Shown here: piece by piece, positions 1 to 64,000 of the stretch
Position numbering within the stretch: the stretch's first letter is position 1
How the letters are laid out: the number at the start of each line of letters is the position of its first letter
Source of the DNA: Candidatus Woesearchaeota archaeon
GTDB lineage: Archaea > Nanobdellota > Nanobdellia > Woesearchaeales > WJKR01
NCBI GenBank assembly: GCA_016927245.1
Contig: JAFGNA010000010.1
Coordinates: 9,894-73,893 of the forward strand
Length of the DNA: 64,000 nt
Direction of reading: 5' to 3'
Notes under the pieces: model-generated
Seen by the model: only the letters and a program-made list of their open reading frames with translations
The model's database searches: none
Told to the model about the DNA's origin: nothing
Position numbers and translations under genes: made by a program

Positions 1-666
1 GAGCACGACACCGAAGACCTCCAGAAGATCTACGGCATCATGTTCGGCAGAACATACTCCGGACAGGAACAAGCGACACACGACAACGCCAGCCTGAAAA
101 GCCTCGACGTCACGAACCCGCTCAGCTACAACGAACGCATCGCGCAACTCACCACTGACAAGGAAGAAGCAGTATACCAGCACCTCCTCCTCCAAGCAGA
201 CAACATGATGAAAATGGACCTCGGCGGCCTCACCGCGCTCGAAGCGCGCAAGCTCGACCCGGAGCAGAAAGCTATATTCGACAGCATCGCCAACGGCGAA
301 GACATCGACGCCATAGTCATCAAGGGAGCAGACATCTACCTGTTCAGCAACCACAGGAAGACCCACCTCCTCCTCCCCGTGCACTACCAAGAAGACCCCG
401 CCCCTGCGAAGACGCGGCAGTCCATCATCCTCGACGGCACCACCGCCACTATCTATGAGGACATCCTCAAGAGGAAAGGAGGAAGAGTAGAGCAGGACAG
501 GTTCCACGACCTGACCAGGATAAACTTCGAGCAGCAGGACACCGACGCGAAGACAGCCAAGAAACTGCAGCGAAGCCTCGACAACATCATGCGGGACAGC
601 CAGTACAAGACCGAGATCCGCGTCCGGGTCGACAACAAGCCGATGTACAGCTTCCTCCACCTGTAG
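1..666 (+). CDS. hypothetical protein (probably 5'-partial)
   Basis: Track ORF 40..666. The same frame has no stop back to nt 1, and the T-poor coding-like composition continues to the window edge. No recognisable motif. Confidence 0.5.
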   Translation, partial: EHDTEDLQKIYGIMFGRTYSGQEQATHDNASLKSLDVTNPLSYNERIAQLTTDKEEAVYQHLLLQADNMMKMDLGGLTALEARKLDPEQKAIFDSIANGEDIDAIVIKGADIYLFSNHRKTHLLLPVHYQEDPAPAKTRQSIILDGTTATIYEDILKRKGGRVEQDRFHDLTRINFEQQDTDAKTAKKLQRSLDNIMRDSQYKTEIRVRVDNKPMYSFLHL

Positions 667-670
667 AAAG

Positions 671-2464
671 ATGGACGCGCACGAGTTCTACCGGATACGC
701 GACGCGTGCATGCAGGAAGGCATCACGCTGCGGGAGCACTACGACCGCGAACGCTCGCGGCCGCCGGCGCAAGAAGAGCCAGCCCCGGCAGCCACGCAGA
801 AGAAGCGGCGACCGCAACCCGCAGTCCACGGCAAGACGAAGCAGCCGGCGAAGACGCCGGATGCCATCATGCACAACATCGTGGAGTCCCTGCGCGAGCG
901 GAAGGCAGAGGCCGACCTCGAGACCATCACTGCCCGGTTCGAGCGCGAGCTACGCGAGCGGAAAGTGGAGTCGCCGGCCGGTCCGCTCATGGGCTACGTG
1001 AGCAACGCCTTGTACCGGGAGGCGCAGCGGGCGAAGGACCGGTCTTTACAGGGGGAGAAGTACAAGCAGCCCGTCACCGAGGACGAACTTGCCGAACGCC
1101 TCGAGATCCGGCTCGACGACACGAGCGTGGCGCACGTCATGGGAAGGCTCTCCCCCGCGTACGTGCGGGAGCACTACCCACTAACCAGGGGAAAGCTACA
1201 GGACGAGCATGGCCGGCCCTATAGCATCGAGGGCTCGCGGTCCTGGGATGGCAAGCACAAGGCGGAGACGCGAGAGCGCCTGGTGTCATTCATCGAGGGG
1301 AGCCTCCTCAAGGGTTACTTGGAACGTAAGGAAGAGCTGGAGCGAGAACTCGATATGGCGAAGGAATCGCTCGCGAGCGAGAAGCGCGGCAACGGCAAGG
1401 AACTCGTCGGATACGTGCTCAGGCAAGACGAGAAGGGCGCGTTCATGAAGTTCAAGAATCAGAGGAACAGCAACTCGTTGTACCAGCGATTACTCTCGGT
1501 GGACTGCGCGAGGGTGCGCACGGGCGCGTGTGACATCAGAATCACGTGGGAGAACGAGAAGGCGCGAGCGGCGGTCGAGAGGATTATCAAGGACATCCGC
1601 GAGGCGCAGAAGCGCGGCACGCCGCAGTACCTGGGTGCCGCGTTCAGGGTCGAGAAGAAGGAGGAAAGGCTCGAGAGCGGGTGTGAGCAGAGTGATCTCG
1701 AAGTGAAGGTCGCTGAGCTGAAGCGGTCGTTGGGAGAACTGACGGGGACGCCGTTGCGCTACCTCGGGTTGGAAGGGCCGTGCTTCGGCAGCTTCCTCGA
1801 AGTCAAGGAAGCGGTCGAGGGATATGGCTTCAAGCTCGTGGCGGTGCTCCCTGAATACCTGCCTCGTGAGGCGAACCTTATGCGGAGCGTCATCGCCGCT
1901 TATCCCGAGGCTTTCGCTGGCGTGGAGGTGATTGATCGCAACGTGAACGATGCCATCCTGCTCGATTTCATCAAGGACCCGGCCGTGGGCGTCGGGTACG
2001 TGAAGGGGAGGCGTGGCGAGTGGGTGACGTGCCATGGCGAGGCGGTGATGCCGTTGCGCCAGTACCAGGAGATGGTGGAGTTGTTGGGTGGGGGGGCGAG
2101 CCCGGAGGTGTACGCGCGCGAGCACGGCGTGGATGAGGATTTCGTGGAGCGCGCGATGGAGCGGTATGAGGGACAGTTCGATGTCGTGTTCTTGGATTAT
2201 TTCTGCGGCGAGAGCTATAGGCGGAGCAAGGGGGTGAGGCAGTTGGTGAGGCGCCTCGGTGACGGTGCGGTCGTGGCCATCACGACGAATCTTGCTGGGC
2301 GCGTGAATTTCGGCAAGGACACGTCTGACGTGTTGTATCAGCAGCTTGAGCGCTTCCTCGCGGATGAGCGCATCGTGGTGGAGGATTTTGTCGGCATGCC
2401 GAAGTATTCTGATGGGAAGGAGCCGATGGGGTTCGTGGCGTATCATGTCAAGCGCCGGTCGTGA
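671..2464 (+). CDS. hypothetical protein, C-terminal Rossmann/methyltransferase-like region (weak)
   Basis: 597-aa ORF whose ATG lies 5 nt after the preceding stop. The N-half is Arg/Glu-rich. The C-half has 'LGLEGPCFGSF' and 'FDVVFLDYFCG' strand-loop motifs reminiscent of class-I MTase motifs. The functional call is weak. Confidence 0.6.
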   Translation: MDAHEFYRIRDACMQEGITLREHYDRERSRPPAQEEPAPAATQKKRRPQPAVHGKTKQPAKTPDAIMHNIVESLRERKAEADLETITARFERELRERKVESPAGPLMGYVSNALYREAQRAKDRSLQGEKYKQPVTEDELAERLEIRLDDTSVAHVMGRLSPAYVREHYPLTRGKLQDEHGRPYSIEGSRSWDGKHKAETRERLVSFIEGSLLKGYLERKEELERELDMAKESLASEKRGNGKELVGYVLRQDEKGAFMKFKNQRNSNSLYQRLLSVDCARVRTGACDIRITWENEKARAAVERIIKDIREAQKRGTPQYLGAAFRVEKKEERLESGCEQSDLEVKVAELKRSLGELTGTPLRYLGLEGPCFGSFLEVKEAVEGYGFKLVAVLPEYLPREANLMRSVIAAYPEAFAGVEVIDRNVNDAILLDFIKDPAVGVGYVKGRRGEWVTCHGEAVMPLRQYQEMVELLGGGASPEVYAREHGVDEDFVERAMERYEGQFDVVFLDYFCGESYRRSKGVRQLVRRLGDGAVVAITTNLAGRVNFGKDTSDVLYQQLERFLADERIVVEDFVGMPKYSDGKEPMGFVAYHVKRRS

Positions 2465-2532
2465 TTCTTGGCCTGCGTGCTAGTGGTGAGCACCAATTCA
2501 CTTCCTTATAGAAAATAACTTATGGCGGGACA

Positions 2533-2562
2533 TATTTAAAAAGACAACGCGCTTTCAGGAGG
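2533..2562 (+). promoter_or_regulatory. TATA-like box (ATATTTAAAAAG) plus AGGAGG Shine-Dalgarno upstream of pan
   Basis: ATATTTAAAAAG at 2533-2544 and AGGAGG at 2557-2562, 5 nt before the ATG at 2568. Confidence 0.55.
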
Positions 2563-2567
2563 AGAAG

Positions 2568-3719
2568 ATGGCGAAACAGGAGACCAAGAATGAGGACTAC
2601 GAGAACGCCACATTCACCTATGTCACGCCGGGCACGGACCTGGAACGCGAGAACATGATCCTCAAGCAGACCGTCTCGCAATTGCGGACAGAGCTCGACC
2701 GTTACCGCTCACCCGCCCTGATGGTGGCCGAGGTCGTCGACGTCATGGGAGACAATGCCATCATCCGCGTCCCGAACGGGAACAAGTTCTACGTGGACGT
2801 CTCGTTGTCGGTGAAGGGCATCAAGCCGGGCAACACCATACTCGTCGAGCAGAAGAACCTCACCATCGTGGACAAGCTGGAGCGGAACCGCAAGCTCGAG
2901 GCAGAGCAGTTCGTCATCATCGAGAAACCTATCGTCACCTGGGACGACATCGGCGGCCTCAAGGAGCAGATACGGGAAATACAGGAAGTCATAGAGCTCC
3001 CCTTGAAGAAGCCGGAACTGTTCAGGAAGGTGGGCATCAAGCCGCCGAAAGGAATACTGCTGCACGGCCCGCCCGGCACAGGGAAGACCTTGCTCGCCAA
3101 GGCAGTCGCAGCGTCTACTGATTCCGTGTTCATCGAGATCGTCGCTTCCGAGCTGGTGCAGAAGTTCATCGGAGAAGGCGCCAAATTGGTGAAGGACATC
3201 TTCAACCTCGCTAGGGAGAAGGCGCCCGCCATCATCTTCATCGATGAGATGGACGCGCTGGCCGCGAAGCGCATCGACCTGGGCACGTCCGGCGAGCGCG
3301 AGGTGCAGCGCACGTTCATGCAGTTCCTCGCCGAGATCGACGGGTTCAAGAACCTGGACAACGTGAAGGTCATCGGGTGCACGAACAGGAAGGACATCCT
3401 CGACCCCGCGGTGCTCCGGCCGGGCAGGCTGGATCGCCTCATCGAGGTCCCGAACCCTGACCGGGAGGGGCTCGAGCAGATATTCAAAATCCACACCAAG
3501 GAAATGACTCTGGACAAGGACGTCGACGTCAAGCGCTTGCTCAAGCTCATGGACGGCTTTTCAGGCGCTGAGGTCAAGGCCACTGTGACCGAGGCTGGCT
3601 ATTTTGCCATCCGGAAGAATCGGCGCAAGGTGATACAGAAGGACCTCGAAAAGGCCGCTGATAAGGTGCGTCGCGGCGAGGAGGATGGCCCGGGCGATTA
3701 CACAGGGATGTTCGGCTAG
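2568..3719 (+). CDS. pan: proteasome-activating nucleotidase (AAA+ ATPase, PAN/Rpt family)
   Basis: N-terminal coiled coil (LERENMILKQTVSQLRTELDRYRSP), OB-like segment, Walker A GPPGTGKT, Walker B IIFIDEMD, and the second region of homology. Length of 383 aa is typical. Confidence 0.93.
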   Translation: MAKQETKNEDYENATFTYVTPGTDLERENMILKQTVSQLRTELDRYRSPALMVAEVVDVMGDNAIIRVPNGNKFYVDVSLSVKGIKPGNTILVEQKNLTIVDKLERNRKLEAEQFVIIEKPIVTWDDIGGLKEQIREIQEVIELPLKKPELFRKVGIKPPKGILLHGPPGTGKTLLAKAVAASTDSVFIEIVASELVQKFIGEGAKLVKDIFNLAREKAPAIIFIDEMDALAAKRIDLGTSGEREVQRTFMQFLAEIDGFKNLDNVKVIGCTNRKDILDPAVLRPGRLDRLIEVPNPDREGLEQIFKIHTKEMTLDKDVDVKRLLKLMDGFSGAEVKATVTEAGYFAIRKNRRKVIQKDLEKAADKVRRGEEDGPGDYTGMFG

Positions 3720-4303
3720 AGCAACTTCTCGTATTCCTCAGCGATCTCCTCTATGATTTCAAAGTGCTTCTTGAGCTGCTCGTCAAGGGTGAGTTCGTGG
3801 TTGACGAGGACGCGGAAGGCGGCGGCGTTCTGGAGTATGTTGAACAGGATGGTCTTGAGCTGGAGGGGCTTCTTCTTGCTGAGGAGGAGGTCGAGGAATA
3901 TCTCCAGTTGTTCGGCGTGGTGGTCGATGCGCTGGTTGTAGCGGTGATGCTTGGCGAACTCTTCTGCTTGTTCTTCCGAGACTGTTTCTTCAATCTCTTT
4001 CAGCGCTCGTTCCTCTTTCAGGTCGTACTTGAGGAGTTCCTTGTCCAGGTAGAAGATGTCCTGTATCCATTTCTTGACGCTTTGGACGTGGTCGTAGATG
4101 CTGGTCGGTGCGTCGTCGAGGTCCATGCCGTCGGTGACGCGGTCATCCTTGATGAGGACGTCGCACGCGGCGATGATCCTGGTGAGGAGGTCCTTGAACT
4201 GCTTGTGGAGCTTGTGCTCGTCCATGGGCGGCTTGTGGGGCTCAGGGTATTTAACGGTTTCGGAAAGAGAGGATGACCCCTCGATAGTTACTCCAATCAT
4301 CAT
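3716..4303 (-). CDS. hypothetical acidic helical protein
   Basis: 195-aa ORF. Its stop overlaps the pan stop convergently by 4 nt. No motif recognised. Confidence 0.55.
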   Translation of the reverse strand: MMIGVTIEGSSSLSETVKYPEPHKPPMDEHKLHKQFKDLLTRIIAACDVLIKDDRVTDGMDLDDAPTSIYDHVQSVKKWIQDIFYLDKELLKYDLKEERALKEIEETVSEEQAEEFAKHHRYNQRIDHHAEQLEIFLDLLLSKKKPLQLKTILFNILQNAAAFRVLVNHELTLDEQLKKHFEIIEEIAEEYEKLL

Positions 4304-4405
4304 CCTGTGACGTCAGTCGGTGTTCACCATGTCATCGGGGCGGCTGTTGGTAAGTGGAGGGGGTTTATAGGCATATTTATTTACTATATAGAAAATTATT
4401 TTGGT

Positions 4406-4431
4406 AAAAAAAAGCCTCTACAAAGAGAGGC
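4406..4431 (-). terminator. hairpin + U-run terminator (minus strand)
   Basis: Minus strand reads GCCTCT-CTTTGT-AGAGGC followed by T8. It lies about 100 nt downstream of the stop of 4530..5219. Confidence 0.55.
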
Positions 4432-4529
4432 TTTCATAAGAGAGTATCGCCACGTCGCCGAGACAAAAGAGGCAGCGACAAGCGCCATCATCACCAGAGA
4501 AGACGAAGAACGCTCCGACCCTCAAGGCG

Positions 4530-5219
4530 CTAATGCCTCGCGAAGCTCTTATCAGGCATCACCAGGAACCTCTCTTTCAAGGATCCCTTGACGTTGCCGT
4601 CATAAGAGCGCACCTCGACGCGCAATGCCGGCGCCTTGCCCTCCGCGAAGAGGAACTCATCCCTCCTGTCAGCCAACCAGCCCAGATCATCGACAGTGCC
4701 AGGCACATCAAAAAAGAACCAGCCCCAACCGAGGTCCCAGCCAATGATGTAACCACCCAACAGCAGTCTCGAATCGTTAAGGTCAAGCACGAGCGGCACG
4801 GGCGCAGGGTTCGGGACCGCGCTGGCTTCCAACAAGTATTTTTCCCTCGGCGCCCCGCTACGCTCAATCTTGCACCCGTTGACCATCATCGCGTTCGCAG
4901 GGGGGAACTTCGGCGCAACAATCCTCGGCAAGGTCACCGTGCCTTCACGGATGGTGTCCTGGTACCAGTAATCCAGATCCTGGCCCTTGGCGTAGACGTA
5001 GACCTGCATCTCGCCTCCCGCCAATCCTTTCGTAGAGAGGTAGTAGCCCACCCAATCAGCACAGGAGGCGCCGAGCGTGGCCTGGTTGTCATCATAGATT
5101 GCCTGCTGCCGCGCCTGCTCCTTCCTGAGCGCCTCTGCAGCTTCTCGTTCTTTCTTCTTGCCGCAACCAGTCCCTAGGACCAGCAACGCAGCCATCAAGA
5201 ATGATAATAGTCGTTTCAT
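4530..5219 (-). CDS. putative lipoprotein (signal peptide + lipobox-like LGTGC)
   Basis: Track ORF 4530..5465. I prefer the internal ATG at 5219, giving MKRLLSFLMAALLVLGTGCGKKK. The longer N-extension is Phe/Leu-rich junk running through an A/T-rich upstream region. Confidence 0.65.
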   Translation of the reverse strand: MKRLLSFLMAALLVLGTGCGKKKEREAAEALRKEQARQQAIYDDNQATLGASCADWVGYYLSTKGLAGGEMQVYVYAKGQDLDYWYQDTIREGTVTLPRIVAPKFPPANAMMVNGCKIERSGAPREKYLLEASAVPNPAPVPLVLDLNDSRLLLGGYIIGWDLGWGWFFFDVPGTVDDLGWLADRRDEFLFAEGKAPALRVEVRSYDGNVKGSLKERFLVMPDKSFARH

Positions 5220-5314
5220 AAAGCAAAAGGTTTTTGAAAAGTGAAAAACTAATCCGTTAAACTCATTCAGAGAAAAAAAAAGCCTGGAAGAGATGATTCT
5301 CAGAAGAACATCAC

Positions 5315-5551
5315 TCAGGGCATCGGCTGTGAAAAGATTGCAAAACCAAAAAAGATAGCCGCCGCTCCGAGGCCGAGAGCAAGGAGGTCGATCATCACCG
5401 ATAAGAAGAAGAAAAATTTCCCCTCTGCCGTCGGCCTTCCGGTACGGGAAAAAAAAGAGTAGCACAACACGAAGCCGAGCAGCATGATAACGAAGCCGAG
5501 CAGCTTGTTCGCGAAGAATATTTCATCCATTGAGTATTGCAGTGATTCCAT
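5315..5551 (-). CDS. small membrane protein, two hydrophobic helices (78 aa)
   Basis: Hydrophobic segments LLGFVIMLLGFVLCYSFF and FFFFLSVMIDLLALGLGAAAIFFGFAIF are separated by a short basic loop. Confidence 0.5.
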   Translation of the reverse strand: MESLQYSMDEIFFANKLLGFVIMLLGFVLCYSFFSRTGRPTAEGKFFFFLSVMIDLLALGLGAAAIFFGFAIFSQPMP

Positions 5552-5580
5552 AAGAAAGATTTTTTTGTCGATGTAACAAT

Positions 5581-5628
5581 AAAAAAAAAGAGAATCCCTC
5601 TCAAGAGGAATCGTTCCCGGTGAGAGGG
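5581..5628 (-). terminator. hairpin + U-run terminator (minus strand)
   Basis: Minus strand has CCCTCTCA(5628-5621)...TGAGAGGG(5603-5596), an 8-bp stem, followed by T9 (5589-5581). It sits immediately downstream of the stop of 5636..5845. Confidence 0.6.
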
Positions 5629-5635
5629 CGCGCGA

Positions 5636-5845
5636 TCACTCGCGTTGCAGCTCAAGCTTGTCCACAAGGAGCCGGTCCAGCCGCTTGTGCACGACGCCTT
5701 CGTCATCGCAGTACGTAGCGTTCAGGTGCGCGCAGTACGCGTACGACGAATCGAAAGGGTCGAGCCCGACGAACGTGTAGACCAATCCTCCCCAACACCG
5801 TACCTTATCGCCGTTCTTGAACGGCAATTCCCGCTTATTTCCCAT
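5636..5845 (-). CDS. hypothetical small protein (69 aa)
   Basis: ORF is followed by the terminator hairpin above and lies 16 nt downstream of the preceding ORF's stop. No motif recognised. Confidence 0.45.
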   Translation of the reverse strand: MGNKRELPFKNGDKVRCWGGLVYTFVGLDPFDSSYAYCAHLNATYCDDEGVVHKRLDRLLVDKLELQRE

Positions 5846-5860
5846 GACACAAGGTTTTTC

Positions 5861-6325
5861 TCAGTAGTCCGGGTTGTGGTGTTTCCGTAACTCCTTCTCG
5901 AGGAGGCCGCGCATCCCCTCATGACTGGTGAAGAGACAGACAGTATGGATGTTGCGGTGCACGCCCTCGAGGGGTGTGCCGATGGAGTAGTCGAGGATGC
6001 CTTGCACGGTATCCAGAACGACTTGTCCGAGGCGTTCGTCACTAAATGACTCCCATTCAGGGCGCTTGAAGACGGGCATGACGGCCATCTCGACCCGAGA
6101 ATCCCTTCCCGCCTTAGAGAGTGCCTTATGGACGAGTTGCCGGGCGTCCAACTCTTCAGAATTCACGAGGAGGAACCGCCTCATCTTCTTCATGACAGCG
6201 AGGTCTTCCACGCCTTCCTTTTCGGTGATGACACCTATCTCTCGCCCTTCCCTGCTGAACAAGAACCCTTCATCAGGATTCACGAGCAGGACGAACAATG
6301 ATGGTTTGATATCGAATCGTTGCAT
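5861..6325 (-). CDS. hypothetical protein (154 aa)
   Basis: ORF in the co-directional island. No motif recognised. Confidence 0.55.
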   Translation of the reverse strand: MQRFDIKPSLFVLLVNPDEGFLFSREGREIGVITEKEGVEDLAVMKKMRRFLLVNSEELDARQLVHKALSKAGRDSRVEMAVMPVFKRPEWESFSDERLGQVVLDTVQGILDYSIGTPLEGVHRNIHTVCLFTSHEGMRGLLEKELRKHHNPDY

Positions 6326-6417
6326 AACTAGAACTTTTTTTGTTTTTCTGATTATTGATTATTGTCTTGCTTGAATCGTTCTCCTCGAAAGAAGAAGACG
6401 GTGCGCTAGCACCTGCC

Positions 6418-7257
6418 CTACAGGGCTTTTTGGAGGGGGATGGTCTGACGCTCATGATCGATGGGGACGAGGAGCAAGCAACCGTTCCCGGCCCCGAAGA
6501 CCACCAGGTCAGCACGTGGCTTCTTGCCCGCTCGTTCGACGCGCCCCACCGGCCAGAGGTCAATGACGTGCCGCGGACCGACGAAATAGCTGCTGCGCCT
6601 GCACTTCTCCAATTCGCTGATGTTCGTCCGCCAACCGTGGTAGAGGTTCCGCGAGACGCGGGAACGCCGGTGGTTGCGCAGATAGGCGTCGATGCTCGTC
6701 GAGAGGACCGCCGAACAGTCTGAGCGCCAGAGAAAACTCCTTAATACCCCCTCGTACTTCCCGCTCATCCTGCTCATAAGACACCTCAACTGCTTCTTGG
6801 AAGAGGCATGGGAGATTATCACCCCGGAAGAGTAGGTGTTCCAGTAGACATGGAACCGCTTGCTCCGAAAGGAATCGATGATTTCCTGCCTGGTGAATGT
6901 AGGACCGCAATGGCGCTCGTAGTGCTCGTCATGATTTTTTTTGAGCATCCAATCGTATGGTGAGAAAGGCGTGAGGGATTGGCAACAGTCACCGCCCATC
7001 ACCCATTCGTCATCGACATAGTCCTCGTACCACATGAGTGGCGGCCCGATAACGCCATCGACGGCCTTCTGGACCCCGACGACACGTCTGACATTCCTCG
7101 TTACCGGGTTGATGATGACATCGCCGTGCTTGAGACCGGTGAACTCCTCGCAGGCATAGTCTGAGACGTCGATATCGACAGCCTTTTTGGTGCCGGCGAT
7201 GCTGTACGTTCTCATGTTCGTGTTTGTTCGCATAGCTCCATTATTTTTGATGATCAT
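6418..7257 (-). CDS. hypothetical protein (279 aa)
   Basis: ORF in the co-directional island, rich in Trp/Tyr/Cys/His. No motif recognised. The start is uncertain because several early Met codons exist. Confidence 0.55.
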   Translation of the reverse strand: MIIKNNGAMRTNTNMRTYSIAGTKKAVDIDVSDYACEEFTGLKHGDVIINPVTRNVRRVVGVQKAVDGVIGPPLMWYEDYVDDEWVMGGDCCQSLTPFSPYDWMLKKNHDEHYERHCGPTFTRQEIIDSFRSKRFHVYWNTYSSGVIISHASSKKQLRCLMSRMSGKYEGVLRSFLWRSDCSAVLSTSIDAYLRNHRRSRVSRNLYHGWRTNISELEKCRRSSYFVGPRHVIDLWPVGRVERAGKKPRADLVVFGAGNGCLLLVPIDHERQTIPLQKAL

Positions 7258-7287
7258 ATTTGTGCGTCATATCTCATCTCGCGGTTC

Positions 7288-8229
7288 TCAGGCGCTCATG
7301 GACACCTCAAGGTCTCGCATGAAGAACTCGCCCGTCTCCATCGATCGCCGCAGCTTGTCGATGAACAGGCCAAACCGCTGCTCGGCGAGCCCCATCTTGT
7401 CCTGGTCTGCCAGGCAGCACAGGTGGACGTTGAACGTCACCCTGAGCAGGAAGGTGTCCCCTGCTGAGAGGACGCGGTCGCCACGCACCATGACCGAGCG
7501 CTCGAGATAGTCGTTGAGGGTGAGCGGGTACTCTGCCACCAACGGATAGATGAGCATCCCTGCTGATTCCATCCTCCTCGTCACGCCGTCAGGGAAGTAG
7601 AGGTCTGCGTCGTTGATGACGCGGAGCACCCCGTTCCTGAAAGATTTCAAGGTAATCCTCCCAGCTACTGCCGAGCCGTGCTCGACGGTGATGAGTCGGA
7701 AATGGTCGTCGAAGAAGACTTCTCGAGCTCCAAGGGTCCACGGCTTCCTGCACACCGAGCACCGTTCGTGCTTGCCCGCGAGGTACGCGGCCCGGAATAG
7801 GGGGAACAACCGGTTTTCCGGGAGTGAGACGTCAATCCCTTTCCCTTCTAGGAATGACTTGTAGTCATTGAACGTCATGACAGGCGCGACGGGTTCCTCC
7901 CCTGCCAACGCGTGCGTCGGTAGTTCGAGGGTGCGCATGAGCAGCCTGCCATGATGGGTGAGGCAGAGGTTGCCGAACAGGACCCATCGCCTGATATCGC
8001 TCTGCGACAACCCATAGAGGAGCCGCTGTCCTAAGGTGAGGAGCCGGAGCTCTTCCTCGTCCTCCAGTAAGGAGAGGATGCCGTCACTGTCGGTGAACAC
8101 CCTGACGAGGTTCTCGCTGTCCTCGCTGATCGTCTCTGCGCGCGCGATGGCTCGCAAGGCCGATTCGAGCTTGTTATGGTGTGAGAATGGATTGTTCATG
8201 TCTTGTCTGTTTTTTGTTATGTGTGACAA
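7288..8229 (-). CDS. hypothetical protein (313 aa)
   Basis: ORF in the co-directional island. No motif recognised. Confidence 0.6.
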   Translation of the reverse strand: MSHITKNRQDMNNPFSHHNKLESALRAIARAETISEDSENLVRVFTDSDGILSLLEDEEELRLLTLGQRLLYGLSQSDIRRWVLFGNLCLTHHGRLLMRTLELPTHALAGEEPVAPVMTFNDYKSFLEGKGIDVSLPENRLFPLFRAAYLAGKHERCSVCRKPWTLGAREVFFDDHFRLITVEHGSAVAGRITLKSFRNGVLRVINDADLYFPDGVTRRMESAGMLIYPLVAEYPLTLNDYLERSVMVRGDRVLSAGDTFLLRVTFNVHLCCLADQDKMGLAEQRFGLFIDKLRRSMETGEFFMRDLEVSMSA

Positions 8230-8314
8230 TAAGTAGTGGTTCTCATAGCGTCCTGAGGAGAGGTGATCGGCCGCCGCCCACCATCCTCCTTTCTGATGGT
8301 CTTCTGCCGCGTCC

Positions 8315-8818
8315 TCATAGCTCCGCCTCCTCGCCAGTGCGTTGCGTGAATGACCGATAGAACGTTGCGAGCACGTCGGCCTTTCTTTGGGGATCCTCGA
8401 TGGTCACGTAGCCGTCGGGGAACGATGAGCATCGCCCATCGTCGACGGTCGAAGAGGGGAGGAGGTCTGCGACGGAGGGATCGATGTACTCTTGGAGTAT
8501 GGCCTTGGCGTCTTCGCCGAGCGATTCTCCCCAGACCAGTATGTGCTTCACGAGCAGCCTCGGATTGACCGACACCTCGAAGTTGTCGACGTAGTAGCAG
8601 AACAAGAGGTTAACGACATCGTCGCGGCGGTCTCTGATGAACCGCTGGAGCTCTTCAATGAAAGAGCTATGCTCATCGGGGCGCATGAAGCTCTTGATGC
8701 GCAGCATGCCGTCGTGCTCATAGGAGCCTTTCCTGGACAGCAGGGTGATGAAGCAGAAGGCGAGCCTCAACAAGGAGCAGATTTGTCCTTCTATTAATCG
8801 TGTGTTATTGGTCTTCAT
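8315..8818 (-). CDS. hypothetical protein (167 aa)
   Basis: ORF in the co-directional island with a C/A-rich leader (…CCAATAACAATAGCAATCACC-ATG). Confidence 0.55.
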   Translation of the reverse strand: MKTNNTRLIEGQICSLLRLAFCFITLLSRKGSYEHDGMLRIKSFMRPDEHSSFIEELQRFIRDRRDDVVNLLFCYYVDNFEVSVNPRLLVKHILVWGESLGEDAKAILQEYIDPSVADLLPSSTVDDGRCSSFPDGYVTIEDPQRKADVLATFYRSFTQRTGEEAEL

Positions 8819-8929
8819 GGTGATTGCTATTGTTATTGGTGTGTGGATGTGTGATAATCATTGGTGGTGAAGAACCGAGGAGCGTGAGCGCGGCTCATCT
8901 CCCCGGTTCTGGCCTTTCGGCGGGAAAGC

Positions 8930-9421
8930 CTAGGACGTAGCAGCGAACAGCCTTTTCGAGAGGAACCTGTTATCACTGCAGAAATCCTTGATTGCCCGCT
9001 TGAACGATTCTCGCTCAGCGGTCGCGGCTCGCTGCGGGAAACGATCGTCCAGGTACCTTGCGAAACGCTTGACTTTCCTTGCGTACGTCTTGCACTTCCG
9101 CTTGACCTTGTACTTCGTGACGTTTTCTTCGTAGACGCGGCTGATGCAGTTGTCCGCGGGGCCGGTGACGAGCTCGTTGAACTGACCGGTCATGCCATGG
9201 GACAGCGACTTGTTCTTGTCGGTCTCTCGCTCCACCCCTTCCAGCAATGGTCCGTAGTACGCCGTTGCTTCTTCCGCCAAGGCCATGACCCTCGCCTCGA
9301 CGTTCGCACGCTCCTCGCAGGTGATCGGGCAAAGGTGCCAGTTCGGGATGAGGATCCATGCTATGACGCCGCCGATGATGAATGCTCCGACAGCGATAAT
9401 GATGACATAGGTTTTTTTCAT
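8930..9421 (-). CDS. membrane-anchored hypothetical protein (N-terminal TM)
   Basis: N-terminus MKKTYVIIIAVGAFIIGGVIAWILIP acts as a signal anchor, followed by a charged soluble domain. Confidence 0.6.
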   Translation of the reverse strand: MKKTYVIIIAVGAFIIGGVIAWILIPNWHLCPITCEERANVEARVMALAEEATAYYGPLLEGVERETDKNKSLSHGMTGQFNELVTGPADNCISRVYEENVTKYKVKRKCKTYARKVKRFARYLDDRFPQRAATAERESFKRAIKDFCSDNRFLSKRLFAATS

Positions 9422-9479
9422 GATGATAGCTTTTTATTGTTGTTGATGATACGATGCGATATGCATGGAGGAAAACGAG

Positions 9480-9508
9480 GTGCCGACAGGTGCCGGCACG
9501 CTCGTGCC
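9480..9508 (-). terminator. possible hairpin terminator (minus strand)
   Basis: Directly after the stop of 9509..11272 the minus strand reads GGCAC-GAGC-GTGCC. An alternative hairpin GTGCCG-N8-CGGCAC is followed by CTCGTTTTCC. Confidence 0.35.
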
Positions 9509-11272
9509 CTAAAAGAGGTAGCTTATCGTGAAGGAGATACCGCTGAGGCCGAACCGCTGGTCAACGCCGAGGGCTTCCCCTTGCAGTGCGGGTGCTCCGT
9601 GCGAGTTCCCGACGTACTGCCACCCTTTAGGGTAACGCGTCAGGTAGGCCTCCACACCGAGGTGCAGCCATTCGGTGATGCCGAACTGCAACCCGGGGGC
9701 GATGGTGAGCCCGGTGAGCCTTGCGTCCAGGACGAGGTCAGGGTCATCCGCTCCCTCAGGATAGGTCGCCGTGATCGTGGTGCCGTCCATCGTGTTCGTG
9801 ATGGTCTCAACCACTATCTCCTCGAACCCGAAGTAATAGTCAGGCCCGAAGCCGAGGCTCGCGAGCAACCGCCTGAACCCAAGGTATCCTTTGGCACGGA
9901 AGCCGAGCATCTCGCCATCGCTACGCGTGTAAGAAACCTCATCGCTGAAGTAAGGCCCTATCTGCGGCATGCGCAGGACACGGTAGTAATCCACTCCTCG
10001 CAGGTAGCTGACGCCGACGCCGATGCCCGCGGTGAAGCTTCCTCGCTCGTTGAACAGAAGCCCGAAACCCGTCTCATACGAGGGGAAATACCACGTGTTC
10101 TCAAGGTCTTCGTCGAGCGGTCCGCCGGTGAGCATGCACCTCGTCCCGAGGCCGACGTAGACCATCCTTGCAGGATGGGTTCTCGGCAGCGTGTCCTTTG
10201 AGGGCAGGTACACTGTGTCGGGATCGTCGACAGGGCATGGGGGGAGGTAGATGGTGTCCGGGCAGCACGTGTCGTTTTCCAGGCGCTTGACGGCTTCGAG
10301 GATTTCCTCGTACCCTTTGTCGTCATGGCTGTAGCCTTCCAGTGCTTCCTTGACCCAGTTCGTCAGCTCTTCCTTGGTGAAGGATTCTTGCGGAGTGTGA
10401 GGTGTCGCTTGGAGTCTTGGCGTCTCCGCTTCTTTCCTTGAAGGACTCGCGGCCTCTTTGCAGTGGCAGATGTTGACGAACGCCATTCCTCCTTCGTGCA
10501 TGACGAGGTACCATCCTTGGTCTATCGATCGCAGTTGCTCCTCGGTCAGCACCCAGGGGGAGCGCCAGTACCTTTGGAGCCTTGCGCAGGACTCGGGTGA
10601 GACCTTGCTTGAGGGTCCGTTGAGGCATCGCTCGAGCTCGTCGAGTATCCTTTCCTTCTCGGCTTCCCGGTGGTTCGCGAGCATCCCGTTGAAGAATTCT
10701 TCGGCGTACAAGGAGCTCAGGTAGGCCTTGATTCCTTCTTCCCTGTCGAGTACTGCCTGCGCTCCTTTGCGTATCCTTTTCGGGATGGTGTAGCTTCCGT
10801 CGGCTTTTGGGCGCACCCGTACGAAGGGGTCGTTGGCCAGAGGTCCGAGGGTGGTGTTGTTGGTGTACACTTGCTCCGGGCAGTTGCAGTCTTCCTTTCC
10901 TTCCGTGCCGCTTTTGGGGAGCACCAGCTTGGCGAACTCGCCTTCTGCACAGATGAAGGTCTCTTCCCTTATGAGTTCCCTGACATCTCCTTCGCTGACG
11001 GCGATGCTGTCAGCCATGACTTTTCCGTTCTCTTTCTCGGGCTTGACGGCCCAGTAGCCGTTGATGTCAGCGTAGAGGTTTATCCGGGAGATGTCCTGGT
11101 AGTCTTTTGAGGACAGCTGTTCCTGGAAATGGTGGCCGGTCAGTGCCTTAAGGGCTTCTTCCAGCCGCTCGGTGAACTCCCACGAGCCGCATTGGCGTTG
11201 CTGCGCGCGGGTCACTACCGCCGTGCTCAGGAGCAGGGCGGTGATGGTTGCGATGATGGTTGTCTTCTTCAT
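9509..11272 (-). CDS. secreted protein with C-terminal beta-barrel-like (OMP-like) domain
   Basis: Sec-type signal MKKTTIIATITALLLSTAVVTRA|QQ. Cys-rich middle region. The last ~230 aa show alternating hydrophobic/Gly/aromatic strands (FGLLFNERGSFTAGIGVGVSYL, LTIAPGLQFGITEWLHLGVEAYLTRY). The protein ends in GLSGISFTISYLF with a terminal Phe. Confidence 0.7.
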   Translation of the reverse strand: MKKTTIIATITALLLSTAVVTRAQQRQCGSWEFTERLEEALKALTGHHFQEQLSSKDYQDISRINLYADINGYWAVKPEKENGKVMADSIAVSEGDVRELIREETFICAEGEFAKLVLPKSGTEGKEDCNCPEQVYTNNTTLGPLANDPFVRVRPKADGSYTIPKRIRKGAQAVLDREEGIKAYLSSLYAEEFFNGMLANHREAEKERILDELERCLNGPSSKVSPESCARLQRYWRSPWVLTEEQLRSIDQGWYLVMHEGGMAFVNICHCKEAASPSRKEAETPRLQATPHTPQESFTKEELTNWVKEALEGYSHDDKGYEEILEAVKRLENDTCCPDTIYLPPCPVDDPDTVYLPSKDTLPRTHPARMVYVGLGTRCMLTGGPLDEDLENTWYFPSYETGFGLLFNERGSFTAGIGVGVSYLRGVDYYRVLRMPQIGPYFSDEVSYTRSDGEMLGFRAKGYLGFRRLLASLGFGPDYYFGFEEIVVETITNTMDGTTITATYPEGADDPDLVLDARLTGLTIAPGLQFGITEWLHLGVEAYLTRYPKGWQYVGNSHGAPALQGEALGVDQRFGLSGISFTISYLF

Positions 11273-11334
11273 GTGGTCTTATTGTTTGATTATTGTTGTT
11301 TTGTTGTCGCGGTATGAGGAGGATCTCTCCATCC

Positions 11335-11661
11335 TCATTCCTCTTCTTCGCCTTCGAGGAGCTCGTCCTCGATGGGAGGCGCATCGTCGCCGAGGATCTC
11401 TTCAGGGTAATCGATGTCCTCGATGTCCTTATCTATGGGGAGCGATGGCTGGACGCCTTCGTCCTCGCCGATGAGGGCTTTGAGGAGGGGGTATGATTCT
11501 GGGTGGCGTTTGGCGATGGTCGCTAGGCGCCTCACCGTGCTCTCCGTGAACGATCGCATCTCTTCATCGTATGCGTCGAAGTTATGGCAGCTCAGGTACG
11601 ATTCGAGCTTGTCGAGCAATGATGATATCTTTGGCTTGCCGCCGTTCCCTTGCTCATTCAT
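11335..11661 (-). CDS. hypothetical acidic protein (108 aa; alternative start 11745)
   Basis: Track ORF 11335..11745. The internal ATG at 11661 forms an ATGA start/stop overlap with the upstream ORF, whose stop is at 11658-11660. The C-terminus is highly acidic. Confidence 0.5.
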   Translation of the reverse strand: MNEQGNGGKPKISSLLDKLESYLSCHNFDAYDEEMRSFTESTVRRLATIAKRHPESYPLLKALIGEDEGVQPSLPIDKDIEDIDYPEEILGDDAPPIEDELLEGEEEE

Positions 11662-12395
11662 GGCGTGTATGATTCTATGGAGAGCGTCGGCCAGCCTGGC
11701 TTGTATTCGATTCCGCCAGGGTCCTTGTCCACGAGGATCGCCCATGTTTGGTGGGGCATGCCTTTCTGCAAGTTTTTCGCGCGGACGAGGTAGAGGTCTT
11801 CCCCGTAAGGTTTCTTCTTATCGTCGGCTGCTCGCTCGAGTCTTCTGGTGACTTCCTCGAACGGCGCGATAAGGAGGAGGGATGTCTCCTGGAATGTCCG
11901 CTGAGTCCTCAAGCCGACGAAGTAGTGCAGCCTGTAGACTCGCCCGTTGCTGACGAGGTGCGCTTCCTGGAATTGGTTCCCGTGCTTGCGGCGCAGCTCC
12001 TTGATGGTCTCCACAAGGGTTGCCAGTTCATCCGTCTGCGCTGGGACCAGCAGTCCCTTGAACGAGGTAGTGGTCAGTTCCAAGACTGCCTCGAGGGAGT
12101 AGCCGTAGCGGAGGCATTCCTCTGACACTCTTCGTCTCAGTTCCTTGTTGTCCAGACCATCATGCTCTGGGCGTTGCCTTGCTCTTTCTTCCTCGTTGCT
12201 TGGCGCCCGTGCTATTTCGATGAGATAGTGGCCTTCTTGGTGCTCGCCGTCGATGAGCAAGCTCCCTATGGTGAGGAGGTAGCCCTCGTCAGCGGTGAAA
12301 CGGGCGGTGATGAAGAGGCTTTCCGTGGTGAACTCGCTTTTTCTGATGCCCTTGAGGCAGTCTTCAGTGGTCTTTTTTTCTGTTCTTCGTTCCAT
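11658..12395 (-). CDS. hypothetical protein (245 aa)
   Basis: ORF in the co-directional island, translationally coupled to the next ORF. Confidence 0.6.
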   Translation of the reverse strand: MERRTEKKTTEDCLKGIRKSEFTTESLFITARFTADEGYLLTIGSLLIDGEHQEGHYLIEIARAPSNEEERARQRPEHDGLDNKELRRRVSEECLRYGYSLEAVLELTTTSFKGLLVPAQTDELATLVETIKELRRKHGNQFQEAHLVSNGRVYRLHYFVGLRTQRTFQETSLLLIAPFEEVTRRLERAADDKKKPYGEDLYLVRAKNLQKGMPHQTWAILVDKDPGGIEYKPGWPTLSIESYTP

Positions 12396-12496
12396 TGCGT
12401 TTGATTATTTTGTGTGTTTAAGTTGTTCTTTTCTTTCTCTTCTGGCATCCTTCTTCCTGGTTTCAGCAAGGGGCCTTCGGCGTGGTCTTCCCTTTC

Positions 12497-13036
12497 TCAT
12501 CGGTGCGCCTCTCGGTAAGCGGTCCTCGCTTGTTCCATCATGCGCTCCAAGGCCAATAATGCCTTCCTGATCTCTCTTTCAGCCTCTTGTTCGGGCGAGG
12601 TAGTGAACGCGATGGTGTCAGGGGTGAGAATGAGTTCGTTCCCGAGCCGCTCTGAGGCGTAGGCGATGTAGGTCCATGCGAGGAGTTGGTCTATCGTCTC
12701 GTCGTCGTAGAACCTGTCGAACGCTTGTTCTGCGGGGTGCGTGATTCGCTGCAGCCTCGGCGTCTTTGCGTGGGTGACGAGGTGTTGCCAGAACAGGCAG
12801 GAGACCTCGCTCGCCGTTTCTTCCTCGTTGATGGTCTCTGCGAATCTCTTGAATTCCTTGTAGACGAACTCATTGACATCGTAGACTGTGGTCTTGTTCT
12901 TGTCGTCGCTGCTGGCCACTATGAGGAGGAGCAGGGTGATGATGACTGCGGTGATGATGAGCTGCGCGCTCGTAGTGGAGCGCTGGGCGTTCCGTTGAAA
13001 GCTTGTTTTTGTTGGTGTGTCTGTGTGTTCGTTCAT
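12497..13036 (-). CDS. membrane-anchored hypothetical protein
   Basis: Single TM (AQLIITAVIITLLLLIVASS) after a polar N-tail, followed by a helical soluble domain. Confidence 0.55.
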   Translation of the reverse strand: MNEHTDTPTKTSFQRNAQRSTTSAQLIITAVIITLLLLIVASSDDKNKTTVYDVNEFVYKEFKRFAETINEEETASEVSCLFWQHLVTHAKTPRLQRITHPAEQAFDRFYDDETIDQLLAWTYIAYASERLGNELILTPDTIAFTTSPEQEAEREIRKALLALERMMEQARTAYREAHR

Positions 13037-13112
13037 GGTGATGTGTGCTTGTTAATGGTTTTTGGGTGCTTCATCGGTATTCCTTGGGTGTCTCATGTTA
13101 AGGAGTGGTTGT

Positions 13113-13559
13113 TCAGCCAATCCTTGACTTCTCCCTGAACCACCTCTTGAGGGCCATCCCTATTTTGGTCTTTGCCAGGTAGAGGAGTGAGAGCGCGATG
13201 CCGAGGCTTGTCGTCCAGCCTGCTGCTCTAAAGAATAGTTGCGTCTCGTCCTGCGGTCCTCCTGTGGACATGAAGAAGAAGAACGCGGCTGCTAATACCA
13301 GTATGGTCTTGATGACAAGGAAGATTATGGGGACGCCGAGGATGACGACGACCCGTTGTTTTTCCTCTTTGAGCTCTTCCTCGTCCTCGGGGATGAACCC
13401 AGTGAGTACGACTCCGCCGAGGCCGAAAAGCCAGAGTAGCCCTCCGTGCATCCAGTCGAGTTGGAGCGATTGTTCTTCCTTTCCTGAGAGGGTGACGAGC
13501 ACGATGGTGAGTGCGGTGATGAGCATGAGGATGACCCATTGATAGGTTGATTTTTTCAT
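13113..13559 (-). CDS. polytopic small membrane protein (~4 TM)
   Basis: Track ORF 13113..13667. The ATG at 13559 (MKKSTYQWVILMLITALTIVLVTL) avoids a 47-nt overlap with the upstream ORF. Confidence 0.55.
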   Translation of the reverse strand: MKKSTYQWVILMLITALTIVLVTLSGKEEQSLQLDWMHGGLLWLFGLGGVVLTGFIPEDEEELKEEKQRVVVILGVPIIFLVIKTILVLAAAFFFFMSTGGPQDETQLFFRAAGWTTSLGIALSLLYLAKTKIGMALKRWFREKSRIG

Positions 13560-13620
13560 GACAGTCTTTTTTAGTTCGCGATTATTGTTTATCATTATCA
13601 TTGAGGGGGGTGTCGTTCGT

Positions 13621-14415
13621 TTAGAACGCTTCGACGAGCCCGAAGCCCATCTCCTGATAGCCTTCATCGTTGATGCGTATGCCGCCGCAACGGTCCAGCC
13701 ATTCCATGAGGTCGACGGGTCTCGAGAAGTCGAAGAACTCGAGGGGGACTTCGTAGTGGTTCTTGGTCACCACCGGTCGTGGGAGGGACCTCGTCTCTAT
13801 TTTGGTCTTGATGGTGACGGCCCATCGTTCAGGTCTTCTTCTTATGCGGATGTCTGCGTCTATCACAGCGCAGTCGTCCTTCGCGACGATGTGGCTGACG
13901 ACGCGGTACTCCACTCCCAAGGGGTTGTGCACGCGGTAAAGGCACATGGTCTCGTCAGCGAGGTCATCAGTGAATTCGATGTGATGGATGAGGGTCATCT
14001 CGTGCTGTGCTGATAACGATGTGGTGGTGAGGATGAGCAGGAAGATGAGCTTTGTCTTGTTCCTCTGTCGCTGCTTGCGATTCTTCTCTTCCTCTTTAGT
14101 CTTCTTGTGCTGTTCCGATAGTGCGAGGAGTGATTCGGAAAACGCGAAGAGTGCCGTGGTGAGGATGATGGTGATGAGTGCTGTTGCGATGAGCCCTGCT
14201 GAGACATTGAGTATTCCCGTCTTGAACATGAAGTTAGGGAAGAGTATGCCGAGTGTCGTGTAGGCGATTGCGTACTCGGTGGTGAAGAGGATGAATGCTC
14301 TCGCGTTGGGTTGCTTCTCGTGCTTCATTGGACTGCCTTTCAGGTTCTTGGTGAAGACGATGAATGCTGCTATGTAGATGGCCAGTCCGATAATGGCGAT
14401 GATGATTGGTTTCAT
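13621..14415 (-). CDS. membrane protein (4-5 TM) with C-terminal soluble domain
   Basis: Hydrophobic helices span the first ~150 aa, with a Lys/Glu/Arg linker, then a ~110-aa soluble tail. Confidence 0.6.
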   Translation of the reverse strand: MKPIIIAIIGLAIYIAAFIVFTKNLKGSPMKHEKQPNARAFILFTTEYAIAYTTLGILFPNFMFKTGILNVSAGLIATALITIILTTALFAFSESLLALSEQHKKTKEEEKNRKQRQRNKTKLIFLLILTTTSLSAQHEMTLIHHIEFTDDLADETMCLYRVHNPLGVEYRVVSHIVAKDDCAVIDADIRIRRRPERWAVTIKTKIETRSLPRPVVTKNHYEVPLEFFDFSRPVDLMEWLDRCGGIRINDEGYQEMGFGLVEAF

Positions 14416-14444
14416 GATGTAAATTTTTTTGGTTTTCTCCTTTT

Positions 14445-15305
14445 TTATGCTTGGTTTGCTCTGGTCTGGGCGTAGTCATGCTCTGCCTCGTCGCCGCACC
14501 TGCACGCCATGAATTCTTTCATGCCGGTGCCGTAGTGGTCTTTCCCTTCCAGGAGGTCGTCGGTGACGTCCCTTCCGTACCATCGTGAGAGGGCGGCGAA
14601 GGTTATTTCCTGCTTGTTGTCGCGAGGCGCGTAGAGGCAGGGGCAGTCATCTTCGCACTCGTGGAACAGTTCGTGTACACCTTGTGAGATAGCATCGTAT
14701 TCCTCTGCCTGGGGGTCCTCCTCGGAGGAGTCTTGGAGAGAGGGTAATCCTGAATGCCCATAGGGGTCTGGGGCTGCGGCGTACGCTCCCTTTGGCTTCT
14801 TGTGAACGATAAGGATGTCATGGGGAGAAGTTGTGAGTTTTTCGAACGATTCTTCCTCTTGCTCTGGTATAGCTTGCCTGTTGGTCTTCACGGGCTGGGG
14901 GTCTCCGCGGTCGCGGTCACCGTTGCGCCTCCTCCTGAACTCTCTCGTCTTTGTCTCCTTGAGGTACTTGGTGTTCTTGCGGCGCTTCTTGGAATTCAGT
15001 TCGATCATGGTTTGGTGGTCGCCGTTGCTCCTGGAGAGCAGCGCTTCGTCGTTATTCTTCACGGCTATGGCGAACGCTCGTTTCAGGTCTTCTTCGGTGT
15101 TGGTTTCTCCTTCGTAGATGGTATCGCCGAGAAGGTTCTTGATGGTCAGGGTGTTGTTCCGCAAAGAGTGGGTGTAGCTGATAATGATGAACTCGTTGAT
15201 GTCGTAGCGGTATTCGCCTTTGCCGGTGAGTCGGTCGTCGGTTTCTTGGTGCTTTCCTTGCATGATGGCGCGGAAATCGTCGGTCGTGATTGTTGCTGTT
15301 CTCAT
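14445..15305 (-). CDS. hypothetical charged protein (alternative start 15386)
   Basis: Track ORF 14445..15386. The ATG at 15305 (MRTATITTDDF) is preceded by an AT-rich stretch. Basic/acidic low-complexity centre and Cys/His-rich C-terminus. Confidence 0.5.
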   Translation of the reverse strand: MRTATITTDDFRAIMQGKHQETDDRLTGKGEYRYDINEFIIISYTHSLRNNTLTIKNLLGDTIYEGETNTEEDLKRAFAIAVKNNDEALLSRSNGDHQTMIELNSKKRRKNTKYLKETKTREFRRRRNGDRDRGDPQPVKTNRQAIPEQEEESFEKLTTSPHDILIVHKKPKGAYAAAPDPYGHSGLPSLQDSSEEDPQAEEYDAISQGVHELFHECEDDCPCLYAPRDNKQEITFAALSRWYGRDVTDDLLEGKDHYGTGMKEFMACRCGDEAEHDYAQTRANQA

Positions 15306-15585
15306 GGTGATGCCAATGTTTTTTGATGATGAAAATATTGCGTTTGATGCTTTCAGATGATATCGCCGTTCTTGATGCCGCGGCACCTTGAGGCGATGGT
15401 CTTCTGCACGTCGTTCTCTGCGAGCTTCTCGTCTGTTATTTCCTGTAAGGTCTCTTCGTCGAGCTCTCGCATGAGCGCTTCGAGGTGTTGTTTGAATAGC
15501 AGGAAGCAGCCTGTTTCCTTGAGATGTCTTTCCTCTGCTCTGCGAGGAATGTTTCTTGGGTGCTCTTCTTTGTCTCGCTTTTAGG

Positions 15586-15993
15586 TTATTCTCTGCGCTT
15601 CCTTTCCTTATCTTTCAGAATAAGATGAGGGATCTTGATGAAGACGTAGTGCGGTAGCCGTTTGTGGTAGTGGTCCGCCTGCCTCTCTATCGCTTCGTCG
15701 TCTTCTTCGTAGTGCCAGTAGATGAGTTGCTCCTTCTCTTCCTTGATGAGCTTTCTGAGGAGCTTGGCCAGGCTTTCCCTTGCTGAACTGTCGATGTACT
15801 CCATCTTGACGTGTATGGTTGAGAAGTCAAGCGATTCGAGCCGTTCGCTGAGGTTGTTGAAGAAGTCGTTGTCGATTTCTCCTTCCGGTACGAGCAGTCG
15901 TCCTTTGATGATAAGCTTGGTGAATGGCGGTTCTTCTTGGACGATCACTTCAGGAGTGTTCTTGGTCGCTGTTCTGATGATGATTGTTTCCAT
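15586..15993 (-). CDS. SiaC-like / DUF1987 family protein
   Basis: The pattern TKNTPEV…G(R)LLVPEG…F…(L)…MEYIDSSARESLAKLLRKL…LIYWHYEEDDEAIERQADHY follows the DUF1987 (SiaC) signature TP.V…G.S.PE…L.Y.NTSS…L..L…W.Y…D. Recognised from memory, not from a search. Confidence 0.6.
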   Translation of the reverse strand: METIIIRTATKNTPEVIVQEEPPFTKLIIKGRLLVPEGEIDNDFFNNLSERLESLDFSTIHVKMEYIDSSARESLAKLLRKLIKEEKEQLIYWHYEEDDEAIERQADHYHKRLPHYVFIKIPHLILKDKERKRRE

Positions 15994-16036
15994 GTTTTTC
16001 TCTTTTTTTGCTGTTCTTCTGTCCTTTTGTTGTTCT

Positions 16037-16273
16037 TCAGTCGGTCGTCGTCCTTTTGCGGTCTTCTTCTTTCCCTGCGAGGTCGCTGATCCTGTTGGCG
16101 ATGAAGACGCCGACGAAGAAAATCGCGATCGCTGCGATGATGAGTATCCTTACGTGCACTGGCTTTGCGAGGCAGGGAACGGTGAGTACGAGGAGCAGGT
16201 AGAGGAGCCATGCGATGATGAGGATGTTGCCTGTGGTCACCAGCTTTTTCTGATTGTTCCAGAGCTTTTTCAT
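16037..16273 (-). CDS. small two-helix hairpin membrane protein (78 aa)
   Basis: NILIIAWLLYLLLVLTVPCLA - KPVHVR - ILIIAAIAIFFVGVFIA, then a charged tail. Confidence 0.5.
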   Translation of the reverse strand: MKKLWNNQKKLVTTGNILIIAWLLYLLLVLTVPCLAKPVHVRILIIAAIAIFFVGVFIANRISDLAGKEEDRKRTTTD

Positions 16274-16313
16274 GGGCGTGGTTGTTTTTTGGTGGATGAT
16301 GATGTTTCTCTCA

Positions 16314-16342
16314 TAAAAAAAGAGGAGCGGGCGCTCGCCTCC
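16314..16342 (-). terminator. hairpin + U-run terminator (minus strand)
   Basis: Minus strand has a GGAGGCG…CGCTCC imperfect hairpin followed by TCTTTTTTTAT, 30 nt downstream of the stop of 16372..16926. Confidence 0.45.
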
Positions 16343-16371
16343 TTTTCAGGGCGGTCCGCGCTCGCTTCTTA

Positions 16372-16926
16372 TCAGTAATTAGCGTCTTTTTCCTGTTGGC
16401 AGTAGTGCCAGGGCAGCTCTTCGTGGACGCCTTCGTAGTAGATGGCGCTCATCGCCTCGTCAGGTGTCAACCGGAGGTTGTTCAGGTCATAGCGGTATTC
16501 GTGCGTCCCGTGCTCGTGGTTGATGATGATGTAGAACATCTTCGCGTCCTTTTTCCCGGTCGGGCTGTAGGTCGCCACTTCTGCGGTGATGTTGTCGCTG
16601 TAAGCGCCTTCGTTGATGTTGTGGGCTTTCCTGAGCTTCTTCTCGTTGAAGAAGTACTCCTCGTCGTGCTTGTTGATCGGTATTGGTTTGTCCTTCTCGT
16701 AGACGAAGACGTCGAAGAAGTTGTGCTTCTTCCGGTCCGTCACGTAGGTCTTGAACGCTACTTGGTATTGGTTGTCAGGCGTTGCTAGTTCTTGGGTGAG
16801 CACGACGTACTCGTCCCCGGCGATGGTGGTGAAGTCGACGTCCTGCGCGGCTAGCCTCGTGGCTGCTATGAGGACGATGATGATGCTCCACCTGGATTTG
16901 ACGTTGTTGTGATTGTCTTTTTTCAT
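16372..16926 (-). CDS. secreted hypothetical protein
   Basis: Signal peptide …RWSIIIVLIAATRLAA|QD. The mature part is beta-rich and rich in Tyr/Asn/Lys. Confidence 0.6.
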   Translation of the reverse strand: MKKDNHNNVKSRWSIIIVLIAATRLAAQDVDFTTIAGDEYVVLTQELATPDNQYQVAFKTYVTDRKKHNFFDVFVYEKDKPIPINKHDEEYFFNEKKLRKAHNINEGAYSDNITAEVATYSPTGKKDAKMFYIIINHEHGTHEYRYDLNNLRLTPDEAMSAIYYEGVHEELPWHYCQQEKDANY

Positions 16927-16981
16927 GATTATTACTTTTTTTCGTGGATACTTGCTTGGTCGTTCTTTTGATGGGTTGGAA

Positions 16982-17431
16982 TCAACGCGTCTCGATGCCG
17001 TGCTCGTGCTGGTGGTCCTTCACGAACCGTGCGAGGAAGCGCGTTGCGTGCATGATGAACCAGAGGCTTGCCGTGACCATCCATACTGAGGCGAGGTAGA
17101 GCGGTATGGTTCCTCTGACGCACAGGGCGAAGGCGAGGAGTGAGAGGAGCGAGTAGAGCGCGTAGCCGTTCTCCCTTTGCAGGTATGCCTTGGTGACTTC
17201 GTCTTCTTCGAGGAAGAGGTTTCTGCAGACATAGAAGCTTATCTTTATGAACCCTGCGAGGAAGAGGGTGATGAACGCGTAGTACCACAGGATCTTGGCG
17301 TCGAGCTCGTCGTATTGGTGGAAGAAGTACGTGATGAGTGCGATGACGAGGAGGAGGTAGGTGATGAGGATGATGGTGTCAAGCAGTCCTTTGGACGGCT
17401 GGGCGTGATTAATGGTTTTTTGCTTTTTCAT
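16982..17431 (-). CDS. polytopic small membrane protein (~4 TM)
   Basis: 149 aa with four hydrophobic segments. No motif recognised. Confidence 0.55.
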   Translation of the reverse strand: MKKQKTINHAQPSKGLLDTIILITYLLLVIALITYFFHQYDELDAKILWYYAFITLFLAGFIKISFYVCRNLFLEEDEVTKAYLQRENGYALYSLLSLLAFALCVRGTIPLYLASVWMVTASLWFIMHATRFLARFVKDHQHEHGIETR

Positions 17432-17469
17432 GATGATTGCGTTTTTGATGAGACATAGTGTTATTTTAG

Positions 17470-17537
17470 CGCTTCCGCCAGGTTTCGAGCCTGGAGATGA
17501 CTGGTTTAGTCATCCACGCCTATTCGTGTAGGAAGCG
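17470..17537 (-). ncRNA. tRNA-like cloverleaf, non-canonical (possible tRNA remnant or mimic)
   Basis: Minus strand reads CGCTTCC-TA-CACG-AATAGG-CGTG-G-ATGAC-TAAACCA-GTCAT-CT-CCAGG-CTCGAAA-CCTGG-C-GGAAGCG. It has a 7-bp acceptor, U8, a D-loop GG and a T-loop-like UCGAA. Against a real tRNA: no U33, a 2-nt variable region, an extra nt before the 3' acceptor strand, and a C1-G72 pair. Confidence 0.3.
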
Positions 17538-17592
17538 GGGAGGAAAGAAGCGCCTGTAGGGGCTTGCTCCTTTCCTGTAATGAGAGGTTTTC

Positions 17593-18435
17593 TCAGAGCG
17601 CGGCTTTCAGCTTGCGTTCTTCCTCTAGTCGCGCTAAGAGTTCTTTTGAGGTGAACGGGAGCCTGAGGTAGTGTCGGTGCTCGTTGACACTGGGCTTCAT
17701 GAATCCTGCGACGAAGATTACTTGCCAGGGCTTTGCCACGCCTTGCAGCTTGGTGTATGGTCCTGTCTTGTCGAAATTCGACTGCTTCGCCTCTCCTGCT
17801 ATCTCTCCCAGGATGATTGCGCATTCGGGGTTGGAGATGATGAACTGCTTGGCTATCTCCTCATCTGATAGGTCGTCGTTCACGTACATGAGTTGCATCC
17901 CTATCTCCTCGGCTATCGCTTCCGCCCATTTCTTGTTCGCAGGCTCGTTCAGCTTCCCCCCTACAACGAACAGTCCTCCTCTGCGTTCCTTGGGCTCCTT
18001 CTCTATCACTTCTTCCTTGAACCAGAAGTCGTATACTTCTTTCCAGTCCTTTTCCTTTCCTGTTTCGAAGCAGTTCGCCTTCTGGTAATCTTCTCTCTTG
18101 AGCTGGTCGAGCGCCCAGGCTATTGGACCGCTGTGGTGGCCGAGGTCGGTCACGAGAGAAACGGCCTCTATTCCTTTGTTGATCGCTATCAGTGCTATGA
18201 TGAGCCCGTAGGGGACTTCCTTGCCGATTTCGGGGTGGTTCATGCTGACTCCTTCCGCTTCTGCTGGTAGCATGACGTCTGTGAAGACGGCGTCGATGTC
18301 ATCATGGGTGGAGAGTTGGATTATGGCTCCTGTGTAGGAGTTCGCGAATAGGAGGTTGCAGATATTTCCGAGTTGTTCCTGTGCTCGTTTGACATTGGCT
18401 GTTTTGTCATCTACTACTAGTATTGTCTTGTGCAT
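17593..18435 (-). CDS. CheY-like receiver domain protein with second receiver-like half
   Basis: N-terminus has ILVVDD…DAVFTDVMLP (acidic pocket and phospho-acceptor Asp pattern). The C-terminal half ends …VIFVAGF…YLRLPFTSKELLARL, resembling a receiver alpha4-beta5-alpha5 (KPF->LPF). No output domain recognised. Confidence 0.55.
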   Translation of the reverse strand: MHKTILVVDDKTANVKRAQEQLGNICNLLFANSYTGAIIQLSTHDDIDAVFTDVMLPAEAEGVSMNHPEIGKEVPYGLIIALIAINKGIEAVSLVTDLGHHSGPIAWALDQLKREDYQKANCFETGKEKDWKEVYDFWFKEEVIEKEPKERRGGLFVVGGKLNEPANKKWAEAIAEEIGMQLMYVNDDLSDEEIAKQFIISNPECAIILGEIAGEAKQSNFDKTGPYTKLQGVAKPWQVIFVAGFMKPSVNEHRHYLRLPFTSKELLARLEEERKLKAAL

Positions 18436-18656
18436 GGCTGGTAAAGGTTTAAATTGTTAATAATCATTTTTTTGGCGCTCTTGGTGGTAGTCGAACCTTG
18501 GTCAAAACTTACACCTTGATGGTCTTGCCGCTTTGCCGTCGCGGTGTGCAAGAGATGTATTTGGTTCTGTGCTTCTCCTGGAGTCCCATGGATGAATGCT
18601 CAGGCAGGGATCGTTGGGATCGCTGGGGTTCAGATGGTGGGATTGAGTTCTTCTAC

Positions 18657-19064
18657 TTACATGCTTTGACGGTCGTCGCCGACGATGGTCTTTACTGACG
18701 CGGCCAACGCTTCGTCGTCGGGCATCCTCGTCGAGTTCTTGCACAAGTGGATGCCTTGGACTTCGTAGTCTTTGATCTCGGTGGCGATGGTGCTTATTAG
18801 GACTGTCCTCATGTCGGCGCTGAACCAGACGCGGTTGAGGGCCGTGATGTCTTGGGTGATGAGATTCGCGAGGCGTTTCTCCCACTTGTTGATGCCGATG
18901 AGGATGCCTGCTGGGATGAGGAGCAGGGGGGCAAAGATGCTCATGAATTCTGCGGCGCTTGGGAAGATGAGCGGGGCGATGATGAATGATACTCCTAGGA
19001 TGAGGAGGAGGGTGGCGGTGATGGTTCTGCTGAACCTTTTCTGAATGATAGCTGAGAGTTTCAT
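18657..19064 (-). CDS. membrane protein (2 TM) with soluble C-terminal domain
   Basis: TATLLLILGVSFIIAPLIF and FAPLLLIPAGILIGI. Preferred over the overlapping His/Pro/Arg-rich ORF 18502..19107. Confidence 0.5.
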   Translation of the reverse strand: MKLSAIIQKRFSRTITATLLLILGVSFIIAPLIFPSAAEFMSIFAPLLLIPAGILIGINKWEKRLANLITQDITALNRVWFSADMRTVLISTIATEIKDYEVQGIHLCKNSTRMPDDEALAASVKTIVGDDRQSM

Positions 19065-19451
19065 GATGATTTTGGTTTTTGGTTTGTAATGTTTCTGTTA
19101 GTTTCACGTGTTTTTCCGGAGCTTTTCCGAGACTTGTGGTTTTGGTGTATAGCTCTCGCTAAGAAGCGGGTGTGTTCCAGAGCGTCTCTGAGCGGGTTTT
19201 TCGCCTTTGGTGCTCGTTGACGTTTCGTGGTCTCTGGTGCGCGGCAATCAGTGTTCGTCGGGGTGGTCTCGCAGATCAGGCACGTGCCGGTGGTTGGTGT
19301 GTGGTGTTCCTGTCTGTTCTGGCGACCTTCGATGCTGTGTGCAAAAAGCGGTTATTCCTGTTTTTTTGGGAATGGTTGTTTTTGCTGCTGTGTGGTTGTC
19401 GCGTCTTGGTAGTGTTTGGTAGTTGGGTGTGTCGTCGGAAGAAGCACAACT

Positions 19452-19467
19452 AATATATAAATCTTTC
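19452..19467 (-). promoter_or_regulatory. BRE/TATA promoter (minus: GAAAGATTTATATATT), identical 16-mer to 22087-22102
   Basis: Consensus archaeal TTTATATA with a purine-rich BRE, 10 nt downstream of the ATPase stop. It is followed on the minus strand by a ~385-nt C/A-rich tract leading to the ATG at 19064. Confidence 0.5.
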
Positions 19468-19476
19468 GAAAATTTA

Positions 19477-21516
19477 TCACTCTTTAGTGGTTAAAATTTT
19501 GTCGAGTTGGTCGGAGCGGTGGGTGATGACATGCTTAGACCAGCCCTTCGGCGACCGGGACTCCTCGATAGAGATGACGCCCCCGTCCTCCAAGGACCGC
19601 TTGACCTCGTTGCCCTTGCGCGGCGACAGCGAGGCCTCCTTGTACAGAGCGGACACCGACAGCTCCGGATGGGCGCGGGCGGCGACCAGGAACGAGACCT
19701 CATCCCGGGAGAGCGAGAGCTCTGCAGGCGCTCCTGCTTTTGCAGACGCCTTCCTCAAGAGCTTGACATCCAATCCCTTGCGCTCGAGGTAGCGGAACAC
19801 GTGCAGCACGTCCACCCGGTTGTACCCCGCAGCGAGGAACCATTGCTTCAGGTCCTGCGCAGACTCGCCGTCCAGCAGGCGCTTCTTCGCGTCCTCAAGA
19901 ATCTTCTGCTGGAGGTGGTTGCGGATGCCGATACCCCCCTTGCCGTCCTTGCGCGACTGCTGGTGCGCGTCCTGCGCCGCCTGCGCCGCTTTGCGCGCCT
20001 CGTCGAACGCGACGTGCTCTCTCAGGACGTCCCGGTCCGGCTTGGTCCCGCTCTTGATGAACACGTATTCCAGGTCGTCCAGCTTCCTGGCCAATTCCTC
20101 CTCGCGCACGCTCTTCGCGAACACCTCCTTGCGCTTCTCCTGCTTGAGCAGGGAGCGCATGCGCTCGCGCAGCTCGGGCTCGTCGATGGCGTGCGCCTTG
20201 AGCCTGACGAGGGGCGCCTTGATTATGAAAGGGTCATGATGACGCTCGACGAGGCGCACGATGCCAACGCCGACGGGGAGCTTGGTGAAGAAGGCCTTGT
20301 GGTCTTGGAGCTGCATGAGACGGGAGATGGCCTCGATGTCAGCAGGGAGCATCTGCTGGAACGCGATGTTCGTCGCGGCGTTGCCGGACACCACATCTGA
20401 CAGCTTGCTCACGTGCTGGTCCAGGGCGATGAGGGAGATGCCGTACTCCCTTATCTCGCGGAAGATGACGTCAGCAACGCTCTCCGAGATGAACGTGGGG
20501 CGCTCCTTGAGGAAGATGTTGTGCGCCTCGTCCACGAGGATGGCGTACTTGAACTCCTCCGTCGCGTTGACATTGCCTGCCTTGGCGTACTTGTAGATGT
20601 AGGAGAGCACGAACTGGGTGAAGAACCGTTTCTCGGTGTTGGAGAGCGATGCCAGTTCCATGACGACCTCCTTGTCAAAGAGCTCCTCGATGCTGTTGCC
20701 TTCAGGCCCCTTGTAGCACAGGGCCTTGCCGAAGTTGCCGAAGGTGAGGGCGTACGCGATCCTCAGCGATGATTCGAGCCATTCGCCTTCCCTGCTCCTC
20801 CCTGCTGATTGCGCCTTGGTCTCCAACCTGTCCGTGACCTGGTACCATGTCGGATAGTTCCCGGAACCGGCGTACACGCCGAAGTCGGTGAACGCCTGGT
20901 CCATGGTCTGGACGAGCATCTTGTGCACGCCGAAGCTGGCGCTGTAGCTTTCTGTGATGATATCTGCGAGGAGGTTGATCCATTCCTTTGGGTCCACTCC
21001 TCGCGGCGGCTTGCAGATGTTGAGCTTGAAGTTGGCGACGTTGTCGTTGCCGACGGTGTAGATGCGTAGCTTGTCATTGAGCTTGATGAGTGGCCTGAAG
21101 GATTTCTTCCAGTCAAAGACGAGGAATGGTTTCTTGTTGAAGATGAAGTTGCCGAGTATCTGGAACGCGAACGTGGTCTTGCCCGAGCCGCTCATGCCCG
21201 TGACGCAGACGTGTCGTATCCAGTCCCGCTCGCGCAGGCTGAACGGGTAGAGCTCTTTCTTGCCGTATATGACCGTGCCGAGGGGGTAGGGTCCCTTGAT
21301 GGCTTCTTTCTTTGGCGGCTCGAGGAGGAGTTCCTCGTTGAGGAGGCTCTCGGTGAGGTGTTTTTGGTAGAGCGCTTGGAGCGCTTGCTCTATCTCTGCC
21401 TTGCTTTGCCGGTCGCTGGTCATAACATATTTGAGGTAGAGGTGGTCTATCTTCTTGCCGAAGATGGGCCTGAGCCGCTTGCAGATATCCTCTACCGTCA
21501 TGGTCTTGCTGTACAT
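19477..21516 (-). CDS. HerA/VirB4/FtsK-superfamily P-loop ATPase (DUF87-like) with C-terminal winged-helix
   Basis: Walker A VTGMSGSGKT and Walker B YAILVDEAHNIF. FLVFDWKKSF matches the DPKGE-like strand and LIALDQHVSKL matches the Q/R-finger strand of HerA/VirB4/T4CP ATPases. The last ~70 aa look like a MarR-like wHTH. Confidence 0.8.
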   Translation of the reverse strand: MYSKTMTVEDICKRLRPIFGKKIDHLYLKYVMTSDRQSKAEIEQALQALYQKHLTESLLNEELLLEPPKKEAIKGPYPLGTVIYGKKELYPFSLRERDWIRHVCVTGMSGSGKTTFAFQILGNFIFNKKPFLVFDWKKSFRPLIKLNDKLRIYTVGNDNVANFKLNICKPPRGVDPKEWINLLADIITESYSASFGVHKMLVQTMDQAFTDFGVYAGSGNYPTWYQVTDRLETKAQSAGRSREGEWLESSLRIAYALTFGNFGKALCYKGPEGNSIEELFDKEVVMELASLSNTEKRFFTQFVLSYIYKYAKAGNVNATEEFKYAILVDEAHNIFLKERPTFISESVADVIFREIREYGISLIALDQHVSKLSDVVSGNAATNIAFQQMLPADIEAISRLMQLQDHKAFFTKLPVGVGIVRLVERHHDPFIIKAPLVRLKAHAIDEPELRERMRSLLKQEKRKEVFAKSVREEELARKLDDLEYVFIKSGTKPDRDVLREHVAFDEARKAAQAAQDAHQQSRKDGKGGIGIRNHLQQKILEDAKKRLLDGESAQDLKQWFLAAGYNRVDVLHVFRYLERKGLDVKLLRKASAKAGAPAELSLSRDEVSFLVAARAHPELSVSALYKEASLSPRKGNEVKRSLEDGGVISIEESRSPKGWSKHVITHRSDQLDKILTTKE

Positions 21517-21518
21517 GG

Positions 21519-21995
21519 TCAGTCACGCAGGAGGTGCTCTATCATGCCCGCGCTGTGTTCTTGTTCGCGGTACTCGTGCATCCGGTCGCGTAGCTCTTTC
21601 TTGAGGGCGGCGATGTCTCGGAACGCGTTGATCTTCTCGTTGAGCTTGAAGGCCTCGATGTCGAGGAGCTTCTCGCGCAGCTCTGCTTGTTTCACGGTGT
21701 CTATCTTGTCTCCGGCCGCGGCGAGGAAGTTGTTCATTTGCATCATGATCTTGTCGATGTCCCCGAAGACCTCTTGCTGGAGGGATTGCCGTTCCGCGAT
21801 GAGGATCTCGATGTCCTCGATGACCTCTTTGATGTTCATGATCTTGGCGCCTTGGAGGTCTTGGAGGAGGTCGTCCATGCTGGTGTTGGTGTAGTTGTCC
21901 TTGATGTCCTTGATGGTGGGCGTGAGGGTGTAGTCTGGTTTGGGGTCTTCGTTGCGGAGGAAGCCGTCGAGGAGTTCGTGGTCGATGGTGGCCAT
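21519..21995 (-). CDS. coiled-coil hypothetical protein, translationally coupled to the ATPase
   Basis: 158-aa heptad-rich ORF. Its stop at 21519-21521 lies 2 nt before the ATPase ATG at 21516. Confidence 0.6.
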   Translation of the reverse strand: MATIDHELLDGFLRNEDPKPDYTLTPTIKDIKDNYTNTSMDDLLQDLQGAKIMNIKEVIEDIEILIAERQSLQQEVFGDIDKIMMQMNNFLAAAGDKIDTVKQAELREKLLDIEAFKLNEKINAFRDIAALKKELRDRMHEYREQEHSAGMIEHLLRD

Positions 21996-22086
21996 GGGTG
22001 CGCGCCTCTTTTTTCTTGTTTTTCAGATGGAAAACCCTGGAAAACCAAGGGAAAGCTGTTTAGTATCTACGAGTGGTGGTTAAGAG

Positions 22087-22102
22087 AATATATAAATCTT
22101 TC
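22087..22102 (-). promoter_or_regulatory. BRE/TATA promoter (minus: GAAAGATTTATATATT)
   Basis: Same 16-mer as 19452-19467. It lies ~95 nt upstream of the ATG at 21995, and the leader contains the tandem repeat TGGAAAACC x2 (22028-22046). Confidence 0.5.
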
Positions 22103-22131
22103 TATTTTTGACACGGGATGGTGACGAAAAA

Positions 22132-23142
22132 CTACTTGGAGAGCGCGAAGTCGACGCAGAAGCGGCACACGCGCGGCGCCTGCTGCCCGCACCGCACCGT
22201 GCCGAGCACCTTGCAAGGCCGCCCCGACCGCTGGCAGGCGTCCCTAATCCAGCCGTGCGCCTCCCCAGACGCATCCTCAGGGAGGAACGCGTAGAAGTGG
22301 ATGGTCGCGCCGTCGTTCGCCGCTGCCAACGCGACGTCGAGGAAGGTCTCCGCTGCCTTGGGCAATGGCATGACGACCCGGTCGAACGCGCCCAGGCAGG
22401 GCACGACCTCCCGGACGTCACCGCAATACGCAGTCGCGTTCAGGAGCTTGTTGCGGGCGATGTTCTGCAAGGCCAGCTCGTGGCCGCGAGGGTTGATCTC
22501 CACGCCTACCACCTCCCGCGCCGCGGTGTTCTTGGCCAGGACGCACGTGTACGGCCCGCAGCCGCTGAACATGACGAGGACGCGCTCCCCTGGCTGCACG
22601 AGGCCGGCGATGCGCTTCCGCTCGGTGGAGAGCCTGGTGGAGAAGTACACCTCCTCGACATCCACCGCCAGCACGACCCCGTTCTCCTTGTGCTCGGCGA
22701 GCCGCGTGTCCTCGCCCGCGAGGAGGCGCATCTGCTGGGTTCGGAACGTTCCTTCGTGCCTTGAGTCCTTGGCCAGGACCGTCTTGGTCTTGGGGTTGGT
22801 GAGGAGGAGGGTCTTGCCTATCAGGGCGTCGTACTGCCTGTAGTCCTCGTCTATCTCGAGGATGGCGATGCTGCCGACCTGGTCGTACGCGGTCTTCAGC
22901 TTGTCGAGGGCGTCTGTCGGGAGCTTGCCTGCCAGCGCTTCCTTGAGCGTGCCGGGCTGTCCCGGCCGCTCGTCCAGGTCTCGCTCGACGAAGTCGTATG
23001 GTGCGTCGAAGCGTTCCTTGACGGGGAAGTAGAGGTGCTCGCTCTCTTTGGGGACGCCGTAGCCGGGCACGAAGAGTCCTCGTCTGATGAGGTCTTGCTT
23101 GGCTTGCTCTGCTGCTCGCAGGGGCACTTTCATGGTGAGCAT
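22132..23142 (-). CDS. trm5: tRNA (guanine37-N1)-methyltransferase Trm5/Taw22 family (Met-10+ like)
   Basis: VLVMFSGCGPYTCVLAK matches the SAM motif I D.FAG.GPF equivalent, and RVVMPLPKAAETFL matches the NLP(K) motif. Overall length and domain order are typical of aTrm5. Confidence 0.8.
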   Translation of the reverse strand: MLTMKVPLRAAEQAKQDLIRRGLFVPGYGVPKESEHLYFPVKERFDAPYDFVERDLDERPGQPGTLKEALAGKLPTDALDKLKTAYDQVGSIAILEIDEDYRQYDALIGKTLLLTNPKTKTVLAKDSRHEGTFRTQQMRLLAGEDTRLAEHKENGVVLAVDVEEVYFSTRLSTERKRIAGLVQPGERVLVMFSGCGPYTCVLAKNTAAREVVGVEINPRGHELALQNIARNKLLNATAYCGDVREVVPCLGAFDRVVMPLPKAAETFLDVALAAANDGATIHFYAFLPEDASGEAHGWIRDACQRSGRPCKVLGTVRCGQQAPRVCRFCVDFALSK

Positions 23143-23165
23143 GGCTGTGCGGGAAGGCGAGGATG

Positions 23166-23174
23166 TTTATAAGG
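23166..23174 (-). promoter_or_regulatory. TATA box for trm5 (minus CCTTATAAA)
   Basis: 24 nt upstream of the ATG at 23142, consistent with a leaderless mRNA. Confidence 0.6.
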
Positions 23175-23254
23175 GTATCTTTGATTATTTTCTATATAGC
23201 AATCATTTTGGCTAGAAACCTGTGAAACAGCAAGATACAAAAGCAGCAGCCTTT

Positions 23255-24259
23255 CTAGAGGAAGACGTTCCAGTAGTTCCTCACGTACTCCTCAGCAGTG
23301 AAGCTGACGAGGGGCGCGTATGCCTCCCTGTCGTCATCCCCCAGCCCAACCCTATCGGCCTTGCCCAGCGCGCGCAGGTAGGCGTCCCGCCGCTTCTTGG
23401 TGATGATGAGGGGTGGGTACGTGTGCCGCAGCAGGATGAGATTGGCCAGCATGCGGCCGGTGCGACCGTTGCCGTCCATGAATGGGTGGATCTTCTCGAA
23501 CTTGTGGTGGAACAGCGTTGCCGAGACCAAGGGGTGCAGCTTGCCGTCATGCTCTTCGTGCCAGCGCAGCAGCGATTCCATGTCCGTCCGGACGTACGGC
23601 CCGGGCGTGGCGTCGAAGTGCGACCGGTACACCCTGATGTCCTGCGCGCGGTACCCTACACGGCCGTCCACGCCTGCCAGGAGTCGTCGGTGCACGTCCT
23701 GTATGAGCTCGTGCGTGAGCGCGGGCTTGCCGTCGTACAGCCAGTTGAAGACTGCGCTGGTGTTCTGCACGTCGTGCACTTCCCTGAGCGTCTTGTTCTT
23801 GGGCGTGCGTTGCTCGAGGAGGAGCCTGCTCGCTTCTTGGAGGGTGATGGTGTTTCCTTCCAGCGAGGTGGTGTTGAAGCTGAACTCGATGATGAAGTTC
23901 TGGAGGATTTCGTCCTTGGTCCGCTCGTCCAGCCGGGAGAAGGCGTGTTGGAAGTGGTAGCGGCAGGCCTCGACGTCAAGGGTGGTTTCCTTGCCGAGGT
24001 AGTCATCCGTGCGTGGCTTCTCTTGCTTTGCTTGCTCTTGCGCGTAGTTTGCCTGGAGGAACCGTTCGATGGTCTTATAGCTCTTCCTGATGTCGTCGGC
24101 GTATCGTGCTGGCAAGTCTTCCAGCCGTTCCCTGATCCGTGAGGGGTCGTCTCCGAGGTAGGCGATGTCTTTTGTCTGCTGCTTGCCGTTTTTCTTGACC
24201 GATGCGCGGAGGTAGTAGTAGGACTTTCCGCCCTTGTCCTTGCGGTAGAGGTAGACCAT
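23255..24259 (-). CDS. Fic family protein (class II-type, intramolecular inhibitory motif)
   Basis: Fic motif HPFMDGNGRTGRML. The upstream TTSLEGN fits the [S/T]xxxE[G/N] inhibitory helix. TATA (ATTATTTATA) lies 22 nt upstream of the ATG. Confidence 0.9.
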   Translation of the reverse strand: MVYLYRKDKGGKSYYYLRASVKKNGKQQTKDIAYLGDDPSRIRERLEDLPARYADDIRKSYKTIERFLQANYAQEQAKQEKPRTDDYLGKETTLDVEACRYHFQHAFSRLDERTKDEILQNFIIEFSFNTTSLEGNTITLQEASRLLLEQRTPKNKTLREVHDVQNTSAVFNWLYDGKPALTHELIQDVHRRLLAGVDGRVGYRAQDIRVYRSHFDATPGPYVRTDMESLLRWHEEHDGKLHPLVSATLFHHKFEKIHPFMDGNGRTGRMLANLILLRHTYPPLIITKKRRDAYLRALGKADRVGLGDDDREAYAPLVSFTAEEYVRNYWNVFL

Positions 24260-24405
24260 AGGAGGGGTAGGTGGGAGAGGTATAAATAATTTACCCTTTT
24301 TCTGAAAATATCAGATAATAAAGGGCAAATTTACCCTTCAAAAAAATATTTTTATAAATAAAGGGTATTTTGCTGAGATGACCATATACAAAAGCAGCAG
24401 CCACC

Positions 24406-25281
24406 CTAGAGCACGACCAGCACCACGCCGACCAGCATCACCGCGCACGCCAGGAGCTTGACCCCGAGCCGACGCTCATGGAACAGCCGACCGCCGACAA
24501 GAGCAGTCATGAACGTGCTCGTCCGCTTGATAGGGATGACCAAGCCAACCAGCGCCCCGGGCATCGCCATGGCCAAGAACAAGGAGACATCCGAAAGGAG
24601 GCCTGCCATGAAAGAGAGGAATATCCGCTTCCCATCCCGCTTAAGGTCCCAGAACACCTCCTCGTAGCCGTGCTTCATCGACTCCAGGAACACATAGTTG
24701 ACGCCCATGAAGAACAGGAGGAGGACGGACAGCGACACCGGGTCGACCCCAAAGGAGATAACTGCTTTGATAAAGGCGGCGGTGAAACTGTAGATAATGA
24801 TGGCAAAGATCATGTATAAGGAGTAACGAGAGGCGGCCAAGGCCCTGAACGGCGCGAGCAGCCCTTTCCTGCCCGACGCAGAGCCACTCTGGAGGAAATA
24901 CGTCCCTGTCACGAGGAGGAGGACGCCGACGACAGAGACAGGCCCAGGCCGCTCCCCCAACAGGACGTACGCGATGATGAGGAGGAAGAGCGGGCTGAGG
25001 TTCATCAAAGGAATGCTACTGCTCAGCTCCGAGTGCCGTACGCTCTTCAAGTAGTACTGACCCCCTGCGAGGAGGAGGATGCTGAGCGCGTAGATCGCGA
25101 CGAAGGCAGTCCAATGGTAGCCGAGGTCGAGGAAAGGGAAAGCGAACACGAGGAAGAGCGCGAAGAACCCCTTGGCGGCGCCGTACTCCAGCGCGTGCTC
25201 ATGCTGCAGTACCTGCTTGTCGATGATGGACGTGGCCGCTTGCATGACCGCCGCGGCGAACGCGTAGAGGGCCCAGAGCAT
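24406..25281 (-). CDS. EamA/DMT-family transporter
   Basis: About 10 TM helices in two EamA-like halves. The track start is 25305, but the TATA box AATATTTATAA (25316-25306) abuts it and sits 25 nt upstream of the ATG at 25281 (MLWALYAF…). I therefore prefer 25281. Confidence 0.7.
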   Translation of the reverse strand: MLWALYAFAAAVMQAATSIIDKQVLQHEHALEYGAAKGFFALFLVFAFPFLDLGYHWTAFVAIYALSILLLAGGQYYLKSVRHSELSSSIPLMNLSPLFLLIIAYVLLGERPGPVSVVGVLLLVTGTYFLQSGSASGRKGLLAPFRALAASRYSLYMIFAIIIYSFTAAFIKAVISFGVDPVSLSVLLLFFMGVNYVFLESMKHGYEEVFWDLKRDGKRIFLSFMAGLLSDVSLFLAMAMPGALVGLVIPIKRTSTFMTALVGGRLFHERRLGVKLLACAVMLVGVVLVVL

Positions 25282-25305
25282 GGCAGCACCCCGGCAACAC
25301 CCCAT

Positions 25306-25316
25306 TTATAAATATT
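25306..25316 (-). promoter_or_regulatory. TATA box (minus AATATTTATAA) for the EamA gene
   Basis: Spacing of 25 nt to the ATG at 25281. Confidence 0.55.
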
Positions 25317-25337
25317 CTTTTTTTTGTTGGCGACGCG

Positions 25338-26363
25338 TCAGAAGAAGTCGCCGAGGCCTTTCTGCGCTCGGACCTTGCCCTGCTTCTCCAGCCTTTCCAG
25401 CACCGCGTCCACCCTGGCAGCGGAGAAGTCATGCTTCTCCACGAGGAGCGAGCGCACCGCGTCCGGCTCGGCCCCCCGCCACCGCAGCTCATAATCATCC
25501 GTCACGGGCATCTCCTTGAACAAGTTGAACGCGTCCTCCCAAGAGAAGGGGAATTCCCATCCCACCGCGGCGAACACCGCGCTGAGGTCGTCGTGCCCCT
25601 TGATGAGCCCGAGCCCTTTCTTGGGTCCTATGCCGTGCACCCCGCCGATGTTGAAGTCAGTGCCTACGAGGAGCCCCAGGGCGATCAATTGGTCATGGGT
25701 CACGTCGAGCTCGCGCAGCACGTCCTCTAAGACCACCAGTTCGGGCTCCACCATGGTCGTGGCGAACGCGCCTGGCTTCTTCTTGCGCTGCGTGATGCTC
25801 AAGTTCTTCACCATCCTGGGCGTGCCGAACAGCAAGCAGTCGTAGTCCTGGCTGATGAGCGCCCATGCGTCGCCGCGCTTGACCATGTGCGCCGCCTGCG
25901 CCTCCCCTTCTGAGGGCGCTTGCACGATGGGCACGCCGAGTGCTCGCAGCAGTTCCTTCGCCTCCTCCGCTATCTCCCGCGTCAGCCTCGCCGTCCTGCC
26001 CGCGTACTTCTTCATGCCCTCGACGTCCTCTGCTTTTGCAGCAGCGTCGTAGGAGGCTTGCGCTTCATTTTTCAGCCGTTGCCGCCGCTCGCGCTCCGCT
26101 CGCTTGAGGTCGGGTGCCTTGCCGTCGAAGACGAACACGAGCTTGAGCCCTTCCTGTTGGAGCTTGGTCACGCGCGAGAAGAGCCCCATGAGGTGCGAGG
26201 TTACGTTGCCGTTGCGGTCGGTGAGCGGCGCGCCGTCAGGCCCCCTGATGGTGGTGAGGAATTGGTAGAGCGTGTTGTACGCGTCGACGACGAACACCTT
26301 GCCTGCGAGTTCCTTGATGGTGATGGTCTTGCCTGCGACCATGCCGGTGAGTGAGACGCCCAT
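25338..26363 (-). CDS. fen: flap endonuclease 1 (FEN-1)
   Basis: MGV…VVDAYNTLYQFL…G..TSHL.G.F.R…G.K.VFVFDG.(P)..K, acidic active-site clusters, an H3TH region, and a C-terminal PIP-like tail …GLGDFF. Confidence 0.95.
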   Translation of the reverse strand: MGVSLTGMVAGKTITIKELAGKVFVVDAYNTLYQFLTTIRGPDGAPLTDRNGNVTSHLMGLFSRVTKLQQEGLKLVFVFDGKAPDLKRAERERRQRLKNEAQASYDAAAKAEDVEGMKKYAGRTARLTREIAEEAKELLRALGVPIVQAPSEGEAQAAHMVKRGDAWALISQDYDCLLFGTPRMVKNLSITQRKKKPGAFATTMVEPELVVLEDVLRELDVTHDQLIALGLLVGTDFNIGGVHGIGPKKGLGLIKGHDDLSAVFAAVGWEFPFSWEDAFNLFKEMPVTDDYELRWRGAEPDAVRSLLVEKHDFSAARVDAVLERLEKQGKVRAQKGLGDFF

Positions 26364-26386
26364 CTTATCGTTGGATGCGGTTCCCT

Positions 26387-26397
26387 ACATAAATATT
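26387..26397 (-). promoter_or_regulatory. TATA box for fen (minus AATATTTATGT)
   Basis: 24 nt upstream of the ATG at 26363. Confidence 0.55.
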
Positions 26398-26430
26398 CTG
26401 ATTCAAGAAAAAAAAAAGAAATAATCTTGA

Positions 26431-26670
26431 CTATTATGTATGAAAATAAACGAAATAAAAAAAAATTAAAACAAAAAAATATAAAAAACCACCATGTATG
26501 AAATTAAAGTACAAAAAGAATAAAAAAAACTATTAAAAAAAATAAAAAACTATTATGTATGAAAAAAGCAAGCACCTAGACAAAAAAACAAGCACGACAA
26601 CGAACATATATGAAAACATATATAAATAACCTTGATAAAAAACAACACCAACAACCACTATGTACGACAA
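26431..26670 (+). repeat. degenerate ~50-60-nt tandem repeats carrying start-codon mimics
   Basis: CTATTATGTATGAAAA occurs at 26431 and 26550 (identical 16-mers). Related copies are CCACCATGTATGAAAT at 26490 and CCACTATGTACGACAA at 26655, the last being the real start. The region is extremely A-rich. Confidence 0.7.
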
Positions 26671-27583
26671 TGAAAGCCTGACGACGACAGCCAACGCTAG
26701 GCCACGCCCGATCCCCATCACCGTCTTCTCCGACAAGCTAAGCCCCCTCGAAACCATCGTCAAGTACCTCAAGGAAAACGAAGGATTAACAGCGACCGCC
26801 ATCGCAGCCCTCCTCAACCGCAGCCCGAGCACGATCACCACCACCTACGCCAACGCCACGCAGAAACACCCGCACCCCTTCACAGCAACAACGACCAGCC
26901 TCACCATCCCCCTCGCCGTCATCAAGTACCGCAAGCTCTCCACCTCAGAAGCGATCGTCATGTACCTCCACCACTACGAACAACTCTCATTCGCCACCAT
27001 CGCAACGCACCTCCACCGCGACAACCGCGTCATCTGGACCGTGCACAAACGCGCAAGCACAAAAACCACCAAGGAACGATTCCTCAACGACCTCACCACC
27101 AGGATAGAACGGGAACGGAAACAACTCACCCCCGAAGACAAGAAAAAACTCTTCGACCTCAAGCAACGACTCCAAGAGAAATACGGCTTCTCAGAAGAAG
27201 AGCTCAAACACATCCTCACCAAAACCGCGAGCACCCACCTCCCCATCACCATCTTCACCCAAGGACTACCGCCGCTTCAAGCAATCACGAGATACCTCCA
27301 CGACGAGCAAGTCCCCACCAAGAAAATAGCAAAACTCCTCCGCCGGCCAGCAGCGCAGATCAGCAACGCCTACCACCACGCGAAGAAACAAGAATTCAAA
27401 CCACAAAAAACCCCCTACCACGTCAGCACCACCTGCATCACCCAAGACAAGACCATCATGGAAGCAATCACCCACGAGCTCAAACAACAATACAAGCTCA
27501 CCAACGACCAACTAGCAACACTCCTGAAGAAGAAACAACACAGCATCGACCGCTGGCTACGCAACCACGAGAAAAAGAGGTAG
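26660..27583 (+). CDS. tandem-HTH repeat protein (3-4 sigma-r4/LuxR-like HTH units), putative DNA-binding
   Basis: Three clear repeats of (I)P(I)T(V/I)F…L(S/P)PL(E/Q).I.(K/R)YL……IA..L.R….I…Y..A.K, plus a degenerate fourth. TATA-like ATATATAAATA at 26617-26627. Confidence 0.65.
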   Translation: MYDNESLTTTANARPRPIPITVFSDKLSPLETIVKYLKENEGLTATAIAALLNRSPSTITTTYANATQKHPHPFTATTTSLTIPLAVIKYRKLSTSEAIVMYLHHYEQLSFATIATHLHRDNRVIWTVHKRASTKTTKERFLNDLTTRIERERKQLTPEDKKKLFDLKQRLQEKYGFSEEELKHILTKTASTHLPITIFTQGLPPLQAITRYLHDEQVPTKKIAKLLRRPAAQISNAYHHAKKQEFKPQKTPYHVSTTCITQDKTIMEAITHELKQQYKLTNDQLATLLKKKQHSIDRWLRNHEKKR

Positions 27584-27586
27584 AGC

Positions 27587-30500
27587 ATGAAGAAGAAGCA
27601 ACCGAGCAACAAACGCGCGGCAAGAAGAGCCGCCACGCTGCTCAGCGCCAGCCTCATACTCCTGCTCACCGCCATCATCGTCGCCGCGGCGCCACCAATC
27701 ACCATCGACATCGACGCCCCCGAACACGCCACCACTGGCGAGACCATCACGGTCAACATAAAAGCGACAGTCCAAGGCATCCCCATCATCAGCTACCACG
27801 CCAACGCCACCCTCGCCCACCCAGACGGCGCCGTGACCAGGCCGGAACTACGAGACCTCAGGAACGGCACGAAACAACTCAACATCACCCTAACGCAACC
27901 AGGAGACCACATCCTCATCATCGAGGCGAGCATAGGCGGCACGGCCCAGGAACGAACACTCACCATCACCGCCGAGGAACAAGCAACAGGGAGCATCGAC
28001 GTGACGTACGAGGACTACGCCCTCGGCATCCTCAGCGGCACCATCATCATCCACGACGCGCACCAACACATCATCACCCTCACCAGCGCCGACACCGCAA
28101 CAGGCCAAGAAGCCACTATCTGCGGCGTGGAGAACTGCCGTCACCACTGCACGTTCAGCTGCGCCGCCGACCTCGACGCGAACAAGCCCTACCGGCTCAC
28201 CGCCAACGCGCCCATCACCGGCGCCACCACCACGACAGTCCTCCTCCCAGCACAGCTCCAGAACAGGCCAACACTCCTCCCGCAAGAGCAGGAAGCGATA
28301 ACCGCGAGCACCGACAACGAGACCGCCACCGCCCTCAACATCACAGGGAACGAGAAGGCCTACTTGTTCGACAACGAACGAACACACCCCATAACCATCA
28401 ACAAAGGAAGCGTCACGCTCCCGCCGCTCCCAGCAGGCAAATACACCCTCATCCTCACCGACGGCACCGCCCTCAGCGCCATCACCGTCATCGCAGGCAG
28501 CGGCACACCCTCACAAGAACAACCAGTCACGGACCCGACGAGGCTCACCCTCACCAAGGACGAACTCACCAAGGCCTACGACCCCTACTACGGACAAGCA
28601 TGGTACACCGCCACCATCACCATCAACGAAGAGCACGACACCCTCGTCCTCGAGAACGAGACGGGCTGCGCGGCCAGGAACGCCGCGCTCTGGCACGGCA
28701 ACAAGCGCACCACCCTCGAACAACGCAACGACACCTGCACGTGGAAGCTGCCAGGAACGACGGGCCAGGCACGGATAGAAGTGCAGGCGAGCATCGCCCA
28801 AGCAAGCATCACCCACGAGCAACTCCAGACCAGCATCATCCACGAACAGCTACCACGAGCGTTCGACGACCACCTCATCAGCGTCTCGCTCAACAACCAA
28901 GCAGCAGGCACGTACCGCTACGTCACACCCCTACCGGGAGCAGCGACGCCCAACGACCACCCCTACGACTACGCTATCGAGGACCAACACCTCATCTGGT
29001 ACGCGAGCAACGAGCAAGCCACGATACCGCTCAGCCACGGACGAGAAGCAACGATCCCCCTCCAACGCGTAGCGCGGCAGAACGACACCTACCAGTACCG
29101 CGCCATCACGAACACCACCACAGCCCACCTCATCATACCCGCACCCTACAAGGAAGCCACCATCACCGCCGACCACGACTACAAACTCCCCGAAGAATCC
29201 TACCACTACCCCTACCTCATCGCCCTTGACCAGCCCACCGCCAAGCAAATACTCCTCACCACGACGACCAACCACACCAACGACACCATCACCGCCATCA
29301 GCAAAGCGCCGACCATGGCAATAGAGGGGCTGCCCTCGCAACTGCGCAAACAAGACCGCGCCAACCTCACCCTCACCACCCCGAGCAAGGAGTGGAACGC
29401 CACCCCCAACGCCACGATACGGCTCCTCGACCGGGAAGCAGGGACGGTCATGGCCGTGCACCAAGCGCTCGCCCACGAAGAGAACGGCACCTACCACGAC
29501 CAGGTAGCCCTGGACCTCGCAGCGGTCACCCCCGGCGCCTACACCCTCATCGCGACGTTCAGGCAAGGAGCCGCATACGCCACCACCACCGAAGAAGTCC
29601 TCATAACAGGCGAGGCGGGCGGCTTCAGCATCACCCCGGGCAAGCACGTCACGGCCGCGAAAGGAGAAGACGTGAACCTACAGCACGCCATCACCAACCT
29701 CGAAAGCGAGCGAAGCCTCATCATCAACCTCGACCTCCTCTACGAGCTCGAGAACGTGACGGCAACCATCAAGGACGACGAAGGCGTGAAGGCATTAACG
29801 GACAACGACAAAGACGGCAGGCCAGATACCGGCATACTCCTACCAGGAGAGACCGTCATCATCACCATCAACGGCCGCGTGCCGGCATGGGCTGAGAACG
29901 AGACAAAAGTCATCATCAAGGCGTCCGCAGCAAGCCAGGCACGCAGCATCGAGGATGACATCACCATCACATCACAAGAAGACATCATCATCCCCGCCTA
30001 CCACGACCTCGCCATCACCGGCATCGAGGAAGAAGACGGAACGGTGCTCATCACTATCATTAACAACGACGAAAATGACAGGACTGCGATGGTGGAGGTA
30101 ACCCTCAAGGACAAGAACTTCACGGACACCATAACCGTGCCTGTCAGCGTTCGAGCAAGAGATGAATCGGTCATCCCCGTCCAGAGGCGCGGCATAAGGC
30201 AGCCGTACGAGTGCGCCGCAACGCTCCTGGACGAGGAAGGATTACCGTACGCCGATGACAAGCAAGCCAACGACCGGCGCGTACGCCTGTTCAATGACGA
30301 GTGGACCGAGCCGTACACGCGACGCGCAGCGGTAGCCATCAAGGAGGTGCGCGGCGCCGACCACGACGCCTACGCCATCAAGGCGACGATCGACCTGCCT
30401 GACGACGCCGACATGGCAACGATGACAGCGGTCAAGCCGGCAAGGGAAGGAGGCGCGTTCACGACGAAGACCCTCAGCATCACCTACCTGTCGTTCGACG

Positions 30501-33500
30501 ACCAGGAGAAACGGGGCGAGCTACTCATCGACGCAGGACTCGTCAAGGCCAGCACTGAGAGCCTCATTTACTTGTACCTCAACGCCACGGGGGAGAACTC
30601 CACGGTCACCGTCGATGAAGCGGCAGGCATCATCATCGACAACAACGACCGGCTCGTCAGCACGGACGGCACCTGGGCCTCGGACTACCAGGTGCCCGGC
30701 CACTACAAAGCGGACTACCTCCACGACCTCGGCATCGGCAAGGGCAACAAAGCGGTCACCGTCAAGCCAGGAGACCACCCGTCCTTCACCCCGTCGACGT
30801 ACGAGGTGTACGCGTACCGGCCGGCGGACCGAGCGTTCTCGAGCAACGCCAAGACCGTCATCGCGCACGAGGACGGCGAGGAGACCATCACGCAGAACCA
30901 GCGCGTCAACGGGGAAGAGTGGCGCTACCTCGGCCTGTACCGCCTCGGCGACAGCAGCACTATCATCACCGACAACGAGCACACCAACGGCCTCGTCGTC
31001 TTCGACGCGCTCAGGCTGCTCCGCGTAGACCAGTACGCAACCACAGGCAAGGCAGAGACGAGAGCCGCGCACGACAACCGCTCAATAACCCTTGAAGAAG
31101 ACGGTGATGAGAGGAACTACACGTTCACCCTCGACATGACGATACGCGCGCATGCCAACGTGACCGACGTGCTCGTCACGAGCAGCCACGGCAATGAGAC
31201 CGTCGCCCTCAACACGACGAGGATCGACGACGCCTTCATGACGGCGTACCGGGCAATCGGCAGCGAGCAGCGCTACACCGCGAGCGTCGTCGCCTATGAC
31301 GGGAACGAGACGGTCGACCTCACCTACCTGGAATTCCCGTTCAGAGATGAACGGGAGCACGCCGTCACGAAGAACACCACCCTGCTCCTGCTCCAAGCAA
31401 CCTATCACTACGGCGATGAGGAGGCAGCGGAGGACGAGGGGAACGCCACCGTAAACAGGACGGGGGAGGCAGAGAACAAGACAATCAAGGGCTGGACCAC
31501 GATTGTCAGCGGAAAGAGCACGACGATACGCCTCCCTGACACGTTTGAAGGCAACGCGACTAACGCGACGTACGGCGTGTACTTCCTCATGCCATGGGGC
31601 AACGCGTCAGGATTGAACATCAGCATCAAGGGAGAGAACGCCACGCTCAGCGCCAACGATGAAGGAGAAGGGGACTTCACCGCGCAGTTCAACAGGACCT
31701 GGCATGACAGGACTGAGAGGAGCGCGTACGTGAACATCACCATCCTGCCCGCAGAGAACATCACGAACACTACTGAGGCGGAAGGGGAACCAGTAGAGGC
31801 GGTGCGGCAGGAGCCCGCGACCGTGGGCGAGCCCGTGCGGTGGACCAAGTACGTCCAGGGAGAATGGACCACGAGGATTCCTGTGAGTGCCGAGAACGTC
31901 GCGCTCGAGGCGGATGGGGAGCTTGTGGAGGAGGAAGAGACCGCCGTCATCATAGCAGGAAAACGCCTCGGACTCGCTGATTTCAGGGAACTTAGGCGAG
32001 CGGAGCTGCTGGAACGAGAAGCTGACGAGCTGGAGTTGGAGAAGGAGGACGCCAAGCTGGTCCGGAAGACGGCCATCGCGCTCGATCAGCAAGACCTGCG
32101 CGGCCAGGCCGAGAGCATCAAGGAATCATTAGGGGTGGACCTCGACGATGAGGAGAACGTCACGCTCGTCATCGATCGGCCTCACGATAAGAAGGCCATT
32201 GCCAAGATCACCTATGAGACCGAGGCGCCACTGCAAGAAGAGGAGCACGTCGGCAGGCCAGGCCTGCTCAAACGCGTCAAGGTGCACTCGAGCGCGAGCG
32301 TGCACTACCAGGACGTCAAGACCATGACCTGGCTGCCGGAGACCCCGATAACGCCCCGGCTCTACCACGTCATCGATGGACGACGAGTCGACGTCACCGA
32401 CAACAAGGATTACAGAGTCTCGTTCAACGACGCTGACGGTGACGGCATGGCTGACAGCGCGTCGTGGACCGTGCCGATGCTCTCAGAACAGTACTTCGAG
32501 TTCGGCCTCGCCACCATCAACACCCGGAAATCATTGTACCGCCCTGGCGAGACGGCAGAGGTCGTCATCGTCGTGCTGGACAACGAAGGACACCTCGTCA
32601 GCGGCGCTGACGTCGAGGTCAACGTGACCGAGCCTGACAACACCACGACGAGGTACACCACCGGCAGTGGTCACATCACCGAGACCGAGCCTGGCATCTA
32701 CGATCTCAGTCACGGAAGCACGGCGAACGAGGGCCGGTACGGGCTCTCCGTCAAGGCCACAAAACCAGGCGTGGAGAACGACATGCAATCCCACTTCGAC
32801 GTCCAGGCGTGGTACCCGTTCGACATCCTCCGCGACGTCCCTGTCACTGTTGACCCGTGGCGGGAAGAGCTCGAGGCGAGCATCACCGTCGTCGCATATA
32901 ACCACACCGACTCCTTCTCCTTAAAGGAGCACGTCCCGACGAGCTTCCTCATCAGCGACGCGGGCGGAGCAGTAGTGAGCGAGAACGGGAGCAGGAAGAC
33001 CTTGACGTGGACCGGGCTCACGAACGGCTCCGTCGCCTCCTACACGGCGTCCCTGCCGCTCATCACCCCGACCATGTATGATCTCGGAGAGGCAAAGATA
33101 ACGTATGGCAATAGCTCGTTCACCGAAGGCCGGCCATGGTACCTCGCCGTCGACCCCATCGAGCAGTTCACCAAGACGTGCCTCAACCTGGTCACCGAGG
33201 GAGCGGTGGCGGGGGACAACACCGGCACGTGCGCGCAAGTCGCGACGAGCAACAATACTCGGCCTGCGGGCGGGGACAACGCGCTCACTGCGGCTGATAA
33301 CTGGTTCGGCACCGACGCCCCTGCCGTGCTGACCGAGACGTTCGACGCCAATACTCCGACGGACGCCAACGTGTCCTATGCCTACCTCACTATCGAGTGG
33401 GGCACCCAGGATTGCGGCTCGCCCGCCTACATCACCATGGAGGTGAACAACGGCACGGGGTGGTACACGTTCGCCAACACGTGCTACACCACGCCCGAGG

Positions 33501-36500
33501 CGACGAGGCACTATGACCTCAGCGGCTACGTCACCACGGGAGACGCCGCGAACGAGCTGCAAATAAGGATTACCTACGGCGCTGACAGGGACGGCGGGGA
33601 CACCACGGACGACCTCTACGTCGACTACATCGACCTCGTCATCAACTACACCGTCGCCCCGCATTACAACACGTGGAGCCTGAACGTGAGCAACGGCGCC
33701 GTCGTTCGGCGGGGAACGCCGGTCAAGGCGTACGCGTACTGGAACTACAGCGACGGCATCGCCGAGTCGTACATCAAGCACAACGCGAACGGCACCTACC
33801 ACAACTATACTATCATGCCTTCAGGTGATTGGACGAACTACACGTTCAACACGCCGAACACGACGATGTTCAACCGCGTCGGCATCATCACCGCTCAGAC
33901 CATCTACGCGCGCGACTACGACGTGTGGAACCAGACGGCGCCGACGAAGAACTTCAAGCTCTATGACGACGCGAACGTCTCTGATTCCACGTTGACGCCG
34001 AGCATCATCAACCAGTCTGACAACGCGACTCTCATCTGCAAGGTCATGGACTACCACCTTAACTCCCCAATAGAGGACTTCACCGTGTATTTCTACCGTG
34101 ACGGCGCGTACAAGGCGAGCGCGAAGACGAACGCGACGGGGTGGGCATCGTACGACGCGGCGTACACGACTCCCGGCACGTACAACGTCTCGTGCCGCAT
34201 CAAGGACAGCGGGTATTACTACGCCCTCGCAGGCGCCAACAGTTCCTACGGGGAGCTGACCGTGCTGGACAGCTCATCTCCGAGCGTCAGTTTGGTCTCG
34301 CCTGCGGACAGCAGCCAATCAACAAATCAGAACGTCACGTTCACCTACACTGTTTCTGACACCTACTCGGGCATCCAGAACTGCTCGCTCTACCTCAACA
34401 GCACCAGGAACGCGAGCAACAGCACCGTCATCACCGAGTCAGGGAGCAACCAGATCAACGTCACCTTGCCGTACGGCACGTACGTCTGGGCGGTGGGTTG
34501 CTATGACAACAGCACGAACAGGAACTTCAAGCTCTCCGCGAACAGGACCATCGTCGTCGCGCCGGACTCAGAGGGACCTGTTATCACGCACTATCTGCCG
34601 CCGAACACGGGGATGACGTACGAGAACGTCACGTTCCTGTTCAACGTGGAGGACGCTCTGAGCGGGGTCAAGAACTGCACGCTCATCCTTGACGGCCTCG
34701 ACAACGTGAGCAACGCTTCCATCAGCAACGGCGATAACGTCTCGTTCGACGCGTACCTGCTCGATGACGGCCTGCACAGCTGGAAGGTGCGGTGCTATGA
34801 TGACTCTCCCGCGGAGAACGTGCGCACGAGCATCATCTGGACGTTCACGGTCGGCGAGGACGAGGACGGCCCTATCATCACGGTCATCTCGCCGCTGAAC
34901 AACACGGTGGACACCGACGGAAAGGTGAACATCACGTTCATCGCGGATGACTTCCTCTCAGGAGTGGAGAACTGCTCGCTCTATATCAATGACACGCTTA
35001 ATCAGACATACTACGCCAAGACGGTTCTTACCATGCCATTTGGAGCCGGAAGCAACAGCACCTTTACAGCAGATGAGTCAGGAAATGGAAACGATGGCAC
35101 GGTCATCAATGCCACATGGGGATCCTCCACAGGCTACAATGGTGAAGGATCATATTATTTTGACGGTGCCAGCGCATATATTGACATCCCTTCCTTGGCT
35201 ATAAGCAACTCACCTGGCTTTACCATCATGATGTGGGTGAAGGGACCTCCCAATCAGAACGATATGCGAATATTCTCTGAAGGCAGCACCATAGACCATG
35301 ATCCATTATTCAATCTGGGGACCAACATAGGGGGTGGTGAGCTAGATATTTACATCCGAGATGATGACGGGACCGAACGCATGAGCCACGTGCTGTCAAG
35401 CGCCGACGTCTTTGACAATACCTGGCATCATATTGCTTGGGTGGATGTCGGAGGGAATTATCAGCTGTATGTGGACGGCGAACCCGATATCTCAGGCTCC
35501 TACACGAAGACCGCGAAGTCATTGGACACCACCACTCTTGGCGCGATAAGACGCGCGGCTGTCAGCCATTACTTCACGGGCTACATAGATGAGGTGGAAC
35601 TATTCAATCAATCACTCTCCGCGGAACAGATCCGGGCGGAGTATGCGAACGTCTCCTTAGTGGAGGGAGAAGAAACCATCTTTTCTGAAGACAGCTTTTC
35701 AGAAGGAACTTATGCCTGGCATATCTCCTGCGTCGACGACTCAATCAACAGCAATGTCAGGAACACGTCCATACGAATACTCTATGTCAATTACGACTTC
35801 GACTCCCCTGACATCACGCTGGTATGGCCTGACAACCTCTACCAGGACCTCGACGGTGAACTCGACCTGGAATACAACGTGACGGACGAGAATGGCATCA
35901 GTAACTGCTCGCTGTACATTAACGGCTCTTATAACCGGTCGGACACCAGCGTCACTAAAGGGGTTAGCCAGTACTTCAGCCTGACAGGGCTCGCCGACAA
36001 CACTTACCTCTGGTACGTGAACTGCACGGACGACGCGGACGGTGAGAACTGGAACTATTCAGAGACGAGGAACTTCAGCGTCGGCCCGGACACCATCGGG
36101 CCTGCCATCACGCTCTTCGCCCCTTCCAACAGCACCACCGACTCCGACGGTGACATATTGTTCACCTACCAGGTCGACGACGTCTCCTCGGGCGTGGACA
36201 GCTGTCGCCTCTACGTCGACGGCGTCGAGGAGGACAGCGACGGCAGCATCACCGAAAGTATAGAGCAGGAGTTCTCGTTCAGCCTGGCCAATGGTGACTA
36301 TGAGTGGTATATCAACTGCACTGATGACTCGCCGCAGCAGAACATCGGCGTCAGCGAGACGCGCGACCTGACGGTGAGCATCTCGTACGAGTCCGAGTAC
36401 GACTTCTACCTGCCGAAGAGCACGTACGCCGCGGGCTCGGTTATCGAGCCGGTCGCGCACCTCGAGGACCCGGGAAGCGCCCCTATCGCCTCGGCGACGG

Positions 36501-39500
36501 CGTACGCGTACATCATCGAGAACCTCGGCGCTGACAACCAGACATTGTCCTGGTTCAACTCGTCATGGGAGCGGCGGATTGAGCAGCTGGTGACGAACGA
36601 CGACGCGTCGTACGCGCTCGAGGGATTCCCCATCAACATCACATTGGACACCGAGACGCTCATCAACGACGGACTCCTTAACGCCGATTGCAGCGACCTC
36701 CGCTTCGCAGACCAAGAAGGCACCGAGCTCGATCACTACTTCTACGATGCGGATAACGCGTGCGATGATACCGGTTCCAAGGTGCTCGTCTACCTTGACC
36801 GGTTGTGGAAGGGCCGCACGCACGCCATCGGCATCTACTTCAACAACTCCGCCGCGACGGCGGACGTCACGACGAGGAGCGCCTCGCAAGCAGTCGACAA
36901 CTTCGATGACGGCGACACCTTCCCCTCGGGAAGCGGGTATTGGAGCACCTCTTACACGAACGGCGCCGACGAGTGGTACCAGGACACCGCGCAAGTGTAC
37001 GACGGCACGAACGCTGCGCATTCCTACATCAGCTGCAACATCTTCTGCTCATTCGGCGGCGGCCGGCGCTCGTCGTTCAGCAAGGTCATCGAGATCAACG
37101 AGGAGAGCACCATCCATTGGCGTTGGTACGTGACGGGCGGCAGTGCCATCAGGTTCTCGATCGACAGCGCGCAGCAGACGAGTACCACCGCCGCGTCGTG
37201 GAACGCCGCCTCTGCCACCATCAGCCCAGGCACGCACACCATCGAGTGGGAATTCGAGGTCACCACCAACGCTAACAGGAACGCCTATGTCGACCAGATA
37301 TTCCTCGTGGGCAGCAACGCCACGGTCGGCGACCAGACGTCACAATCCACGTACGTCGCAACGCTACCCTCCAAGACCACGGACGCGAACGGCAACGCGA
37401 CGTTCTCATGGGACAGCATCGGCCAGTCCTACGGCAACTACTCGGTCACCGGGCACGCCCTGAAAGGCGCGTATTGGGGCGACAACGGGTCCATCTCGTT
37501 CTCCCTCGGCCCCGACACCGAGGAGCCTACGTATACGTCGTGGGGATTGAACGTGAGCGATGGCGCGGCCGTGACGCGCGGCGAGTCCGTCAAGGCGTAC
37601 GCGTACTGGTCTGACGACGTCCAGCTGGATGATGCTTTGCTCGAGCACAACGGTTCCGGAAGCTTCACCAATTATTCAATAACGGGGTTCGGCGGCGCTA
37701 AAGGCGACTGGGCGAACTATACCCTGAACACCTCTGACACGACTGATTTCGCTAGCATCGGCCTCGTCAACGTCAGCAAGATGTATGCGAATGACACGAC
37801 GGGGAACACGAACAAGACGACTCCTTATCATTACTTCTTCCTCTACTCGACAGCGGAAATCAATGATTCTTCCTTGAACGCCACGGCCGTCGACGAGGGA
37901 AGTTCCTTCACGGCGAAGTGCCGCGTCCGTGACGAGTACACCTTTTCGTCGTTGAGCGGCTACACCGTCACCTTCTATTTCGACGGCGTGTCCAAGGGCT
38001 CGGTGGACACGGACAGCGGCGGATGGGCGAACAAGAGCATCCAGAGCGACGTCCCGGGCGACAACGTCGAGGTGGTGTGCGTCATCGGGAACGAGACGTC
38101 CATGTATTATTACAGGGGCTCTCCGTATTCCTTGACGCAGCATATCAACATCACGGACATCTATCCTCCTGACGTGACCATCTTCACCCCTGCAAACAAG
38201 AGCACGAAGACGACGCCGACGCACGCCTTGAGCTTCACCGCTGATGACACGGGCACGCTCGACCGTTGCTGGTTGTACGGCGATTGGAACGGCGGCTGGC
38301 ACCGCAACCAGACGATGATGGACCCTGACAACGGCGGCTTCCCCTTCGTGAACTACTTCGACCCGGTCACGTTCGAAGCCGGCAACTACACCTGGAATGT
38401 GTACTGCAATGACACTGCAGGTAACATGGGCGTGATGGGTGATGCTTGGTTCATCATCGACCTGCAGCAGCCTAATGTCCAGATAACCAGTCCTGCCTTC
38501 CATGAGTTGCGGTCGCCCGGCACCCATTTAGTGAATTACACGGTGCAGCTGCCCGACCCGATCATCGGCATCGACAACTGCACCTTGTACGTCGACGGCG
38601 CGTACAACCAGACCGACCCCGGGCCTATTGAGAAGGTGGTGAACCAGAACTTCACCATCGGCTACCTCGGCTACGGGAAGTATCTCATCAACATCTCGTG
38701 CACCGCGAACAACACGCTCTCAGGATATGATACCGAGTTCATCTACATCCCGAGGATACGGACGTACGCGCCGGTGAACGGCTCGGCGGCGGAGCGAGAC
38801 CCGTTGTCAGCCATGCCTGACGACCTCACTTTCATGGTCGAGGAGCTCAGCGGCGGGAGCGACATCTCCATCACGTTCAAGGCGAACCACACCTCTCCTT
38901 CGTTGGGGGTGTTGCAGAACGAGTCCATGGGCGTGTCGCTCACGAACGCGACTGGCATCGCTTCCTCGACGTTCAATCCGGGCGCGGCATGGTTCGCGGG
39001 CAACTACACGTGGTGGGGGATGTTCACGTGGTGGCCGTCCAACGTCACGGTGGATTACCGGTGGTTCTTGCTGTACGGCTACGCGGACGTGGTGTTCAGG
39101 GAAGCGGCCTCGGGTCCTGGCGCGTCATACGTCTACCGGGAGGAGGTCACGGTGCAGGCCTTGGTGGACAGCACGGGCCCGGAGAGCGCGTCGGTGATGA
39201 ACCAGAGCTATGGCGCCAGGGCGAACGCGACGTTCCGGTCGCCGCGCAAGGAGAGCAACCTGACCTATGAGCTCGTGTTTAACGGCACGTCCTGGACGGT
39301 GACGCAGAACTCTTCCTTGTTCCGGCGCCATGGGTTCTGGAACGTCTCGTTGGAGGGTAACGTCTCGTCGCCGTTCATCAGCATCAACGACACCTCTTGG
39401 CGGACGTTCTTCCTCAACCTGACCGGGTACGGCATCCCGACCGTGCAGCTGCACGACCCTGATAATGATTCCACGTTGTTCTTCGCCGACCGCGACAAGA

Positions 39501-41326
39501 ACTGGACGCTCATCTCGTTCAACTGGACCGCGAATGACACCATCGAGGATTTCACTTACTGCAACCTCACGCTCGACGGCTCGGTGAACGTCTCTGATGT
39601 CAAGTCCTTGAATGCGACGTGGACGGACAGGAACATCAATTTCACCGGTGGAGGGTATCATTATTGGAACGTCTCTTGCTCTGACGACGCCAACGCGGTC
39701 GCATCGGACACGTACATGTTCAAGATTGTGCCTCCTGACTCGCGAGTGCAGTTGATGAACTACACGCTCGGTGGCGGCAATGCGACGGTGTATGAGCAGG
39801 TGAACTTCACCGCTAACTACACAAACTATTACAACGAGTCTATCATCGGTAATTGCACCATCAGGTTCAATGACGGCTTGTCGGATAGCATGACGTATAA
39901 CATTACATCTGAGCTGTATGAGTACGAGCGGAACATGACGTACGGCGGCTGGATATATTGGAACGTGTCGTGCAACCACACGACGTATTATGACACCGCG
40001 GTCGCGAACGCTTCCTACTACACGCATCGCACCAAGGTGAACGTCACCGCTCCTTCCAACGGCACGGCCTTGGACCGGGACGGCACTGATGGTGGCGTGC
40101 CGGACAGCGCCGTCATCTACACGCTGCTCGCCAAGCAGTACCCTGGCGTGAACATCTCGTTCTGGGCGAACAGGACATACCCTGATTCGTGGTCCGTGGA
40201 GTATCTCGGCATGAACCAGACGAACGCGACAGGCCATACTTCCTTGGTGTTCGATCCGAACAGCACGTTCTGGGCTGGTAATTACACGTTGTTCACGAAC
40301 AGCAGCCTGGCCGATCCTATGATGACCAAGTATGCTTACGTGAAGGGCACGTTGAACGTCACGTTCAGCTATGCCGGCGCGTATCCGAACGCGTCGTACT
40401 ACCGCAACTCTACGGTCGAGGCAAGGTTCAACGTCACTTCGATGGGTGCTGAGAACAGTTCCTTGTTGGATTCGTATTACCTGGATGACTCTACGTTGCG
40501 GGCGTATTACGTGTCGCCGTCGGGCACGGATGTGCGGTCGTTGAACCTCTCCTTGGTATCGGGCGATGTGTTCAATGCGAGCAGCTTCATGAACACGACC
40601 GCTGAGCTCGACTTGTGGAACGTGTCGGCCAACTACACTGAGACAGAGTATTTCTTCTTCAACCAGAGCCCGACGCGGCAGTTCAACCTGACGAAGATTC
40701 CGACGACGCTCACGGCGTGGGACCAGTACGGCCCCGAGGAAGGCTACGTTCCTGCGTACAGGGCCGAGAACGTCTCGTTCTATGCGAACTTCACGAATAA
40801 CATCACCGGTGCGCCTATCAGTATTTCTCAGAGCTGCAACTTCTCGTTCGGTGATGGCATGTGGGCGTGGGGTGCTTGGAACGCGACTTCTGGGTTGCAT
40901 GAGGTGCGTAACAAGTCGTTCGACCCGCATGGCTTGTACGCGTGGAACGTGACGTGCGGCAACTGGTTGTACCAGTACCGGTCGTGGACGGACAGCATCA
41001 GGGTGTATGCGCGCACGAACCTTTCGCTCACGGGGTCTTTGTCGTGGGTCGGTGATGACCGGCTGCGCATGGATATCTCCATCGTGAACTACGCCGTGTA
41101 TGACGAGTGGGTGAACGCGTATGGGTTCATCCCGTTGAACTTCTCGTGGTACGGGTTTTCGCCGTTCGGCCCTGACGCGACGACGGCGGTCTCTGGCTTG
41201 TTCGTCGGCAACGCTTCTGAGACGAACCTGACCGTGCCCGCGGCTGGCTCGTTGCCGTTCTCGTTCCTCATCAATCGGACGGCGCCGTATAACACGCGAG
41301 GCCTGTTCATGTTCGGCGGCGGTTAG
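27587..41326 (+). CDS. giant secreted/surface protein (4,579 aa): Ig-like repeats, LamG, DUF2341-like, sequon-dense
   Basis: Uninterrupted 13.7-kb ORF starting 3 nt after the HTH gene, with a GAGG SD. N-terminal signal anchor RRAATLLSASLILLLTAIIVAAAP. About 95-aa repeats carry D..GP.I…SG(V/I).NC(S/T)LY. LamG (Laminin_G_3-like) at ~35063-35645. DUF2341-like W.RR…FP(I)…D.RF.D..G..L.(Y/H)…(W)…I..Y(F/Y).N at ~36565-36856. N-x-S/T sequons occur throughout. Confidence 0.9.
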   Translation: MKKKQPSNKRAARRAATLLSASLILLLTAIIVAAAPPITIDIDAPEHATTGETITVNIKATVQGIPIISYHANATLAHPDGAVTRPELRDLRNGTKQLNITLTQPGDHILIIEASIGGTAQERTLTITAEEQATGSIDVTYEDYALGILSGTIIIHDAHQHIITLTSADTATGQEATICGVENCRHHCTFSCAADLDANKPYRLTANAPITGATTTTVLLPAQLQNRPTLLPQEQEAITASTDNETATALNITGNEKAYLFDNERTHPITINKGSVTLPPLPAGKYTLILTDGTALSAITVIAGSGTPSQEQPVTDPTRLTLTKDELTKAYDPYYGQAWYTATITINEEHDTLVLENETGCAARNAALWHGNKRTTLEQRNDTCTWKLPGTTGQARIEVQASIAQASITHEQLQTSIIHEQLPRAFDDHLISVSLNNQAAGTYRYVTPLPGAATPNDHPYDYAIEDQHLIWYASNEQATIPLSHGREATIPLQRVARQNDTYQYRAITNTTTAHLIIPAPYKEATITADHDYKLPEESYHYPYLIALDQPTAKQILLTTTTNHTNDTITAISKAPTMAIEGLPSQLRKQDRANLTLTTPSKEWNATPNATIRLLDREAGTVMAVHQALAHEENGTYHDQVALDLAAVTPGAYTLIATFRQGAAYATTTEEVLITGEAGGFSITPGKHVTAAKGEDVNLQHAITNLESERSLIINLDLLYELENVTATIKDDEGVKALTDNDKDGRPDTGILLPGETVIITINGRVPAWAENETKVIIKASAASQARSIEDDITITSQEDIIIPAYHDLAITGIEEEDGTVLITIINNDENDRTAMVEVTLKDKNFTDTITVPVSVRARDESVIPVQRRGIRQPYECAATLLDEEGLPYADDKQANDRRVRLFNDEWTEPYTRRAAVAIKEVRGADHDAYAIKATIDLPDDADMATMTAVKPAREGGAFTTKTLSITYLSFDDQEKRGELLIDAGLVKASTESLIYLYLNATGENSTVTVDEAAGIIIDNNDRLVSTDGTWASDYQVPGHYKADYLHDLGIGKGNKAVTVKPGDHPSFTPSTYEVYAYRPADRAFSSNAKTVIAHEDGEETITQNQRVNGEEWRYLGLYRLGDSSTIITDNEHTNGLVVFDALRLLRVDQYATTGKAETRAAHDNRSITLEEDGDERNYTFTLDMTIRAHANVTDVLVTSSHGNETVALNTTRIDDAFMTAYRAIGSEQRYTASVVAYDGNETVDLTYLEFPFRDEREHAVTKNTTLLLLQATYHYGDEEAAEDEGNATVNRTGEAENKTIKGWTTIVSGKSTTIRLPDTFEGNATNATYGVYFLMPWGNASGLNISIKGENATLSANDEGEGDFTAQFNRTWHDRTERSAYVNITILPAENITNTTEAEGEPVEAVRQEPATVGEPVRWTKYVQGEWTTRIPVSAENVALEADGELVEEEETAVIIAGKRLGLADFRELRRAELLEREADELELEKEDAKLVRKTAIALDQQDLRGQAESIKESLGVDLDDEENVTLVIDRPHDKKAIAKITYETEAPLQEEEHVGRPGLLKRVKVHSSASVHYQDVKTMTWLPETPITPRLYHVIDGRRVDVTDNKDYRVSFNDADGDGMADSASWTVPMLSEQYFEFGLATINTRKSLYRPGETAEVVIVVLDNEGHLVSGADVEVNVTEPDNTTTRYTTGSGHITETEPGIYDLSHGSTANEGRYGLSVKATKPGVENDMQSHFDVQAWYPFDILRDVPVTVDPWREELEASITVVAYNHTDSFSLKEHVPTSFLISDAGGAVVSENGSRKTLTWTGLTNGSVASYTASLPLITPTMYDLGEAKITYGNSSFTEGRPWYLAVDPIEQFTKTCLNLVTEGAVAGDNTGTCAQVATSNNTRPAGGDNALTAADNWFGTDAPAVLTETFDANTPTDANVSYAYLTIEWGTQDCGSPAYITMEVNNGTGWYTFANTCYTTPEATRHYDLSGYVTTGDAANELQIRITYGADRDGGDTTDDLYVDYIDLVINYTVAPHYNTWSLNVSNGAVVRRGTPVKAYAYWNYSDGIAESYIKHNANGTYHNYTIMPSGDWTNYTFNTPNTTMFNRVGIITAQTIYARDYDVWNQTAPTKNFKLYDDANVSDSTLTPSIINQSDNATLICKVMDYHLNSPIEDFTVYFYRDGAYKASAKTNATGWASYDAAYTTPGTYNVSCRIKDSGYYYALAGANSSYGELTVLDSSSPSVSLVSPADSSQSTNQNVTFTYTVSDTYSGIQNCSLYLNSTRNASNSTVITESGSNQINVTLPYGTYVWAVGCYDNSTNRNFKLSANRTIVVAPDSEGPVITHYLPPNTGMTYENVTFLFNVEDALSGVKNCTLILDGLDNVSNASISNGDNVSFDAYLLDDGLHSWKVRCYDDSPAENVRTSIIWTFTVGEDEDGPIITVISPLNNTVDTDGKVNITFIADDFLSGVENCSLYINDTLNQTYYAKTVLTMPFGAGSNSTFTADESGNGNDGTVINATWGSSTGYNGEGSYYFDGASAYIDIPSLAISNSPGFTIMMWVKGPPNQNDMRIFSEGSTIDHDPLFNLGTNIGGGELDIYIRDDDGTERMSHVLSSADVFDNTWHHIAWVDVGGNYQLYVDGEPDISGSYTKTAKSLDTTTLGAIRRAAVSHYFTGYIDEVELFNQSLSAEQIRAEYANVSLVEGEETIFSEDSFSEGTYAWHISCVDDSINSNVRNTSIRILYVNYDFDSPDITLVWPDNLYQDLDGELDLEYNVTDENGISNCSLYINGSYNRSDTSVTKGVSQYFSLTGLADNTYLWYVNCTDDADGENWNYSETRNFSVGPDTIGPAITLFAPSNSTTDSDGDILFTYQVDDVSSGVDSCRLYVDGVEEDSDGSITESIEQEFSFSLANGDYEWYINCTDDSPQQNIGVSETRDLTVSISYESEYDFYLPKSTYAAGSVIEPVAHLEDPGSAPIASATAYAYIIENLGADNQTLSWFNSSWERRIEQLVTNDDASYALEGFPINITLDTETLINDGLLNADCSDLRFADQEGTELDHYFYDADNACDDTGSKVLVYLDRLWKGRTHAIGIYFNNSAATADVTTRSASQAVDNFDDGDTFPSGSGYWSTSYTNGADEWYQDTAQVYDGTNAAHSYISCNIFCSFGGGRRSSFSKVIEINEESTIHWRWYVTGGSAIRFSIDSAQQTSTTAASWNAASATISPGTHTIEWEFEVTTNANRNAYVDQIFLVGSNATVGDQTSQSTYVATLPSKTTDANGNATFSWDSIGQSYGNYSVTGHALKGAYWGDNGSISFSLGPDTEEPTYTSWGLNVSDGAAVTRGESVKAYAYWSDDVQLDDALLEHNGSGSFTNYSITGFGGAKGDWANYTLNTSDTTDFASIGLVNVSKMYANDTTGNTNKTTPYHYFFLYSTAEINDSSLNATAVDEGSSFTAKCRVRDEYTFSSLSGYTVTFYFDGVSKGSVDTDSGGWANKSIQSDVPGDNVEVVCVIGNETSMYYYRGSPYSLTQHINITDIYPPDVTIFTPANKSTKTTPTHALSFTADDTGTLDRCWLYGDWNGGWHRNQTMMDPDNGGFPFVNYFDPVTFEAGNYTWNVYCNDTAGNMGVMGDAWFIIDLQQPNVQITSPAFHELRSPGTHLVNYTVQLPDPIIGIDNCTLYVDGAYNQTDPGPIEKVVNQNFTIGYLGYGKYLINISCTANNTLSGYDTEFIYIPRIRTYAPVNGSAAERDPLSAMPDDLTFMVEELSGGSDISITFKANHTSPSLGVLQNESMGVSLTNATGIASSTFNPGAAWFAGNYTWWGMFTWWPSNVTVDYRWFLLYGYADVVFREAASGPGASYVYREEVTVQALVDSTGPESASVMNQSYGARANATFRSPRKESNLTYELVFNGTSWTVTQNSSLFRRHGFWNVSLEGNVSSPFISINDTSWRTFFLNLTGYGIPTVQLHDPDNDSTLFFADRDKNWTLISFNWTANDTIEDFTYCNLTLDGSVNVSDVKSLNATWTDRNINFTGGGYHYWNVSCSDDANAVASDTYMFKIVPPDSRVQLMNYTLGGGNATVYEQVNFTANYTNYYNESIIGNCTIRFNDGLSDSMTYNITSELYEYERNMTYGGWIYWNVSCNHTTYYDTAVANASYYTHRTKVNVTAPSNGTALDRDGTDGGVPDSAVIYTLLAKQYPGVNISFWANRTYPDSWSVEYLGMNQTNATGHTSLVFDPNSTFWAGNYTLFTNSSLADPMMTKYAYVKGTLNVTFSYAGAYPNASYYRNSTVEARFNVTSMGAENSSLLDSYYLDDSTLRAYYVSPSGTDVRSLNLSLVSGDVFNASSFMNTTAELDLWNVSANYTETEYFFFNQSPTRQFNLTKIPTTLTAWDQYGPEEGYVPAYRAENVSFYANFTNNITGAPISISQSCNFSFGDGMWAWGAWNATSGLHEVRNKSFDPHGLYAWNVTCGNWLYQYRSWTDSIRVYARTNLSLTGSLSWVGDDRLRMDISIVNYAVYDEWVNAYGFIPLNFSWYGFSPFGPDATTAVSGLFVGNASETNLTVPAAGSLPFSFLINRTAPYNTRGLFMFGGG

Positions 41327-42225
41327 ATCTGGACGAGGAGTAGCCCTTTGTATTCGTGCTTGAGCTTGTCCTTGGCTTTCTTGGCCACGTCGCCGGTGGT
41401 GATGAAGAGCACTGGTAGTTTTTTTCCTTGCCCTTGGAGGTAGGCTGAGCTGAGGTCGCCGTCGTTGCATTTCTTCTTGTTCTTCGCCTTGCAGAAGTAG
41501 TCCACCCTGCCGACCGCGGTGGGGAGGGTGATCTCGAACTCGATGTCTGAGTCTTTTCGCTTGACGTCTTTCTTGGTGACGTGGATGCGTTTCTCCGTGA
41601 AGTATGCCAGGACTCGTCTGAGGAAGGGGTCGCCGGTGTCGTCTTGTTCTTTGAGGGCTTTCGTCGTGGGGGTTGGTCGCGGCTCTGCTGGTCGCTCGGT
41701 GGGGGTGTGCTGGGGGGTCGTTGCGGGCGTTGCTGCTTGAGCAGGGGGGTTTCTTGGCTGTTCCTTGGCTTGTTCGGGCGTGATGCCGAGCGCTTGTTTG
41801 ACTTGGTTCTCTGCTTCGTCGTTGGGGAGGAGGTACCATTTCCAGAAGAGTTCTGCGCCGTCCTTGGTCTTGGCCTCGACGGGGATGGCGAAGTCTTTTA
41901 TCTGGCGGAGGCACACCCTGGTGAGCGGTTCTTGTTCTTTGTCTCTGAGGACTTTCCGCTCTTTGAGGAGTTGCGCTGCTCGTCGTTCTTTCTCTCCGAG
42001 GTCGTCGAGGTGCTCTGCCATCCGGTAGGCGTGTTCTGGCACGTAGTAGAACGGGCTGCCTCCTCGTTTGGTGTTGCTGATCTTGAGCTTGCCGGCTTCT
42101 CGTAGCTCGGTGAGGAGGGCGCCGATGGTGAAGGTGTCTCCTTCGCCGAGTGCTTGTTTGATGTGGACGGGGAGGCAGGGTCCTTTTCGTTGGAGGACGC
42201 TGAGGACTGCTTCTCTGGTGAGCAT
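41323..42225 (-). CDS. winged-helix DNA-binding protein with PD-(D/E)xK-like C-terminal domain (tentative)
   Basis: N-terminal wHTH-like segments. The Pro/Thr/Ala linker is followed by …SDIEFEITL…VDYFCKAKNKKK…YLQGQGKKLPVLFITTG, resembling an Mrr/restriction-endonuclease fold. Overlaps the giant gene stop by 4 nt. Confidence 0.6.
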   Translation of the reverse strand: MLTREAVLSVLQRKGPCLPVHIKQALGEGDTFTIGALLTELREAGKLKISNTKRGGSPFYYVPEHAYRMAEHLDDLGEKERRAAQLLKERKVLRDKEQEPLTRVCLRQIKDFAIPVEAKTKDGAELFWKWYLLPNDEAENQVKQALGITPEQAKEQPRNPPAQAATPATTPQHTPTERPAEPRPTPTTKALKEQDDTGDPFLRRVLAYFTEKRIHVTKKDVKRKDSDIEFEITLPTAVGRVDYFCKAKNKKKCNDGDLSSAYLQGQGKKLPVLFITTGDVAKKAKDKLKHEYKGLLLVQI

Positions 42226-42327
42226 GGTTTTCTGTGAACTCGGCGGAGTATTTAATCCTTGTTGCTGTTCCTGAACAACATATTTTTTCTATAAGGAAAA
42301 TAAATTGGTCAAAAAAAATTCGCCAGA

Positions 42328-42972
42328 TCATGGCCTCATCCATTTAATCTCCCAGTAGCTGACGTCCCCTTCGTCATCAACGACACCGATGAGCAGCCGT
42401 TTCTTGGTGCTGTGCGCCACCCTGTTCTTCGCGGCGAACTCGTACCAGGTCAACGTGCTACCTTCGTGCACGGGGTAGACGACCCAGCGCGCGTGGTCCT
42501 CGCCTGGCTTGACGCCGCGGTCGTACACCCTGAAGTCCGCGCCGAACTTCAGCGCCGTCTTGACGATGTAGCCCCTGTTCCTCATGTCCTTGAAGACGGC
42601 GTACCTGATCCAGAATTCCGGCTCTATCCGTTTCGCCTTGGCGAGGAAGCTGGTGAAATCCAATTCTTTGTTGCGGTAGTCCTTCACGCGTAGCCGCCCT
42701 TTTTCCAGGAGGTACAGGGACTCGTGCAGCGACAGCTGGACCTTCCCGTCTTCCAGCACGACGCCGAAACGGCTCTGGGCGTAGAGGTCTCTGGCGAGGT
42801 CGGAGCTCTCCGTGATGACGCGTTCCTTGGCGAAGAGTGCGTGCACTTTCTCTTTGCGTTTCCCGTTGCTTACTGCTTTGGGGATGAGCTTGTTGAGGTC
42901 TTCCTCGTCCAGCGGTGAGGGGAGGGTGAATTCTTCTGTGTGGATGGATTCTGGTGCTTGTTTTTTCACCAT
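42328..42972 (-). CDS. endA: tRNA-splicing endonuclease
   Basis: C-terminal catalytic domain Y.VFKDMRNRGYIVKTALKFGADFRVY…H(A)RWVV(Y)…VAHSTKKRLLIG, with the conserved Tyr/His/Lys pattern. 214 aa. Confidence 0.9.
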   Translation of the reverse strand: MVKKQAPESIHTEEFTLPSPLDEEDLNKLIPKAVSNGKRKEKVHALFAKERVITESSDLARDLYAQSRFGVVLEDGKVQLSLHESLYLLEKGRLRVKDYRNKELDFTSFLAKAKRIEPEFWIRYAVFKDMRNRGYIVKTALKFGADFRVYDRGVKPGEDHARWVVYPVHEGSTLTWYEFAAKNRVAHSTKKRLLIGVVDDEGDVSYWEIKWMRP

Positions 42973-42995
42973 GGACGGTGGAAAGAGGCGGGTTG

Positions 42996-43004
42996 TTTAT
43001 AAAG
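42996..43004 (-). promoter_or_regulatory. TATA box for endA (minus CTTTATAAA)
   Basis: 24 nt upstream of the ATG at 42972. Confidence 0.6.
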
Positions 43005-43667
43005 ATTTGCGGACGTACTTAATTACTATATAGAAAATATTTTGTCCAAAAAAAAGAGAAAAAGAGCGCGAGGACGACAGCCAAGACCAGAGAACATAAA
43101 AGAACGCAAAAAAGCCAGCATAAACGCACTAGGTAGTGATACGCAACCTCCCAATATGATCAGCAGTCATCGCCCGCTCCCATTCACATAAGCCCCTGCG
43201 CGCAGGAGACGCGCCCGACAAAGACCCGACCCGCACAAAAAAAAGGAAGCGAGAATCCCCGCGCAAGACAGCAGTCTCCACGCACGCTCACAGGCAATCC
43301 TGCTGGGACTCCCGCTTCCGCTCGCGCTCGCGGCTGAAAGCAAGAGAGAAAAGAACGAAAAACACTAAACAAACATCCATGCCGGAACGCGAAGCACAGC
43401 ACTGCAAGCGCAGCAAAAGGGAGAGGGCCGATCGACACACCGACTAACCCTTAAATCAAAAAGAACGATGGATTCCTAAAAGCGCAAGGAATCCACGACC
43501 GGCCCTCAAGACCATGAAACCAGAAGCAAAAAAAAGAGCAGGGACGCCCGTCTCGATGCCATCCTCGCAGCACGCGCCACCTGCTCCTGAGAAGACCCGC
43601 AAGCCAGAAGCCGCACAAAACCAACCATAAAACAAATATCCAAACAATGCCACTACGAAAAAAAAAC

Positions 43668-43990
43668 TGGCGAGAAAGAGAGTAGCCTACGGGCCATATG
43701 CGAGACGAGGCAAGAAGAAACGGTAAAGGAAGGTTTTCCTCCGCGGGGCACAGCTCACGCTAGCAGTCGAGGGCGCGCCACGATCGGTCTCCGATGGTTT
43801 TTTCACCGTCTTCGGCTACCGTTCCACCTCGTGGTTGTCGGTCCACCTTGGAAGGCGCCAGGAACACAAGCCGTGGTGCGGTCATGCAGTCCTCGCGGGC
43901 AAGGTGCCGGGCGTTCGGGCACGAAACGATTGAAGGATTCCTTCTTATTCGCTCGGCGCTGAACGCAGTACACTATCGTATGGTTATTGG
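43668..43990 (-). ncRNA. candidate structured ncRNA of unknown class
   Basis: BRE/TATA (minus AAAAGATTTATAAG, 44014-44027) predicts a TSS near 43990. The minus strand ends in CCAGTTTTTTTTTCG at ~43660-43670. The interior is GC-rich with many local hairpins (e.g. GTGCC-N8-GGCAC, GAAGG-AAU-CCUUC), and 36-50/271-285 can pair. No credible ORF. Confidence 0.4.
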
Positions 43991-44013
43991 GAGGGGAAGA
44001 GAAGAGAAGGAGG

Positions 44014-44022
44014 CTTATAAAT
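44014..44022 (-). promoter_or_regulatory. TATA box (minus ATTTATAAG) driving the candidate ncRNA
   Basis: It has the same BRE/TATA flavour (AAAGATTTATA) as the promoters at 19452 and 22087. No protein gene lies downstream on the minus strand for >1 kb. Confidence 0.5.
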
Positions 44023-44291
44023 CTTTTCACAAAATAATTTCTATAAAGAAAATAAATGGTGCGCGCACAGCCGCAAACCCCCAAGAAAGAGAACACGAAA
44101 AACAACGGAAAACCCTCCCTGCTCAAGCAGCAAGCGCCCTAACAGCACCAGAGCAGGAGGAAGCACGCCACCAACATAGACACCACCAACCCAAAAAAAA
44201 CCCACAAGCAATGAACAACACAGAGGAAACAGCGAGCAAGAGAGCCAAGAACAACAGCCTATTTAAACAACAACTGGTTTCTTAATAAACC

Positions 44292-45197
44292 ATGCAGCTC
44301 ACCTTCCTCGGCACAGGAGCAATGGTCCCCACCAAGGACCGGAACGTCCAAGGCATCTACCTGGACTACGAAGGAGAAGGCATCCTCATCGACTGCGGCG
44401 AAGGCACGCAACGACAGATGAGCATCGCAGGCATCAACCGCCTCAAAATCAAGAAAATCCTCATCACGCACTGGCACGGAGACCACGTCGCAGGCCTCAT
44501 CGGCCTCATACAGACCCTCGGCAACACCGACGAGCCCGGCACGGTACGCCTCTACGGACCAGAAGGCACCAAGCACTACCTCGGCCACCTCCTCAACAGC
44601 TGCTCGTTCGATCTCCGACTCGACCTCGAAGTCAAGGAAGTCATCCCTAAAAGCGACACACCCCTCATCTTCTACGAGAACGACCGCTACGCCCTGCAAG
44701 CCGTCAACCTCAAGCACACCATCCCCTGCCTCGGCTACGCCTTCGTGGAGAAAGACCAACGAAAAGTGAACATGGCCAAGGCCAAGAAGCTCGGCCTCAA
44801 AGAAGGACCGCTCATCGGCAGGCTGCAAAGAGGAGAAGCCGTGCTGCACGAGCAGAAACGCATCACGCCCAGCATGGTCACCACCACCAGGCACGGGAAG
44901 AAGATAGCGTTCGTCCTCGACACAGAGCCATGCGCAGGGATGCACACCATCGCGCGAGAAGCGGACCTCCTCATCGCGGAAGCGACCTACGAATCGTCGC
45001 TGGACGAGAAAGCCGAGCAGTACAAGCACCTCACCGCACAAATCGTCGCGCAAGTAGCAGGCCAAGAAGGCGTCAAGAAGCTCATCCTCACCCACTTCTC
45101 ACAACGGTACAAAACAGCAGAGGACATAGAAGCGGACGCAAAGAAAATCTTCCCGGAGACGACGTGCGCGCACGACTTCCTCCAAGTGAAACTATAG
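44292..45197 (+). CDS. rnz: ribonuclease Z (tRNA 3' endonuclease)
   Basis: MQLTFLGTG…ILIDCGEGTQRQ, the metallo-beta-lactamase motif HWHGDHVAG, and C-terminal …LTHFSQRY. Confidence 0.9.
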   Translation: MQLTFLGTGAMVPTKDRNVQGIYLDYEGEGILIDCGEGTQRQMSIAGINRLKIKKILITHWHGDHVAGLIGLIQTLGNTDEPGTVRLYGPEGTKHYLGHLLNSCSFDLRLDLEVKEVIPKSDTPLIFYENDRYALQAVNLKHTIPCLGYAFVEKDQRKVNMAKAKKLGLKEGPLIGRLQRGEAVLHEQKRITPSMVTTTRHGKKIAFVLDTEPCAGMHTIAREADLLIAEATYESSLDEKAEQYKHLTAQIVAQVAGQEGVKKLILTHFSQRYKTAEDIEADAKKIFPETTCAHDFLQVKL

Positions 45198-45207
45198 GTG
45201 CAAGAAC

Positions 45208-45597
45208 ATGTCCCACAAGAGCAGAGGCATCAACGCCGAGCGAGACCTCATCCACCGCTTCTGGGGAGCTAGCTGGGCAGCCCTCCGCGCTGCGGGCAGC
45301 GGCAGCAGCCAGTTCCCCGCCCCTGACGTCGTGGCGAGCAACAACGTGCGCAAACTCGCCCTCGAAGTCAAGCTCACCACCGAGCAAAAGAAGTACTTCA
45401 CCGGCAAGGAGATCCGCGAGCTGCGATACTTCGCAGAGAAGTTCGGCGCGGAGGCATGGGTCGCTGTCAAGTTCTACCACGAGCAATGGCGGTTCCTCAC
45501 CGTCGAGGACCTCGAGGAGACAGGCAAGTCCTACAGCGTCAACAAGGCGTTGGCAGAGCGACGAGGCCTCACCTTCGAAGACCTCATAGGATTATGA
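45208..45597 (+). CDS. hjc: Holliday junction resolvase Hjc
   Basis: G..AERDL…(A)AGSG…PDVVA…LALEVK matches the Hjc E…D…E.K nuclease signature. 129 aa, starting 11 nt after rnz. Confidence 0.85.
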   Translation: MSHKSRGINAERDLIHRFWGASWAALRAAGSGSSQFPAPDVVASNNVRKLALEVKLTTEQKKYFTGKEIRELRYFAEKFGAEAWVAVKFYHEQWRFLTVEDLEETGKSYSVNKALAERRGLTFEDLIGL

Positions 45598-45608
45598 ACA
45601 ATGACGAG

Positions 45609-46637
45609 TCACTTCTTAACCTTCTTCCCAGAGGATTTATGCTTCGAAGGGCTCTTCTCCTTCTTCGGCGGCTTCGACTGACGCTTGCTCAAGAACATCG
45701 CCACGCCGAGGATGATGAGGAGCACGATGGCCACTATCATAACCAGGAGCCCCGCCGCTTGTCGGCCCTCATCCTCCCCGCCGCCCGTCACGGGAGAAGA
45801 ACCATCCTCCTCGGCCGCCCCAACCACGCCCTCATCGGCCTCGCCGCGTTCCTCCTCAGCCCCAGCAGCATCGCGCTCCGCACCCACCTCTACCTCCCTG
45901 TCGGACTCGATGACGAGCGCGTACGGCATGCCGCCTTCAATGCCGAAGAACACCCGCTGCTTGACCCGAGAACTGTACACCGCCTTGAGCTCCTTGTCAT
46001 CCAGTTGCGACTGGATGTCCAAGCGCGTGGTGAGCGTGCTGTCTACCAAGATGAAGCGGAGGACTGTCTTGTCAGCAGGGGTGATGGAGAAGTACACGGT
46101 CTCGTCCTGCTCCAGGTCCAAGGCATAATAGTCTATGAGGTCACCGCCGCCGAGGAACCCCTCATACACCCCTGGGTTGATGAGGAAACCATCCCTGAAG
46201 CTCTTCGGAGCGTCAGCGCCCATCCCCGCGTCGTCCTGGTCCTCCGCGGTCACAGTCAACGCGTAAGCAGCGCCAGGGGTGCCGTGATCAACGACCACAG
46301 CGTAGATCTCCTGGGGCTGACCCTTGACGAGGCCGTTCGTATAGCTGAACGAGAGCGTGTCGCCGGCGCCACCGTGCTCCTGGAAGATGAATGCCTCCGC
46401 GGAGGGGTCATAGACGTAGAGCATCGGGGAATAGCCGGGCGAGCCCTGCAGCGTCACGGTGACGTGCTTGAAACCAGGAGGCGCGATGGCGTAGACGAAG
46501 TCATCCCCGGAATCCTTGATGGTGCCGTTCACGGCGAAGACGTCGCCCGTCACCTCAAAGTCGGGCACGTACAGCCCAGCGGCAACGGCCGCGAAGGAGA
46601 GCAGGAAGGAAAGGAGGTAAGAGGAGGTCCGTCGCAT
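45609..46637 (-). CDS. type-I membrane-anchored secreted protein (PPC-like beta domains, tentative)
   Basis: Track start is 46682. The ATG at 46637 has a GAGGTGAGGTG SD and gives the signal peptide MRRTSSYLLSFLLSFAAVAAG. C-terminal TM LLVMIVAIVLLIILGVAMF is followed by a Lys-rich tail. Confidence 0.6.
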   Translation of the reverse strand: MRRTSSYLLSFLLSFAAVAAGLYVPDFEVTGDVFAVNGTIKDSGDDFVYAIAPPGFKHVTVTLQGSPGYSPMLYVYDPSAEAFIFQEHGGAGDTLSFSYTNGLVKGQPQEIYAVVVDHGTPGAAYALTVTAEDQDDAGMGADAPKSFRDGFLINPGVYEGFLGGGDLIDYYALDLEQDETVYFSITPADKTVLRFILVDSTLTTRLDIQSQLDDKELKAVYSSRVKQRVFFGIEGGMPYALVIESDREVEVGAERDAAGAEEERGEADEGVVGAAEEDGSSPVTGGGEDEGRQAAGLLVMIVAIVLLIILGVAMFLSKRQSKPPKKEKSPSKHKSSGKKVKK

Positions 46638-46647
46638 CCCGGACACC

Positions 46648-46860
46648 TCACCTCTTCTTGTGCTTCTTGAGCATGCTCTCAATCTCTTCCTCGTCCTTGA
46701 GGATGCTCTTCGCCATGAGCTCGATGTGCATGTCGATACGCGCGATCCGCCGCTCCAGGAGTATCAGGACGCGCAACGCGTACACGATCGCGAACAAGGT
46801 GCCGATGATGACCGCCAAGATGACCGCTGCTTGTTGTTCCCATGCCATTGGAGTATCCAC
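46648..46860 (-). CDS. small membrane protein (1 TM + amphipathic helix)
   Basis: AAVILAVIIGTLFAIVYALRVLILL followed by a charged helix. Its stop lies 10 nt before the next ATG. Confidence 0.45.
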   Translation of the reverse strand: MDTPMAWEQQAAVILAVIIGTLFAIVYALRVLILLERRIARIDMHIELMAKSILKDEEEIESMLKKHKKR

Positions 46861-47025
46861 CTCTTATATGTGTTTGAACCAGTGATTCAAAGGAAATCCC
46901 CACTATATAAAGCTTTTGTTGTGGGGCGTCGCCCTTCAGAAGAGGTAAAAAAAAGAAAGGTTTATATAACACCCTGTGTTATGCAAAAACGTCCTTATCA
47001 CGGCAAGCAAGGGTAGGTGGAAGAC

Positions 47026-47295
47026 ATGCTGAAGATGAAAAAAATCACGGAAACGTTCGACATGAAAGTATTCACGGACAACGGCGAATATTTCGGCGAC
47101 GTCGAGGAAGCCATCGTCACGAGCACCAAGATATTCGGGTGGAAGGTGCGCGCGACCAAGAGCAGCTTCCTGAACAAGGTCCTCGGCAGCGCGAAAGGGG
47201 TCATCGTGCCGCACCAGCTCGTGAAGAGCATGGGCGACATCATGATCATCAGCAAGCAAGCCATGCCGTCCTACAACCCCGACGAGGACGAATAA
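47026..47295 (+). CDS. PRC-barrel domain protein
   Basis: The pattern V.T.(N)GEYFGDVE…GWKV……G.(I)VPH..V..(M)GD.(M)II is typical of archaeal PRC-barrel proteins. The track start at 47017 is a GTG. The ATG at 47026 follows a GGTAGGTGG SD. Confidence 0.6.
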   Translation: MLKMKKITETFDMKVFTDNGEYFGDVEEAIVTSTKIFGWKVRATKSSFLNKVLGSAKGVIVPHQLVKSMGDIMIISKQAMPSYNPDEDE

Positions 47296-47373
47296 GCAGT
47301 TCTTCTCCGCTCTCCCCCAGCGGCCTACCCGCAGGCAGCAACCTTTAAGAAGCACGAGACGGTACTCTCGACC

Positions 47374-48909
47374 ATGGCGCAACCCCCCGGAAAGACGCGG
47401 GAACAGGGGTGGACGACCGCCCTCCTCATCGCGCTCTTCATCGCGGTAGCGGCGCTGCGCATCATCCTCGCCTACCAGTCACCGCACCCAGACTACGAAG
47501 CCTATGGCATGCTGCGCCGCGTAGAGCACGTCCAAGAGACCGGCAAGCCATTACTCCACGATAACCTCGGCTTCGGTGGGCGCGACCAGGTGTTCTCGCC
47601 CCTCTACGACTACCTCCTCGCAGCCCTGGGACTCATCCTCCCGGCAGGATGGCTGGTCAAAGTAGTCCCTAACCTCTTCGCCGCGAGCATGGTCTTCCCC
47701 GCGTACGCCCTCGCCAAATACATGCTGAAACGGCGAGGGCTCTCACTCATCACCGCAGGCATGGCCGCGCTGGTGCCGAGCGTGCTCGGCAACGGCATCA
47801 ACGACGCCTCATCACTGCCTCTGAGCATGACACTCCTCGTCGCCGCCATGTACCTCTTCCTCAAGAGTAGGAAGAGCGGGAAGCATCTCAACTACCTCCT
47901 CATCGTCCTCGTCGCCTCCTCCCTCCTCAGCCCCATCAGCATCGTGTTCCTCGTCGCGCTCCTCATCTACCTTGGCCTCCTCAAGCTCCAACAGGTCCGC
48001 GTCGCGCCGAAGGAGATCGAGATACTCTTCTTCCTCCTCTTCTTCGACGCTTGGTTCTACCTCGTCGTGTACAAGCGCGCGTTCGCGGCGCACGGCGCGG
48101 CCGTCATCTGGCAGAACATCCCAGCAGCGGAGCTGATGAGCGTGTTCTCACGCATCACCCTCCTCCAAGCGTTGTCCAGCGTAGGCATCGTCACCCTCGT
48201 CCTCGGCGTCTTCGCCCTGTACGCGGCCATGACGCAGACCCGGAAGAAGTCACTAGCCTTACTCTCAGGCACGCTCATCGCCGTGCTCCTCCTGCTTTGG
48301 TTCAGGCTCGTCGCGCTCGAGACAGGACTGGCGCTACTCGGCCTCATCCTCGCGCTCGCCAGCGGGTACGCGCTCTCGCTCCTTGTGGATTACCTCCAAC
48401 AGACCAAGGCTGCACGGGGCGCTTGGTGGGCGGTTGCGGGGATAGCCATCCTCTTCATCGCCACCGCGCTGCCGACGATTGCCACCGCGGACCTCACCGA
48501 CGCGCCGTCAACAAATGACCTCAAGGTACTCTCATGGGCGAAGGAGTTCACCGACGAGGACGCCGTCATCCTCGCTTCCCCGAAGGAGGGGGCAGTGGTG
48601 GCAGCGGTCGCGCAGCGACGCACCGTAGCCGACCAATACTACCTGCTCGTACCCCGGATGGACGAGCGCTACGAGGACATACGCTCGACGTACGCCGCAT
48701 TCTTCATCACGGACGCGGTGAGCAAGATGCAGAAGTACGGCGCTACCCACCTCCTCGTCTCGTCGCAGACCGCGGCGTTCTCAGGCGTCGAGCAGCCGGC
48801 GTTCCTTAAGGAAGGGGACAAGTGCTTCGAGCTCATCACCGAGGCGGGGCCGCCCGGCGAGGAGACCAAGCTGTATGAGCGCCGCTGCAGCATCAGGGAG
48901 GTGTCCTGA
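47374..48909 (+). CDS. polytopic membrane protein, GT-C-fold glycosyltransferase-like
   Basis: About 13 TM helices with a first-loop acidic motif (HPDYEAYGMLR) and a ~100-aa C-terminal soluble domain. No WWDYG motif, so I do not call it AglB. Confidence 0.55.
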   Translation: MAQPPGKTREQGWTTALLIALFIAVAALRIILAYQSPHPDYEAYGMLRRVEHVQETGKPLLHDNLGFGGRDQVFSPLYDYLLAALGLILPAGWLVKVVPNLFAASMVFPAYALAKYMLKRRGLSLITAGMAALVPSVLGNGINDASSLPLSMTLLVAAMYLFLKSRKSGKHLNYLLIVLVASSLLSPISIVFLVALLIYLGLLKLQQVRVAPKEIEILFFLLFFDAWFYLVVYKRAFAAHGAAVIWQNIPAAELMSVFSRITLLQALSSVGIVTLVLGVFALYAAMTQTRKKSLALLSGTLIAVLLLLWFRLVALETGLALLGLILALASGYALSLLVDYLQQTKAARGAWWAVAGIAILFIATALPTIATADLTDAPSTNDLKVLSWAKEFTDEDAVILASPKEGAVVAAVAQRRTVADQYYLLVPRMDERYEDIRSTYAAFFITDAVSKMQKYGATHLLVSSQTAAFSGVEQPAFLKEGDKCFELITEAGPPGEETKLYERRCSIREVS

Positions 48910-50300
48910 TGCGCGAGGAGGTGAAGAAGTGGTTCGTGTTGGGTGTCATGCTCGTCCTTTGCTTGTCATTCCTCTTGACGCCTTTCGTGATCAGGTCGTT
49001 GCAAGGCAACCACTCATTGCTGGGGGAAGAGAGCTACGCCCACCTTGCCATCGCGCAGAACATCCTCTCGCCGGGCAGCTACCCGTTGCCGGAGGTGGAG
49101 GAGACGCTGTACGACGGCTTCCTCGCGATCCTCTTCACCATTGCCAAGCCGTTGCTCATCGGCAAGCTCCTCCCCGTGGCTCTCGGCGTTCTCGCGGTCA
49201 TCCTCTTCTTCCTCAGAGCAGGCTCCATCATAGGGGATGAGGATGAGCGGCCGCTCGCAGGGCTCCTGCTGCTCATCTCACCGTTGTTCCTCGTGGTGTT
49301 CACCTCGTTGTCGCCCTTGTCATTGGTCCTCGTGCTGTCGCTCGGCGCGTGGTTCTGGTACGACCGGCGTCGCTGGGTGAGTTTCTCGTTGCTCTCTCTG
49401 CTCCTCCTCGTCGACGCGAAGGGCTTCGTCGTCGCGACGCTCCTCCTCATCGCATACGGGCTCATAAGCGGCGAGTGGAAGGGGTTGGCCGTCGCAGGCG
49501 GCGCCGGGCTCGTCGTCCTCGTGCTGCTAGAAAAGTTGTTCGGGTTCGTCGCCAAGGACGTGTTGCTGCGCGACACCTCGAGCATCTTCGTCTCGCTCGG
49601 CGCGCACTTCGGGTACTCATTCTTCATCCTGTTCCTCGCGCTGATGGGCGCCCTCGCGTCGTGGTCGAGGAAGGGAGAGGACGTGGCGGCGAGCATCATC
49701 ATCATCGGCGTGCTCTTGTTCTCGTTCTCTGACGTCACGGCAAGGGTGTTGCTCCTGCCTGTGGCCGCGCTGTTCGCGGCGAGGGGCTTCTTGCTCCTCC
49801 TCCGCCGCTCGTGGGCGGTGCAGAGCATCAGGAACATCACCCTCTTCCTGGCTGGGCTGAGCTTGTTGTTCACCTTCGTCCTCGCGGTGTCATCGCTGGC
49901 TGAGGAGGAGCCTTCGCTCGCAACGATGGAGGCGATGCAGTTCCTCCGTGCTGTCCCTGGCGAAGAGGTCGTGCTATCAGGCCTCGACAACGGCGTGTTC
50001 ATCGAGCGCATCGGCCGCCAACCCGCCTTCATGGACAATCTCGTTGGAGGCGTCGATGCCGAGGCGCGCGCGGCGGTAGCGGAGGGCATCTTCTTCTCCC
50101 AGCGATTGGAGGACGCCTCGTCGTTGCTGCGCGCGTACAACATCAGCCACATCCTCATCGATGAGGGGATGCGGAACGGCGGGGTGTGGACTGCTGATGA
50201 TCAGGGCTTGTTGTTCCTGGTCGAGAACTGCCCGTCGTTCATCAAGGTGTACGATAAGGATGGCGTGAGCGTGTACCGCTTCATGGAGGGGGAGGTGTAG
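48909..50300 (+). CDS. polytopic membrane protein, GT-C-fold glycosyltransferase-like (paralogue of previous)
   Basis: TGATG stop/start overlap with the previous gene. Similar architecture, with first loop GEESYAHLAIAQN. Confidence 0.55.
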   Translation: MREEVKKWFVLGVMLVLCLSFLLTPFVIRSLQGNHSLLGEESYAHLAIAQNILSPGSYPLPEVEETLYDGFLAILFTIAKPLLIGKLLPVALGVLAVILFFLRAGSIIGDEDERPLAGLLLLISPLFLVVFTSLSPLSLVLVLSLGAWFWYDRRRWVSFSLLSLLLLVDAKGFVVATLLLIAYGLISGEWKGLAVAGGAGLVVLVLLEKLFGFVAKDVLLRDTSSIFVSLGAHFGYSFFILFLALMGALASWSRKGEDVAASIIIIGVLLFSFSDVTARVLLLPVAALFAARGFLLLLRRSWAVQSIRNITLFLAGLSLLFTFVLAVSSLAEEEPSLATMEAMQFLRAVPGEEVVLSGLDNGVFIERIGRQPAFMDNLVGGVDAEARAAVAEGIFFSQRLEDASSLLRAYNISHILIDEGMRNGGVWTADDQGLLFLVENCPSFIKVYDKDGVSVYRFMEGEV

Positions 50301-50303
50301 CTC

Positions 50304-51578
50304 TTGTCGTTCGGCGTCGTCCTCATCTACGTGGCCACGTTCTTCGGCCTGTTCACCTCGTTCTATTTCTTCCTGACACTCCTGGAGCGCAGGGATGATC
50401 TGAACTTCGGCGAGTGCGCCTCCTTCCCAAAGGTGTCGGTGTGCGTGCCGTGCTATAACGAGGAAGGCACTGTGGTGAAGACGCTGCGCTCGTTGCGCAA
50501 CCTCGACTACCCTAGAGACCGGTTGGAGGTCATCGTGGTTGATGACGGGAGCGATGATCGTACGTTCGAGCGGGCTTCGGCTTTCGCGAGGCGCTTCTCG
50601 GACACTGACATCAAGGTGCTGCGTAAGGAGAACGGCGGCAAGTATACTGCCTTGAACCTTGCCATAAAGCGGGCGTCGGGGAGCATCTTCGGCGCCTTGG
50701 ACGCTGATTCGTTCGTGGACCGAAAGGCGTTGCGCCGCATCGTTAAGGTGTTTGAGAACAAGGGGGTAACCGCGGTCACGCCTTCCATGAAGGTGTACGA
50801 TCCCCGGAACATCCTGCAGCACTTGCAGTACGCCGAGTACTTGTTCGGCATCTTCTTGCGCAAGGTGTTCGCCGGCCTCGGCGCCATCCATGTCACGCCG
50901 GGCCCGTTCAGCTTCTACCGCATGTCTTTTCTGAGGCGGAGCGGGGGGTTCCGCAAGGCGTATCACACCGAGGACATCGAGCTCGCTTTGCGTGCGCAGC
51001 AGCAGCACCGCGTCATCGACAACGCCGTCGACGCTTATGTCTATACCGTTGCGCCGCGCGATTTCAGGACGTTGTGGAAGCAGCGCGTCAGGTGGTATTA
51101 CGGCTTCCTTAAGAACGTGTTCGAGAAGCGCGACTTGTTCTCGGTGAGGCATGGGAATCTCGGTCTCATCATGCTCCCTTCCTCGCTGATTAGCATCGGC
51201 ATCACCGTGCTCATCCTATTCTACACTTCCTTCGTCTTCTTCAGCAATGTCGTCACGAGGGTGCTGAACTGGATCGCGATCAACTTCAATTTCTTCGAGC
51301 TCAAGTGGAACTTCGACGCTTTCTACATCAATACGTCGCCGACCGCTATCCTCGGTCTCATCGGCCTCGTCATCAGCATCACCATGTTCGCCGTGGCGAA
51401 GCGCATCAGCGGCGAGAAGCGCTCCATCGTGTGGCCGTATCTCACGTTCATTTTCCTGTACCCCCTCCTGTACCCTGTCTGGTGGCTCGCGGCGATCTGG
51501 AAGATCGTTGGTCGCCGGCGGGTGGAGTGGGGGCACAAGTCTGAAGTCACGAGGAGGAAGGGTGGTATCAATGGATAG
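50304..51578 (+). CDS. family 2 glycosyltransferase with C-terminal TM helices
   Basis: VSVCVPCYNEEGTV, VVDDGSDD, LDADS (DxD) and a QRVRW-like motif (KQRVRWYYG). Uses a TTG start at 50304. Confidence 0.85.
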   Translation: MSFGVVLIYVATFFGLFTSFYFFLTLLERRDDLNFGECASFPKVSVCVPCYNEEGTVVKTLRSLRNLDYPRDRLEVIVVDDGSDDRTFERASAFARRFSDTDIKVLRKENGGKYTALNLAIKRASGSIFGALDADSFVDRKALRRIVKVFENKGVTAVTPSMKVYDPRNILQHLQYAEYLFGIFLRKVFAGLGAIHVTPGPFSFYRMSFLRRSGGFRKAYHTEDIELALRAQQQHRVIDNAVDAYVYTVAPRDFRTLWKQRVRWYYGFLKNVFEKRDLFSVRHGNLGLIMLPSSLISIGITVLILFYTSFVFFSNVVTRVLNWIAINFNFFELKWNFDAFYINTSPTAILGLIGLVISITMFAVAKRISGEKRSIVWPYLTFIFLYPLLYPVWWLAAIWKIVGRRRVEWGHKSEVTRRKGGING

Positions 51579-52251
51579 GAAGAATTTCTCTGGTAGGAAG
51601 ACGTTGCTGGTCTTGGCCATGACGTTGTTCGTGTTCTTGTTCGGCATCCTCGTCGGCACCGTGCTGAACGAGAAGAAGACTGATGAGGTCTTTCAGCTCA
51701 GCCAGGAGTTGCAGATGAAGACGCTCGGCGTCGAGGTGATGTATTCCATCTTGGAGGGGAGCGTGTGCGAGGACGCGGACATCCTCAGTATTGCTGATGA
51801 CCTGTACGAGGTCTCTCAGCGGGCGGAGTACATGGAGAACTTGTTGGGGTACGACGACCCGCGCATCGTCGATTTGAAGTCGTATTACTTCATCTTGGAG
51901 GCGAAGCATTGGTTGCTGGCGAAGCAGCGGTATGAGCAGTGCCGTCGCGTCATGGAGCCTATGCACCCATTGAACCAGTCGGCGGCGTTGTTCTTCTATT
52001 CGAACAAGGGTGATTGTCCGCGGTGCGATCAGCAGGGCACCGTGCTGAGCTATACTAAGGAGTTGTACCCGGGGTTGATGGTGTATTCCTTCGACATCAA
52101 CTTCGAGTCGCCCGTGGTGGACACGCTGTGTCGCCTGTACGGGGTGGATTCGGCGCCGACCGTCGTGGTGAATGGCAAGGTGCATGAGGGGTACATCGAC
52201 GTGGATGACCTCATCGCGTGGTCTGAGCGCGAGTTCGGGTATGTGCGATGA
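51571..52251 (+). CDS. membrane-anchored thioredoxin-fold protein (CxxC)
   Basis: Track start is 51508. The ATG at 51571 follows GAGGAGGAAGG and overlaps the GT2 stop by 8 nt. TM LLVLAMTLFVFLFGILVG. Also CPRC and …APTVVVNG (cis-Pro loop-like). Confidence 0.6.
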   Translation: MDRKNFSGRKTLLVLAMTLFVFLFGILVGTVLNEKKTDEVFQLSQELQMKTLGVEVMYSILEGSVCEDADILSIADDLYEVSQRAEYMENLLGYDDPRIVDLKSYYFILEAKHWLLAKQRYEQCRRVMEPMHPLNQSAALFFYSNKGDCPRCDQQGTVLSYTKELYPGLMVYSFDINFESPVVDTLCRLYGVDSAPTVVVNGKVHEGYIDVDDLIAWSEREFGYVR

Positions 52252-53657
52252 CTCGTTGTGGTGAGTGGTTGCGGCATCAGTGGCCGTTGCTGGCTATTGT
52301 CGTCATGTTCATCATCTTAGAGGTTTTTTTCCTCGCGCGTAACCCGTTGTTGTTGTGGGATGAGCCGGTCTACTTGTCGAACGCGCGCGGCCATCTCGAG
52401 GATTCTCATTTCGGGGAGGATTTCCGTTTCCCGTTGCTGGAGTTCGCGATTGCGGGGGTGTGGGTGTTCACGGGGGTCTCGGTGTTGGCGGCGCAGCTGC
52501 TCATCGTCGGTTTCTCTGTCGCTGCTGTCGTGCTGTTCTGGGTGGCGGCCGGCATGGTGGTGTCTGGTCGTTGGTTCCGGGTCGGCGCCACCGCTGCTTT
52601 CGCGTTCAGCAACTTGTTGTTGTATTGGGGTTTCCGCGTCTATACTGACGTGCCCGCGGCCGCGTTGCTGCTCGGTTCGGTGGTGTTGTTCTTGCGGTAT
52701 GAGGAGCTTGGTGATTGCCGTTTGTTGCTGTTCTCCGGCGTGTTCATGGGGTTGTCGTTCCTTATGCGGTTCCCGAATGCCTTGTTGGTGTTCGCGTTCC
52801 TGCCGTTTTTGGTGGGGGGGCAGCGCTGGCGCGGGTTGTTGTCGTTTGTCGTAGGGGGGGCAGTGGTGGTGGCGCCTTGGATGGTGGCTAATTGGGCGCG
52901 GTACGGCGACCCGTTCTGGGACGTGTTCGCGCAGGCAGGTGTCATCGGCGCGTACGTCGCGCGGCAGCCGGTTGGGTTGTTCTTCGGCCATGTCGCTTTC
53001 TCGTTGGGCTTGCTCCTCTTATTCCTCGTCCCGTTCGCGTGGTCGTTGCGCCGTCGGCCTTCGAGGAATCATGTCTTCGTCGGGTTGTTGGTGTTGGCGG
53101 CGTTCGTCTTGGGCTTGGCGAACCCGTTGAAGTTGCCGCGTTACCTCGTCCTGACCGTGCCGTTGTTGTTGTTGGCTTGCGCGGTCGGCGCCGAGGCGGG
53201 TTGGAGGGCTGTGGGGGTTGGGTGGCGCCGTGTGGCAGCGGTTGTTATGGTTTCCTTGGTGGTGGTACAGGTCGCTTTTGGCTTCGTCGATGCCGTGGCG
53301 GTGTTGTCCGGGCGGCGTGCGTGTTATGCTGGCGGGGCGGCCGCTCAGGCCATCTCGTTCGCTGAGGAGAACATCCCTGAGGGGGATTTGATCATTTCTA
53401 ACTCGTGGCCTTGGTACGGGTTCTATGGCAACCATAGGGCGAGGAGTACGTGGAGCGATGATGTCTCTTTGGTGTTGGGGGAGGATGAGGAGGGGTGGTT
53501 GTTCGTGCATTCGCGTGGCGGGTTGGATCCTTCTGGGTTGGTGTTCGACGGCTCGTTGGTGTCATCGTTCAACGGGTCGTGTGACGGCACGGTGGACGCG
53601 TACTTCGTGCGGAAGTCATCGTCGGTTGATGAGGTCGGCGATGGTGAGCGGCCCTGA
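52248..53657 (+). CDS. GT39/GT83-like (PMT_2/ArnT-like) membrane glycosyltransferase
   Basis: ATGA overlap with the previous gene. First-loop LLLWDEPVYLSNA is the DE motif of PMT/ArnT-type GT-C enzymes. About 11 TM helices and a C-terminal soluble domain. Confidence 0.6.
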   Translation: MTRCGEWLRHQWPLLAIVVMFIILEVFFLARNPLLLWDEPVYLSNARGHLEDSHFGEDFRFPLLEFAIAGVWVFTGVSVLAAQLLIVGFSVAAVVLFWVAAGMVVSGRWFRVGATAAFAFSNLLLYWGFRVYTDVPAAALLLGSVVLFLRYEELGDCRLLLFSGVFMGLSFLMRFPNALLVFAFLPFLVGGQRWRGLLSFVVGGAVVVAPWMVANWARYGDPFWDVFAQAGVIGAYVARQPVGLFFGHVAFSLGLLLLFLVPFAWSLRRRPSRNHVFVGLLVLAAFVLGLANPLKLPRYLVLTVPLLLLACAVGAEAGWRAVGVGWRRVAAVVMVSLVVVQVAFGFVDAVAVLSGRRACYAGGAAAQAISFAEENIPEGDLIISNSWPWYGFYGNHRARSTWSDDVSLVLGEDEEGWLFVHSRGGLDPSGLVFDGSLVSSFNGSCDGTVDAYFVRKSSSVDEVGDGERP

Positions 53658-54104
53658 TGCTTTCTTGTTTTCGCTTAGTGGCTTGAGTTCTTGCTGTTCT
53701 ACGAGTTGGATGTGCAGCGCTTTCTCGAGCTTGCGGGCCATGTCGATTCTTGGTTTTCTTCGGCTGCTCTCCCAGGTGTGCAGTTCGCTCTCCTTGACGG
53801 CGAGCCGCTTGGCGAGGACTGCTTGCTTGAGTTGTTGCCGTTCTCGTGCTTTCTTGATGCGGTCGCCGTAGTCGTCGACGATGACTTGGACGAGTTCTCC
53901 TCTTTCAGGTTGTGCCTGCGTTCTTTGCTTTGCTTGTTGTGGTCGTTGCGGTTGGTTCTTTGGCTCTTCGGGGAGCGTTTCTTTGATGAGCCATGCTTCC
54001 TTGGCGTATGATTTGCAGTGCGTGCAGACGCGGATGGCGCTGCCTTCGAGCTTGGCGTTGTAGAAGGGGCCTTTGGATGTGCCGCAGAGGTCGCAGGTCG
54101 TCAT
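53616..54104 (-). CDS. mbf1: archaeal multiprotein-bridging factor 1 (zinc ribbon + XRE HTH)
   Basis: CDLCG…CTHC zinc ribbon, then GDRIKKARE…Q..LA..L.VKES.(L)..WE(S)… cro/C1 HTH. Confidence 0.85.
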   Translation of the reverse strand: MTTCDLCGTSKGPFYNAKLEGSAIRVCTHCKSYAKEAWLIKETLPEEPKNQPQRPQQAKQRTQAQPERGELVQVIVDDYGDRIKKARERQQLKQAVLAKRLAVKESELHTWESSRRKPRIDMARKLEKALHIQLVEQQELKPLSENKKASGPLTIADLINRR

Positions 54105-54209
54105 GCTCCCACCTTTCTTCTTGTCGGAGGGGGTGTGATGATATAAAATCGATTATTTTCCTTATTGAAAATAAAAAGTATTATGTAACCGCCGCCACTC
54201 CCCTGCCGC

Positions 54210-54806
54210 ATGCCCCTCGACTACCTGCAACAAGACACCGACGCATGGGTGCGGCTGCACAGGACAGGCTACTTCCCACCCCTCGAAATCCTTGCACGGC
54301 TCACGGAGGAGACCGGCGAGCTCGCGAATGAGTTGAGAGAAAACAAGGACTGCGCAGGCCAGGAGCTGTCCGACATCCTCTTCACCATGGCATGCATGGC
54401 CAACGCGCACGAGATGGACCTCGATGAGGAGTGGTGGCGGCTCATGCGGGAGAAGTACGCGGCGAACGGGTACAACAGGAAGATAGCGTTCCCGCGGACG
54501 CTAGAAGACATCCGCCAAGATGTCCATGGCGCCTCGAGAGGATACGCCGAGCCCTACGAGGCGCTGGCCATGATGGCCGAGGCGCAGGGAGAGCTCGGGC
54601 GAGAGGTCAACCACCTATACGGGCACAAGCGCAAGAAGGACGACGAGCAGCGCAACTCCCTAGGAAGGGCGGTGGCGAACGTCCTCTTCTCCACAGTATA
54701 CTTAGCGAACGCGATGGGCATCGACCTCCACAAGGAATGGGAGCGCATGAAAGAAGAGAAACTGTATAGGCGGGACCGGGACCGATACGCTCGGGCCGAC
54801 GACTGA
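54210..54806 (+). CDS. MazG-like nucleotide pyrophosphohydrolase (tandem MazG domains)
   Basis: EETGELANEL…ELSDILF and EAQGELGREV…VANVLF are two EExxE-type all-alpha NTP-PPase repeats. Confidence 0.7.
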   Translation: MPLDYLQQDTDAWVRLHRTGYFPPLEILARLTEETGELANELRENKDCAGQELSDILFTMACMANAHEMDLDEEWWRLMREKYAANGYNRKIAFPRTLEDIRQDVHGASRGYAEPYEALAMMAEAQGELGREVNHLYGHKRKKDDEQRNSLGRAVANVLFSTVYLANAMGIDLHKEWERMKEEKLYRRDRDRYARADD

Positions 54807-54810
54807 TGAC

Positions 54811-55983
54811 TCAGCGCTTCCGTGCGAACGAGAGGATCCACCGCGGCAGCTTGCCCGTGAACACCCGCTCCTTCTCCCGGACGGAGAACCCGTACAGCTG
54901 CGCCGCCCGCTCCAAGTCGTCGGGCCGCTGGCACAAGAAAGTGAGCGTGCCGTCCTCCGAGAGGACGAAGTCCGCCTGGTAGAAGAGGTGCTTATGAAGC
55001 TGCACCGCCTTCTGCTCCTGCACGTGCTTGCTCGCCTCGACCGGCTGCGTGACGATGCGCTTGACAGACTTCGCCTCGAGCTTGGTGTCCAGCCACTCCA
55101 CGTCGAGTTTGGAGAACTGCACGTACTTGTCCACGCCCGCTATCTTGGCGTTCTTCTTCGCCGCGGAGACGTTGCGGAGCTGGGCGTCGAACGAGCTGAC
55201 CAGCTTCGGGTCGATGATCCTCCTTTCCTGGTCGAGACGCCCGACGACCTCCATGAACACGTCCTTGCACAAAGGGTGCTGTTTGCACTGCAGGTCCTTG
55301 CCGTAATAGTGGATGGACTGGCCTGAGGCCATCAGAGACGCCTCGATGGGGATGACGCCGTCGCTCGCGTACGGGTCGAGCAACGATTCGCCCGGACGCC
55401 AGCCAGAGGCCATGACGAGGCTTGCCGCCGTCGGCCCCTTGATGCTGTGCGGGTTGTTGAACACCTTGTACGCTCTCTTCGCGGCGTCCTTGCCGACGAG
55501 GTCGAGGCTGAGCCAGGCGTGCGTGCCGTCGATGTGCAGGTGCAAGAGCACGTCCGGCTTCTTGAGATGGACGCTGAGCAACTCGCCGCGTTCCTCCTTG
55601 ACGTGGCGCTTGATGAGCCTGCCCGCTTCCTGGGACATGTCGATGCTGTTGTACTCGTGCTCCCCTTCGCGGTCGCATGCCACCAGGAAGGTCTTGCCAG
55701 GCGGGAGGATGTCATTGAAGTCGATGGTGCCGATGAGGGTCTCCAATTGTACCACGGACTCCTCGAGGTCTGGGGTGACGTCAGTGTCGCCGAGGAGGAG
55801 ACCGATGCGCACCGGTGATTGCAGGAGGTAGGCCGCCTTGACGAGGTCCTCCTTCGTGACGTCCTTGACGACGATGGTCGTCTCGGTCGTCTTGACCTCT
55901 CCGCCGAGGCCCTTGATGGCGAGCTCGCGCTCCGCGTAGGGCGCTGCTCCGCGTTCGCATGCGAGGAAGAGGTCGTGGGACAT
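54811..55983 (-). CDS. THUMP-domain RNA methyltransferase homologue (Trm14/RlmL-like) with degenerate catalytic motifs
   Basis: N-terminal THUMP-like region. LLDPYASDGVIPIEA aligns to the DPMCGSGT.(L)IEA motif I, SSFDAQLRNVSAAKKNAKIAGV aligns to GSD.D…A..NA..AG(I), and IVTQPVEAS occupies the NPPYG position. Confidence 0.7.
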   Translation of the reverse strand: MSHDLFLACERGAAPYAERELAIKGLGGEVKTTETTIVVKDVTKEDLVKAAYLLQSPVRIGLLLGDTDVTPDLEESVVQLETLIGTIDFNDILPPGKTFLVACDREGEHEYNSIDMSQEAGRLIKRHVKEERGELLSVHLKKPDVLLHLHIDGTHAWLSLDLVGKDAAKRAYKVFNNPHSIKGPTAASLVMASGWRPGESLLDPYASDGVIPIEASLMASGQSIHYYGKDLQCKQHPLCKDVFMEVVGRLDQERRIIDPKLVSSFDAQLRNVSAAKKNAKIAGVDKYVQFSKLDVEWLDTKLEAKSVKRIVTQPVEASKHVQEQKAVQLHKHLFYQADFVLSEDGTLTFLCQRPDDLERAAQLYGFSVREKERVFTGKLPRWILSFARKR

Positions 55984-56060
55984 GAGGAGAGGAAGAGGAC
56001 GGTTGTTTTTAAAGGTTCGTGCAGGAAAGCTTATATAGTTTCAGAGTGGTGAGAAAAGAC

Positions 56061-56435
56061 ATGAGTTTGCTCGTTACCAGCATCATCGTCCTCTTGCTGG
56101 CCGTCCCGCTCAGCGCGCTCCTGCTCTGGGCTGCGAGCAACATCGCCAAGCTGAAAGAGCATCGGTTCACGACCGCGCTGCTCGTCGCGGCTATCGTGGA
56201 GACCGTGATGTTCTCCATCAAGATGGTAGTGGCGTCCATCATTGGGACCTCCTTGAAGGGCATGGCATGGCTGCTCGTGTTCGCGGGCCTCGCCTCGGCG
56301 CTCGTGCACAAGTTCTACAAGGTGCGTTGGGAAGAGAGTCATAAGACAGTAGGGTTTTGGGTGGCGATGCGCATCGGGCTGGAACTCATCATTACCGTTG
56401 CTATCATAGCGCTAATCATCGCTGCCATGACGTGA
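56061..56435 (+). CDS. small polytopic membrane protein
   Basis: TATA GCTTATATAG (56029-56038) lies 23 nt upstream of the ATG at 56061 (MSLLVTSIIVLLLAV…). The track start at 56019 would include the promoter. Confidence 0.55.
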   Translation: MSLLVTSIIVLLLAVPLSALLLWAASNIAKLKEHRFTTALLVAAIVETVMFSIKMVVASIIGTSLKGMAWLLVFAGLASALVHKFYKVRWEESHKTVGFWVAMRIGLELIITVAIIALIIAAMT

Positions 56436-56458
56436 AATAGCCATGAGGGGAAGACTGC

Positions 56459-57136
56459 CTACAACGGCTTGACCGCTATCCTTGCCGCGAGCTCCTTTAT
56501 TGCTATCGCGGCCGGCCGTTTCGGATAGGCTTGCAGGTAGGCGACTTTCCGCGACAAGGCCTGCGGCACCTTGTCGTCGTGCGGGATGCTGGCGATGATG
56601 GGCACGCCGAGGAAGGTCTCTGCCTGTGCTTCCGTGATGCCCGTGCCTGCCTTGTTCAGCACGACGCCGACGAGGGTTTTCTGGCGGTCTTGTGCTTGGT
56701 TGACGAGCCGGTGCGCGTCCGCGAGCGAGTGGTGATCAGGGTTGGTGACGATGAGGACTTGTTGCGCGGCGTCGAGGACGTGGTCGTGGTGGCCAGGCGG
56801 GCCGTCGTACAGGACGTAGTCGGCGAGGCGCGAGAACTTGTTGAGGTGTTCGTGGGCGAGTCCTCGCTTGGGCGTGACGCTGCCCGGCACAATCTTGAGG
56901 CCGGAGTCATGGTAGTGTACTGCTTGCGTGGCGGCGATGCGGTCGAGGAGGACGTCGTGCACGGTGTGGAGGTAGTGCCCGGTGCCGAGCGAGGTGCCGA
57001 CGTGCGGGTTGTCGAGGTTAGCGTCGACGAGGAGGGTGTTCTCTCCTAGGTTGTGGAGTGCCGCTGCTAGGTTGATGGCTAGTGTGGTCTTCCCCGTCCC
57101 TCCTTTCCCTGACAGGATGCCGATGGTCTTGCTCAT
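56459..57136 (-). CDS. minD: MinD/ParA-family ATPase (archaeal MinD type)
   Basis: Deviant Walker A SGKGGTGKTT, followed by LVDANLD and DGPPG. Confidence 0.85.
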   Translation of the reverse strand: MSKTIGILSGKGGTGKTTLAINLAAALHNLGENTLLVDANLDNPHVGTSLGTGHYLHTVHDVLLDRIAATQAVHYHDSGLKIVPGSVTPKRGLAHEHLNKFSRLADYVLYDGPPGHHDHVLDAAQQVLIVTNPDHHSLADAHRLVNQAQDRQKTLVGVVLNKAGTGITEAQAETFLGVPIIASIPHDDKVPQALSRKVAYLQAYPKRPAAIAIKELAARIAVKPL

Positions 57137-57606
57137 TCCTTCTCTTTGGGGGCGTGCTGCTTTATAAGCTCTTCGACTTTTTGGTAGAACTCGAGCATGA
57201 AGTGGTAGTAGTTCGTGATGATGTCGATGGTGACGAGCTCTTCGCGCCCTTCGATGACGGTGCGCATGGTGACGTTGCGGCGGTACTCGTTCTCGCGTAC
57301 GGGGTTGCTCCTGAAGAGCTTCCTGAGGAGGAAGAACAGGTTGATGTTATCGATGATGAGCTCGTCTTCGTCGTAGAGCTGCTTGACGAGGCTGCCTCGC
57401 TCGATGGGCGAGTGCGGGACCTGCTCTGCCTTGCCGTCCTCGATGGCGACCTTGATGAGGCCTTCGATGAGGAATTCGTAGCCGTCGATCATGCGGCTGA
57501 TGATGTTGAGCAGGACGTCCACCGTCCTCGTGTATTTCAGGCTGACGTAGATCTGGTGGTCTACGCGTTTCAGTTCTTCTTTAGCGTCTTCCAAACATTG
57601 CATCAT
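57133..57606 (-). CDS. hypothetical helical protein (paralogous to the next ORF)
   Basis: ATGA overlap with minD. Its N-terminus …LKRVDHQIYVSLKYTRTVDVLLNII resembles …IRVADHMLTMTYPLVKDPKLLLAVL of 57581..58072. Confidence 0.55.
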   Translation of the reverse strand: MMQCLEDAKEELKRVDHQIYVSLKYTRTVDVLLNIISRMIDGYEFLIEGLIKVAIEDGKAEQVPHSPIERGSLVKQLYDEDELIIDNINLFFLLRKLFRSNPVRENEYRRNVTMRTVIEGREELVTIDIITNYYHFMLEFYQKVEELIKQHAPKEKE

Positions 57607-58072
57607 TCTTGCTCACCAGTTGCAGTAAGAGGTGGACGAGCTCCTTGGTCTTGCTAAGGTGTTGCTTGAGCAGCCGTTCGTCCAGCGCTTTCATGCGGTA
57701 GTTGTGGTCTGCCATGATGAACTTGTCCTTTCTCGGGAACTCGGTCGTGCTTTCTTTGTGCTCTTGCACGTATTCCTTCACTTCCGCGATGAACCGCACC
57801 CATTTCAGGTCGATCTTGTGGCGGGGCACGATTTTCGTCTTGAACAGGTTGAACTTGCTCTCGAACGTGTCGTGGAACGGGGGTACTCGCTTGAAGATTC
57901 GTTCGTAGTACAGGACTGCTGCCATGCTGTTCGTGATGGCCATGAACAGGTTTTCTAGGACTGCGAGGAGCAGCTTGGGGTCCTTGACTAGGGGGTAGGT
58001 CATGGTGAGCATGTGGTCTGCCACGCGGATGTTCTGCCTGGACCGGTCCCGGTACTCCATGAATTTCTCCAT
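57581..58072 (-). CDS. hypothetical helical protein
   Basis: TATA (minus CCTATTTATATC, 58097-58108) lies 25 nt upstream of the ATG. First gene of the three-gene minD operon. Confidence 0.55.
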   Translation of the reverse strand: MEKFMEYRDRSRQNIRVADHMLTMTYPLVKDPKLLLAVLENLFMAITNSMAAVLYYERIFKRVPPFHDTFESKFNLFKTKIVPRHKIDLKWVRFIAEVKEYVQEHKESTTEFPRKDKFIMADHNYRMKALDERLLKQHLSKTKELVHLLLQLVSKNDAMFGRR

Positions 58073-58186
58073 GCGAGAGGGGTATTACTCGTCGGGGATA
58101 TAAATAGGTTTGGGCACCAGAAATTATTTACTAGTCAGTGAATAATCACAGGAAGTTTTTTAAACTCAGGGTGGTTTCATGCACGC

Positions 58187-58540
58187 ATGACATACTACGG
58201 ACTCATCGAAGGGGCACGGCCAGCCCCAGACAACCCAGAAGAGGCCATCCTCGCCGACGGCAGCAGGACGTTCAGGGCCTGCGCCGTGAGGATGCACGGA
58301 ACGCCCGTCGACATCGACGCGGCGAAGCGGTACTGGACGGAAACGCGGGAAAGATACGAACGGAGAGTGAAGAACCTGTCCTCGCTCGTCGAGGACTCGC
58401 CTGACGATGAGGGGTTGCGGTCACGGCTCCACCACGCCAGCGCCATCTACAAGGGGATGACGCAGCAAGGGCTAGGAACGTGCGCGAAGGAAGAGCAAGA
58501 ACTCCTGCGAAAAGCAGGATACACACCTAGGATATTCTGA
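58187..58540 (+). CDS. hypothetical protein (117 aa)
   Basis: The T/A-rich box AAGTTTTTTAAAC lies ~20 nt upstream. No motif recognised. Confidence 0.5.
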   Translation: MTYYGLIEGARPAPDNPEEAILADGSRTFRACAVRMHGTPVDIDAAKRYWTETRERYERRVKNLSSLVEDSPDDEGLRSRLHHASAIYKGMTQQGLGTCAKEEQELLRKAGYTPRIF

Positions 58541-58541
58541 A

Positions 58542-58883
58542 TCACTCGTCGCGCAACTTCATGATGGCTTCCGCGAGGTCGCCGTTGCACAGCTCAATCG
58601 CGGCCTTGGCCTCTTCAGGGGTGACGCCGGCCTGCTCCACCACGGTCTGGACATCCTCATCAGAGATGTCAGGCGCGGTGTCCAGCGCCCGCTCGGTTGC
58701 TTCGCCGACGACCTGCCACGTGGCCTGACCCATCATGTTAACCTTGGAGACTTGCGGGTCGGCGATGACGATCTCCTTCTCAGGGGTGCGGATGATGACT
58801 TCCGTAGCAGGGACTTCTTCCTGCTGGATGCCCATGCGCTTCATGGCCTGCTTCATTATCCGAGGGTTCATGCCTGGCATCAT
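58542..58883 (-). CDS. nac: nascent polypeptide-associated complex protein (aNAC, NAC + UBA domains)
   Basis: MMPGMNPRIMKQAMKRMGI…V.I….E…..P.V…..G…(W)QV.G, with C-terminal UBA EAKAAIELCNGDLAEAIMKL. Confidence 0.9.
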   Translation of the reverse strand: MMPGMNPRIMKQAMKRMGIQQEEVPATEVIIRTPEKEIVIADPQVSKVNMMGQATWQVVGEATERALDTAPDISDEDVQTVVEQAGVTPEEAKAAIELCNGDLAEAIMKLRDE

Positions 58884-58887
58884 CGTC

Positions 58888-59046
58888 TCAGAAACCTATC
58901 CAGAGGAGGATTTCGATGAGGATGACCACGATCGCGAAGATGACGATGTGGACGGGCTGGAACTCTATCTTGCTCTTGTAATCGTCGAAGTACTGCGTGA
59001 TGCCGGCTCCTGAGCTGGGCATACGTATCTTGTCGTTCCGCGCCAT
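58888..59046 (-). CDS. secG: preprotein translocase subunit Sec61-beta (SecG, archaeal)
   Basis: MARNDKIRMPSSGAGITQYFDD…(TM)VHIVIFAIVVILIEILLWIGF. The ATG at 59046 has a TATA (CATTTTTAAATG) ~25 nt upstream. The track start at 59103 would include that promoter. Confidence 0.8.
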   Translation of the reverse strand: MARNDKIRMPSSGAGITQYFDDYKSKIEFQPVHIVIFAIVVILIEILLWIGF

Positions 59047-59132
59047 GGAGTCGTGGAAGCCAGCATCATTTAAAAATGTAGTGGGTGTAGCGACGAGGAA
59101 CATTTATATAGTGAGTGGTCTTGTGAAGAAGC

Positions 59133-59885
59133 ATGGCCGCCGCTCCTGAACTGGTCGCCTACTTACGGAAAGAGGTAGAAAAAGGCATCACGGAGGCGCA
59201 GCTCCGCCCCTTCCTCAAGAGCAAGGGGTACACTGACCAATCGCTGGACGAGGCGTTCGCGGAACTAGCGGGCAGGCCGCTGCCGGTAAGGCCTGAGAGC
59301 CCCGCAGCGATGACTCCTGACAAGCATGAGGGGCCCGCCGCCTCTGCGAGGTCCGGCAAGATGAGCAAGAAAGCGGTAGCAGCGTTCATCGTGGCGCTAC
59401 TGCCCTATCTGTCCGGCATCCTCTTCCCTCTTGCCAGTGGCACGCTCTTCCTCACGGCGTTCTGGGTGCTGCCCGCCATGGGCGTTATAGGCCTGCTCTG
59501 CCCCGTCATCGGACTCATCCTAGGCATCGGCGCGGTGAAGCGCGTCAAGCGCCTCGGCGAGCGGGGCAAGGCCTTCGCGATCATCGCGATCGTGCTCGCA
59601 GGCCTGAGCTTGCTCCTCATCATCCTAGGCGTAATCGGCGTGCTCTTGCTCGGCATGGCGTTGTTCTCTGTCGGCAACACGGTCGAAGACGCGGGCAGCG
59701 TCATGGAGGAGGCTGGGGAGCTAAGAGCGATTGGGGAGAACGCGACGTGCAGGGACGCGGGCGGGTCCTGCCTGGACCCGTCGCAGGTGCGGGAGAACGC
59801 GACGACGTGCGCTGACCTCGGCTATTCCTCGCTGGCGGCGTATGACGGCACGTGCCCTGAGGGGGGCGTGTGCTGCGAGGCGTGA
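59133..59885 (+). CDS. membrane protein with Cys-rich C-terminal ectodomain
   Basis: TATA TTTATATA (59103-59110) lies 23 nt upstream. Four TM segments, and the C-terminus CRDAGGSCLD…TCADLG…GTCPEGGVCCEA. Confidence 0.6.
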   Translation: MAAAPELVAYLRKEVEKGITEAQLRPFLKSKGYTDQSLDEAFAELAGRPLPVRPESPAAMTPDKHEGPAASARSGKMSKKAVAAFIVALLPYLSGILFPLASGTLFLTAFWVLPAMGVIGLLCPVIGLILGIGAVKRVKRLGERGKAFAIIAIVLAGLSLLLIILGVIGVLLLGMALFSVGNTVEDAGSVMEEAGELRAIGENATCRDAGGSCLDPSQVRENATTCADLGYSSLAAYDGTCPEGGVCCEA

Positions 59886-59913
59886 ACGTCGCGGCCATGC
59901 CGTTTAGGAGGTG

Positions 59914-60274
59914 GTGTCGGGCCGCGATAAGCTGCCTTCTGTCGGTCCCGAAGCACCAGCTCGTGGTGCCGATGGACCGTGACGACATTCAACTGAGCGC
60001 CGTTGCGGCTTGCACAAGGAGGGGCTCGCCGTTTCATCCATTCTCCAGGAGACGTCCGCAGGTCAGTCTCGGGTTCGTTGCCGTTCCCTTCGCGTGCTTC
60101 ATCCCATTCCTGGAGGGGTCCCGTTTCGGGGCGGTTGCCACGAATTTCTCCGTCCGGCCACGACAGCCGGCTCCTGTTGTCCAGTGGCCAGCAGCGCGTT
60201 GAAGCGTTGGTGGCCGCGTTGTGTGGGCAGACTTTCCTCAGCATGGATAGCCGTGAGTCGTCTCGCGACCCTAC
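59914..60274 (-). ncRNA. rnpB: RNase P RNA (archaeal type A-like)
   Basis: Minus strand has P1 GGGUCGCGA…UCGCGGCCC and CR-I GAGGAAAGUCUGCCC (complement of 60224-60238). It also has AGUUGAAUGUCGUC and CR-V GACAGAAGGCAGCUUAUCG, so P4 can form between AAAGUCUGCC and GGCAGCUU. TATA lies ~25 nt upstream. Confidence 0.85.
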
Positions 60275-60298
60275 ACCGAGAGAGGGAAAGACGCGCTT

Positions 60299-60310
60299 GC
60301 TTATAAAATA
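60299..60310 (-). promoter_or_regulatory. TATA box for RNase P RNA (minus TTATTTTATAAG)
   Basis: About 25-30 nt upstream of the first P1 nucleotide (60270). Confidence 0.6.
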
Positions 60311-60382
60311 AGGCTATTTTCGTGGGGAAACATGATTATCGGGGCAGAAATAAGGGGCTGACGCGAGAGAACGAGCGGCTAT

Positions 60383-63300
60383 TCACCGCGGATACACCTT
60401 GATGTTCCTGAACCTGGCCACGGCGCCGTCAGCCCATAGGTAGTCATCAGCGCCGTCATGCACCTGCAACGCTATCTTGCCCGTTGAGGACAGCCTCGTC
60501 TGGGTGTCCTGGTACTCGTGCACTTTCCAGCCGTTGATCCATGTAGTAATCTTTACAGGATTGCCCTCTACTCGTACGCGGAACTGGTTCCAGTCATGCT
60601 CCTTCCAGATGTACGACCACGCGTCCATGTCAAATGCTGGTGTGTCGCCCCACCTGCTCGGCTGTATCTCGTCCTCGTCCTTGATCTCGAAGTCCCACAC
60701 ACCGGTGTCGCCGATGCCGGAAAGCCAGATGCCGCCTATCGGGTTGTTCGGTTGGTAGTCGATGGTGACTTGGTACCCTTTGCCGTCGTCAGTCGCCCGT
60801 ACGTACAGGCCCGTGTCCACGCTGTAGTCAGGCCAGGCATCAAAGACGACTTCGTAGTCGCTAAATGATTGCGTGCTGATGAGCTCTCCGCCGTTGCCTC
60901 CTTGTTGGCGAGCCACTATCATATCCCCTCTCGTCTCCCAGTACGCGCCTCCTCGTTGCGTCCAACCATTGTTGATGTTGGAGGAGAGCCTGATGCCTGC
61001 TGATGGTTGGGTGATTGCTTGGTTCTCGTAGTAGTCTGCGTGCGCGACCCCTCCGAGGATGTTGTGGCCTGCCTCAGGGTTCCATACCTTGCTGATGATG
61101 TCGATGTCCCCATCCTGGTCGACGTCCTTGAAGATGGAATCATGCCCGCCGAGCCCGATGTCGAAGAGGAGGTGTTCCTCCCACCCGCTTCCGGTGTTCG
61201 TCCAGACGTACCACGCCGTGCTTCCCACGTTCAGGTCCTCTTGCTCAGCGGTGACTATCTCGAGGCTGCCGTCCATGTTCAGGTCACCGACGAAGAGGCT
61301 GTGCAACGAGCCCCGCCTGCCAATAAGAGTTTTCGGCAATAGTTCCAGCGTGAAGTCGCCGTTGCCGTTGTTCTTGAGTATGCCTCCTCTGCTGTCCACG
61401 TCATCACACTCAGTGAAGACGATGTCATCATCGCCGTCATTGTCGATGTCGATGATGAACGAGCGCGTCGCCTTGCCGTATGGCAGGCTCCCTGTGAACA
61501 AGACGCCGGTGTGGTCTTCGGTGTGCCGGGTGAAGGAGGCGCCGTTGTTCCTGTTCTCGTACCACGCGACCGTCCCCCAGACATCGTTGTCCCCATCGCC
61601 GTCAAGATCCCCTATCCCTATCGGGGATACCGCTGCGTGGAGCTCGTTGCCCTGGCTCTTCCATGCCGGCAGGTTGGGCTCTACGTCGTGCCTCGTCCAG
61701 GTCCCTCGTAGGTTGGTGGTGAAGTCGTACCAGTAAGAGCCGTAGTTCGCGCTCCAACCGATGACGTCCAGGACACCATCATTGTTCATGTCCGCCATGG
61801 TGACGTCGTGGAACTCGTGGTAGTACTGCATGTTCGGGTCGTAGCGGCGTTCGGTGAAGGTGCCGTCCCGGTCATTCTCATACCACACGCCCGCACTGAT
61901 GATATCTTCCCACCCGTCGCCGTCCACGTCGTAGTCGGCGGCGCCGAGGCTGTTCGAGGGGATGGTGCTCGCGATGGTGCGCCTTGTCCATTCCCCGCTG
62001 CCGTCGTTCTCGTACCAATACATGCCTGTCGGCGAGTAACGGGAGCCGATGGTGAAGTCCAGGTCGCCGTCGTTGTCATAGTCGCTCGCCGTCTGCACGC
62101 CGTTGCCGGTTTCCGTGATGAGGTTGCTGGTGATGTAGTGGTGCGTGAAGTCGAAGTCCGTGCTGACCGCTCCTCCTCCGCCTAGCCAGCAGTCCCATCC
62201 GGAGAAGGTTCCTCCTTCAGGCACGGCGACTATGGTGGCCCGTATCTCCAACGGGAAGTATTGGTATTGGTATTCCGGGCAGCCAGTTCCCCACGTGCTG
62301 AGCTGGCAGAACGGGTTGGTCTTCCACGTCGCGAAGCCGTAGCGGTCGAGCTGTCCTATCTGCGTCCAGTCCACTCCGCCGTACGTGGTGTGCTTCCACC
62401 AGTCGTGCGGCGAGGTGTCATGGACGGAGACCCCTGGTCCTGCGAAGGTGATCCGCGATTCCACGTCTTCGCTCATGTCACCATCGTTGTCGATGTCTTT
62501 CTGCCACATGACGAACGAGATGTCTCCTTGGTTGTTAGTGGGTTGGCTGAGCACTTCGTATCGGGTGTAGAACCTGCCGTCATAGTAATCATAGGGCGTT
62601 CTCCAATTGCTCGGCCAGCCAGCGGGTATCGTCTTCCACCACCAGAAGCCGTTGCCGCCGTGTGCTGAGTCAGTGCTCGATGGTATGGTGAAGGTCTCGT
62701 CCAGTACGAGGAGTTCTCCGGGGTTGCTCTGGCAGGAAGTGCTCCCGCCGCCGAAGTCCCCTTGGGGCTCTCCCATCCCGTAGATGTCCTGTACTTCTGC
62801 CTGGGACAATGCGGTGTCGTATATCCTGACGTCGTCGAGGTAGCCGTCCCACGGCCTGCTCCCGGTGGTGGGCGGGTTGTCGCCTATCCAGGCCGCCGCC
62901 GTCGAGCTCGTGATAGTGCCGGTCTTCGCCGTGCTGCCTACTTGCGCGCCGTCCTTGTACAGCCGCATGTACTGCCCGTCGTACACAGCGGCGACGTGGA
63001 ACCAGTCATCGTTGATGATGTTCCCGCTGCTCGCGACGAGCGTGCTTGTCGTCCCTCCTGCCTTCAGCCGGAATCGCAGCTTTGGCCCGTTCTCGTTCCA
63101 GGTGCCGACCATCCAGTAGTGGTCTTGTTCTGCCGTCCCGGTTGCTTTGCTGACGATGCGGCAGTCCTGGTATGTGCCGCAGTTATTGACGTCTCTCGTC
63201 CTCGCCCAGGCAGCGATGGTCATCTGCTCCCCTGGGATGTTCATGGTGCCGATGCTGACATGATCGTTGTTGCCGTCGAGTTCGAGGACTCCTTGGGTGA

Positions 63301-64000
63301 TGGTGCCGCCGTACAGGGTGCCGTCGTTGCTGCCGGCGACGTCCGGCACGCTCGTCCCTGACACGCTGTCGAACGTGTACCTCGCCAGCAATCCTTCTAC
63401 TGGTTGTGCGGTCTCACAGTGGCCGTTGTTGCAGGTGCCGTCGCACGAGCCGCAGTTGAGCGTGCTGCTGCACCCGTCGCTCCACGTGCCGCAGTCGTAA
63501 CCGAGCGCTGCGCATGTCGTCGGCGTGCACGTCCCGCCGCCTTGGTAGAGTTGTTGGACCTCGCTCGCCGTCAACGCCCTGTCGAAGATGATGACGTCGT
63601 CGATGATGCCGTCCCATGGCTTGCTGTTCACGATAGGGGGGTTGTCGCCTATCCATACTTGCGCTCCGCTTGTCGTGATGGTGCCGGTCTTCGCGAGCTT
63701 GCCGGTCTCGGCGCCGTTTTTGTAGAGCCTCATGTACTGCCCGTCATACACGGCGGTGACGTGCACCCATTCGTTGTTGCTGACCGGGCTGGTGATGAGC
63801 GTTCCCGTGTCGCCGTTCGTCTTGAGCCTGAACCGGAGACGTGTCGTTCCTGACTCGTACCATGTGCTGATCATCCATTCATGGTCTTCCTCTTGGATGC
63901 CTGTCGCTTTGCTGATGATGCGGCAGTCGCTGTCCGGGCAGTTCGCGAGGTCTGCTGCCTTGAACCACGCGGCGATGGTCAGCTCGTCTCCTGAGATGGA
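60383..64000 (-). CDS. large secreted protein, 5'-partial: LamG repeats + FG-GAP/VCBS repeats + C-terminal DUF1080-like domain
   Basis: The frame stays open to the window end; residues upstream of the track Met read …SGDELTIAAWFKAADLANCPDSDCRIISKATG…, repeating the next LamG unit. FG-GAP-like motifs include DYDNDGDLDF, DYDVDGDGWEDI, DMNNDGVLDV, GDLDGDGDNDV, DIDNDGDDDIVF, GDLNMDGSLEI and DVDQDGDIDI. The C-terminus GW…F.DYE(V)…D.G(L)Y(V)R……NQFRVRVEGN.(V)…(I)NG……G.IALQ.H…V.FRNI(K)V is DUF1080-like. Confidence 0.85.
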   Translation of the reverse strand, partial: SISGDELTIAAWFKAADLANCPDSDCRIISKATGIQEEDHEWMISTWYESGTTRLRFRLKTNGDTGTLITSPVSNNEWVHVTAVYDGQYMRLYKNGAETGKLAKTGTITTSGAQVWIGDNPPIVNSKPWDGIIDDVIIFDRALTASEVQQLYQGGGTCTPTTCAALGYDCGTWSDGCSSTLNCGSCDGTCNNGHCETAQPVEGLLARYTFDSVSGTSVPDVAGSNDGTLYGGTITQGVLELDGNNDHVSIGTMNIPGEQMTIAAWARTRDVNNCGTYQDCRIVSKATGTAEQDHYWMVGTWNENGPKLRFRLKAGGTTSTLVASSGNIINDDWFHVAAVYDGQYMRLYKDGAQVGSTAKTGTITSSTAAAWIGDNPPTTGSRPWDGYLDDVRIYDTALSQAEVQDIYGMGEPQGDFGGGSTSCQSNPGELLVLDETFTIPSSTDSAHGGNGFWWWKTIPAGWPSNWRTPYDYYDGRFYTRYEVLSQPTNNQGDISFVMWQKDIDNDGDMSEDVESRITFAGPGVSVHDTSPHDWWKHTTYGGVDWTQIGQLDRYGFATWKTNPFCQLSTWGTGCPEYQYQYFPLEIRATIVAVPEGGTFSGWDCWLGGGGAVSTDFDFTHHYITSNLITETGNGVQTASDYDNDGDLDFTIGSRYSPTGMYWYENDGSGEWTRRTIASTIPSNSLGAADYDVDGDGWEDIISAGVWYENDRDGTFTERRYDPNMQYYHEFHDVTMADMNNDGVLDVIGWSANYGSYWYDFTTNLRGTWTRHDVEPNLPAWKSQGNELHAAVSPIGIGDLDGDGDNDVWGTVAWYENRNNGASFTRHTEDHTGVLFTGSLPYGKATRSFIIDIDNDGDDDIVFTECDDVDSRGGILKNNGNGDFTLELLPKTLIGRRGSLHSLFVGDLNMDGSLEIVTAEQEDLNVGSTAWYVWTNTGSGWEEHLLFDIGLGGHDSIFKDVDQDGDIDIISKVWNPEAGHNILGGVAHADYYENQAITQPSAGIRLSSNINNGWTQRGGAYWETRGDMIVARQQGGNGGELISTQSFSDYEVVFDAWPDYSVDTGLYVRATDDGKGYQVTIDYQPNNPIGGIWLSGIGDTGVWDFEIKDEDEIQPSRWGDTPAFDMDAWSYIWKEHDWNQFRVRVEGNPVKITTWINGWKVHEYQDTQTRLSSTGKIALQVHDGADDYLWADGAVARFRNIKVYPR

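Follow-up and report, generated by a model that had tools for sequence, protein, structure and literature searches.

In the genome of a tiny symbiotic DPANN archaeon, 24 genes of the same direction, nearly all without family matches, lie on the minus strand between the genes of PAN and Trm5. A sequence-only reading had proposed that this 18-kb block is a single envelope, transfer or secretion module headed by a HerA/VirB4-class ATPase. The question is whether the ATPase and the other genes of the block indeed form one unit. The analyzed window (the whole stretch of 64,000 nt) was compared with related loci (designated L001, L002, etc.), in which ORFs were called with a crude greedy caller.

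Gene content of the block

The proposed continuity of the block was borne out: positions 3716-21995 are tiled by minus-strand ORFs with coding periodicity (GC3 ~0.73, GC2 ~0.36). The 24 genes comprise those of a coiled-coil protein and the ATPase and 22 downstream genes, referred to below as the array (Table 1). The long frames 5395-5706, 5722-6042, 8217-8432, 11148-11384, 14234-14479, 15945-16211 and 18502-19107 are spurious, as their GC3 is low. The coupling suggested at 21516/21519 was found, with 2 nt between the coiled-coil stop and the ATPase ATG; the ATGA overlap suggested at 11658-11661 holds if the downstream gene starts at M29.

Table 1. Features of the block between pan and trm5 and of its flanks (window coordinates).
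Feature	Positions	Strand	Basis or remark
PAN	2568-3719	+	flank of the gene block
Array gene 22: 195 aa, acidic helical orphan	3716-4303	-	convergent with PAN
Array gene 21: 229-aa lipoprotein-like protein (MKRLLSFLMAALLVLGTGC)	4530-5219	-	
Array gene 20: 78-aa two-TM hairpin	5315-5551	-	followed by a T9 run
Array gene 19: 69 aa, orphan	5636-5845	-	followed by a T9 run
Array gene 18: 154 aa, orphan	5861-6325	-	
Array gene 17: 279 aa, basic, Cys-rich orphan	6418-7257	-	
Array gene 16: 303 aa, soluble orphan	7288-8199	-	
Array gene 15: 167 aa, weak N-terminal hydrophobic segment	8315-8818	-	
Array gene 14: 163 aa, N-terminal TM anchor	8930-9421	-	
Array gene 13: 587 aa, signal peptide	9509-11272	-	ends ...FTISYLF
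Array gene 12: ~108 aa, acidic	11335-11661	-	start overlaps upstream stop (ATGA)
Array gene 11: 245 aa, soluble orphan	11658-12395	-	
Array gene 10: 179 aa, one N-terminal TM anchor	12497-13036	-	
Array gene 9: ~148 aa, polytopic (3-4 TM)	13113-13559	-	start refined to MKKSTYQ
Array gene 8: 264 aa, N-terminal TM helices	13621-14415	-	internal signal-peptide-like stretch (LIFLLILTTTSLSAQ)
Array gene 7: 286 aa, soluble	14445-15305	-	
Array gene 6: 135 aa, SiaC/DUF1987 family	15586-15993	-	PF09345, E 3.4e-10, 40.1 bits vs cut-off 24.5
Array gene 5: 78-aa two-TM hairpin	16037-16273	-	
Array gene 4: 184 aa, signal peptide	16372-16926	-	...ATRLAAQD
Array gene 3: 149 aa, polytopic (3-4 TM)	16982-17431	-	TM prediction
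Array gene 2: 280 aa, N-terminal receiver-like domain	17593-18435	-	below Pfam cut-off
Array gene 1: 135 aa, 2-3 TM segments	18657-19064	-	GC3 0.77, TM prediction
Non-coding array leader	19065-19451	-	conserved block ~19105-19206, 8-nt motif 19195-19202
Second BRE/TATA promoter	19452-19466	-	15-mer identical to the coiled-coil promoter
HerA/VirB4-class P-loop ATPase, 679 aa, no TM	19477-21516	-	Pfam DUF87, homologues, AF2/Foldseek
Coiled-coil protein, 158 aa, conserved ATPase partner, no TM	21519-21995	-	homologues in 73 other loci
Two tandem 8-nt motif copies (GGAAAACC)	22029-22046		on + strand, so antisense within the coiled-coil gene 5' UTR
BRE/TATA promoter of coiled-coil/ATPase operon (AAAGATTTATATATT)	22087-22101	-	read from sequence
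Trm5/TYW2	22132-23142	-	flank of the gene block

Only three family resemblances had been noted, and the Pfam analysis agrees: it gives DUF87 for the ATPase (E 6e-8, above the cut-off), SiaC for array gene 6 and a sub-threshold receiver match (17.7 bits vs a cut-off of 30.2). Export or membrane signals had been ascribed to at least 11 of the 24 proteins; an N-terminal hydrophobic segment, lipobox or TM helices are present in 12 of the 22 downstream ones, including both 78-aa hairpin proteins, each with two TM segments, and the suggested lipoprotein, with the lipobox LGTGC (4530-5219). Over half of the 22 genes in the 15.8-kb array encode membrane, lipoprotein or secreted products. As for the 587-aa protein, its signal peptide stood, and the C-terminal third has an alternating beta-strand-like sequence. 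Its AF2 single-sequence model failed (pLDDT 33), so that "beta-barrel-like" describes a sequence pattern only. Its sole match among 5.8 billion proteins was itself, as was that of the 303-aa protein in an exhaustive HMMER scan of 1.84 billion representatives.

The A/C-rich leaders without SD, regarded earlier as peculiar to the island, do occur there; the A/C richness of the coding strand is a genome-wide property and not specific to the island. The start context AAnnnAATCATC-ATG-AAA was found four times in the window, always within the island, where chance predicts 0.08. In the flanking core genes, a TATA box is located near -27, as would suit leaderless transcripts.

The GC content of the block is lower than that of the flanks, and its GC3 is 0.73 versus 0.84 in core genes. 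This composition, the small one-directional orphan genes and a HerA/FtsK-type ATPase would be compatible with a remnant of an integrated provirus, plasmid or ICE with the ATPase as hallmark gene; arCOG00280 HerA-like proteins are common in integrated elements (PMC4158269). However, family searches of the block found no integrase, replication, capsid or relaxase family, and neither a tRNA nor a flanking direct or att-like repeat was found at the island. Phage and plasmid collections contain no match for the island, and IMG/VR none for the ATPase, whose gene matches the host in composition, keeps its place on the chromosome and occurs throughout the clade. An integrated plasmid or virus, an option in the earlier reading, is extremely unlikely.

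The coiled-coil/ATPase operon

The assignment of the ATPase to the HerA/VirB4 class was confirmed, its nearest named relatives being HerA, DndH, VirB4 and the archaeal DNA-import proteins CedB/CedD. The AF2 model (pLDDT 82) matches HerA 4d2i, DndH-C 7es4 and VirB4 4ag6 in Foldseek. The protein has a short helical N-domain, a motor (~75-440), long helices (446-524) and two C-terminal winged-helix domains; the VirB4 N-terminal domain is absent. In a viral structure library, HerA-like and conjugal-transfer proteins outscore packaging ATPases. More than 750 homologues with 45-73% identity, named Woese/Nanoarchaeota and some located on ~1 Mb contigs, have invariant Walker A (GMSGSGKT) and Walker B (DEAH) motifs.

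Homologues of the coiled-coil protein are encoded directly or closely upstream of the ATPase in their loci. Invariant residues build the motif RDIAxLKKELR; Pfam and PDB profile searches gave no match, and the protein belongs to no known family. Both genes occur together in ~73 of 83 loci. The GC content of the ATPase gene equals that of the genome in every locus, and its identity values run parallel to those of Trm5 (71/70.5% and 62/60%). The two genes form an operon that is native to the Woese/Pace/Nanoarchaeota as a whole and inherited vertically. The ATPase itself has no TM segment, and no membrane protein is conserved alongside it; no candidate for a translocation channel was found, a point against the mechanism proposed below.

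The top structural matches also include Sir2-HerA, DUF4297-HerA and DndH, and PADLOC indicated weak matches to mad8, DndH and HerA models. Such a motor could belong to an anti-virus defence locus in which a conserved HerA is combined with variable downstream effector or decoy genes, the variable region of atypical composition resembling defence islands. This is highly improbable: the pair occurs in most sampled loci and is strongly conserved, in contrast to the patchy spread of defence genes, and the locus lacks partners of the nuclease, Sir2, DUF4297, Dnd or methylase type. PADLOC matched none of the 8 island proteins scanned, Pfam matches in arrays represent envelope, metabolic or transcription families, and membrane or secreted proteins predominate there.

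Promoters, leader and the 8-nt motif

The promoter of the operon lies 31-45 nt past the trm5 stop, and the identical BRE/TATA 15-mer recurs 11-25 nt past the ATPase stop. The second copy is the sole canonical TATA box ahead of the entire array, where T-runs are few. A TATA box at the matching position is kept in L001 and L004. The conserved block of the leader that follows (GGCGAAAAACCCGCTCAGAGACGCTCTGG...TTAGCGAGAGC...CGGAAAAGCTCCGGAAAAAC) is retained in L001, L002/L003, L004 and L034 without a consistent reading frame. This promoter and conserved leader between the ATPase and the array had not been annotated before.

An 8-nt motif, GAAAWACC (or GGAAAACC), occurs in the array leader and in the 5' region of the coiled-coil gene. 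Upstream of the coiled-coil gene, it is enriched 5-9 fold across loci, and the two copies in the window are able to pair with a downstream GAAAAAC into a hairpin. Its density is 3.3 per kb in the leader versus 0.23 per kb elsewhere, with at least one copy in 64 of 80 loci. Pace-type loci contain, at the equivalent position, 4-5 GAAAWACC repeats and hairpins supported by covariation, with compensatory changes in 14 base pairs; paired cells amount to 89.7%, whereas slid controls do not exceed 48%, and none of 500 shuffles reached the observed score. A covariance model of this leader matches just after the ATPase only, in 17-18 loci, and no Rfam family match was found. The position of the Pace-type motif between RNA hairpins (covariation, G-U pairs) favours an RNA-level role over a DNA site.

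The array and its relation to the motor

As for the 22 downstream genes, no homologue was found in any related locus, including those with 71-73% identical ATPase and syntenic Trm5; in particular, L001, L004 and L002 lack homologues of the island proteins. Array gene 1 has a homologue in no locus, gene 22 is not kept beside PAN in L090, and only the protein of gene 7 has a short domain common to another array (36% over 50 aa, L001:18197-18751). Most related loci contain their own unique array, mostly co-directional and rich in membrane proteins. Across 28 loci, homologues in another locus were found for 16% of the downstream but 53% of the upstream genes (p 6e-23). TM segments occur in 58% of array proteins versus 22% of conserved neighbours, and array-side coding amounts to 185 kb on the same strand versus 58 kb on the opposite one. 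In most loci, the array GC departs from that of the host genome, falling below it where the host is GC-rich and exceeding it where the host GC is low. Translation signals also vary, L002 using GGAGG and the window, L001 and L004 A-rich signals, and the ATPase-to-PAN distance is 15.8 kb in the window versus 32 kb in a relative.

Recognisable genes of other arrays encode OmpA, TraT, pilin N_methyl, VWA and FG-GAP domains and, in one case, an SLT lytic transglycosylase inside a 2282-aa secreted protein. Some arrays encode Sigma-70-like and RNA polymerase alpha-CTD domains, a poor fit to an envelope role. Short, stable arrays also exist: in some lineages only three genes precede gyrA, and they are identical across samples.

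The block as one 18-kb unit therefore did not survive the comparison: the ATPase and coiled-coil genes are native and conserved, and the 22 downstream genes are not conserved in the relatives. The "18-kb island" is a fixed engine with replaceable cargo. The arrangement of conserved ATPase operon, conserved leader and unique array recurs across the clade and was absent from the earlier reading; as a description, this two-layer architecture (conserved operon, then a second promoter, leader and species-unique array) is very probably correct. What the module proposal retains is the ATPase class, the richness in envelope proteins and the lack of virus or plasmid hallmarks.

The most literal form of that proposal is that the entire block is a minimal T4SS/Ced/Ted-like machine whose pilins (the TM hairpins) and VirB6/CedA analogues (the polytopic proteins) diverged beyond recognition. 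VirB4, CedB and CedD are the nearest named ATPase families, the island encodes the pair of 78-aa two-TM hairpins along with three small polytopic proteins, pilin-like and SLT-domain proteins occur downstream in other lineages, and there is a precedent in Patescibacteria. Nevertheless, every NCBIfam score is far under the cut-off (CedB 28 bits vs 700; CedD 59 vs 600), and the ATPase has neither the VirB4 N-terminal domain nor a TM segment. No component is kept at 71-73% ATPase identity, gene number and lengths vary among arrays, and drift alone cannot wipe out partner similarity while the ATPase stays 71-73% identical. The synteny survey showed homologues to be absent or non-syntenic in relatives; without conserved homologues there, a T4SS/Ced-like apparatus cannot have the 22 genes as its conserved parts, and such a machine is quite improbable. 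In line with the earlier reading, no conserved VirB6-like, VirB3-like or pilin partner was found. The Ced/Ted systems of Crenarchaeota (CedA, CedA1, CedA2, CedB), which exchange DNA between cells, likewise combine a chromosomal HerA/VirB4-like ATPase with small TM proteins (PMC9905601), and CedD and CedB are the best named NCBIfam matches of the motor. In contrast to them, the present system scores far under family cut-offs, has no CedA-like conserved polytopic partner or conserved pilin, and combines C-terminal winged helices with a coiled-coil partner.

Chromosomal integrons likewise have one upstream promoter followed by a long series of small orphan genes in the same orientation, most of them without promoters of their own and atypical in composition, next to a conserved gene. 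The tyrosine recombinase and attC-like repeats between genes are absent here.

Another explanation is a housekeeping translocase (segregation, resolution or repair, an FtsK-like role in an FtsK-less lineage) beside an unrelated flexible island. The downstream region would then simply be the place where these small genomes take up most of their "dark-matter" insertions; new genes would persist there because insertions are tolerated and read-through from a strong promoter ensures expression. In favour of this, the ATPase is a soluble protein of native composition and very high conservation, with predicted DNA-binding winged-helix domains; in one lineage it lies between ScpB and GyrA, and its evolutionary behaviour has nothing in common with that of the array. 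Clusters of fast-evolving, narrowly spread small genes are known as archaeal dark matter islands (Makarova et al. 2014), and HerA-like ATPases (arCOG00280) are among their commonest recognisable genes (PMC4158269). However, the ATPase there was taken as part of a mobile element (PMC4158269), whereas here it is a conserved native gene with a fixed position and conserved leader, the island always being 3' of it. Adjacency, downstream-only polarity and the conserved leader hold across a phylum-level clade despite changing upstream synteny, the promoter 15-mer and motif are common to both transcription units, and the ScpB/GyrA neighbourhood was observed in one lineage only. A housekeeping role is, on balance, rather unlikely.

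The closest analogues would, on the best reading, be the Streptomyces TraB-clt-spd system and chromosomal VirB4 loci of Patescibacteria. TraB binds 8-bp repeats of clt (Vogelmann et al. 2011; Thoma et al. 2015, PMC4447253). TraB loci and the present one both encode an FtsK-HerA superfamily ring ATPase whose C-terminal winged-helix domain would recognise DNA; direct 8-bp repeats adjoin its gene, followed by short, translationally coupled genes for small, mostly membrane proteins. These are so diverse that homologues are often unassignable between plasmids (PMC4447253). The motor here differs in its HerA/VirB4-type fold, not FtsK alpha-beta, and lacks an N-terminal TM; the system is chromosomal, vertically inherited and clade-wide, without rep, int or kor genes, and has 5-25 array genes versus 3-7 spd genes. 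Its repeats, for which binding is putative, lie, at least in one clade, within a structured RNA leader. In Patescibacteria/CPR, which are also ultra-small episymbionts, a vertically inherited, near-universal chromosomal VirB4-class ATPase without relaxase is adjoined by cell-wall hydrolases and small membrane proteins (PMC12102498). The system was proposed, and in Saccharimonadia shown, to be necessary for epibiotic life (PMC12102498). TrsD, VirB3, VirB6 and VirB8-like proteins are recognisable and conserved there (PMC12102498), and none is found here; the present ATPase is not VirB4 by family thresholds and carries winged-helix domains.

Functional coupling of a lineage-wide DNA-translocase operon to a variable cell-surface array, with the mechanism below, is the most likely of these readings, though a tentative one. 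Specific contacts between so conserved a motor and wholly replaced proteins are unlikely, and, as the array proteins are entirely replaced among close relatives, the link could be merely regulatory or positional. The ATPase would act as a hexameric nucleic-acid translocase. FtsK gamma recognises KOPS and TraB the clt repeats, and by analogy the winged-helix domains may recognise the 8-nt repeats flanking their own operon. The array would be transcribed mainly from the leader promoter as a long polycistronic RNA and co-regulated with the ATPase operon via the common promoter and motif. Its 22 genes would be accessory cargo, gained and swapped by horizontal transfer, and not conserved structural subunits. 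Their products may make up an exchangeable set of envelope proteins specific to a host or partner. When these episymbiotic archaea come into contact with other cells, this set would cooperate with the conserved motor or be serviced by it, probably for taking up or exchanging DNA or other macromolecules.

Gene order of the PAN–Trm5 interval and the ATPase operon

The 158-aa coiled-coil protein and the winged-helix-bearing HerA/VirB4-class ATPase are encoded by a conserved native operon in the interval between the PAN and Trm5 genes. The window is archaeal (GC content ~58%), and the homologues of its genes carry the names Woesearchaeota or Nanoarchaeota. All credible genes of the interval are located on the minus strand (Table), and the operon is followed by an array of 22 genes (coding 13.3 of 15.8 kb). 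The reading frames were selected by coding periodicity (island means: GC1 0.55, GC2 0.36, GC3 0.73). Several features recorded in the sequence-only reading were found again, namely, start/stop coupling (2 nt separate the coiled-coil stop from the ATPase start), an ATGA overlap at 11658-11661 (provided that the downstream gene begins at M29), A/C-rich leaders without a Shine-Dalgarno sequence, and the abundance of membrane and secretion signals, which 12 of the 22 proteins encoded downstream bear (signal peptide, lipobox or TM helices). The window contains four copies of the start context AAnnnAATCATC-ATG-AAA (expected 0.08), and all of them are inside the island. No paralogy was found among the island proteins, and bacterial sigma-70 promoters and intrinsic terminators were not enriched in the island.

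The scarcity of known families was also confirmed, since Pfam sees DUF87/HerA, SiaC, a sub-threshold receiver and nothing else. The SiaC/DUF1987 gene matched PF09345 with 40.1 bits (cut-off 24.5, E 3.4e-10), and no recognisable SiaA or SiaB partner was found. The 280-aa protein fails the receiver test (PF00072, 17.7 bits vs. a cut-off of 30.2, first 60 residues only), and its receiver matches in NCBIfam are weak.

Outside the interval, the two genes past PAN have no Pfam family and no counterpart beside PAN in a relative (L090), where an ABC transporter is found instead; given these genes, the variable zone may extend past PAN. Only one other locus encodes a homologue of the Fic/DOC-domain protein, and the gene is missing from the corresponding position in the related loci L001 and L002.

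Table. Features of the window and of related ATPase loci from other genomes (L numbers)
Feature	Position	Strand	Remark
PAN	2568-3719	+	One flank of the interval
Trm5/TYW2	22132-23142	-	Other flank of the interval
158-aa coiled-coil protein	21519-21995	-	Upstream of the array
679-aa ATPase	19477-21516	-	Upstream of the array
Array (22 genes)	19064 down to 3716	-	
280-aa protein	17593-18435	-	
SiaC/DUF1987	15586-15993	-	
587-aa secreted orphan	9509-11272	-	
Array promoter AAAGATTTATATATT	19452-19466	-	Begins 11 nt past the ATPase stop
Identical 15-mer	22087-22101		Upstream of the coiled-coil gene
Leader	19065-19466	-	Equivalents L050:12041-12233, L046:7011-7198, L037:4238-4423 and others
Conserved leader block	19105-19206 (~100 nt)	-	~250 nt beyond the promoter
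Two antisense motif copies	22029-22046		Coiled-coil 5' region
Two genes (208 aa, 597 aa)	40-2464	+	Past PAN
Fic/DOC-domain protein	23255-24259	-	Between Trm5 and an EamA transporter
Archaeal RNase P RNA	59919-60271	-	RF00373, 112 bits; only Rfam match of the window at gathering score
Pair in one marine lineage	L084:8500-16812 (and L085-L089)		Between ScpB and GyrA
Two bacterial-type sigma-70 genes	L001:19690-20544, L001:21903 onward		Orphan array; regions 1.2, 2, 3, 4
2282-aa SLT secreted protein	L049:14745-21590 (also L066, L075)		Directly downstream of the ATPase, Nanoarchaeia lineage
Pace-type tRNA gene	L037:493-575, L033:8553-8635, L050:9226-9308, L068:1723-1805, L046:3278-3360		Upstream of the pair
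RT-16 RNA (RF03019)	L068:45-245	+	71 bits vs. gathering score 50; near a Pacearchaeota ATPase locus

More than 750 homologues of the ATPase were found at 45–73% identity, some of them on contigs of ~1 Mb. The protein scored 33.5 bits with PF01935 (DUF87; cut-off 23.2) and belongs to the FtsK-HerA superfamily. The Walker A (GMSGSGKT) and Walker B (DEAH) motifs are invariant among 22 homologues, and Y625, S631, R633, G658 and K661 of the last winged helix are invariant among homologues. In the AF2 model (pLDDT 82) the ATPase has four parts, namely, a short helical N-terminal domain (only ~75 residues before the motor), a RecA-type motor (approximately residues 75-440), long helices (446-524) and two C-terminal winged-helix domains. 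No TM segment was predicted in the ATPase. Foldseek analysis showed similarity of the modelled motor with HerA (4d2i, E 1e-11), DndH-C (TM 0.74), VirB4 (TM 0.71) and defence-type HerAs, and the protein is predicted to have the fold of a hexameric HerA-type translocase. As for the coiled-coil partner, PDB and Pfam profile searches yielded coiled-coil noise only and no detectable family. The Nanoarchaeia lineage of locus L049 has shorter ATPase variants (589 aa) followed by a separate 63-aa gene whose product is winged-helix-like by sequence; we read it as the putative detached C-terminal winged helix of the ATPase.

The sequence-only reading had proposed a T4SS/Ced/Ted-type machine, which is not borne out. 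The best named NCBIfam families were CedD (59 bits, cut-off 600) and CedB (28 bits, cut-off 700), DNA-import ATPases of Crenarchaeota, and VirB4_plasma gave 22.5 bits (cut-off 590). The N-terminal domain of VirB4 is missing, only ~75 residues preceding the motor. Across the loci, no conserved VirB6/CedA-like polytopic protein, VirB3 or pilin is encoded with the ATPase; the TM hairpins and polytopic proteins of the window are not conserved in other loci. A true machine is implausible, because so conserved a motor is unlikely to need subunits of which even close relatives have entirely different sets.

Other known roles of such ATPases were also considered. A HerA-NurA repair pair was rejected for lack of an adjacent NurA nuclease; the genes nearby encode Trm5, the coiled-coil protein and orphans, and no NurA, Mre11 or Rad50 family was found near the ATPase. 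HerA-based defence systems (Sir2-HerA, DUF4297-HerA, DndFGH, mad) gave weak ATPase-domain matches without the partners, and the ATPase is clade-wide rather than patchily distributed; a defence island was likewise rejected. In a viral structure library, HerA-like and conjugal-transfer proteins outscored capsid-packaging ATPases, and the ATPase profile found no relative among IMG/VR viral contigs.

Arrays downstream of the ATPase in related loci

The array is species-unique, envelope-rich and atypical in composition, and it is located on the 3' side only. Scanning of the ATPase alignment across one genome per GTDB species gave 80 loci, and exact-protein look-ups gave three more; ORFs were called greedily, and the proteins were compared all against all. 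In 73 other loci the ATPase is accompanied by a homologue of the coiled-coil protein; in a few of them, orphan genes are inserted between the two. In the loci closest to the window (L004, L001 and L002; ATPase identity 73%, 71% and 62%, respectively), Trm5 is located directly upstream of the pair (identity of 70.5% in L001 and 60% in L002). None of the 22 downstream proteins had a match in these three loci in the all-against-all comparison; the sole sharing detected by jackhmmer was a 50-residue domain between the gene at 14445-15305 and one L001 gene. The three loci and most of the others have their own runs of 5–25 small, mostly co-directional genes unmatched in any other locus, and no downstream protein family common to different loci was found. 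The sequence-only reading had taken the whole block for one island; the pair is widespread in relatives, yet the 22 downstream genes are unmatched even at 71–73% ATPase identity, and this claim is not upheld.

The two sides of the pair were compared in the 28 loci having at least 8 kb on each side. Genes with a homologue in another locus made up 53% upstream and 16% downstream (Fisher p 6e-23), and the co-directional share was 71% downstream and 60% upstream. On the L001 contig, orphan runs extend from the ATPase side toward PAN, which is the sole shared gene and lies 32 kb from the ATPase (15.8 kb in the window). Thus, pan and trm5 form a conserved frame, within which the ATPase-PAN segment varies in both content and length. 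In the marine lineage with the pair between ScpB and GyrA, only three array genes are present, one of them pilin-like, and the layout is identical in many samples with the same ATPase sequence.

Database searches confirmed the orphan status of the array proteins. A search of 5.8 billion proteins yielded no match to the 587-aa protein other than the protein itself, and the same outcome was obtained for the 303-aa protein when 1.84 billion representatives were scanned exhaustively with HMMER. Those island proteins that were compared with PADLOC and NCBIfam had no matches except for the weak NCBIfam receiver matches, and the only PHROGs match, a weak one, was to the N-terminal receiver-like part of the 280-aa protein. 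An integrated virus or plasmid, a possibility raised from the sequence, or an ICE does not agree with these data: integrase, replication and capsid families are lacking, as had already been noted in that reading, there is no relaxase, no tRNA genes or flanking att-like direct repeats were found around the island, and none of the 22 proteins had a tblastn match among 50,697 phage and 72,556 plasmid records.

Among array proteins of 60 aa or more, 58% have a TM segment, compared with 22% among conserved neighbours (39 loci). The GC content of the array differs from that of the host genome in most loci, being lower in high-GC hosts (0.54 vs. 0.59 in the window; 0.48 vs. 0.59 in L001) and higher in low-GC hosts (e.g., 0.37 vs. 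0.27 in L080); the GC content of the ATPase gene equals that of the host in every case. Translation signals also vary by array (GGAGG in L002; A-rich in the window, L001 and L004). Roughly 85% of 150 array proteins from 16 loci have no Pfam match, and the matches of the others are heterogeneous and often of bacterial or envelope type (OmpA, TraT, pilin N_methyl, VWA, FG-GAP, DUF5018, sigma-70, RNA polymerase alpha-CTD). In short-array lineages, the downstream genes include a pilin-like protein and the 2282-aa secreted protein with an SLT lytic transglycosylase (peptidoglycan-cleaving) domain. The orphan status, together with the heterogeneity of GC content, translation signals and Pfam matches, points to turnover of array genes by acquisition rather than to fast divergence of positional orthologues.

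Individual array products deserve mention. The bacterial-type sigma-70 genes of L001 (Table) and the RNA polymerase alpha-CTD, TraT and OmpA proteins of other arrays have no obvious use in an archaeon. The C-terminal third of the 587-aa protein appears, judging by its residue pattern, to consist of alternating beta-strand-like segments, and its end (...SYLF) resembles the bacterial outer-membrane beta-signal, which is odd if the archaeon is presumably single-membraned. The single-sequence AF2 model of this protein has a pLDDT of 33, so its likeness to a barrel is a sequence pattern alone.

Promoter, leader and the 8-nt motif

A promoter and leader between the ATPase gene and the array are conserved; they occupy a 412-nt gap that the sequence-only reading had passed over. 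The promoter contains the only canonical TATA ahead of the whole array, and the same 15-mer precedes the coiled-coil gene (Table). Intergenic T-runs of at least 7 nt are found in the array at only four places, after the genes at 16372, 5636, 5315 and 4530.

The leader block is conserved in L001, L002, L004 and L034 and has no consistent reading frame. A small ORF was rejected, as the stops of L034 and L002 are in different frames, the window has no GTG start and the substitutions are not 3-periodic. The leader core GAAAAACC is part of an 8-nt motif, G[AG]AA[AT]ACC, at least one copy of which is present in the leader of 64 of the 80 loci. The leader repeats have the form GAAAWACC. On the coding strand, the 500 nt after the ATPase have 3.3 motif copies per kb, compared with 0.23 per kb elsewhere. 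The motif is also enriched ahead of the coiled-coil gene, at about 1 per kb on either strand, and the window has two antisense copies there. A genome-wide KOPS-like skew was rejected: the window has 10 matches per 64 kb, approximately the chance number, clustered only at the two promoter regions. An integron was rejected as well, there being no recombinase and no recurring intergenic repeat, and the motif being at background density outside the leader.

Leaders of the Pace-type clade contain four or five direct motif copies ~32 nt apart, which separate hairpins with G-U pairs and compensatory changes. In seven sequences, pairing was observed in 89.7% of cells vs. at most 48% with slid partners, double changes were found in 14 pairs vs. 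1–5 in slid controls, and the score was reached by none of 500 shuffles. A covariance model detected the element in 17-18 loci, always just past the ATPase and on the same strand. The Pace-type nhmmer and covariance models did not reach the clade of the window. Only its position, promoter and motif, together with the conservation of its own block, connect the leader of that clade with the Pace-type one. Comparison with Rfam 15 gave no credible leader match in the window or L050 and none at gathering score across seven loci. A C/D-box sRNA-like match at 18975-19035 (+) was taken as chance because it scored 20.8 bits vs. 45 and is antisense within a gene. Possible identities of the leader are a cis-regulatory RNA of a new kind, an sRNA, or an array of repeats bound by a protein.

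In Pace-type loci, a tRNA gene was found upstream of the pair (~0.3 kb from the operon in L050, where both positions were read), with copies of the 8-nt motif between it and the coiled-coil gene.

According to the main rival explanation, the ATPase would be a motor with a housekeeping role on the chromosome, and the array would be a flexible island that has nothing to do with it. The neighbouring ScpB and GyrA genes in one lineage give the idea of a housekeeping motor some support; the retention throughout the phylum of the adjacency, the polarity, the leader and the shared promoter speaks against pure coincidence.

Possible function of the locus

From the interpretation made on the sequence alone, the HerA/VirB4-class ATPase and the envelope flavour are retained; one island, one machine and an integrated element are not. 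We infer a mechanism in which the ATPase would act as a ring translocase recognising the 8-nt repeats by its winged helices. The array would for the most part be transcribed as a single long unit under common regulation with the ATPase operon, and its proteins would provide a replaceable surface repertoire for cell-cell contact.

The closest mechanistic analogue of the pair and array is the Streptomyces TraB-clt-spd system, which comprises an FtsK-like motor whose C-terminal part is a winged helix, direct repeats of 8 bp adjacent to the motor gene, and diverse, translationally coupled genes of small membrane proteins (PMC4447253). The window-type motor likewise has C-terminal winged helices and 8-nt repeats beside its gene, and recognition may, by analogy, be similar. 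However, the Pace-type repeats sit in an RNA-like structured leader. In addition, TraB-clt-spd belongs to plasmids or AICEs with rep, int or kor genes and has an N-terminal membrane anchor, whereas the present locus, without a TM segment, rep or int, is chromosomal and syntenic and has native GC content.

A further and, in our estimation, very improbable reading is that the repeats are a clt-like loading site from which the motor pumps chromosomal DNA one way into or out of a partner cell (conspecific or host), making the region just downstream the most exchanged DNA of the genome. One-way pumping would explain the confinement of hypervariability to the 3' side, the departure of array composition from that of the host genome, and the presence in arrays of signals that look foreign and of genes of bacterial type (sigma-70, RNA polymerase alpha-CTD, OmpA, TraT, OMP-like C-terminus, SLT). 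In its extreme form, the array would be T-DNA-like cargo acting in or on a bacterial host.

As for lifestyle, the closest analogue of the proposed translocase with its surface repertoire is the chromosomal VirB4 system of Patescibacteria, which is relaxase-less and essential for epibiotic growth in Saccharimonadia (PMC12102498). An earlier description of the architecture of pair, leader and array was not found in the literature. It is best filed under the theme of a translocase plus a variable membrane operon, with the leader element as a novelty.

The uncultivated DPANN archaea of the Woese/Pace group are abundant and presumably live on other cells; to our knowledge, it is not known how they attach to their partners and take up their material. 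The locus is a concrete clade-wide candidate for these functions, joining one of the most conserved lineage-specific proteins (an ATPase resembling a DNA pump and bearing DNA-binding domains), an unannotated conserved leader and a species-specific envelope set under one promoter. As such, it is an archaeal parallel to the chromosomal VirB4 system required for epibiotic growth that was recently reported in the bacterial CPR, and the 8-nt motif, leader RNA and coiled-coil partner provide testable handles. The locus also shows where much of the orphan-gene content of these genomes arises or is stored, which bears on the entry of new genes into reduced genomes.

Follow-up and report, generated by a model that had tools for sequence, protein, structure and literature searches.

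The 587-residue protein encoded at 9509..11272 (minus strand) of the window, that is, the whole 64,000-nucleotide stretch of DNA analysed here, combines a Sec-type signal peptide with a C-terminal domain resembling bacterial outer-membrane proteins (OMPs), and its gene belongs to a hypervariable accessory island in which the secreted proteins follow a Bacteroidota pattern. What is new is the genomic context of this OMP-like gene: a variable island with Bacteroidota-style features hints at a bacterial partner. Judged from its sequence, the gene is real and fast-evolving, and its product is exported through Sec by a small, symbiotic archaeon, a Woesearchaeales-like member of the DPANN. Within this bacterial-looking island, residues 368-587 are plausibly an OMP-like module, a putative barrel, whose target may be a diderm partner.

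The ORF list gives the extent of the gene (stop codon at 9509-9511), and its translation contains every peptide quoted in the initial annotation, all within the last ~230 residues. GC3 is 0.75, and RSCU correlates with that of the core genes at 0.84. The protein opens with MKK, a 17-residue hydrophobic core and TRA↓QQ (the arrow marks the predicted cleavage site), a build assigned heuristically; according to hydropathy this is the sole hydrophobic segment. The Sec signal proposed earlier is thus recovered as a predicted signal peptide of the Q-rule type (residues 1-23, MKKTTIIATITALLLSTAVVTRA, followed by QQ; 11204..11272, minus strand), with the site (...VVTRA↓QQ, before Gln24) judged by eye. 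Next comes an N-terminal extracytoplasmic domain (residues 24-335; 10268..11203, minus strand), delimited by composition and by BLASTP with the remote homologue described below, which is acidic, contains eight Cys and is mostly helical in a low-confidence model. It carries a conserved motif at residues ~240-274 (W-x-L-x-E-E-x-L-x-S-I-x-x-G-W/F-Y-L/V-V ... F-x-x-I-x-H) and has zero family matches in Pfam, NCBIfam and PHROGs; the middle part of the protein holds 12.4% Glu and 11 Cys. A Cys/Pro-rich linker read from the translation (residues 336-367, CCPDTIYLPPCPVDDPDTVYLPSKDTLPRTHP; 10172..10267, minus strand), in which a DT[IV]YLP motif is duplicated, leads into the C-terminal Gly/aromatic-rich beta domain (residues 368-587; 9512..10171, minus strand), the putative barrel of the initial annotation, delimited by composition and remote similarity. 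The last 14 residues (FGLSGISFTISYLF; 9512..9553, minus strand), also read from the translation, form an OMP-type C-terminal motif.

The C-terminal 232 residues contain 13.8% Gly, 14% Phe + Tyr + Trp and a single Cys, and residues 368-587 (14.5% Gly, 15% Phe + Tyr + Trp) resemble OmpA and OmpX, lying closer to these than to soluble beta proteins. Approximately 16 strand-like segments can be drawn by eye within residues 368-587, which is many for 220 residues and counts against a barrel; the alternate face is fully apolar in seven sequence windows. The terminal Phe and the OMP C-terminal signature claimed earlier are present, with ...ISFTISYLF giving F1, Y3, I5, F7 and I9 from the end. When the rule is scored as F or W in the last position and, counting backwards, hydrophobic residues at 3, 5, 7 and 9, it is satisfied by 10 of the 3438 ORFs of at least 100 residues in the DNA examined (0.3%); taken alone, it carries little weight. 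In period-2 hydrophobicity the C-terminal part exceeds shuffles only modestly (z = 1.8), and a crude period-2/beta-strand index could not tell OmpA and OmpX apart from soluble beta proteins (streptavidin and ConA scored equally), so the index was dropped as barrel evidence. Given this modest z and the undiscriminating index, sequence statistics support a beta-rich, amphipathic domain and not a transmembrane barrel as such. Single-sequence AlphaFold models of the full-length protein and of residues 361-587 reached pLDDT values of 32.9 and 31.4 and were discarded; a Foldseek search with a low-confidence model gave meaningless matches (TM-scores ~0.1). Of the beta-barrel signature proposed initially, the signal peptide, the N-terminal domain, the Gly/aromatic-rich beta end and the OMP-type terminal motif stand, whereas searches against families of OMPs, porins and autotransporters gave nothing at E ≤ 10.

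Profile searches of the whole protein returned no Pfam family at E ≤ 10, nothing relevant in NCBIfam, T9SS sorting domains included, and no significant match in PHROGs. In particular, neither the Autotransporter profile (PF03797) nor the NCBIfam and Pfam profiles for type A/B C-terminal sorting domains, PorP/SprF, PorV and PorE match it. The PDB yielded no match to phmmer or to a profile built from the protein and its homologue, and the same profile found no new members in protein databases. A word-indexed search of 5.8 billion clusters matched the protein to itself only, neither it nor its homologue has a relative in GTDB genomes, IMG/VR, JGI metagenomes or phage and plasmid records, and no bacterial relative was found among 15 billion proteins. 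The GTDB representative set does not include the genome studied here. The lone phmmer match among 1.84 billion representatives, P0002 (E = 1e-5), was rejected as a homologue because it is a 218-residue tandem-repeat protein whose score sums a ~30-bit Gly/Thr-rich match over four repeats.

The only homologue, a very remote one (~21% identity) of the same architecture, is encoded in the closest MAG (locus L001), where it is placed next to PAN, as is the gene studied here. The N-terminal parts align in a BLASTP HSP with E = 3e-4 (shuffle z = 5.1) and the C-terminal parts show remote similarity (shuffle z = 4.4), while control comparisons gave shuffle z-scores near 0. Strand alternation is preserved in both proteins (for example, LHLGVEAYL and VLLGLNVEF), and so is the terminal motif, since the homologue ends ...VLFSVTFTF (F1, F3, V5, F7, V9). 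The downstream neighbour (8930..9421, minus strand), which encodes 163 residues with an N-terminal membrane anchor, is co-conserved: its counterpart at L001 17895-18587 lies directly downstream of the homologue and matches it with a BLASTP E of 8e-4 (shuffle z = 5.6). Loci of four further relatives (L085-L088) contain no additional family member.

The gene string that holds the homologue in L001 also encodes a cargo protein with SprB repeats and a type-B CTD (TIGR04131, 9.6e-15, above the cut-off), a PorP/SprF-like barrel (TIGR03519, 1.9e-15, below the NCBIfam cut-off; PF11751, 33 bits, above the Pfam cut-off) and a PorE/CHU_0125-like protein with a partial match far below the cut-off. These T9SS-type outer-membrane genes are co-oriented with the homologue, and the cassette appears, from its profile matches, to be a recognisable if divergent Bacteroidota-type T9SS. 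No T9SS genes were found in the window itself, its island included. Direct comparison showed no kinship of the C-terminal domain with the L001 PorP/SprF protein (z = 0.6) or with OMP-like ORFs of a relative's island (L082).

Synteny comparison delimits the island (3720..19476, minus strand; ~16 kb) as ~20 same-strand genes, nearly all without relatives, between PAN and a DUF87 ATPase; in four more distant relatives, PAN is directly followed by Trm5. The conserved DUF87/HerA-like ATPase (679 residues; PF01935) and a 158-residue protein (together 19477..21995, minus strand) head the island and adjoin Trm5 in all seven related contigs examined, and an orphan-gene array follows the ATPase in six of these seven. 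The ATPase has 752 homologues, the named ones from Woesearchaeota and Nanoarchaeota plus one from Thermoproteota. Matches of the island proteins to Pfam, PHROGs and NCBIfam are almost absent; one exception is a gene of the SiaC family, a bacterial regulatory phosphoprotein (15586..15993, minus strand; PF09345, E = 3.4e-10), with a homologue in the island of L086. Four of the genes recur, as homologues, in the corresponding islands of related assemblies, and sister islands (L081 and L082) carry RpoD/RpoS-like sigma-70 genes. The genome is firmly archaeal: of the setting described earlier, PAN, FEN-1, EndA and an archaeal RNase P RNA were confirmed, as were Trm5 and MBF1, and Hjc was not found in three candidate ORFs. 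GC3 in the island ranges from 0.64 to 0.81, with one ORF at 0.40, compared with 0.81-0.88 in adjacent core genes, and its codon usage resembles that of the core (RSCU correlation 0.84-0.88). Such archaeon-adapted codon usage fits a protein that the archaeon produces for its own use and counts against a role at a partner cell.

The signals on the island genes set them apart from the core. Gln occupies position +1 of the signal peptidase I site in 12 of 14 secreted island proteins but in none of the six secreted proteins and lipoproteins encoded outside the island (Fisher p = 7e-4). The protein studied here satisfies this Q-rule (TRA↓QQ), and so does a second secreted island protein recognized by sequence inspection (16372..16926, minus strand; ...ATRLAA↓QD); the rule is specific to Bacteroidetes (PMC5837995). 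Archaeal TATA boxes precede 1 of 61 island genes versus 18 of 46 core genes, and Shine-Dalgarno sites 6 of 61 versus 15 of 46. The island genes have A-rich leaders of the form TAACC-N3-AAAAA, with a distinct repeated leader motif before most; Shine-Dalgarno sequences are absent from Bacteroidetes mRNAs (PMC6847099). TAnnTTTG, the -7 promoter motif of Bacteroidetes, shows no enrichment (8 observed, 10.5 expected), and generic sigma-70 promoters and terminators occur in the island at shuffle level only. With the A↓Q signal peptides in the island and the PorP/SprF-like barrel and type-B cargo beside the homologue, the bacterial character of the context exceeds what the initial annotation had described.

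The reading that we favour, though only tentatively, is that of a Sec-exported protein whose OMP-like barrel module works at the envelope of a diderm, Bacteroidota-like partner. The signal peptide would be removed before Gln24, and the C-terminal ~220 residues, for which a beta-rich, amphipathic and conserved character is partly documented, would adopt an amphipathic, antiparallel beta fold; this would most likely be a barrel of the OMP type, with the BAM-type terminal-Phe motif on its last strand. This module would embed in or dock onto an outer membrane and display the acidic, Cys-rich N-terminal domain, and the co-conserved membrane-anchored neighbour (8930-9421) would act together with it. 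This archaeon is not known to have an outer membrane; the likeliest target would therefore be the envelope that a diderm, Bacteroidota-like partner presents at a cell-cell interface. We know of no mechanism that inserts an OMP from outside into the outer membrane of another cell, and of no bacterial partner of any DPANN archaeon.

It is somewhat doubtful, in our judgement, that the protein is instead a soluble secreted or surface protein of the archaeon, with a C-terminal beta sandwich, jelly roll or lectin-like fold, a coincidental OMP-like ending and composition, and A↓Q sites that reflect a preference of this lineage's signal peptidase for island-type cargo. No OMP family matches, streptavidin and ConA score the same on the amphipathicity index, a z of 1.8 fits a soluble beta sandwich equally well, the terminal motif alone arises by chance in 0.3% of ORFs, and both the lack of a known outer membrane and the host-like codon usage agree with such a protein. 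However, the terminal motif and strand alternation have been retained at ~21% identity, the Gly and aromatic content is nearer to that of OmpA and OmpX than to that of soluble beta proteins, T9SS-type outer-membrane genes run in the same direction as the homologue, and Gln at +1 is restricted to island proteins.

If the protein came from an archaeal virus or another mobile element integrated at this site, with a role in its structure or in host recognition, the orphan genes, their arrangement on one strand, their separate expression signals and an ATPase of the HerA/FtsK type would all be explained. The island is indeed inserted into conserved synteny, nearly all its genes are orphans, most are preceded by the repeated leader motif, and the ATPase has a weak PHROG match to 'terminase large subunit' (1.4e-12). 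Yet the ATPase and the 158-residue gene are kept beside Trm5 in seven related contigs, the former having hundreds of DPANN homologues; integrase, capsid or portal matches, att-like flanking repeats and a tRNA are all absent from the island; IMG/VR and phage records gave no match; and T9SS and sigma-70 genes would be unexpected in an archaeal virus, all of which makes this origin unlikely. We consider it improbable that the gene is a passenger acquired horizontally, from DNA of a Bacteroidota cell or its mobile elements, and retained at a recombination hotspot while doing little or nothing for the archaeon. Such an origin would be consistent with the Bacteroidota-specific families in L001, the Q-rule signal peptides, a frameshifted OMP-like gene in L082 and the frequency of bacterial genes in DPANN (PMC8204110), but the 587-codon ORF is intact, the two-gene module has kept its architecture, signal peptide and terminal motif through divergence to ~21% identity, RSCU correlates with that of the core at 0.84-0.88, and a bacterial relative is missing among 15 billion proteins.

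A bolder proposal is that the islands after the DUF87 ATPase in this Woesearchaeales clade are toolkits for working inside a Bacteroidota host cell. Q-rule signal peptides, the terminal motif of OMPs, type-B sorting domains of the T9SS with a matching PorP/SprF-like anchor, RpoD-like sigma-70 and A-rich leaders lacking Shine-Dalgarno sites would be their host-type signals. Island products would then either pass through a cytoplasmic bridge or be made in the host once island nucleic acid had been transferred into it (compare Agrobacterium T-DNA), and host Sec and BAM would assemble the 587-residue protein in the host outer membrane; we regard this as very unlikely. Finally, an assembly artefact, in which a bacterial fragment was mis-joined into an archaeal contig, is extremely improbable and, as raised initially, is refuted despite the bacterial-looking features and an island GC3 slightly below that of adjacent core genes, since archaeal genes in synteny with relatives lie on either side, the junction from ATPase to orphan array recurs in six independent assemblies, codon usage is core-like, and several island genes (four) recur in the islands of relatives.

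Cultivated DPANN archaea all have, to our knowledge, archaeal hosts. The islands of this clade, with OMP-like proteins, a T9SS-type cargo and anchor cassette, signal peptides with Gln at +1, sigma-70 genes and non-core expression signals, give a concrete indication, open to test, of a diderm and specifically Bacteroidota-like partner, and their analysis names candidate interface proteins for work on localisation, expression and co-occurrence. If the C-terminal domain is truly a membrane barrel, it would rank among the rare archaeal beta-barrel membrane proteins, and would raise the question of assembly without BAM; no Omp85 or POTRA match occurs among ~40 scanned ORFs of the 64-kb window. If it is merely a soluble beta domain, what is left is a secreted orphan encoded in a hypervariable island.

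Among known systems, OMPs of the OmpA/OmpX type (OMP_b-brl families) share with the protein the Sec signal peptide, the Gly/Tyr/Phe-rich amphipathic segments of ~10 residues and the terminal Phe with hydrophobic residues at 3, 5, 7 and 9. By contrast, the protein lacks a profile match, is poor in Asn, has a putative fold and is encoded by an archaeon without a known outer membrane or BAM. Its order of signal peptide, ~310-residue N-terminal 'passenger', linker and C-terminal beta domain with an aromatic end is that of classical (type Va) autotransporters, but PF03797 is absent, the beta domain is ~220 rather than ~250-300 residues long, and the linker is Pro/Cys-rich, judged from sequence only, instead of alpha-helical. 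With the PorP/SprF proteins and type-B CTD cargo of the Bacteroidota T9SS it shares the MKK...A↓Q style of signal peptide, and such genes occur in the gene string of its homologue, although the protein itself resembles neither PorP/SprF (z = 0.6) nor T9SS sorting domains. In the literature searched, no report combined DPANN with type IX secretion. Sigma-70 factors have been reported in Woesearchaeota, and bacterial hosts of DPANN were left as an explicit open question (Castelle et al. 2021, PMC8204110). As in the systems described there, bacteria-type genes of unexplained function lie inside verified archaeal contigs, with sigma-70 in the sister islands L081 and L082, whereas OMP-like proteins are a feature of the present case, the term 'outer membrane' having 0 occurrences in that paper. 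In the porin-like PopA superfamily of Bdellovibrio, which acts at predator-prey interfaces and has a possible distant relative in Altiarchaeales (PMC12228718), the shared idea, as an analogy only, is that of a barrel protein at a cell-cell interface.

The minus-strand open reading frame (ORF) at window positions 9509–11272 encodes a target protein of 587 aa. As the initial annotation had claimed, its N terminus carries a predicted Sec-type signal peptide (residues 1–23; MKK-TTIIATITALLLSTAVV-TRA↓QQ), which is its sole hydrophobic segment and from which the protein is predicted to be exported. This is followed by an acidic part (residues 24–335; 12.4% Glu over residues 25–355; eight Cys), a Cys/Pro-rich linker (residues 336–367) in which a DT[IV]YLP motif occurs twice, and a Gly/aromatic-rich C-terminal part (residues 368–587; Gly 14.5%, aromatic 15%). 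The peptides quoted in that annotation are all present in the translation, and the ending of outer-membrane-protein (OMP) type with a terminal Phe is borne out: the protein ends in ...FGLSGISFTISYLF, with F, Y, I, F and I at positions 1, 3, 5, 7 and 9 from the C terminus, a pattern that is the classical rule for bacterial OMPs. Only 10 of 3,438 ORFs satisfy this rule (0.3%; ORFs of at least 100 aa in the window and the other loci examined); the motif is rare, yet alone it is no proof when a whole window is scanned. Directly 3′ of the stop codon lies a GC-rich hairpin with a T-run (9480–9499, minus strand); terminator-like sites are not enriched across the surrounding island, a variable same-strand gene array, as a whole.

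Structure prediction was of little help. AlphaFold2 without an alignment gave pLDDT values of 32.9 for the full-length protein and 31.4 for residues 361–587, and Foldseek with the latter model returned meaningless matches (TM ~0.1). A home-made alternating-hydrophobicity test, calibrated on an OmpX sequence, gave z values of 1.8 for the target C-terminal domain, 1.9 for OmpX, 1.8 for soluble streptavidin and 1.7 for ConA; since these proteins score alike, the test is blind to barrel versus sandwich. The main rival explanation, a soluble β domain of an archaeal surface protein, fits these z values equally well, and only the Gly and aromatic content of the domain leans towards OmpA/OmpX. We regard this rival as possible, though slightly less likely than an OMP-like membrane module. 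Membership of a known OMP family found no support in Pfam, where the target had no relevant match at E ≤ 10, and searches of NCBIfam, PHROGs, PDB sequences and 5.8 billion protein clusters likewise returned nothing relevant. The sole phmmer match (exhaustive, 1.84 billion representatives) was spurious, produced by a protein with a five-fold repeat. No relatives were found in IMG/VR, phage records, plasmid records, GTDB genomes or JGI metagenomes. The variable island would suit a provirus protein, but such an origin of the target is improbable.

Scanning all loci for the C-terminal motif revealed one remote homologue in the closest related Woesearchaeota metagenome-assembled genome (MAG; L001 18505–20094, minus strand; 529 aa, ending ...VLFSVTFTF). 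It lies ~7–9 kb beyond PAN, matching the target in side, strand and approximate distance, and has the same architecture: its signal peptide (...GAGA↓QG) is followed by an acidic middle and then by a C-terminal part rich in Gly and aromatic residues. BLASTP gave two collinear matches (middle, E 3e-4; C-terminal, E 0.05), and the immediate downstream neighbours of the two genes are also related (E 8e-4). Scored against 400 shuffles, local alignments reached z values of 5.1 for the middle part, 4.4 for the C-terminal part and 5.6 for the downstream neighbours, compared with about 0 for controls against other OMP-like ORFs. Hydrophobicity at alternate positions is kept (LHLGVEAYL/VLLGLNVEF and FTISYLF/FSVTFTF, target/L001), and the GW-x-Y and DQRF motifs are invariant. 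The target gene is real and conserved; from these alignments we conclude that it and the downstream gene are under selection as a two-gene module whose sequences have diverged to about 21% identity. A transferred, largely functionless gene sits poorly with this conservation and is again an improbable explanation. Just past PAN, a further stretch (4277–4588, plus strand), clear of the called island genes, is conserved with L001 11318–11491 (plus strand; 41 aa, 54% identity, E 5e-11); it may represent a small gene or an RNA.

The genomic setting is archaeal. The window contains PAN, Trm5, FEN-1, the tRNA-splicing endonuclease EndA, MBF1 and an archaeal RNase P RNA (59919–60271); among the markers named in the initial annotation, PAN, EndA, FEN-1 and the RNase P RNA were recovered and Hjc was not found among three candidate ORFs. 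PAN shares 80% identity with its L001 counterpart and 61–74% with those of several other MAGs, some labelled Nanoarchaeota or Nanoarchaeia. Four of these relatives have Trm5, FEN-1, a conserved gene and EndA immediately after PAN; compared with that order, the window has two insertions: one of about 18 kb (3.7–22.1 kb) and one at 26.6–41.3 kb (26660–41326, plus strand) with an HTH gene and a giant secreted protein of 4579 aa. The latter has Laminin_G_3, Golvesin_C, MG2, Big_7 and DUF2341 domains and a signal peptide with a non-Q-type AAA↓PP ending. At its right-hand end (19477–21995, minus strand) the first insertion is conserved, which leaves about 3.7–19.5 kb as the variable part. The conserved end encodes a DUF87/HerA-like ATPase (752 homologues detected; the named ones mostly Woesearchaeota/Nanoarchaeota) and a 158-aa protein, a pair that adjoins Trm5 in the closest relatives (L081–L083, L085–L088); in six of seven related loci, genes that have no relatives follow it in an array on one strand. 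The pair may work as machinery dedicated to the island; homologues of the ATPase (HerA-FtsK-like) are named transcriptional regulators in some JGI records, which suggests a DNA-binding region.

Four island genes have homologues in relatives' islands: 14445–15386; a SiaC-family gene for a bacterial partner-switch phosphoprotein (15586–15993, minus strand; homologue in L086); a gene for a 280-aa protein with a weakly receiver-domain-like N terminus (17593–18435, minus strand), which is well conserved in L082 (3512–4315, minus strand; phmmer 3.5e-54), unlike most island genes; and a small ORF (19064–19351). The plus-strand ORF at 15722–16378, overlapping the SiaC-family gene, is unlikely to be a genuine gene. 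In relative synonymous codon usage, the target and island correlate with the core genes at 0.84–0.88. These homologues and the core-like codon usage contradict the mis-assembly raised earlier: a mis-joined bacterial fragment appears effectively excluded, and an assembly artefact has a negligible chance of explaining the target.

Several island features follow a Bacteroidota pattern. The L001 homologue is physically linked to outer-membrane genes of a Bacteroidota-type type IX secretion system (T9SS) cassette (L001 12794–17390, minus strand), just downstream of the two-gene module in the same gene string; the cassette lies between PAN and the homologue and so is not a chimeric end. The cassette has three products. 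One, of 812 aa, combines SprB repeats with a T9SS type-B sorting domain (PF13573, 3.5e-29; PF13585, 2.3e-17; TIGR04131, 9.6e-15); another, of 314 aa, is a PorP/SprF-like outer-membrane protein (TIGR03519, 1.9e-15, at 57 bits under the cut-off of 90.6 bits; PF11751, 6e-8, 33 bits, above the Pfam cut-off); and the third, of 400 aa, is PorE/CHU_0125-like (1.2e-23; the match is partial and scores far under the family cut-off). All three have signal peptides of the form MKK...A↓Q or G↓Q. Across the window, L001, L081, L082 and L083, Gln directly follows the small-residue site in 12 of 14 cleavable-looking island signal peptides (with one more in L087) and in none of six non-island secreted proteins and lipoproteins (Fisher p = 7e-4), whose sites are AAA↓PP, AAG↓LY or L-x-G-C lipoboxes. 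Exposure of an N-terminal Gln by signal peptidase I has been described as Bacteroidetes-specific (PMC5837995). The target is lineage-restricted and lies in a hypervariable island whose secreted products share this pattern. Two further OMP-like ORFs in L082 (2418–3312, minus strand, MKKTIILFTAIVCALATNA↓QD ... VYFGLTF, split by a frameshift; 1720–2340, minus strand, MKKSILL...AHS↓QV) showed no family match and no kinship with the target.

Relatives' islands also contain full-length RpoD/RpoS-like sigma-70 genes (L081 19690–20544 and 21903–22037+; L082 18494–18841; NCBIfam 4e-71). An earlier study had already described such genes from Woesearchaeota, ruling out mis-binning and leaving their role unexplained (PMC8204110); their island location is new relative to that report. 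In 61 island genes (window and islands of L001, L081 and L082) compared with 46 core genes, an archaeal TATA-like box at about −42 to −19 was present in 1 versus 18 (p 3e-7) and a Shine–Dalgarno (SD)-like site in 6 versus 15 (p 0.006), and the 25 nt preceding the start contained 46% versus 29% A and 12% versus 23% G. Island leaders carry recurrent TAACC-N3-AAAAA/AATAATC motifs, and ATC frequently precedes the ATG start. Bacteroidetes mRNAs lack SD sequences, and initiation there is favoured by A at −3 (PMC6847099). There is no enrichment of the Bacteroidetes −7 promoter motif, and SD is in use in the L083 and L088 islands; the argument for Bacteroidetes-type expression signals is therefore suggestive only.

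Other surface-type and variable loci occur in the window. A 1163-aa protein adjoining the RNase P RNA gene (60383–63874, minus strand) has Laminin_G_3, FG-GAP repeats and a 3-keto-disaccharide-hydrolase-like domain. The Trm5/FEN-1 interval looks like a small variable spot, with a Fic-domain gene and an EamA transporter in the window (23255–24259 and 24406–25305, both minus strand), extra ParE, PIN and MazE-type toxin–antitoxin genes in L082 (5859–8117) and HicAB in L086.

Our tentative reading, possible but far from assured, is that the C-terminal domain forms a membrane module of OMP type, with the envelope of a diderm partner as the site of action. That island products or nucleic acid work inside a Bacteroidota host, with processing by host Sec/BAM/T9SS and transcription by island sigma factors, is the boldest reading and very unlikely. 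Though unproven, the OMP-like reading yields specific and testable predictions for the open question of whether DPANN archaea have bacterial hosts. DPANN genomes are already known to harbour bacterial systems; a literature search for DPANN combined with type IX secretion found no paper, and the Castelle paper (PMC8204110) does not mention outer membranes. Judged by profile similarity, the one defining feature with a decisive outcome, the target falls outside every known OMP or autotransporter family, and its mode of action would at best resemble that of bacterial OMPs or of autotransporter-type fusions; with bacterial OMPs it shares two features, a signal peptide and the C-terminal motif.

Follow-up and report, generated by a model that had tools for sequence, protein, structure and literature searches.

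What does a single open reading frame (ORF) that fills about one fifth of a 64-kb stretch of an archaeal genome (the whole stretch analysed here, hereafter the window) encode, and could its product serve contact between this Woesearchaeota-type (DPANN) archaeon and other cells? Woesearchaeota and other DPANN archaea are abundant, most have never been cultivated, and they are believed to live in dependence on other cells. To our knowledge, little has been established about how they attach to their partners, except in a few nanohaloarchaea and Nanoarchaeota that are in culture.

Gene structure

27587..41326, + strand: giant ORF, ATG start, 4,579 aa, 503 kDa before glycosylation, pI 4.45

The giant ORF is a real gene with one reading frame, as described in an initial annotation of this DNA. 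Indeed, GC3 of its frame is 0.77-0.87 per 900-nt block, with one block at 0.63 and a value of 0.81 for the whole gene, which is the same range as in the other genes of the window (0.71-0.90), and in alignments its C-terminus coincides with the natural C-termini of the relatives P0002, P0014 and P0009. The initial annotation had also warned that repeats can be misassembled; checked at the DNA level, the longest direct repeat within the gene is a 71-nt match at 77% identity, accompanied by one trivial tandem repeat, so a collapse of repeats is unlikely. Although long spurious ORFs do arise in GC-rich DNA, such as the antisense ORF 39125..42343 (1,072 aa), rejected as spurious because its GC3 is 0.42 and it has no Pfam match, a chimeric or collapsed assembly or a chance ORF has a practically negligible probability here, as the codon-position GC bias is even along 13.7 kb, Pfam domains, protein-level internal repeats and collinear orthologues cover nearly the whole length, near-identical DNA repeats are absent from the gene, and an 85.6-kb contig at NCBI carries the same protein. 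The repeat search of the gene likewise ruled out shufflon-like repeats. A DGR target was also ruled out, with no template/variable repeat pair (the 71-nt internal match is the only repeat of at least 50 nt) and no reverse transcriptase among the scanned ORFs of the window.

Domain architecture

30620..31027, + strand: Golvesin_C/CBM-like domain, aa 1012-1147 (Pfam PF25275, 1.8e-15, match aa 1015-1145)
31973..32128, + strand: charged helical segment, aa ~1463-1514 (from composition; AF2 helices at low confidence; conserved in P0002)
32492..33163, + strand: MG2-like plus CARDB-like beta-sandwich module, aa 1636-1859, ending ...EGRPWYLAVDP
34268..35008, + strand: first block of ~98-aa Cys-pair Ig-like repeats (Big_7/DUF7035 type), aa 2228-2474
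35009..35653, + strand: LamG (Laminin_G_3) insertion, aa 2475-2689 (Pfam 5.9e-23, match aa 2526-2682)
35654..36424, + strand: second block of Ig-like repeats, aa 2690-2946
36686..36946, + strand: DUF2341 domain, aa 3034-3120 (Pfam PF10102, 26.5 bits against a cutoff of 23.4)
37517..38599, + strand: second copy of the large internal duplication, aa 3311-3671
39884..41323, + strand: C-terminal sequon-saturated module, aa 4100-4579, with 38 sequons and about four tandem beta-sandwich domains

The Ig-like, LamG and DUF2341 modules of the initial annotation are confirmed by Pfam, and Golvesin_C, MG2 (aa 1646-1727, 3.8e-09) and Big_7 (aa 2232-2292 and 2839-2901) are also present. Among PDB sequences, the Golvesin_C region matches the C-terminal domain of a Paenibacillus xanthan lyase (6f2p, E 7.8e-15). 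The MG2 plus CARDB-like module is the best conserved within the searched region aa 1150-2030, sharing 32-49% identity with many distant relatives; its AF2 model has a pLDDT of about 85 (mostly 75-94), and Foldseek relates it to MG domains of alpha-2-macroglobulin and complement. In the model of aa 1400-2030, confidence is low at aa 1400-1640 and 1860-1908. The charged helical segment, a possible stalk, hinge or oligomerisation element, lies in the only sequon-poor stretch of the protein (aa 1401-1600, one sequon).

LamG is a compositionally foreign, lineage-specific insertion: its GC3 of 0.57 is the lowest in the ORF (0.81 over the whole gene), and the collinear orthologues P0002, P0006, P0007 and P0008 lack it at the corresponding point. 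It exemplifies domain accretion in the giant protein. Internal duplications, reported earlier, are also found, in the form of old copies at 25-45% identity: aa 2022-2370 (nt 33650-34696) resembles aa 3311-3671 (25-46% identity), aa 3603-3875 resembles aa 4027-4298 and aa 4003-4129 resembles aa 4314-4457 (25-45%), and the ~98-aa Ig repeats share 25-45% identity among themselves.

Modelling of segments, a check that had been proposed, gives a beta-sandwich module at aa 1636-1859 and an all-beta C-terminal 480 aa (pLDDT 80). The best Foldseek matches of the latter are the extender repeats of a large adhesion protein (6xi3, TM-score 0.35), followed by MG/Ig arrays. Pfam matches and AF2 models together account for about one half of the sequence. 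Direct models of the all-beta fold cover aa 1640-1859 and the C-terminal 480 aa; for the rest it is extrapolated from repeats and Pfam matches. A weak Pfam scan (E≤1) of the unannotated segments returned marginal Ig-like matches only, and no catalytic or host-directed domain was detected by Pfam or NCBIfam.

Predicted N-glycosylation

The extreme density of N-x(not P)-S/T sequons claimed at the outset withstands comparison both with chance and with background genes. Indeed, the protein contains 194 sequons against 57.3±6.6 in composition-preserving shuffles, at a density of 4.24 per 100 aa. In 15 neighbouring genes with Pfam support the density is 0.32 per 100 aa, and 11% of Asn lie within sequons, compared with 61% in the giant. 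The bias is directional: Ser or Thr occupies position +2 of Asn in 61% of cases but any other offset between -5 and +5 in only 13-24%, and the reverse motif occurs 60 times. Between aa 3801 and 4400, 53 sequons are formed from 57 Asn. Ten sequon columns are common to at least 8 of 11 relatives sharing 24-36% identity. In the family, all members are sequon-rich, with a median of 5.95 sequons per 100 aa and a median of 55% of Asn in sequons (range 30-90%, 149 representatives). The directional +2 bias, the partly position-conserved sequons and the family-wide nature of the trait thus give statistical support to the proposal of an extracellular, heavily N-glycosylated protein, which the giant almost certainly is, judged from its sequence.

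A glycosylation cluster 6 kb downstream had been cited in favour of this proposal and does not serve it. A convergent gene and tRNA-processing genes lie in between, the cluster contains a processive GT2 resembling PgaC/IcaA, together with GT-C-like membrane proteins, and neither AglB/STT3 nor an Agl-type cluster was detected in the window by Pfam or NCBIfam. The cluster looks more like a polysaccharide-synthesis set than an N-glycosylation cluster and therefore lends no specific support to glycosylation of the giant.

Export and anchoring

27587..27694, + strand: signal sequence, aa 1-36, with a basic n-region, hydrophobic LLSASLILLLTAIIVAAA, then PP (from hydropathy and alignment with the N-termini of five relatives)
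27695..28222, + strand: conserved N-terminal module, aa 37-212, with an Ig-like domain and a four-Cys motif C-x4-C-x3-C-x3-C (aa 179-192)

The only hydrophobic segment of the giant spans aa 15-33 (no hydropathy window above 1.6 elsewhere). In agreement with the initial annotation, hydropathy reveals no C-terminal transmembrane helix, PGF-CTERM or other sorting signal, and the end (...NTRGLFMFGGG) aligns with the ends of relatives. The N-terminus had been read as a signal anchor; the hydrophobic signal stands but the anchor role is less well supported, as relatives carry at the same position short h-regions followed by small-residue sites (VHG/QE, AYA/AE, IAA/VP, the slash marking the site), that is, short cleavable-looking signal peptides. 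The segment is more simply, and probably correctly, read as a cleavable Sec signal than as an uncleaved anchor. Cleavage would leave no covalent membrane anchor on the protein, and with no anchor at the C-terminus either, its retention on the cell would be non-covalent.

The conserved N-terminal module is collinear in BLAST with P0002, P0014 and P0027 and has weak Filamin and InlJ_IG matches. The Thr/His/Ala/Gln-rich region of ~700 aa previously placed here is not of low complexity: aa 24-212 and the sequence from aa ~642 onwards are conserved in relatives.

Relatives

Comparison with giant ORFs of related genomes, also suggested beforehand, yielded collinear orthologues and a large sequon-rich family. 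An exhaustive search of cluster representatives found at least 675 of them at E<1e-3, up to 7,799 aa long. No match was obtained by a word-index homologue search with the first 1,200 or the last 480 aa, a method that is insensitive here, and a contig search of species-representative genomes with the whole giant returned only unrelated LamG matches (a betaproteobacterium and a Methanosarcinales MAG). P0002 aligns to aa 24-212, 642-1151, 1413-2474 and 2690-4577 at 23-44% identity, and P0006, P0007 and P0008 are collinear in a similar way; these four orthologues share 42-47% identity over ~2,100-3,000 aa, and NCBI assigns P0002, P0007 and P0008 (42-44% identity) to Candidatus Woesearchaeota/Nanobdellota.

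The MG2 plus CARDB-like core, the Ig repeats and the sequon saturation are shared with P0002, P0006, P0007 and P0008. Among orthologues long enough to include these ends, the signal peptide and the Ig/four-Cys N-terminus are shared with P0002, and the C-terminal module with P0002 and P0006. The family ending of the core module, EARPWYLAVDP, is present in the giant as EGRPWYLAVDP. Family members are 2,000-7,800 aa long and show module shuffling, domain insertion and differing C-terminal ends. They are named in NCBI as 'DUF2341 domain-containing protein' (a name also borne by orthologues), 'CARDB domain-containing', 'Ig-like domain-containing' or hypothetical (e.g. MFO7710524.1, MBN2880443.1, MCF7861918.1), and no mention of the relatives' accession numbers was found in the literature. 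By sequence, the giant thus belongs to an extensive family of giant archaeal glycoproteins that is all but uncharacterised. This family is a concrete, widespread candidate for the contact apparatus of DPANN archaea; it introduces no new principle, giant adhesin-like LamG/Ig-rich surface proteins being already expected in these lineages.

Upstream partner gene and putative promoter

26364..26659, + strand: upstream intergenic region, putative promoter/operator of a two-gene unit, GC 0.23, 56% A
26660..27583, + strand: partner gene, 307 aa, basic, pI 9.9, with four sigma-70 region-4/LuxR-like HTH repeats

The stop codon of the partner gene lies 4 nt before the ATG of the giant gene, with a GAGGT motif in between. 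Its product matches HTH_23, HTH_38 and Sigma70_r4_2 in Pfam and sigma-70 r4 in NCBIfam. The intergenic region, the most AT-rich of the window, contains three exact copies of ATGTATGAAA and one variant at 58-61 bp spacing, a motif found nowhere else in the 64 kb; on this basis it is inferred to be a promoter/operator.

A small gene lies directly upstream of the giant in all nine relatives' loci examined; it overlaps the start of the giant in eight of them, including those of P0002, P0006 and P0008, and precedes it by 158 nt in the ninth (L009). The partner encoded here is an HTH array rather than an integrase-like protein. Kinship with the integrase-like partners was rejected for lack of significant similarity; the protein is related instead (E 1e-12) to a 129-aa protein with two HTHs whose gene overlaps the start of P0006 in locus L006.

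Proposed function and alternatives

We consider it rather probable that the giant is a secreted, heavily N-glycosylated, lectin-bearing, fibre-like adhesin of this Woesearchaeota-type archaeon. The gene would be transcribed with the small four-HTH gene upstream, and probably translationally coupled to it, from the AT-rich promoter with its four spaced repeats. Its product would be exported via Sec by the N-terminal signal, which, to judge from relatives, is probably cleaved, and an archaeal oligosaccharyltransferase would glycosylate Asn at up to 194 sequons of the emerging chain, as the directional N-x-S/T bias suggests. The chain could fold into ~40-45 beta-sandwich domains forming a rod that would extend over roughly 0.1-0.2 µm. 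The Golvesin_C/CBM-like domain, the inserted LamG, and DUF2341 with a neighbouring jelly-roll-like region are candidate lectin-like modules, which, from their domain families, could bind carbohydrate on another cell, on the matrix or on the cell's own envelope. Non-covalent retention could be mediated, more speculatively, by the conserved N-terminal Ig/four-Cys module or by an archaellum or type IV pilus-like filament. Of the original suggestion of an adhesin-like DPANN protein for cell-cell contact, the adhesin-like character is upheld by the 6xi3 match and the DPANN lineage by the NCBI names of orthologues, while a role in the contact of an episymbiont with its partner is what we infer; the window gives no sign of a host.

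Among known systems, RTX/LapA/MpIBP adhesins likewise consist of a long string of Ig-like 'extender' domains with a few lectin-like ligand-binding modules, and the 6xi3 extender repeats are the best structural match of the C-terminal model, although at a TM-score of only 0.35. In contrast to them, the giant is archaeal, probably Sec-exported and predicted to be massively N-glycosylated; RTX repeats (HemolysinCabind), a T1SS signal and an N-terminal retention plug have no Pfam match in it, and its C-terminal 480 aa form Ig-like sandwiches. Giant surface proteins are a recognised DPANN trait, exemplified by the SPEARE proteins of Nanohaloarchaeota such as SVXNc_0300 (9,409 aa) (PMC10266531). Compared by description, these are also giant, carry a Sec signal and long arrays of Ig-like/fibronectin-like domains, and have been proposed to act in host-cell contact, but they are anchored in the membrane near the C-terminus, possess a VirB4/TraG-like ATPase domain in the cytosol and are encoded next to a secretion ATPase gene (PMC10266531). 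The giant has no C-terminal transmembrane helix, no ATPase domain and no adjacent VirB4/TraG-family ATPase gene: the gene downstream is a convergent 300-aa ORF without family match, and a CedD/VirB4/HerA-like ATPase is encoded 6 kb upstream on the other strand, with housekeeping genes in between. A halophilic or Nanohaloarchaeota origin was rejected, since the proteome is not acidic (housekeeping proteins of pI 6.3-9.9).

Mounting on a filament (archaellum or type IV pilus-like), at its tip or as an accessory component by analogy with PilY1, is less likely, with some chance of being right. It would explain the missing membrane anchor, and archaeal DUF2341 giants in T4P loci were predicted to be pilus-tip adhesins (Makarova et al. 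2016, PMC4858521); DUF2341 is above threshold in the giant. Moreover, archaellin-type genes occur within a few kb in six of the nine relatives' loci, two of which (L003 and L010) also carry FlaI/FlaJ/FlaK/FlaH-like genes. However, three of these six loci are mutually syntenic and therefore not independent, and L006, the only relative with a homologous upstream partner, has no archaellin-type genes in its flanks. The N-terminal RRA/ATLLSA is compatible with a loose FlaFind-like class III pattern, but the relatives' N-termini are ordinary Sec-type signals. In the window itself, no archaellin, pilin, T2SSE/F or Peptidase_A24 gene was detected (Pfam on most larger ORFs; tblastn with the relatives' pilins), so the filament link comes from relatives only. 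The arCOG03508/MJ1470-like T4P DUF2341 proteins (PMC4858521) are also large, secreted and archaeal, whereas the giant is much larger, is dominated by Ig repeats predicted to be glycosylated and, unlike six of the nine relatives, has no archaellin/T4P-type gene detected in its surroundings.

A structural envelope or matrix protein, that is, an S-layer-like coat or a secreted halomucin-like capsule protecting or hydrating the cell, is quite unlikely. The extreme N-glycosylation potential, shared by the whole family, and the acidic pI are as in archaeal S-layer glycoproteins, and the absence of an anchor is compatible with a released matrix protein; halomucin of Haloquadratum walsbyi is likewise giant and without anchor. 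S-layer glycoproteins and halomucin are generally Sec-exported, acidic and sequon-rich archaeal envelope or extracellular proteins, but the giant lacks S-layer and mucin-type domains as well as a PGF-CTERM or transmembrane anchor (no S-layer family domain by Pfam and NCBIfam on tiles over its whole length). Furthermore, it carries several lectin-like modules, and the varied lengths and C-termini of the family, with module shuffling and insertion, are typical of adhesins and not of lattices.

An alpha-2-macroglobulin-like protease trap or a polysaccharide-degrading scaffold, suggested by the MG2 match, the Foldseek matches to bacterial alpha-2-macroglobulins and complement, and the Golvesin_C domain shared with a xanthan lyase, is highly improbable: Pfam and NCBIfam reveal no A2M, TED, receptor-binding or catalytic CAZyme domain, the structures matched are tandem beta-sandwiches of a generic kind (TM-scores 0.14-0.35), and the CxEQ thioester motif is absent from the whole protein, which rules out an alpha-2-macroglobulin function.

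Beyond the adhesin reading, a DPANN-wide module may be imagined, although we regard it as improbable, in which a giant glycoprotein, mounted in many lineages on an archaellum or type IV pilus-like filament, is translationally coupled to its own small DNA-binding partner, either an HTH array or a degenerate protein of the tyrosine-recombinase type, and glycosylated ligands facing unglycosylated lectins form a glycan-based recognition code. If true, the giant would act as a 'grappling line', shielded by glycans, with which partners are captured. The same genome encodes another large LamG/FG-GAP protein, which has no sequon where about ten are expected. This makes the genome a clear case of selection on sequons in both directions in an archaeon and hints at a deliberate split between glycosylated ligands and unglycosylated lectins.

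Family assignment and proposed reading

The giant protein (4,579 aa; residue numbers below are its own) probably serves a DPANN archaeon as an adhesive fibre shielded by glycans, and a dedicated DNA-binding protein is probably co-expressed with it. It would be exported by the Sec pathway, massively N-glycosylated, and folded as a rod in which about 40-45 beta-sandwich domains are strung together, with CBM-like, LamG and DUF2341 modules along its length. The glycoprotein part of this reading is very probable; a role in cell-cell contact is tentative, and we place it somewhat short of probable.

An exhaustive HMMER search over cluster representatives, with residues 3380-4579 as query, retrieved 675 of them at E<1e-3, of which 83 also pass E<1e-30; among the best 149, 99 have 2,000 aa or more, and the longest reaches 7,799 aa. 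Giant ORFs of related genomes, which the initial annotation had named as a comparison, include four collinear orthologues (P0002, P0006, P0007 and P0008), sharing 42-47% identity over ~2,100-3,000 residues. At NCBI, P0002, P0007, P0008 and the more distant P0032 bear the organism name 'Candidatus Woesearchaeota archaeon', and a near-identical relative of P0002 is listed as 'Nanobdellota archaeon'; the proteins themselves are named 'DUF2341 domain-containing', 'Ig-like domain-containing' or hypothetical. From the naming of the orthologues, the window is likely of DPANN (Woesearchaeota-type) origin. The window itself is archaeal, as it encodes an archaeal RNase P RNA, FEN1, Trm5/TYW2, tRNA-intron endonuclease, RNase Z and PAN. 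Orphan genes are numerous in it, and the encoded proteome is not acidic. The giant protein clearly belongs to a Woesearchaeota-centred family that has no name and whose members are annotated solely as DUF2341, CARDB or Ig-like proteins. In a limited literature search, neither the family nor its sequon saturation nor the partner gene was found described.

Giant surface proteins rich in Ig and LamG domains are a recognised DPANN trait, and the nanohaloarchaeal giants (8,880-9,409 aa) carry a VirB4-like ATPase domain (PMC10266531). The TM and ATPase parts that define the latter are missing from the protein described here, which therefore falls outside the nanohaloarchaeal group.

Sequon content

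The extreme sequon density noticed in the initial annotation was borne out against both shuffled sequences and neighbouring genes.

Sequon statistics of the giant protein
N-x(not P)-S/T count: giant protein, 194; same-composition shuffles, 57.3±6.6
Sequons per 100 aa: giant protein, 4.24; 15 Pfam-supported neighbouring genes, 0.32
Share of Asn inside sequons: giant protein, 61%; 15 Pfam-supported neighbouring genes, 11%
Ser/Thr at +2 of Asn: giant protein, 61%; all other offsets from -5 to +5, 13-24%
Reverse motif S/T-x-N: giant protein, 60; forward motif, 194

This is a directional bias, specific to position +2. It is pronounced in residues 3801-4400, where 53 of 57 Asn lie in sequons, and in an alignment of the C-terminal module (11 sequences, 24-36% identity) ten sequon columns are common to at least eight sequences. 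The family medians, taken over 149 representatives, are 5.95 sequons per 100 aa and a 55% share of Asn inside sequons. Statistically, the pattern of the giant protein and its family looks like what selection for N-glycosylation would produce.

Export, attachment and filament genes

The single hydrophobic segment of the giant protein lies at residues 15-33, and neither a C-terminal anchor nor a sorting signal was detected from hydropathy and sequence, in agreement with the initial annotation. A C-terminal TM helix with a basic tail occurs in only 13 of 150 family representatives, and the C-terminal motif G(T/I)YDYEIxVPAxLRDY...FYTEL(R/K) in 44 of the 150 (including P0024, P0029, P0031-P0037 and P0040); the C-termini of the family are therefore of at least three kinds. 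As for the N-terminal signal anchor proposed initially, the hydrophobic signal segment stands and the anchor is the weaker reading: in relatives, short hydrophobic cores give way to cleavage-like sites of small residues, immediately ahead of a first beta-strand that is conserved. The equivalent position here reads ...IVAAA followed by PPITIDI. A cleaved Sec signal would be more economical than a signal anchor, although an uncleaved anchor is possible given the hydrophobic core of 19-20 residues. With a cleaved signal and no C-terminal anchor, retention would therefore be non-covalent; candidates are the conserved N-terminal module, lectin modules acting on glycans of the cell itself, or a filament, a route proposed for archaeal DUF2341 proteins by Makarova et al. 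(PMC4858521).

Archaellin-type genes (N-termini MGIGTLIIFIA...LQQKAL) are encoded within a few kb of the giant gene in six of the nine relatives' loci examined, three of these six being mutually syntenic, and two loci (L003 and L010) additionally encode FlaI/FlaJ/FlaK/FlaH-like archaellum/T4P assembly genes. Neither Pfam scans of most of the window's larger ORFs nor tblastn searches using pilins of the relatives brought up any such filament gene in the window. Among the alternatives, a function as filament-tip or accessory adhesin ranks highest, and we consider it rather unlikely.

Partner gene

The DNA-binding protein proposed to be co-expressed with the fibre is encoded directly upstream; its gene and the region preceding that gene are as follows:

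26660-27583: partner gene, whose basic product contains four HTH repeats (sigma-70-region-4/LuxR-like); its stop lies 4 nt before the ATG of the giant gene, with GAGGT in the gap
26364-26659: intergenic region, richer in AT than any other intergenic stretch of the window (GC 0.23, 56% A)
26437, 26495 and 26556: exact copies of ATGTATGAAA, with a variant at ~26608; spacing 58-61 bp

A small gene is located directly upstream of the giant gene in all nine relatives' loci and overlaps its start in eight, the exception being L009, where it ends 158 nt before. These partners include (i) a two-HTH protein in L006, homologous to the window's partner (E 1e-12), (ii) in seven loci (L003, L004, L005, L007, L009, L010 and the P0004 locus), a protein that is degenerate and tyrosine-recombinase-like, 143-215 aa long, its gene reaching over the start of the giant gene in six of them, and (iii) a protein without recognised family in L008. 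All six loci with archaellin-type genes are among the seven of group (ii). In the integrase-like partners of L003, L004 and L005, inspected by eye, the box II Arg/His and the catalytic Tyr have apparently been lost, and such partners are therefore read as DNA-binding proteins. Within the 64 kb, ATGTATGAAA is unique to the intergenic region, and its copies are attractive candidate operators that the four-HTH protein could possibly bind. The homologous partner gene of L006 lacks a similar motif in its upstream region.

Domain architecture

The Ig-like modules, LamG and DUF2341-like domain previously described were all recovered in Pfam, together with further domains:

Pfam domains of the giant protein
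Residues 1015-1145: Golvesin_C
Residues 1646-1727: MG2
Residues 2232-2292 and 2839-2901: Big_7
Residues 2526-2682: Laminin_G_3
Residues 3034-3120: DUF2341

Weak Big_1 and DUF7035 matches were also obtained. Among all parts, only Golvesin_C has a sequence relative of known structure; this is the C-terminal domain of a Paenibacillus xanthan lyase (6f2p), which we take to be a carbohydrate-binding module. The N-terminal ~700 aa, initially described as rich in Thr/His/Ala/Gln, are not low-complexity: residues 24-212 and 642-1208 are conserved in relatives, the former comprising an Ig-like domain and a C-x4-C-x3-C-x3-C motif. This motif (window 28121-28162, residues 179-192) is kept in six of six family members aligned; within this cell-proximal N-terminal module it could form a disulfide knot or bind a metal. 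The only sequon-poor region contains a charged helical stretch (residues ~1463-1514). Residues 1636-1859, an MG2-like plus CARDB-like sandwich ending ...RPWYLAVDP (AF2 pLDDT mostly 75-94), form the best-conserved module within the searched residues 1150-2030, with 32-49% identity in many distant members.

The LamG segment (residues 2475-2689; window 35009-35653) is absent from all four collinear orthologues, whose alignments are continuous across the junction, and its GC3 of 0.57 is the ORF-wide minimum (flanks 0.88 and 0.77, whole gene 0.81). These two features mark it as a lineage-specific, compositionally foreign acquisition; the closest copies, at about 31% identity, are LamG modules found in other giants of the family.

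The C-terminal 480 aa, modelled with AF2 from 11 relatives, are all-beta with about four sandwiches (pLDDT 80). In the PDB the model is matched best by 6xi3, the extender repeats of a large adhesion protein; MG/Ig arrays of complement, alpha-2-macroglobulins and PrgB come next. Pfam/NCBIfam scans and a motif search revealed no catalytic domain, thioester motif, RTX repeats or S-layer domain. The working mode resembles that of bacterial repeat adhesins, but their secretion signals are missing. Glycosylation is the only likeness to S-layer glycoproteins, and an envelope or matrix structural glycoprotein is improbable. An alpha-2-macroglobulin-like trap or CAZyme scaffold, towards which the MG and carbohydrate-binding matches might point, is very improbable.

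Reading frame and authenticity

The same single-frame ORF as initially annotated was found in the ORF listing (27587-41326, + strand, ATG start), and its translation agrees with the strings quoted there. GC3 in 900-nt blocks is 0.77-0.87 everywhere bar one block at 0.63, in line with the other genes of the window (0.71-0.90). Mis-assembly through repeats had been raised; no DNA repeat that touches the gene exceeds 71 nt (77% identity). The large internal duplications described earlier are present at 25-45% protein identity and are old, not of the type that collapses in assembly. The final residues align with those of relatives (P0002 ...LYMFAS, P0014 ...LYIIGLG, P0009 ...FVLGLGLQ), which marks a natural C-terminus, and an identical protein from an 85.6-kb NCBI contig is already in a public collection. 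An artefact is scarcely credible.

An antisense ORF (39125-42343, - strand, 1,072 aa) extends across the 3' end of the giant gene into the following gene, and could be miscalled by an automatic gene caller. It was rejected as a by-product of GC-rich DNA because its GC3 is 0.42 and it has no family match.

Other genes of the window

47374-53657, + strand: two orphan multi-pass membrane proteins, a processive-type GT2 (50304-51578) and a PMT_2/GT-C-like protein (52248-53657)
60383-64000, - strand: second large extracellular-type protein, continuing past the window end, with two Laminin_G_3, FG-GAP repeats and a 3-keto-disaccharide-hydrolase/ConA-like domain
~8300-21516, - strand: run of orphan ORFs of small size, several of which have a hydrophobic segment at the N-terminus
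19477-21516, - strand: 679-aa ATPase closing this run, with DUF87/HerA, CedD, CedB and VirB4-like matches

The first group had been invoked as a glycosylation cluster in support of the giant glycoprotein. It lends that link no specific support: no STT3/AglB is encoded in the cluster, and a convergent gene and tRNA-processing genes intervene. The best full-length match of the GT2 is the poly-beta-1,6-GlcNAc synthase PgaC/IcaA (153 bits, below the family cutoff). In make-up the cluster resembles a set for exopolysaccharide or lipid-linked sugars more than it does an Agl N-glycosylation cluster, and it may feed glycans to the envelope.

The second large protein has native codon bias (GC3 0.80) and no sequon among 64 Asn, where ~10 are expected (zero reached in 0 of 1,000 shuffles), a purging opposite to the saturation of the giant protein. 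The family-level regularities of most value are the coupled DNA-binding partner, the association with filament loci, and sequon saturation as against purging elsewhere in the genome.

The orphan run and its ATPase could represent an integrated element, or else a system of the DNA-transfer or secretion type. Published work has connected nanohaloarchaeal giant surface proteins with VirB4-like ATPases, but the ATPase here lies 6 kb from the giant gene on the other strand, with housekeeping genes between them.
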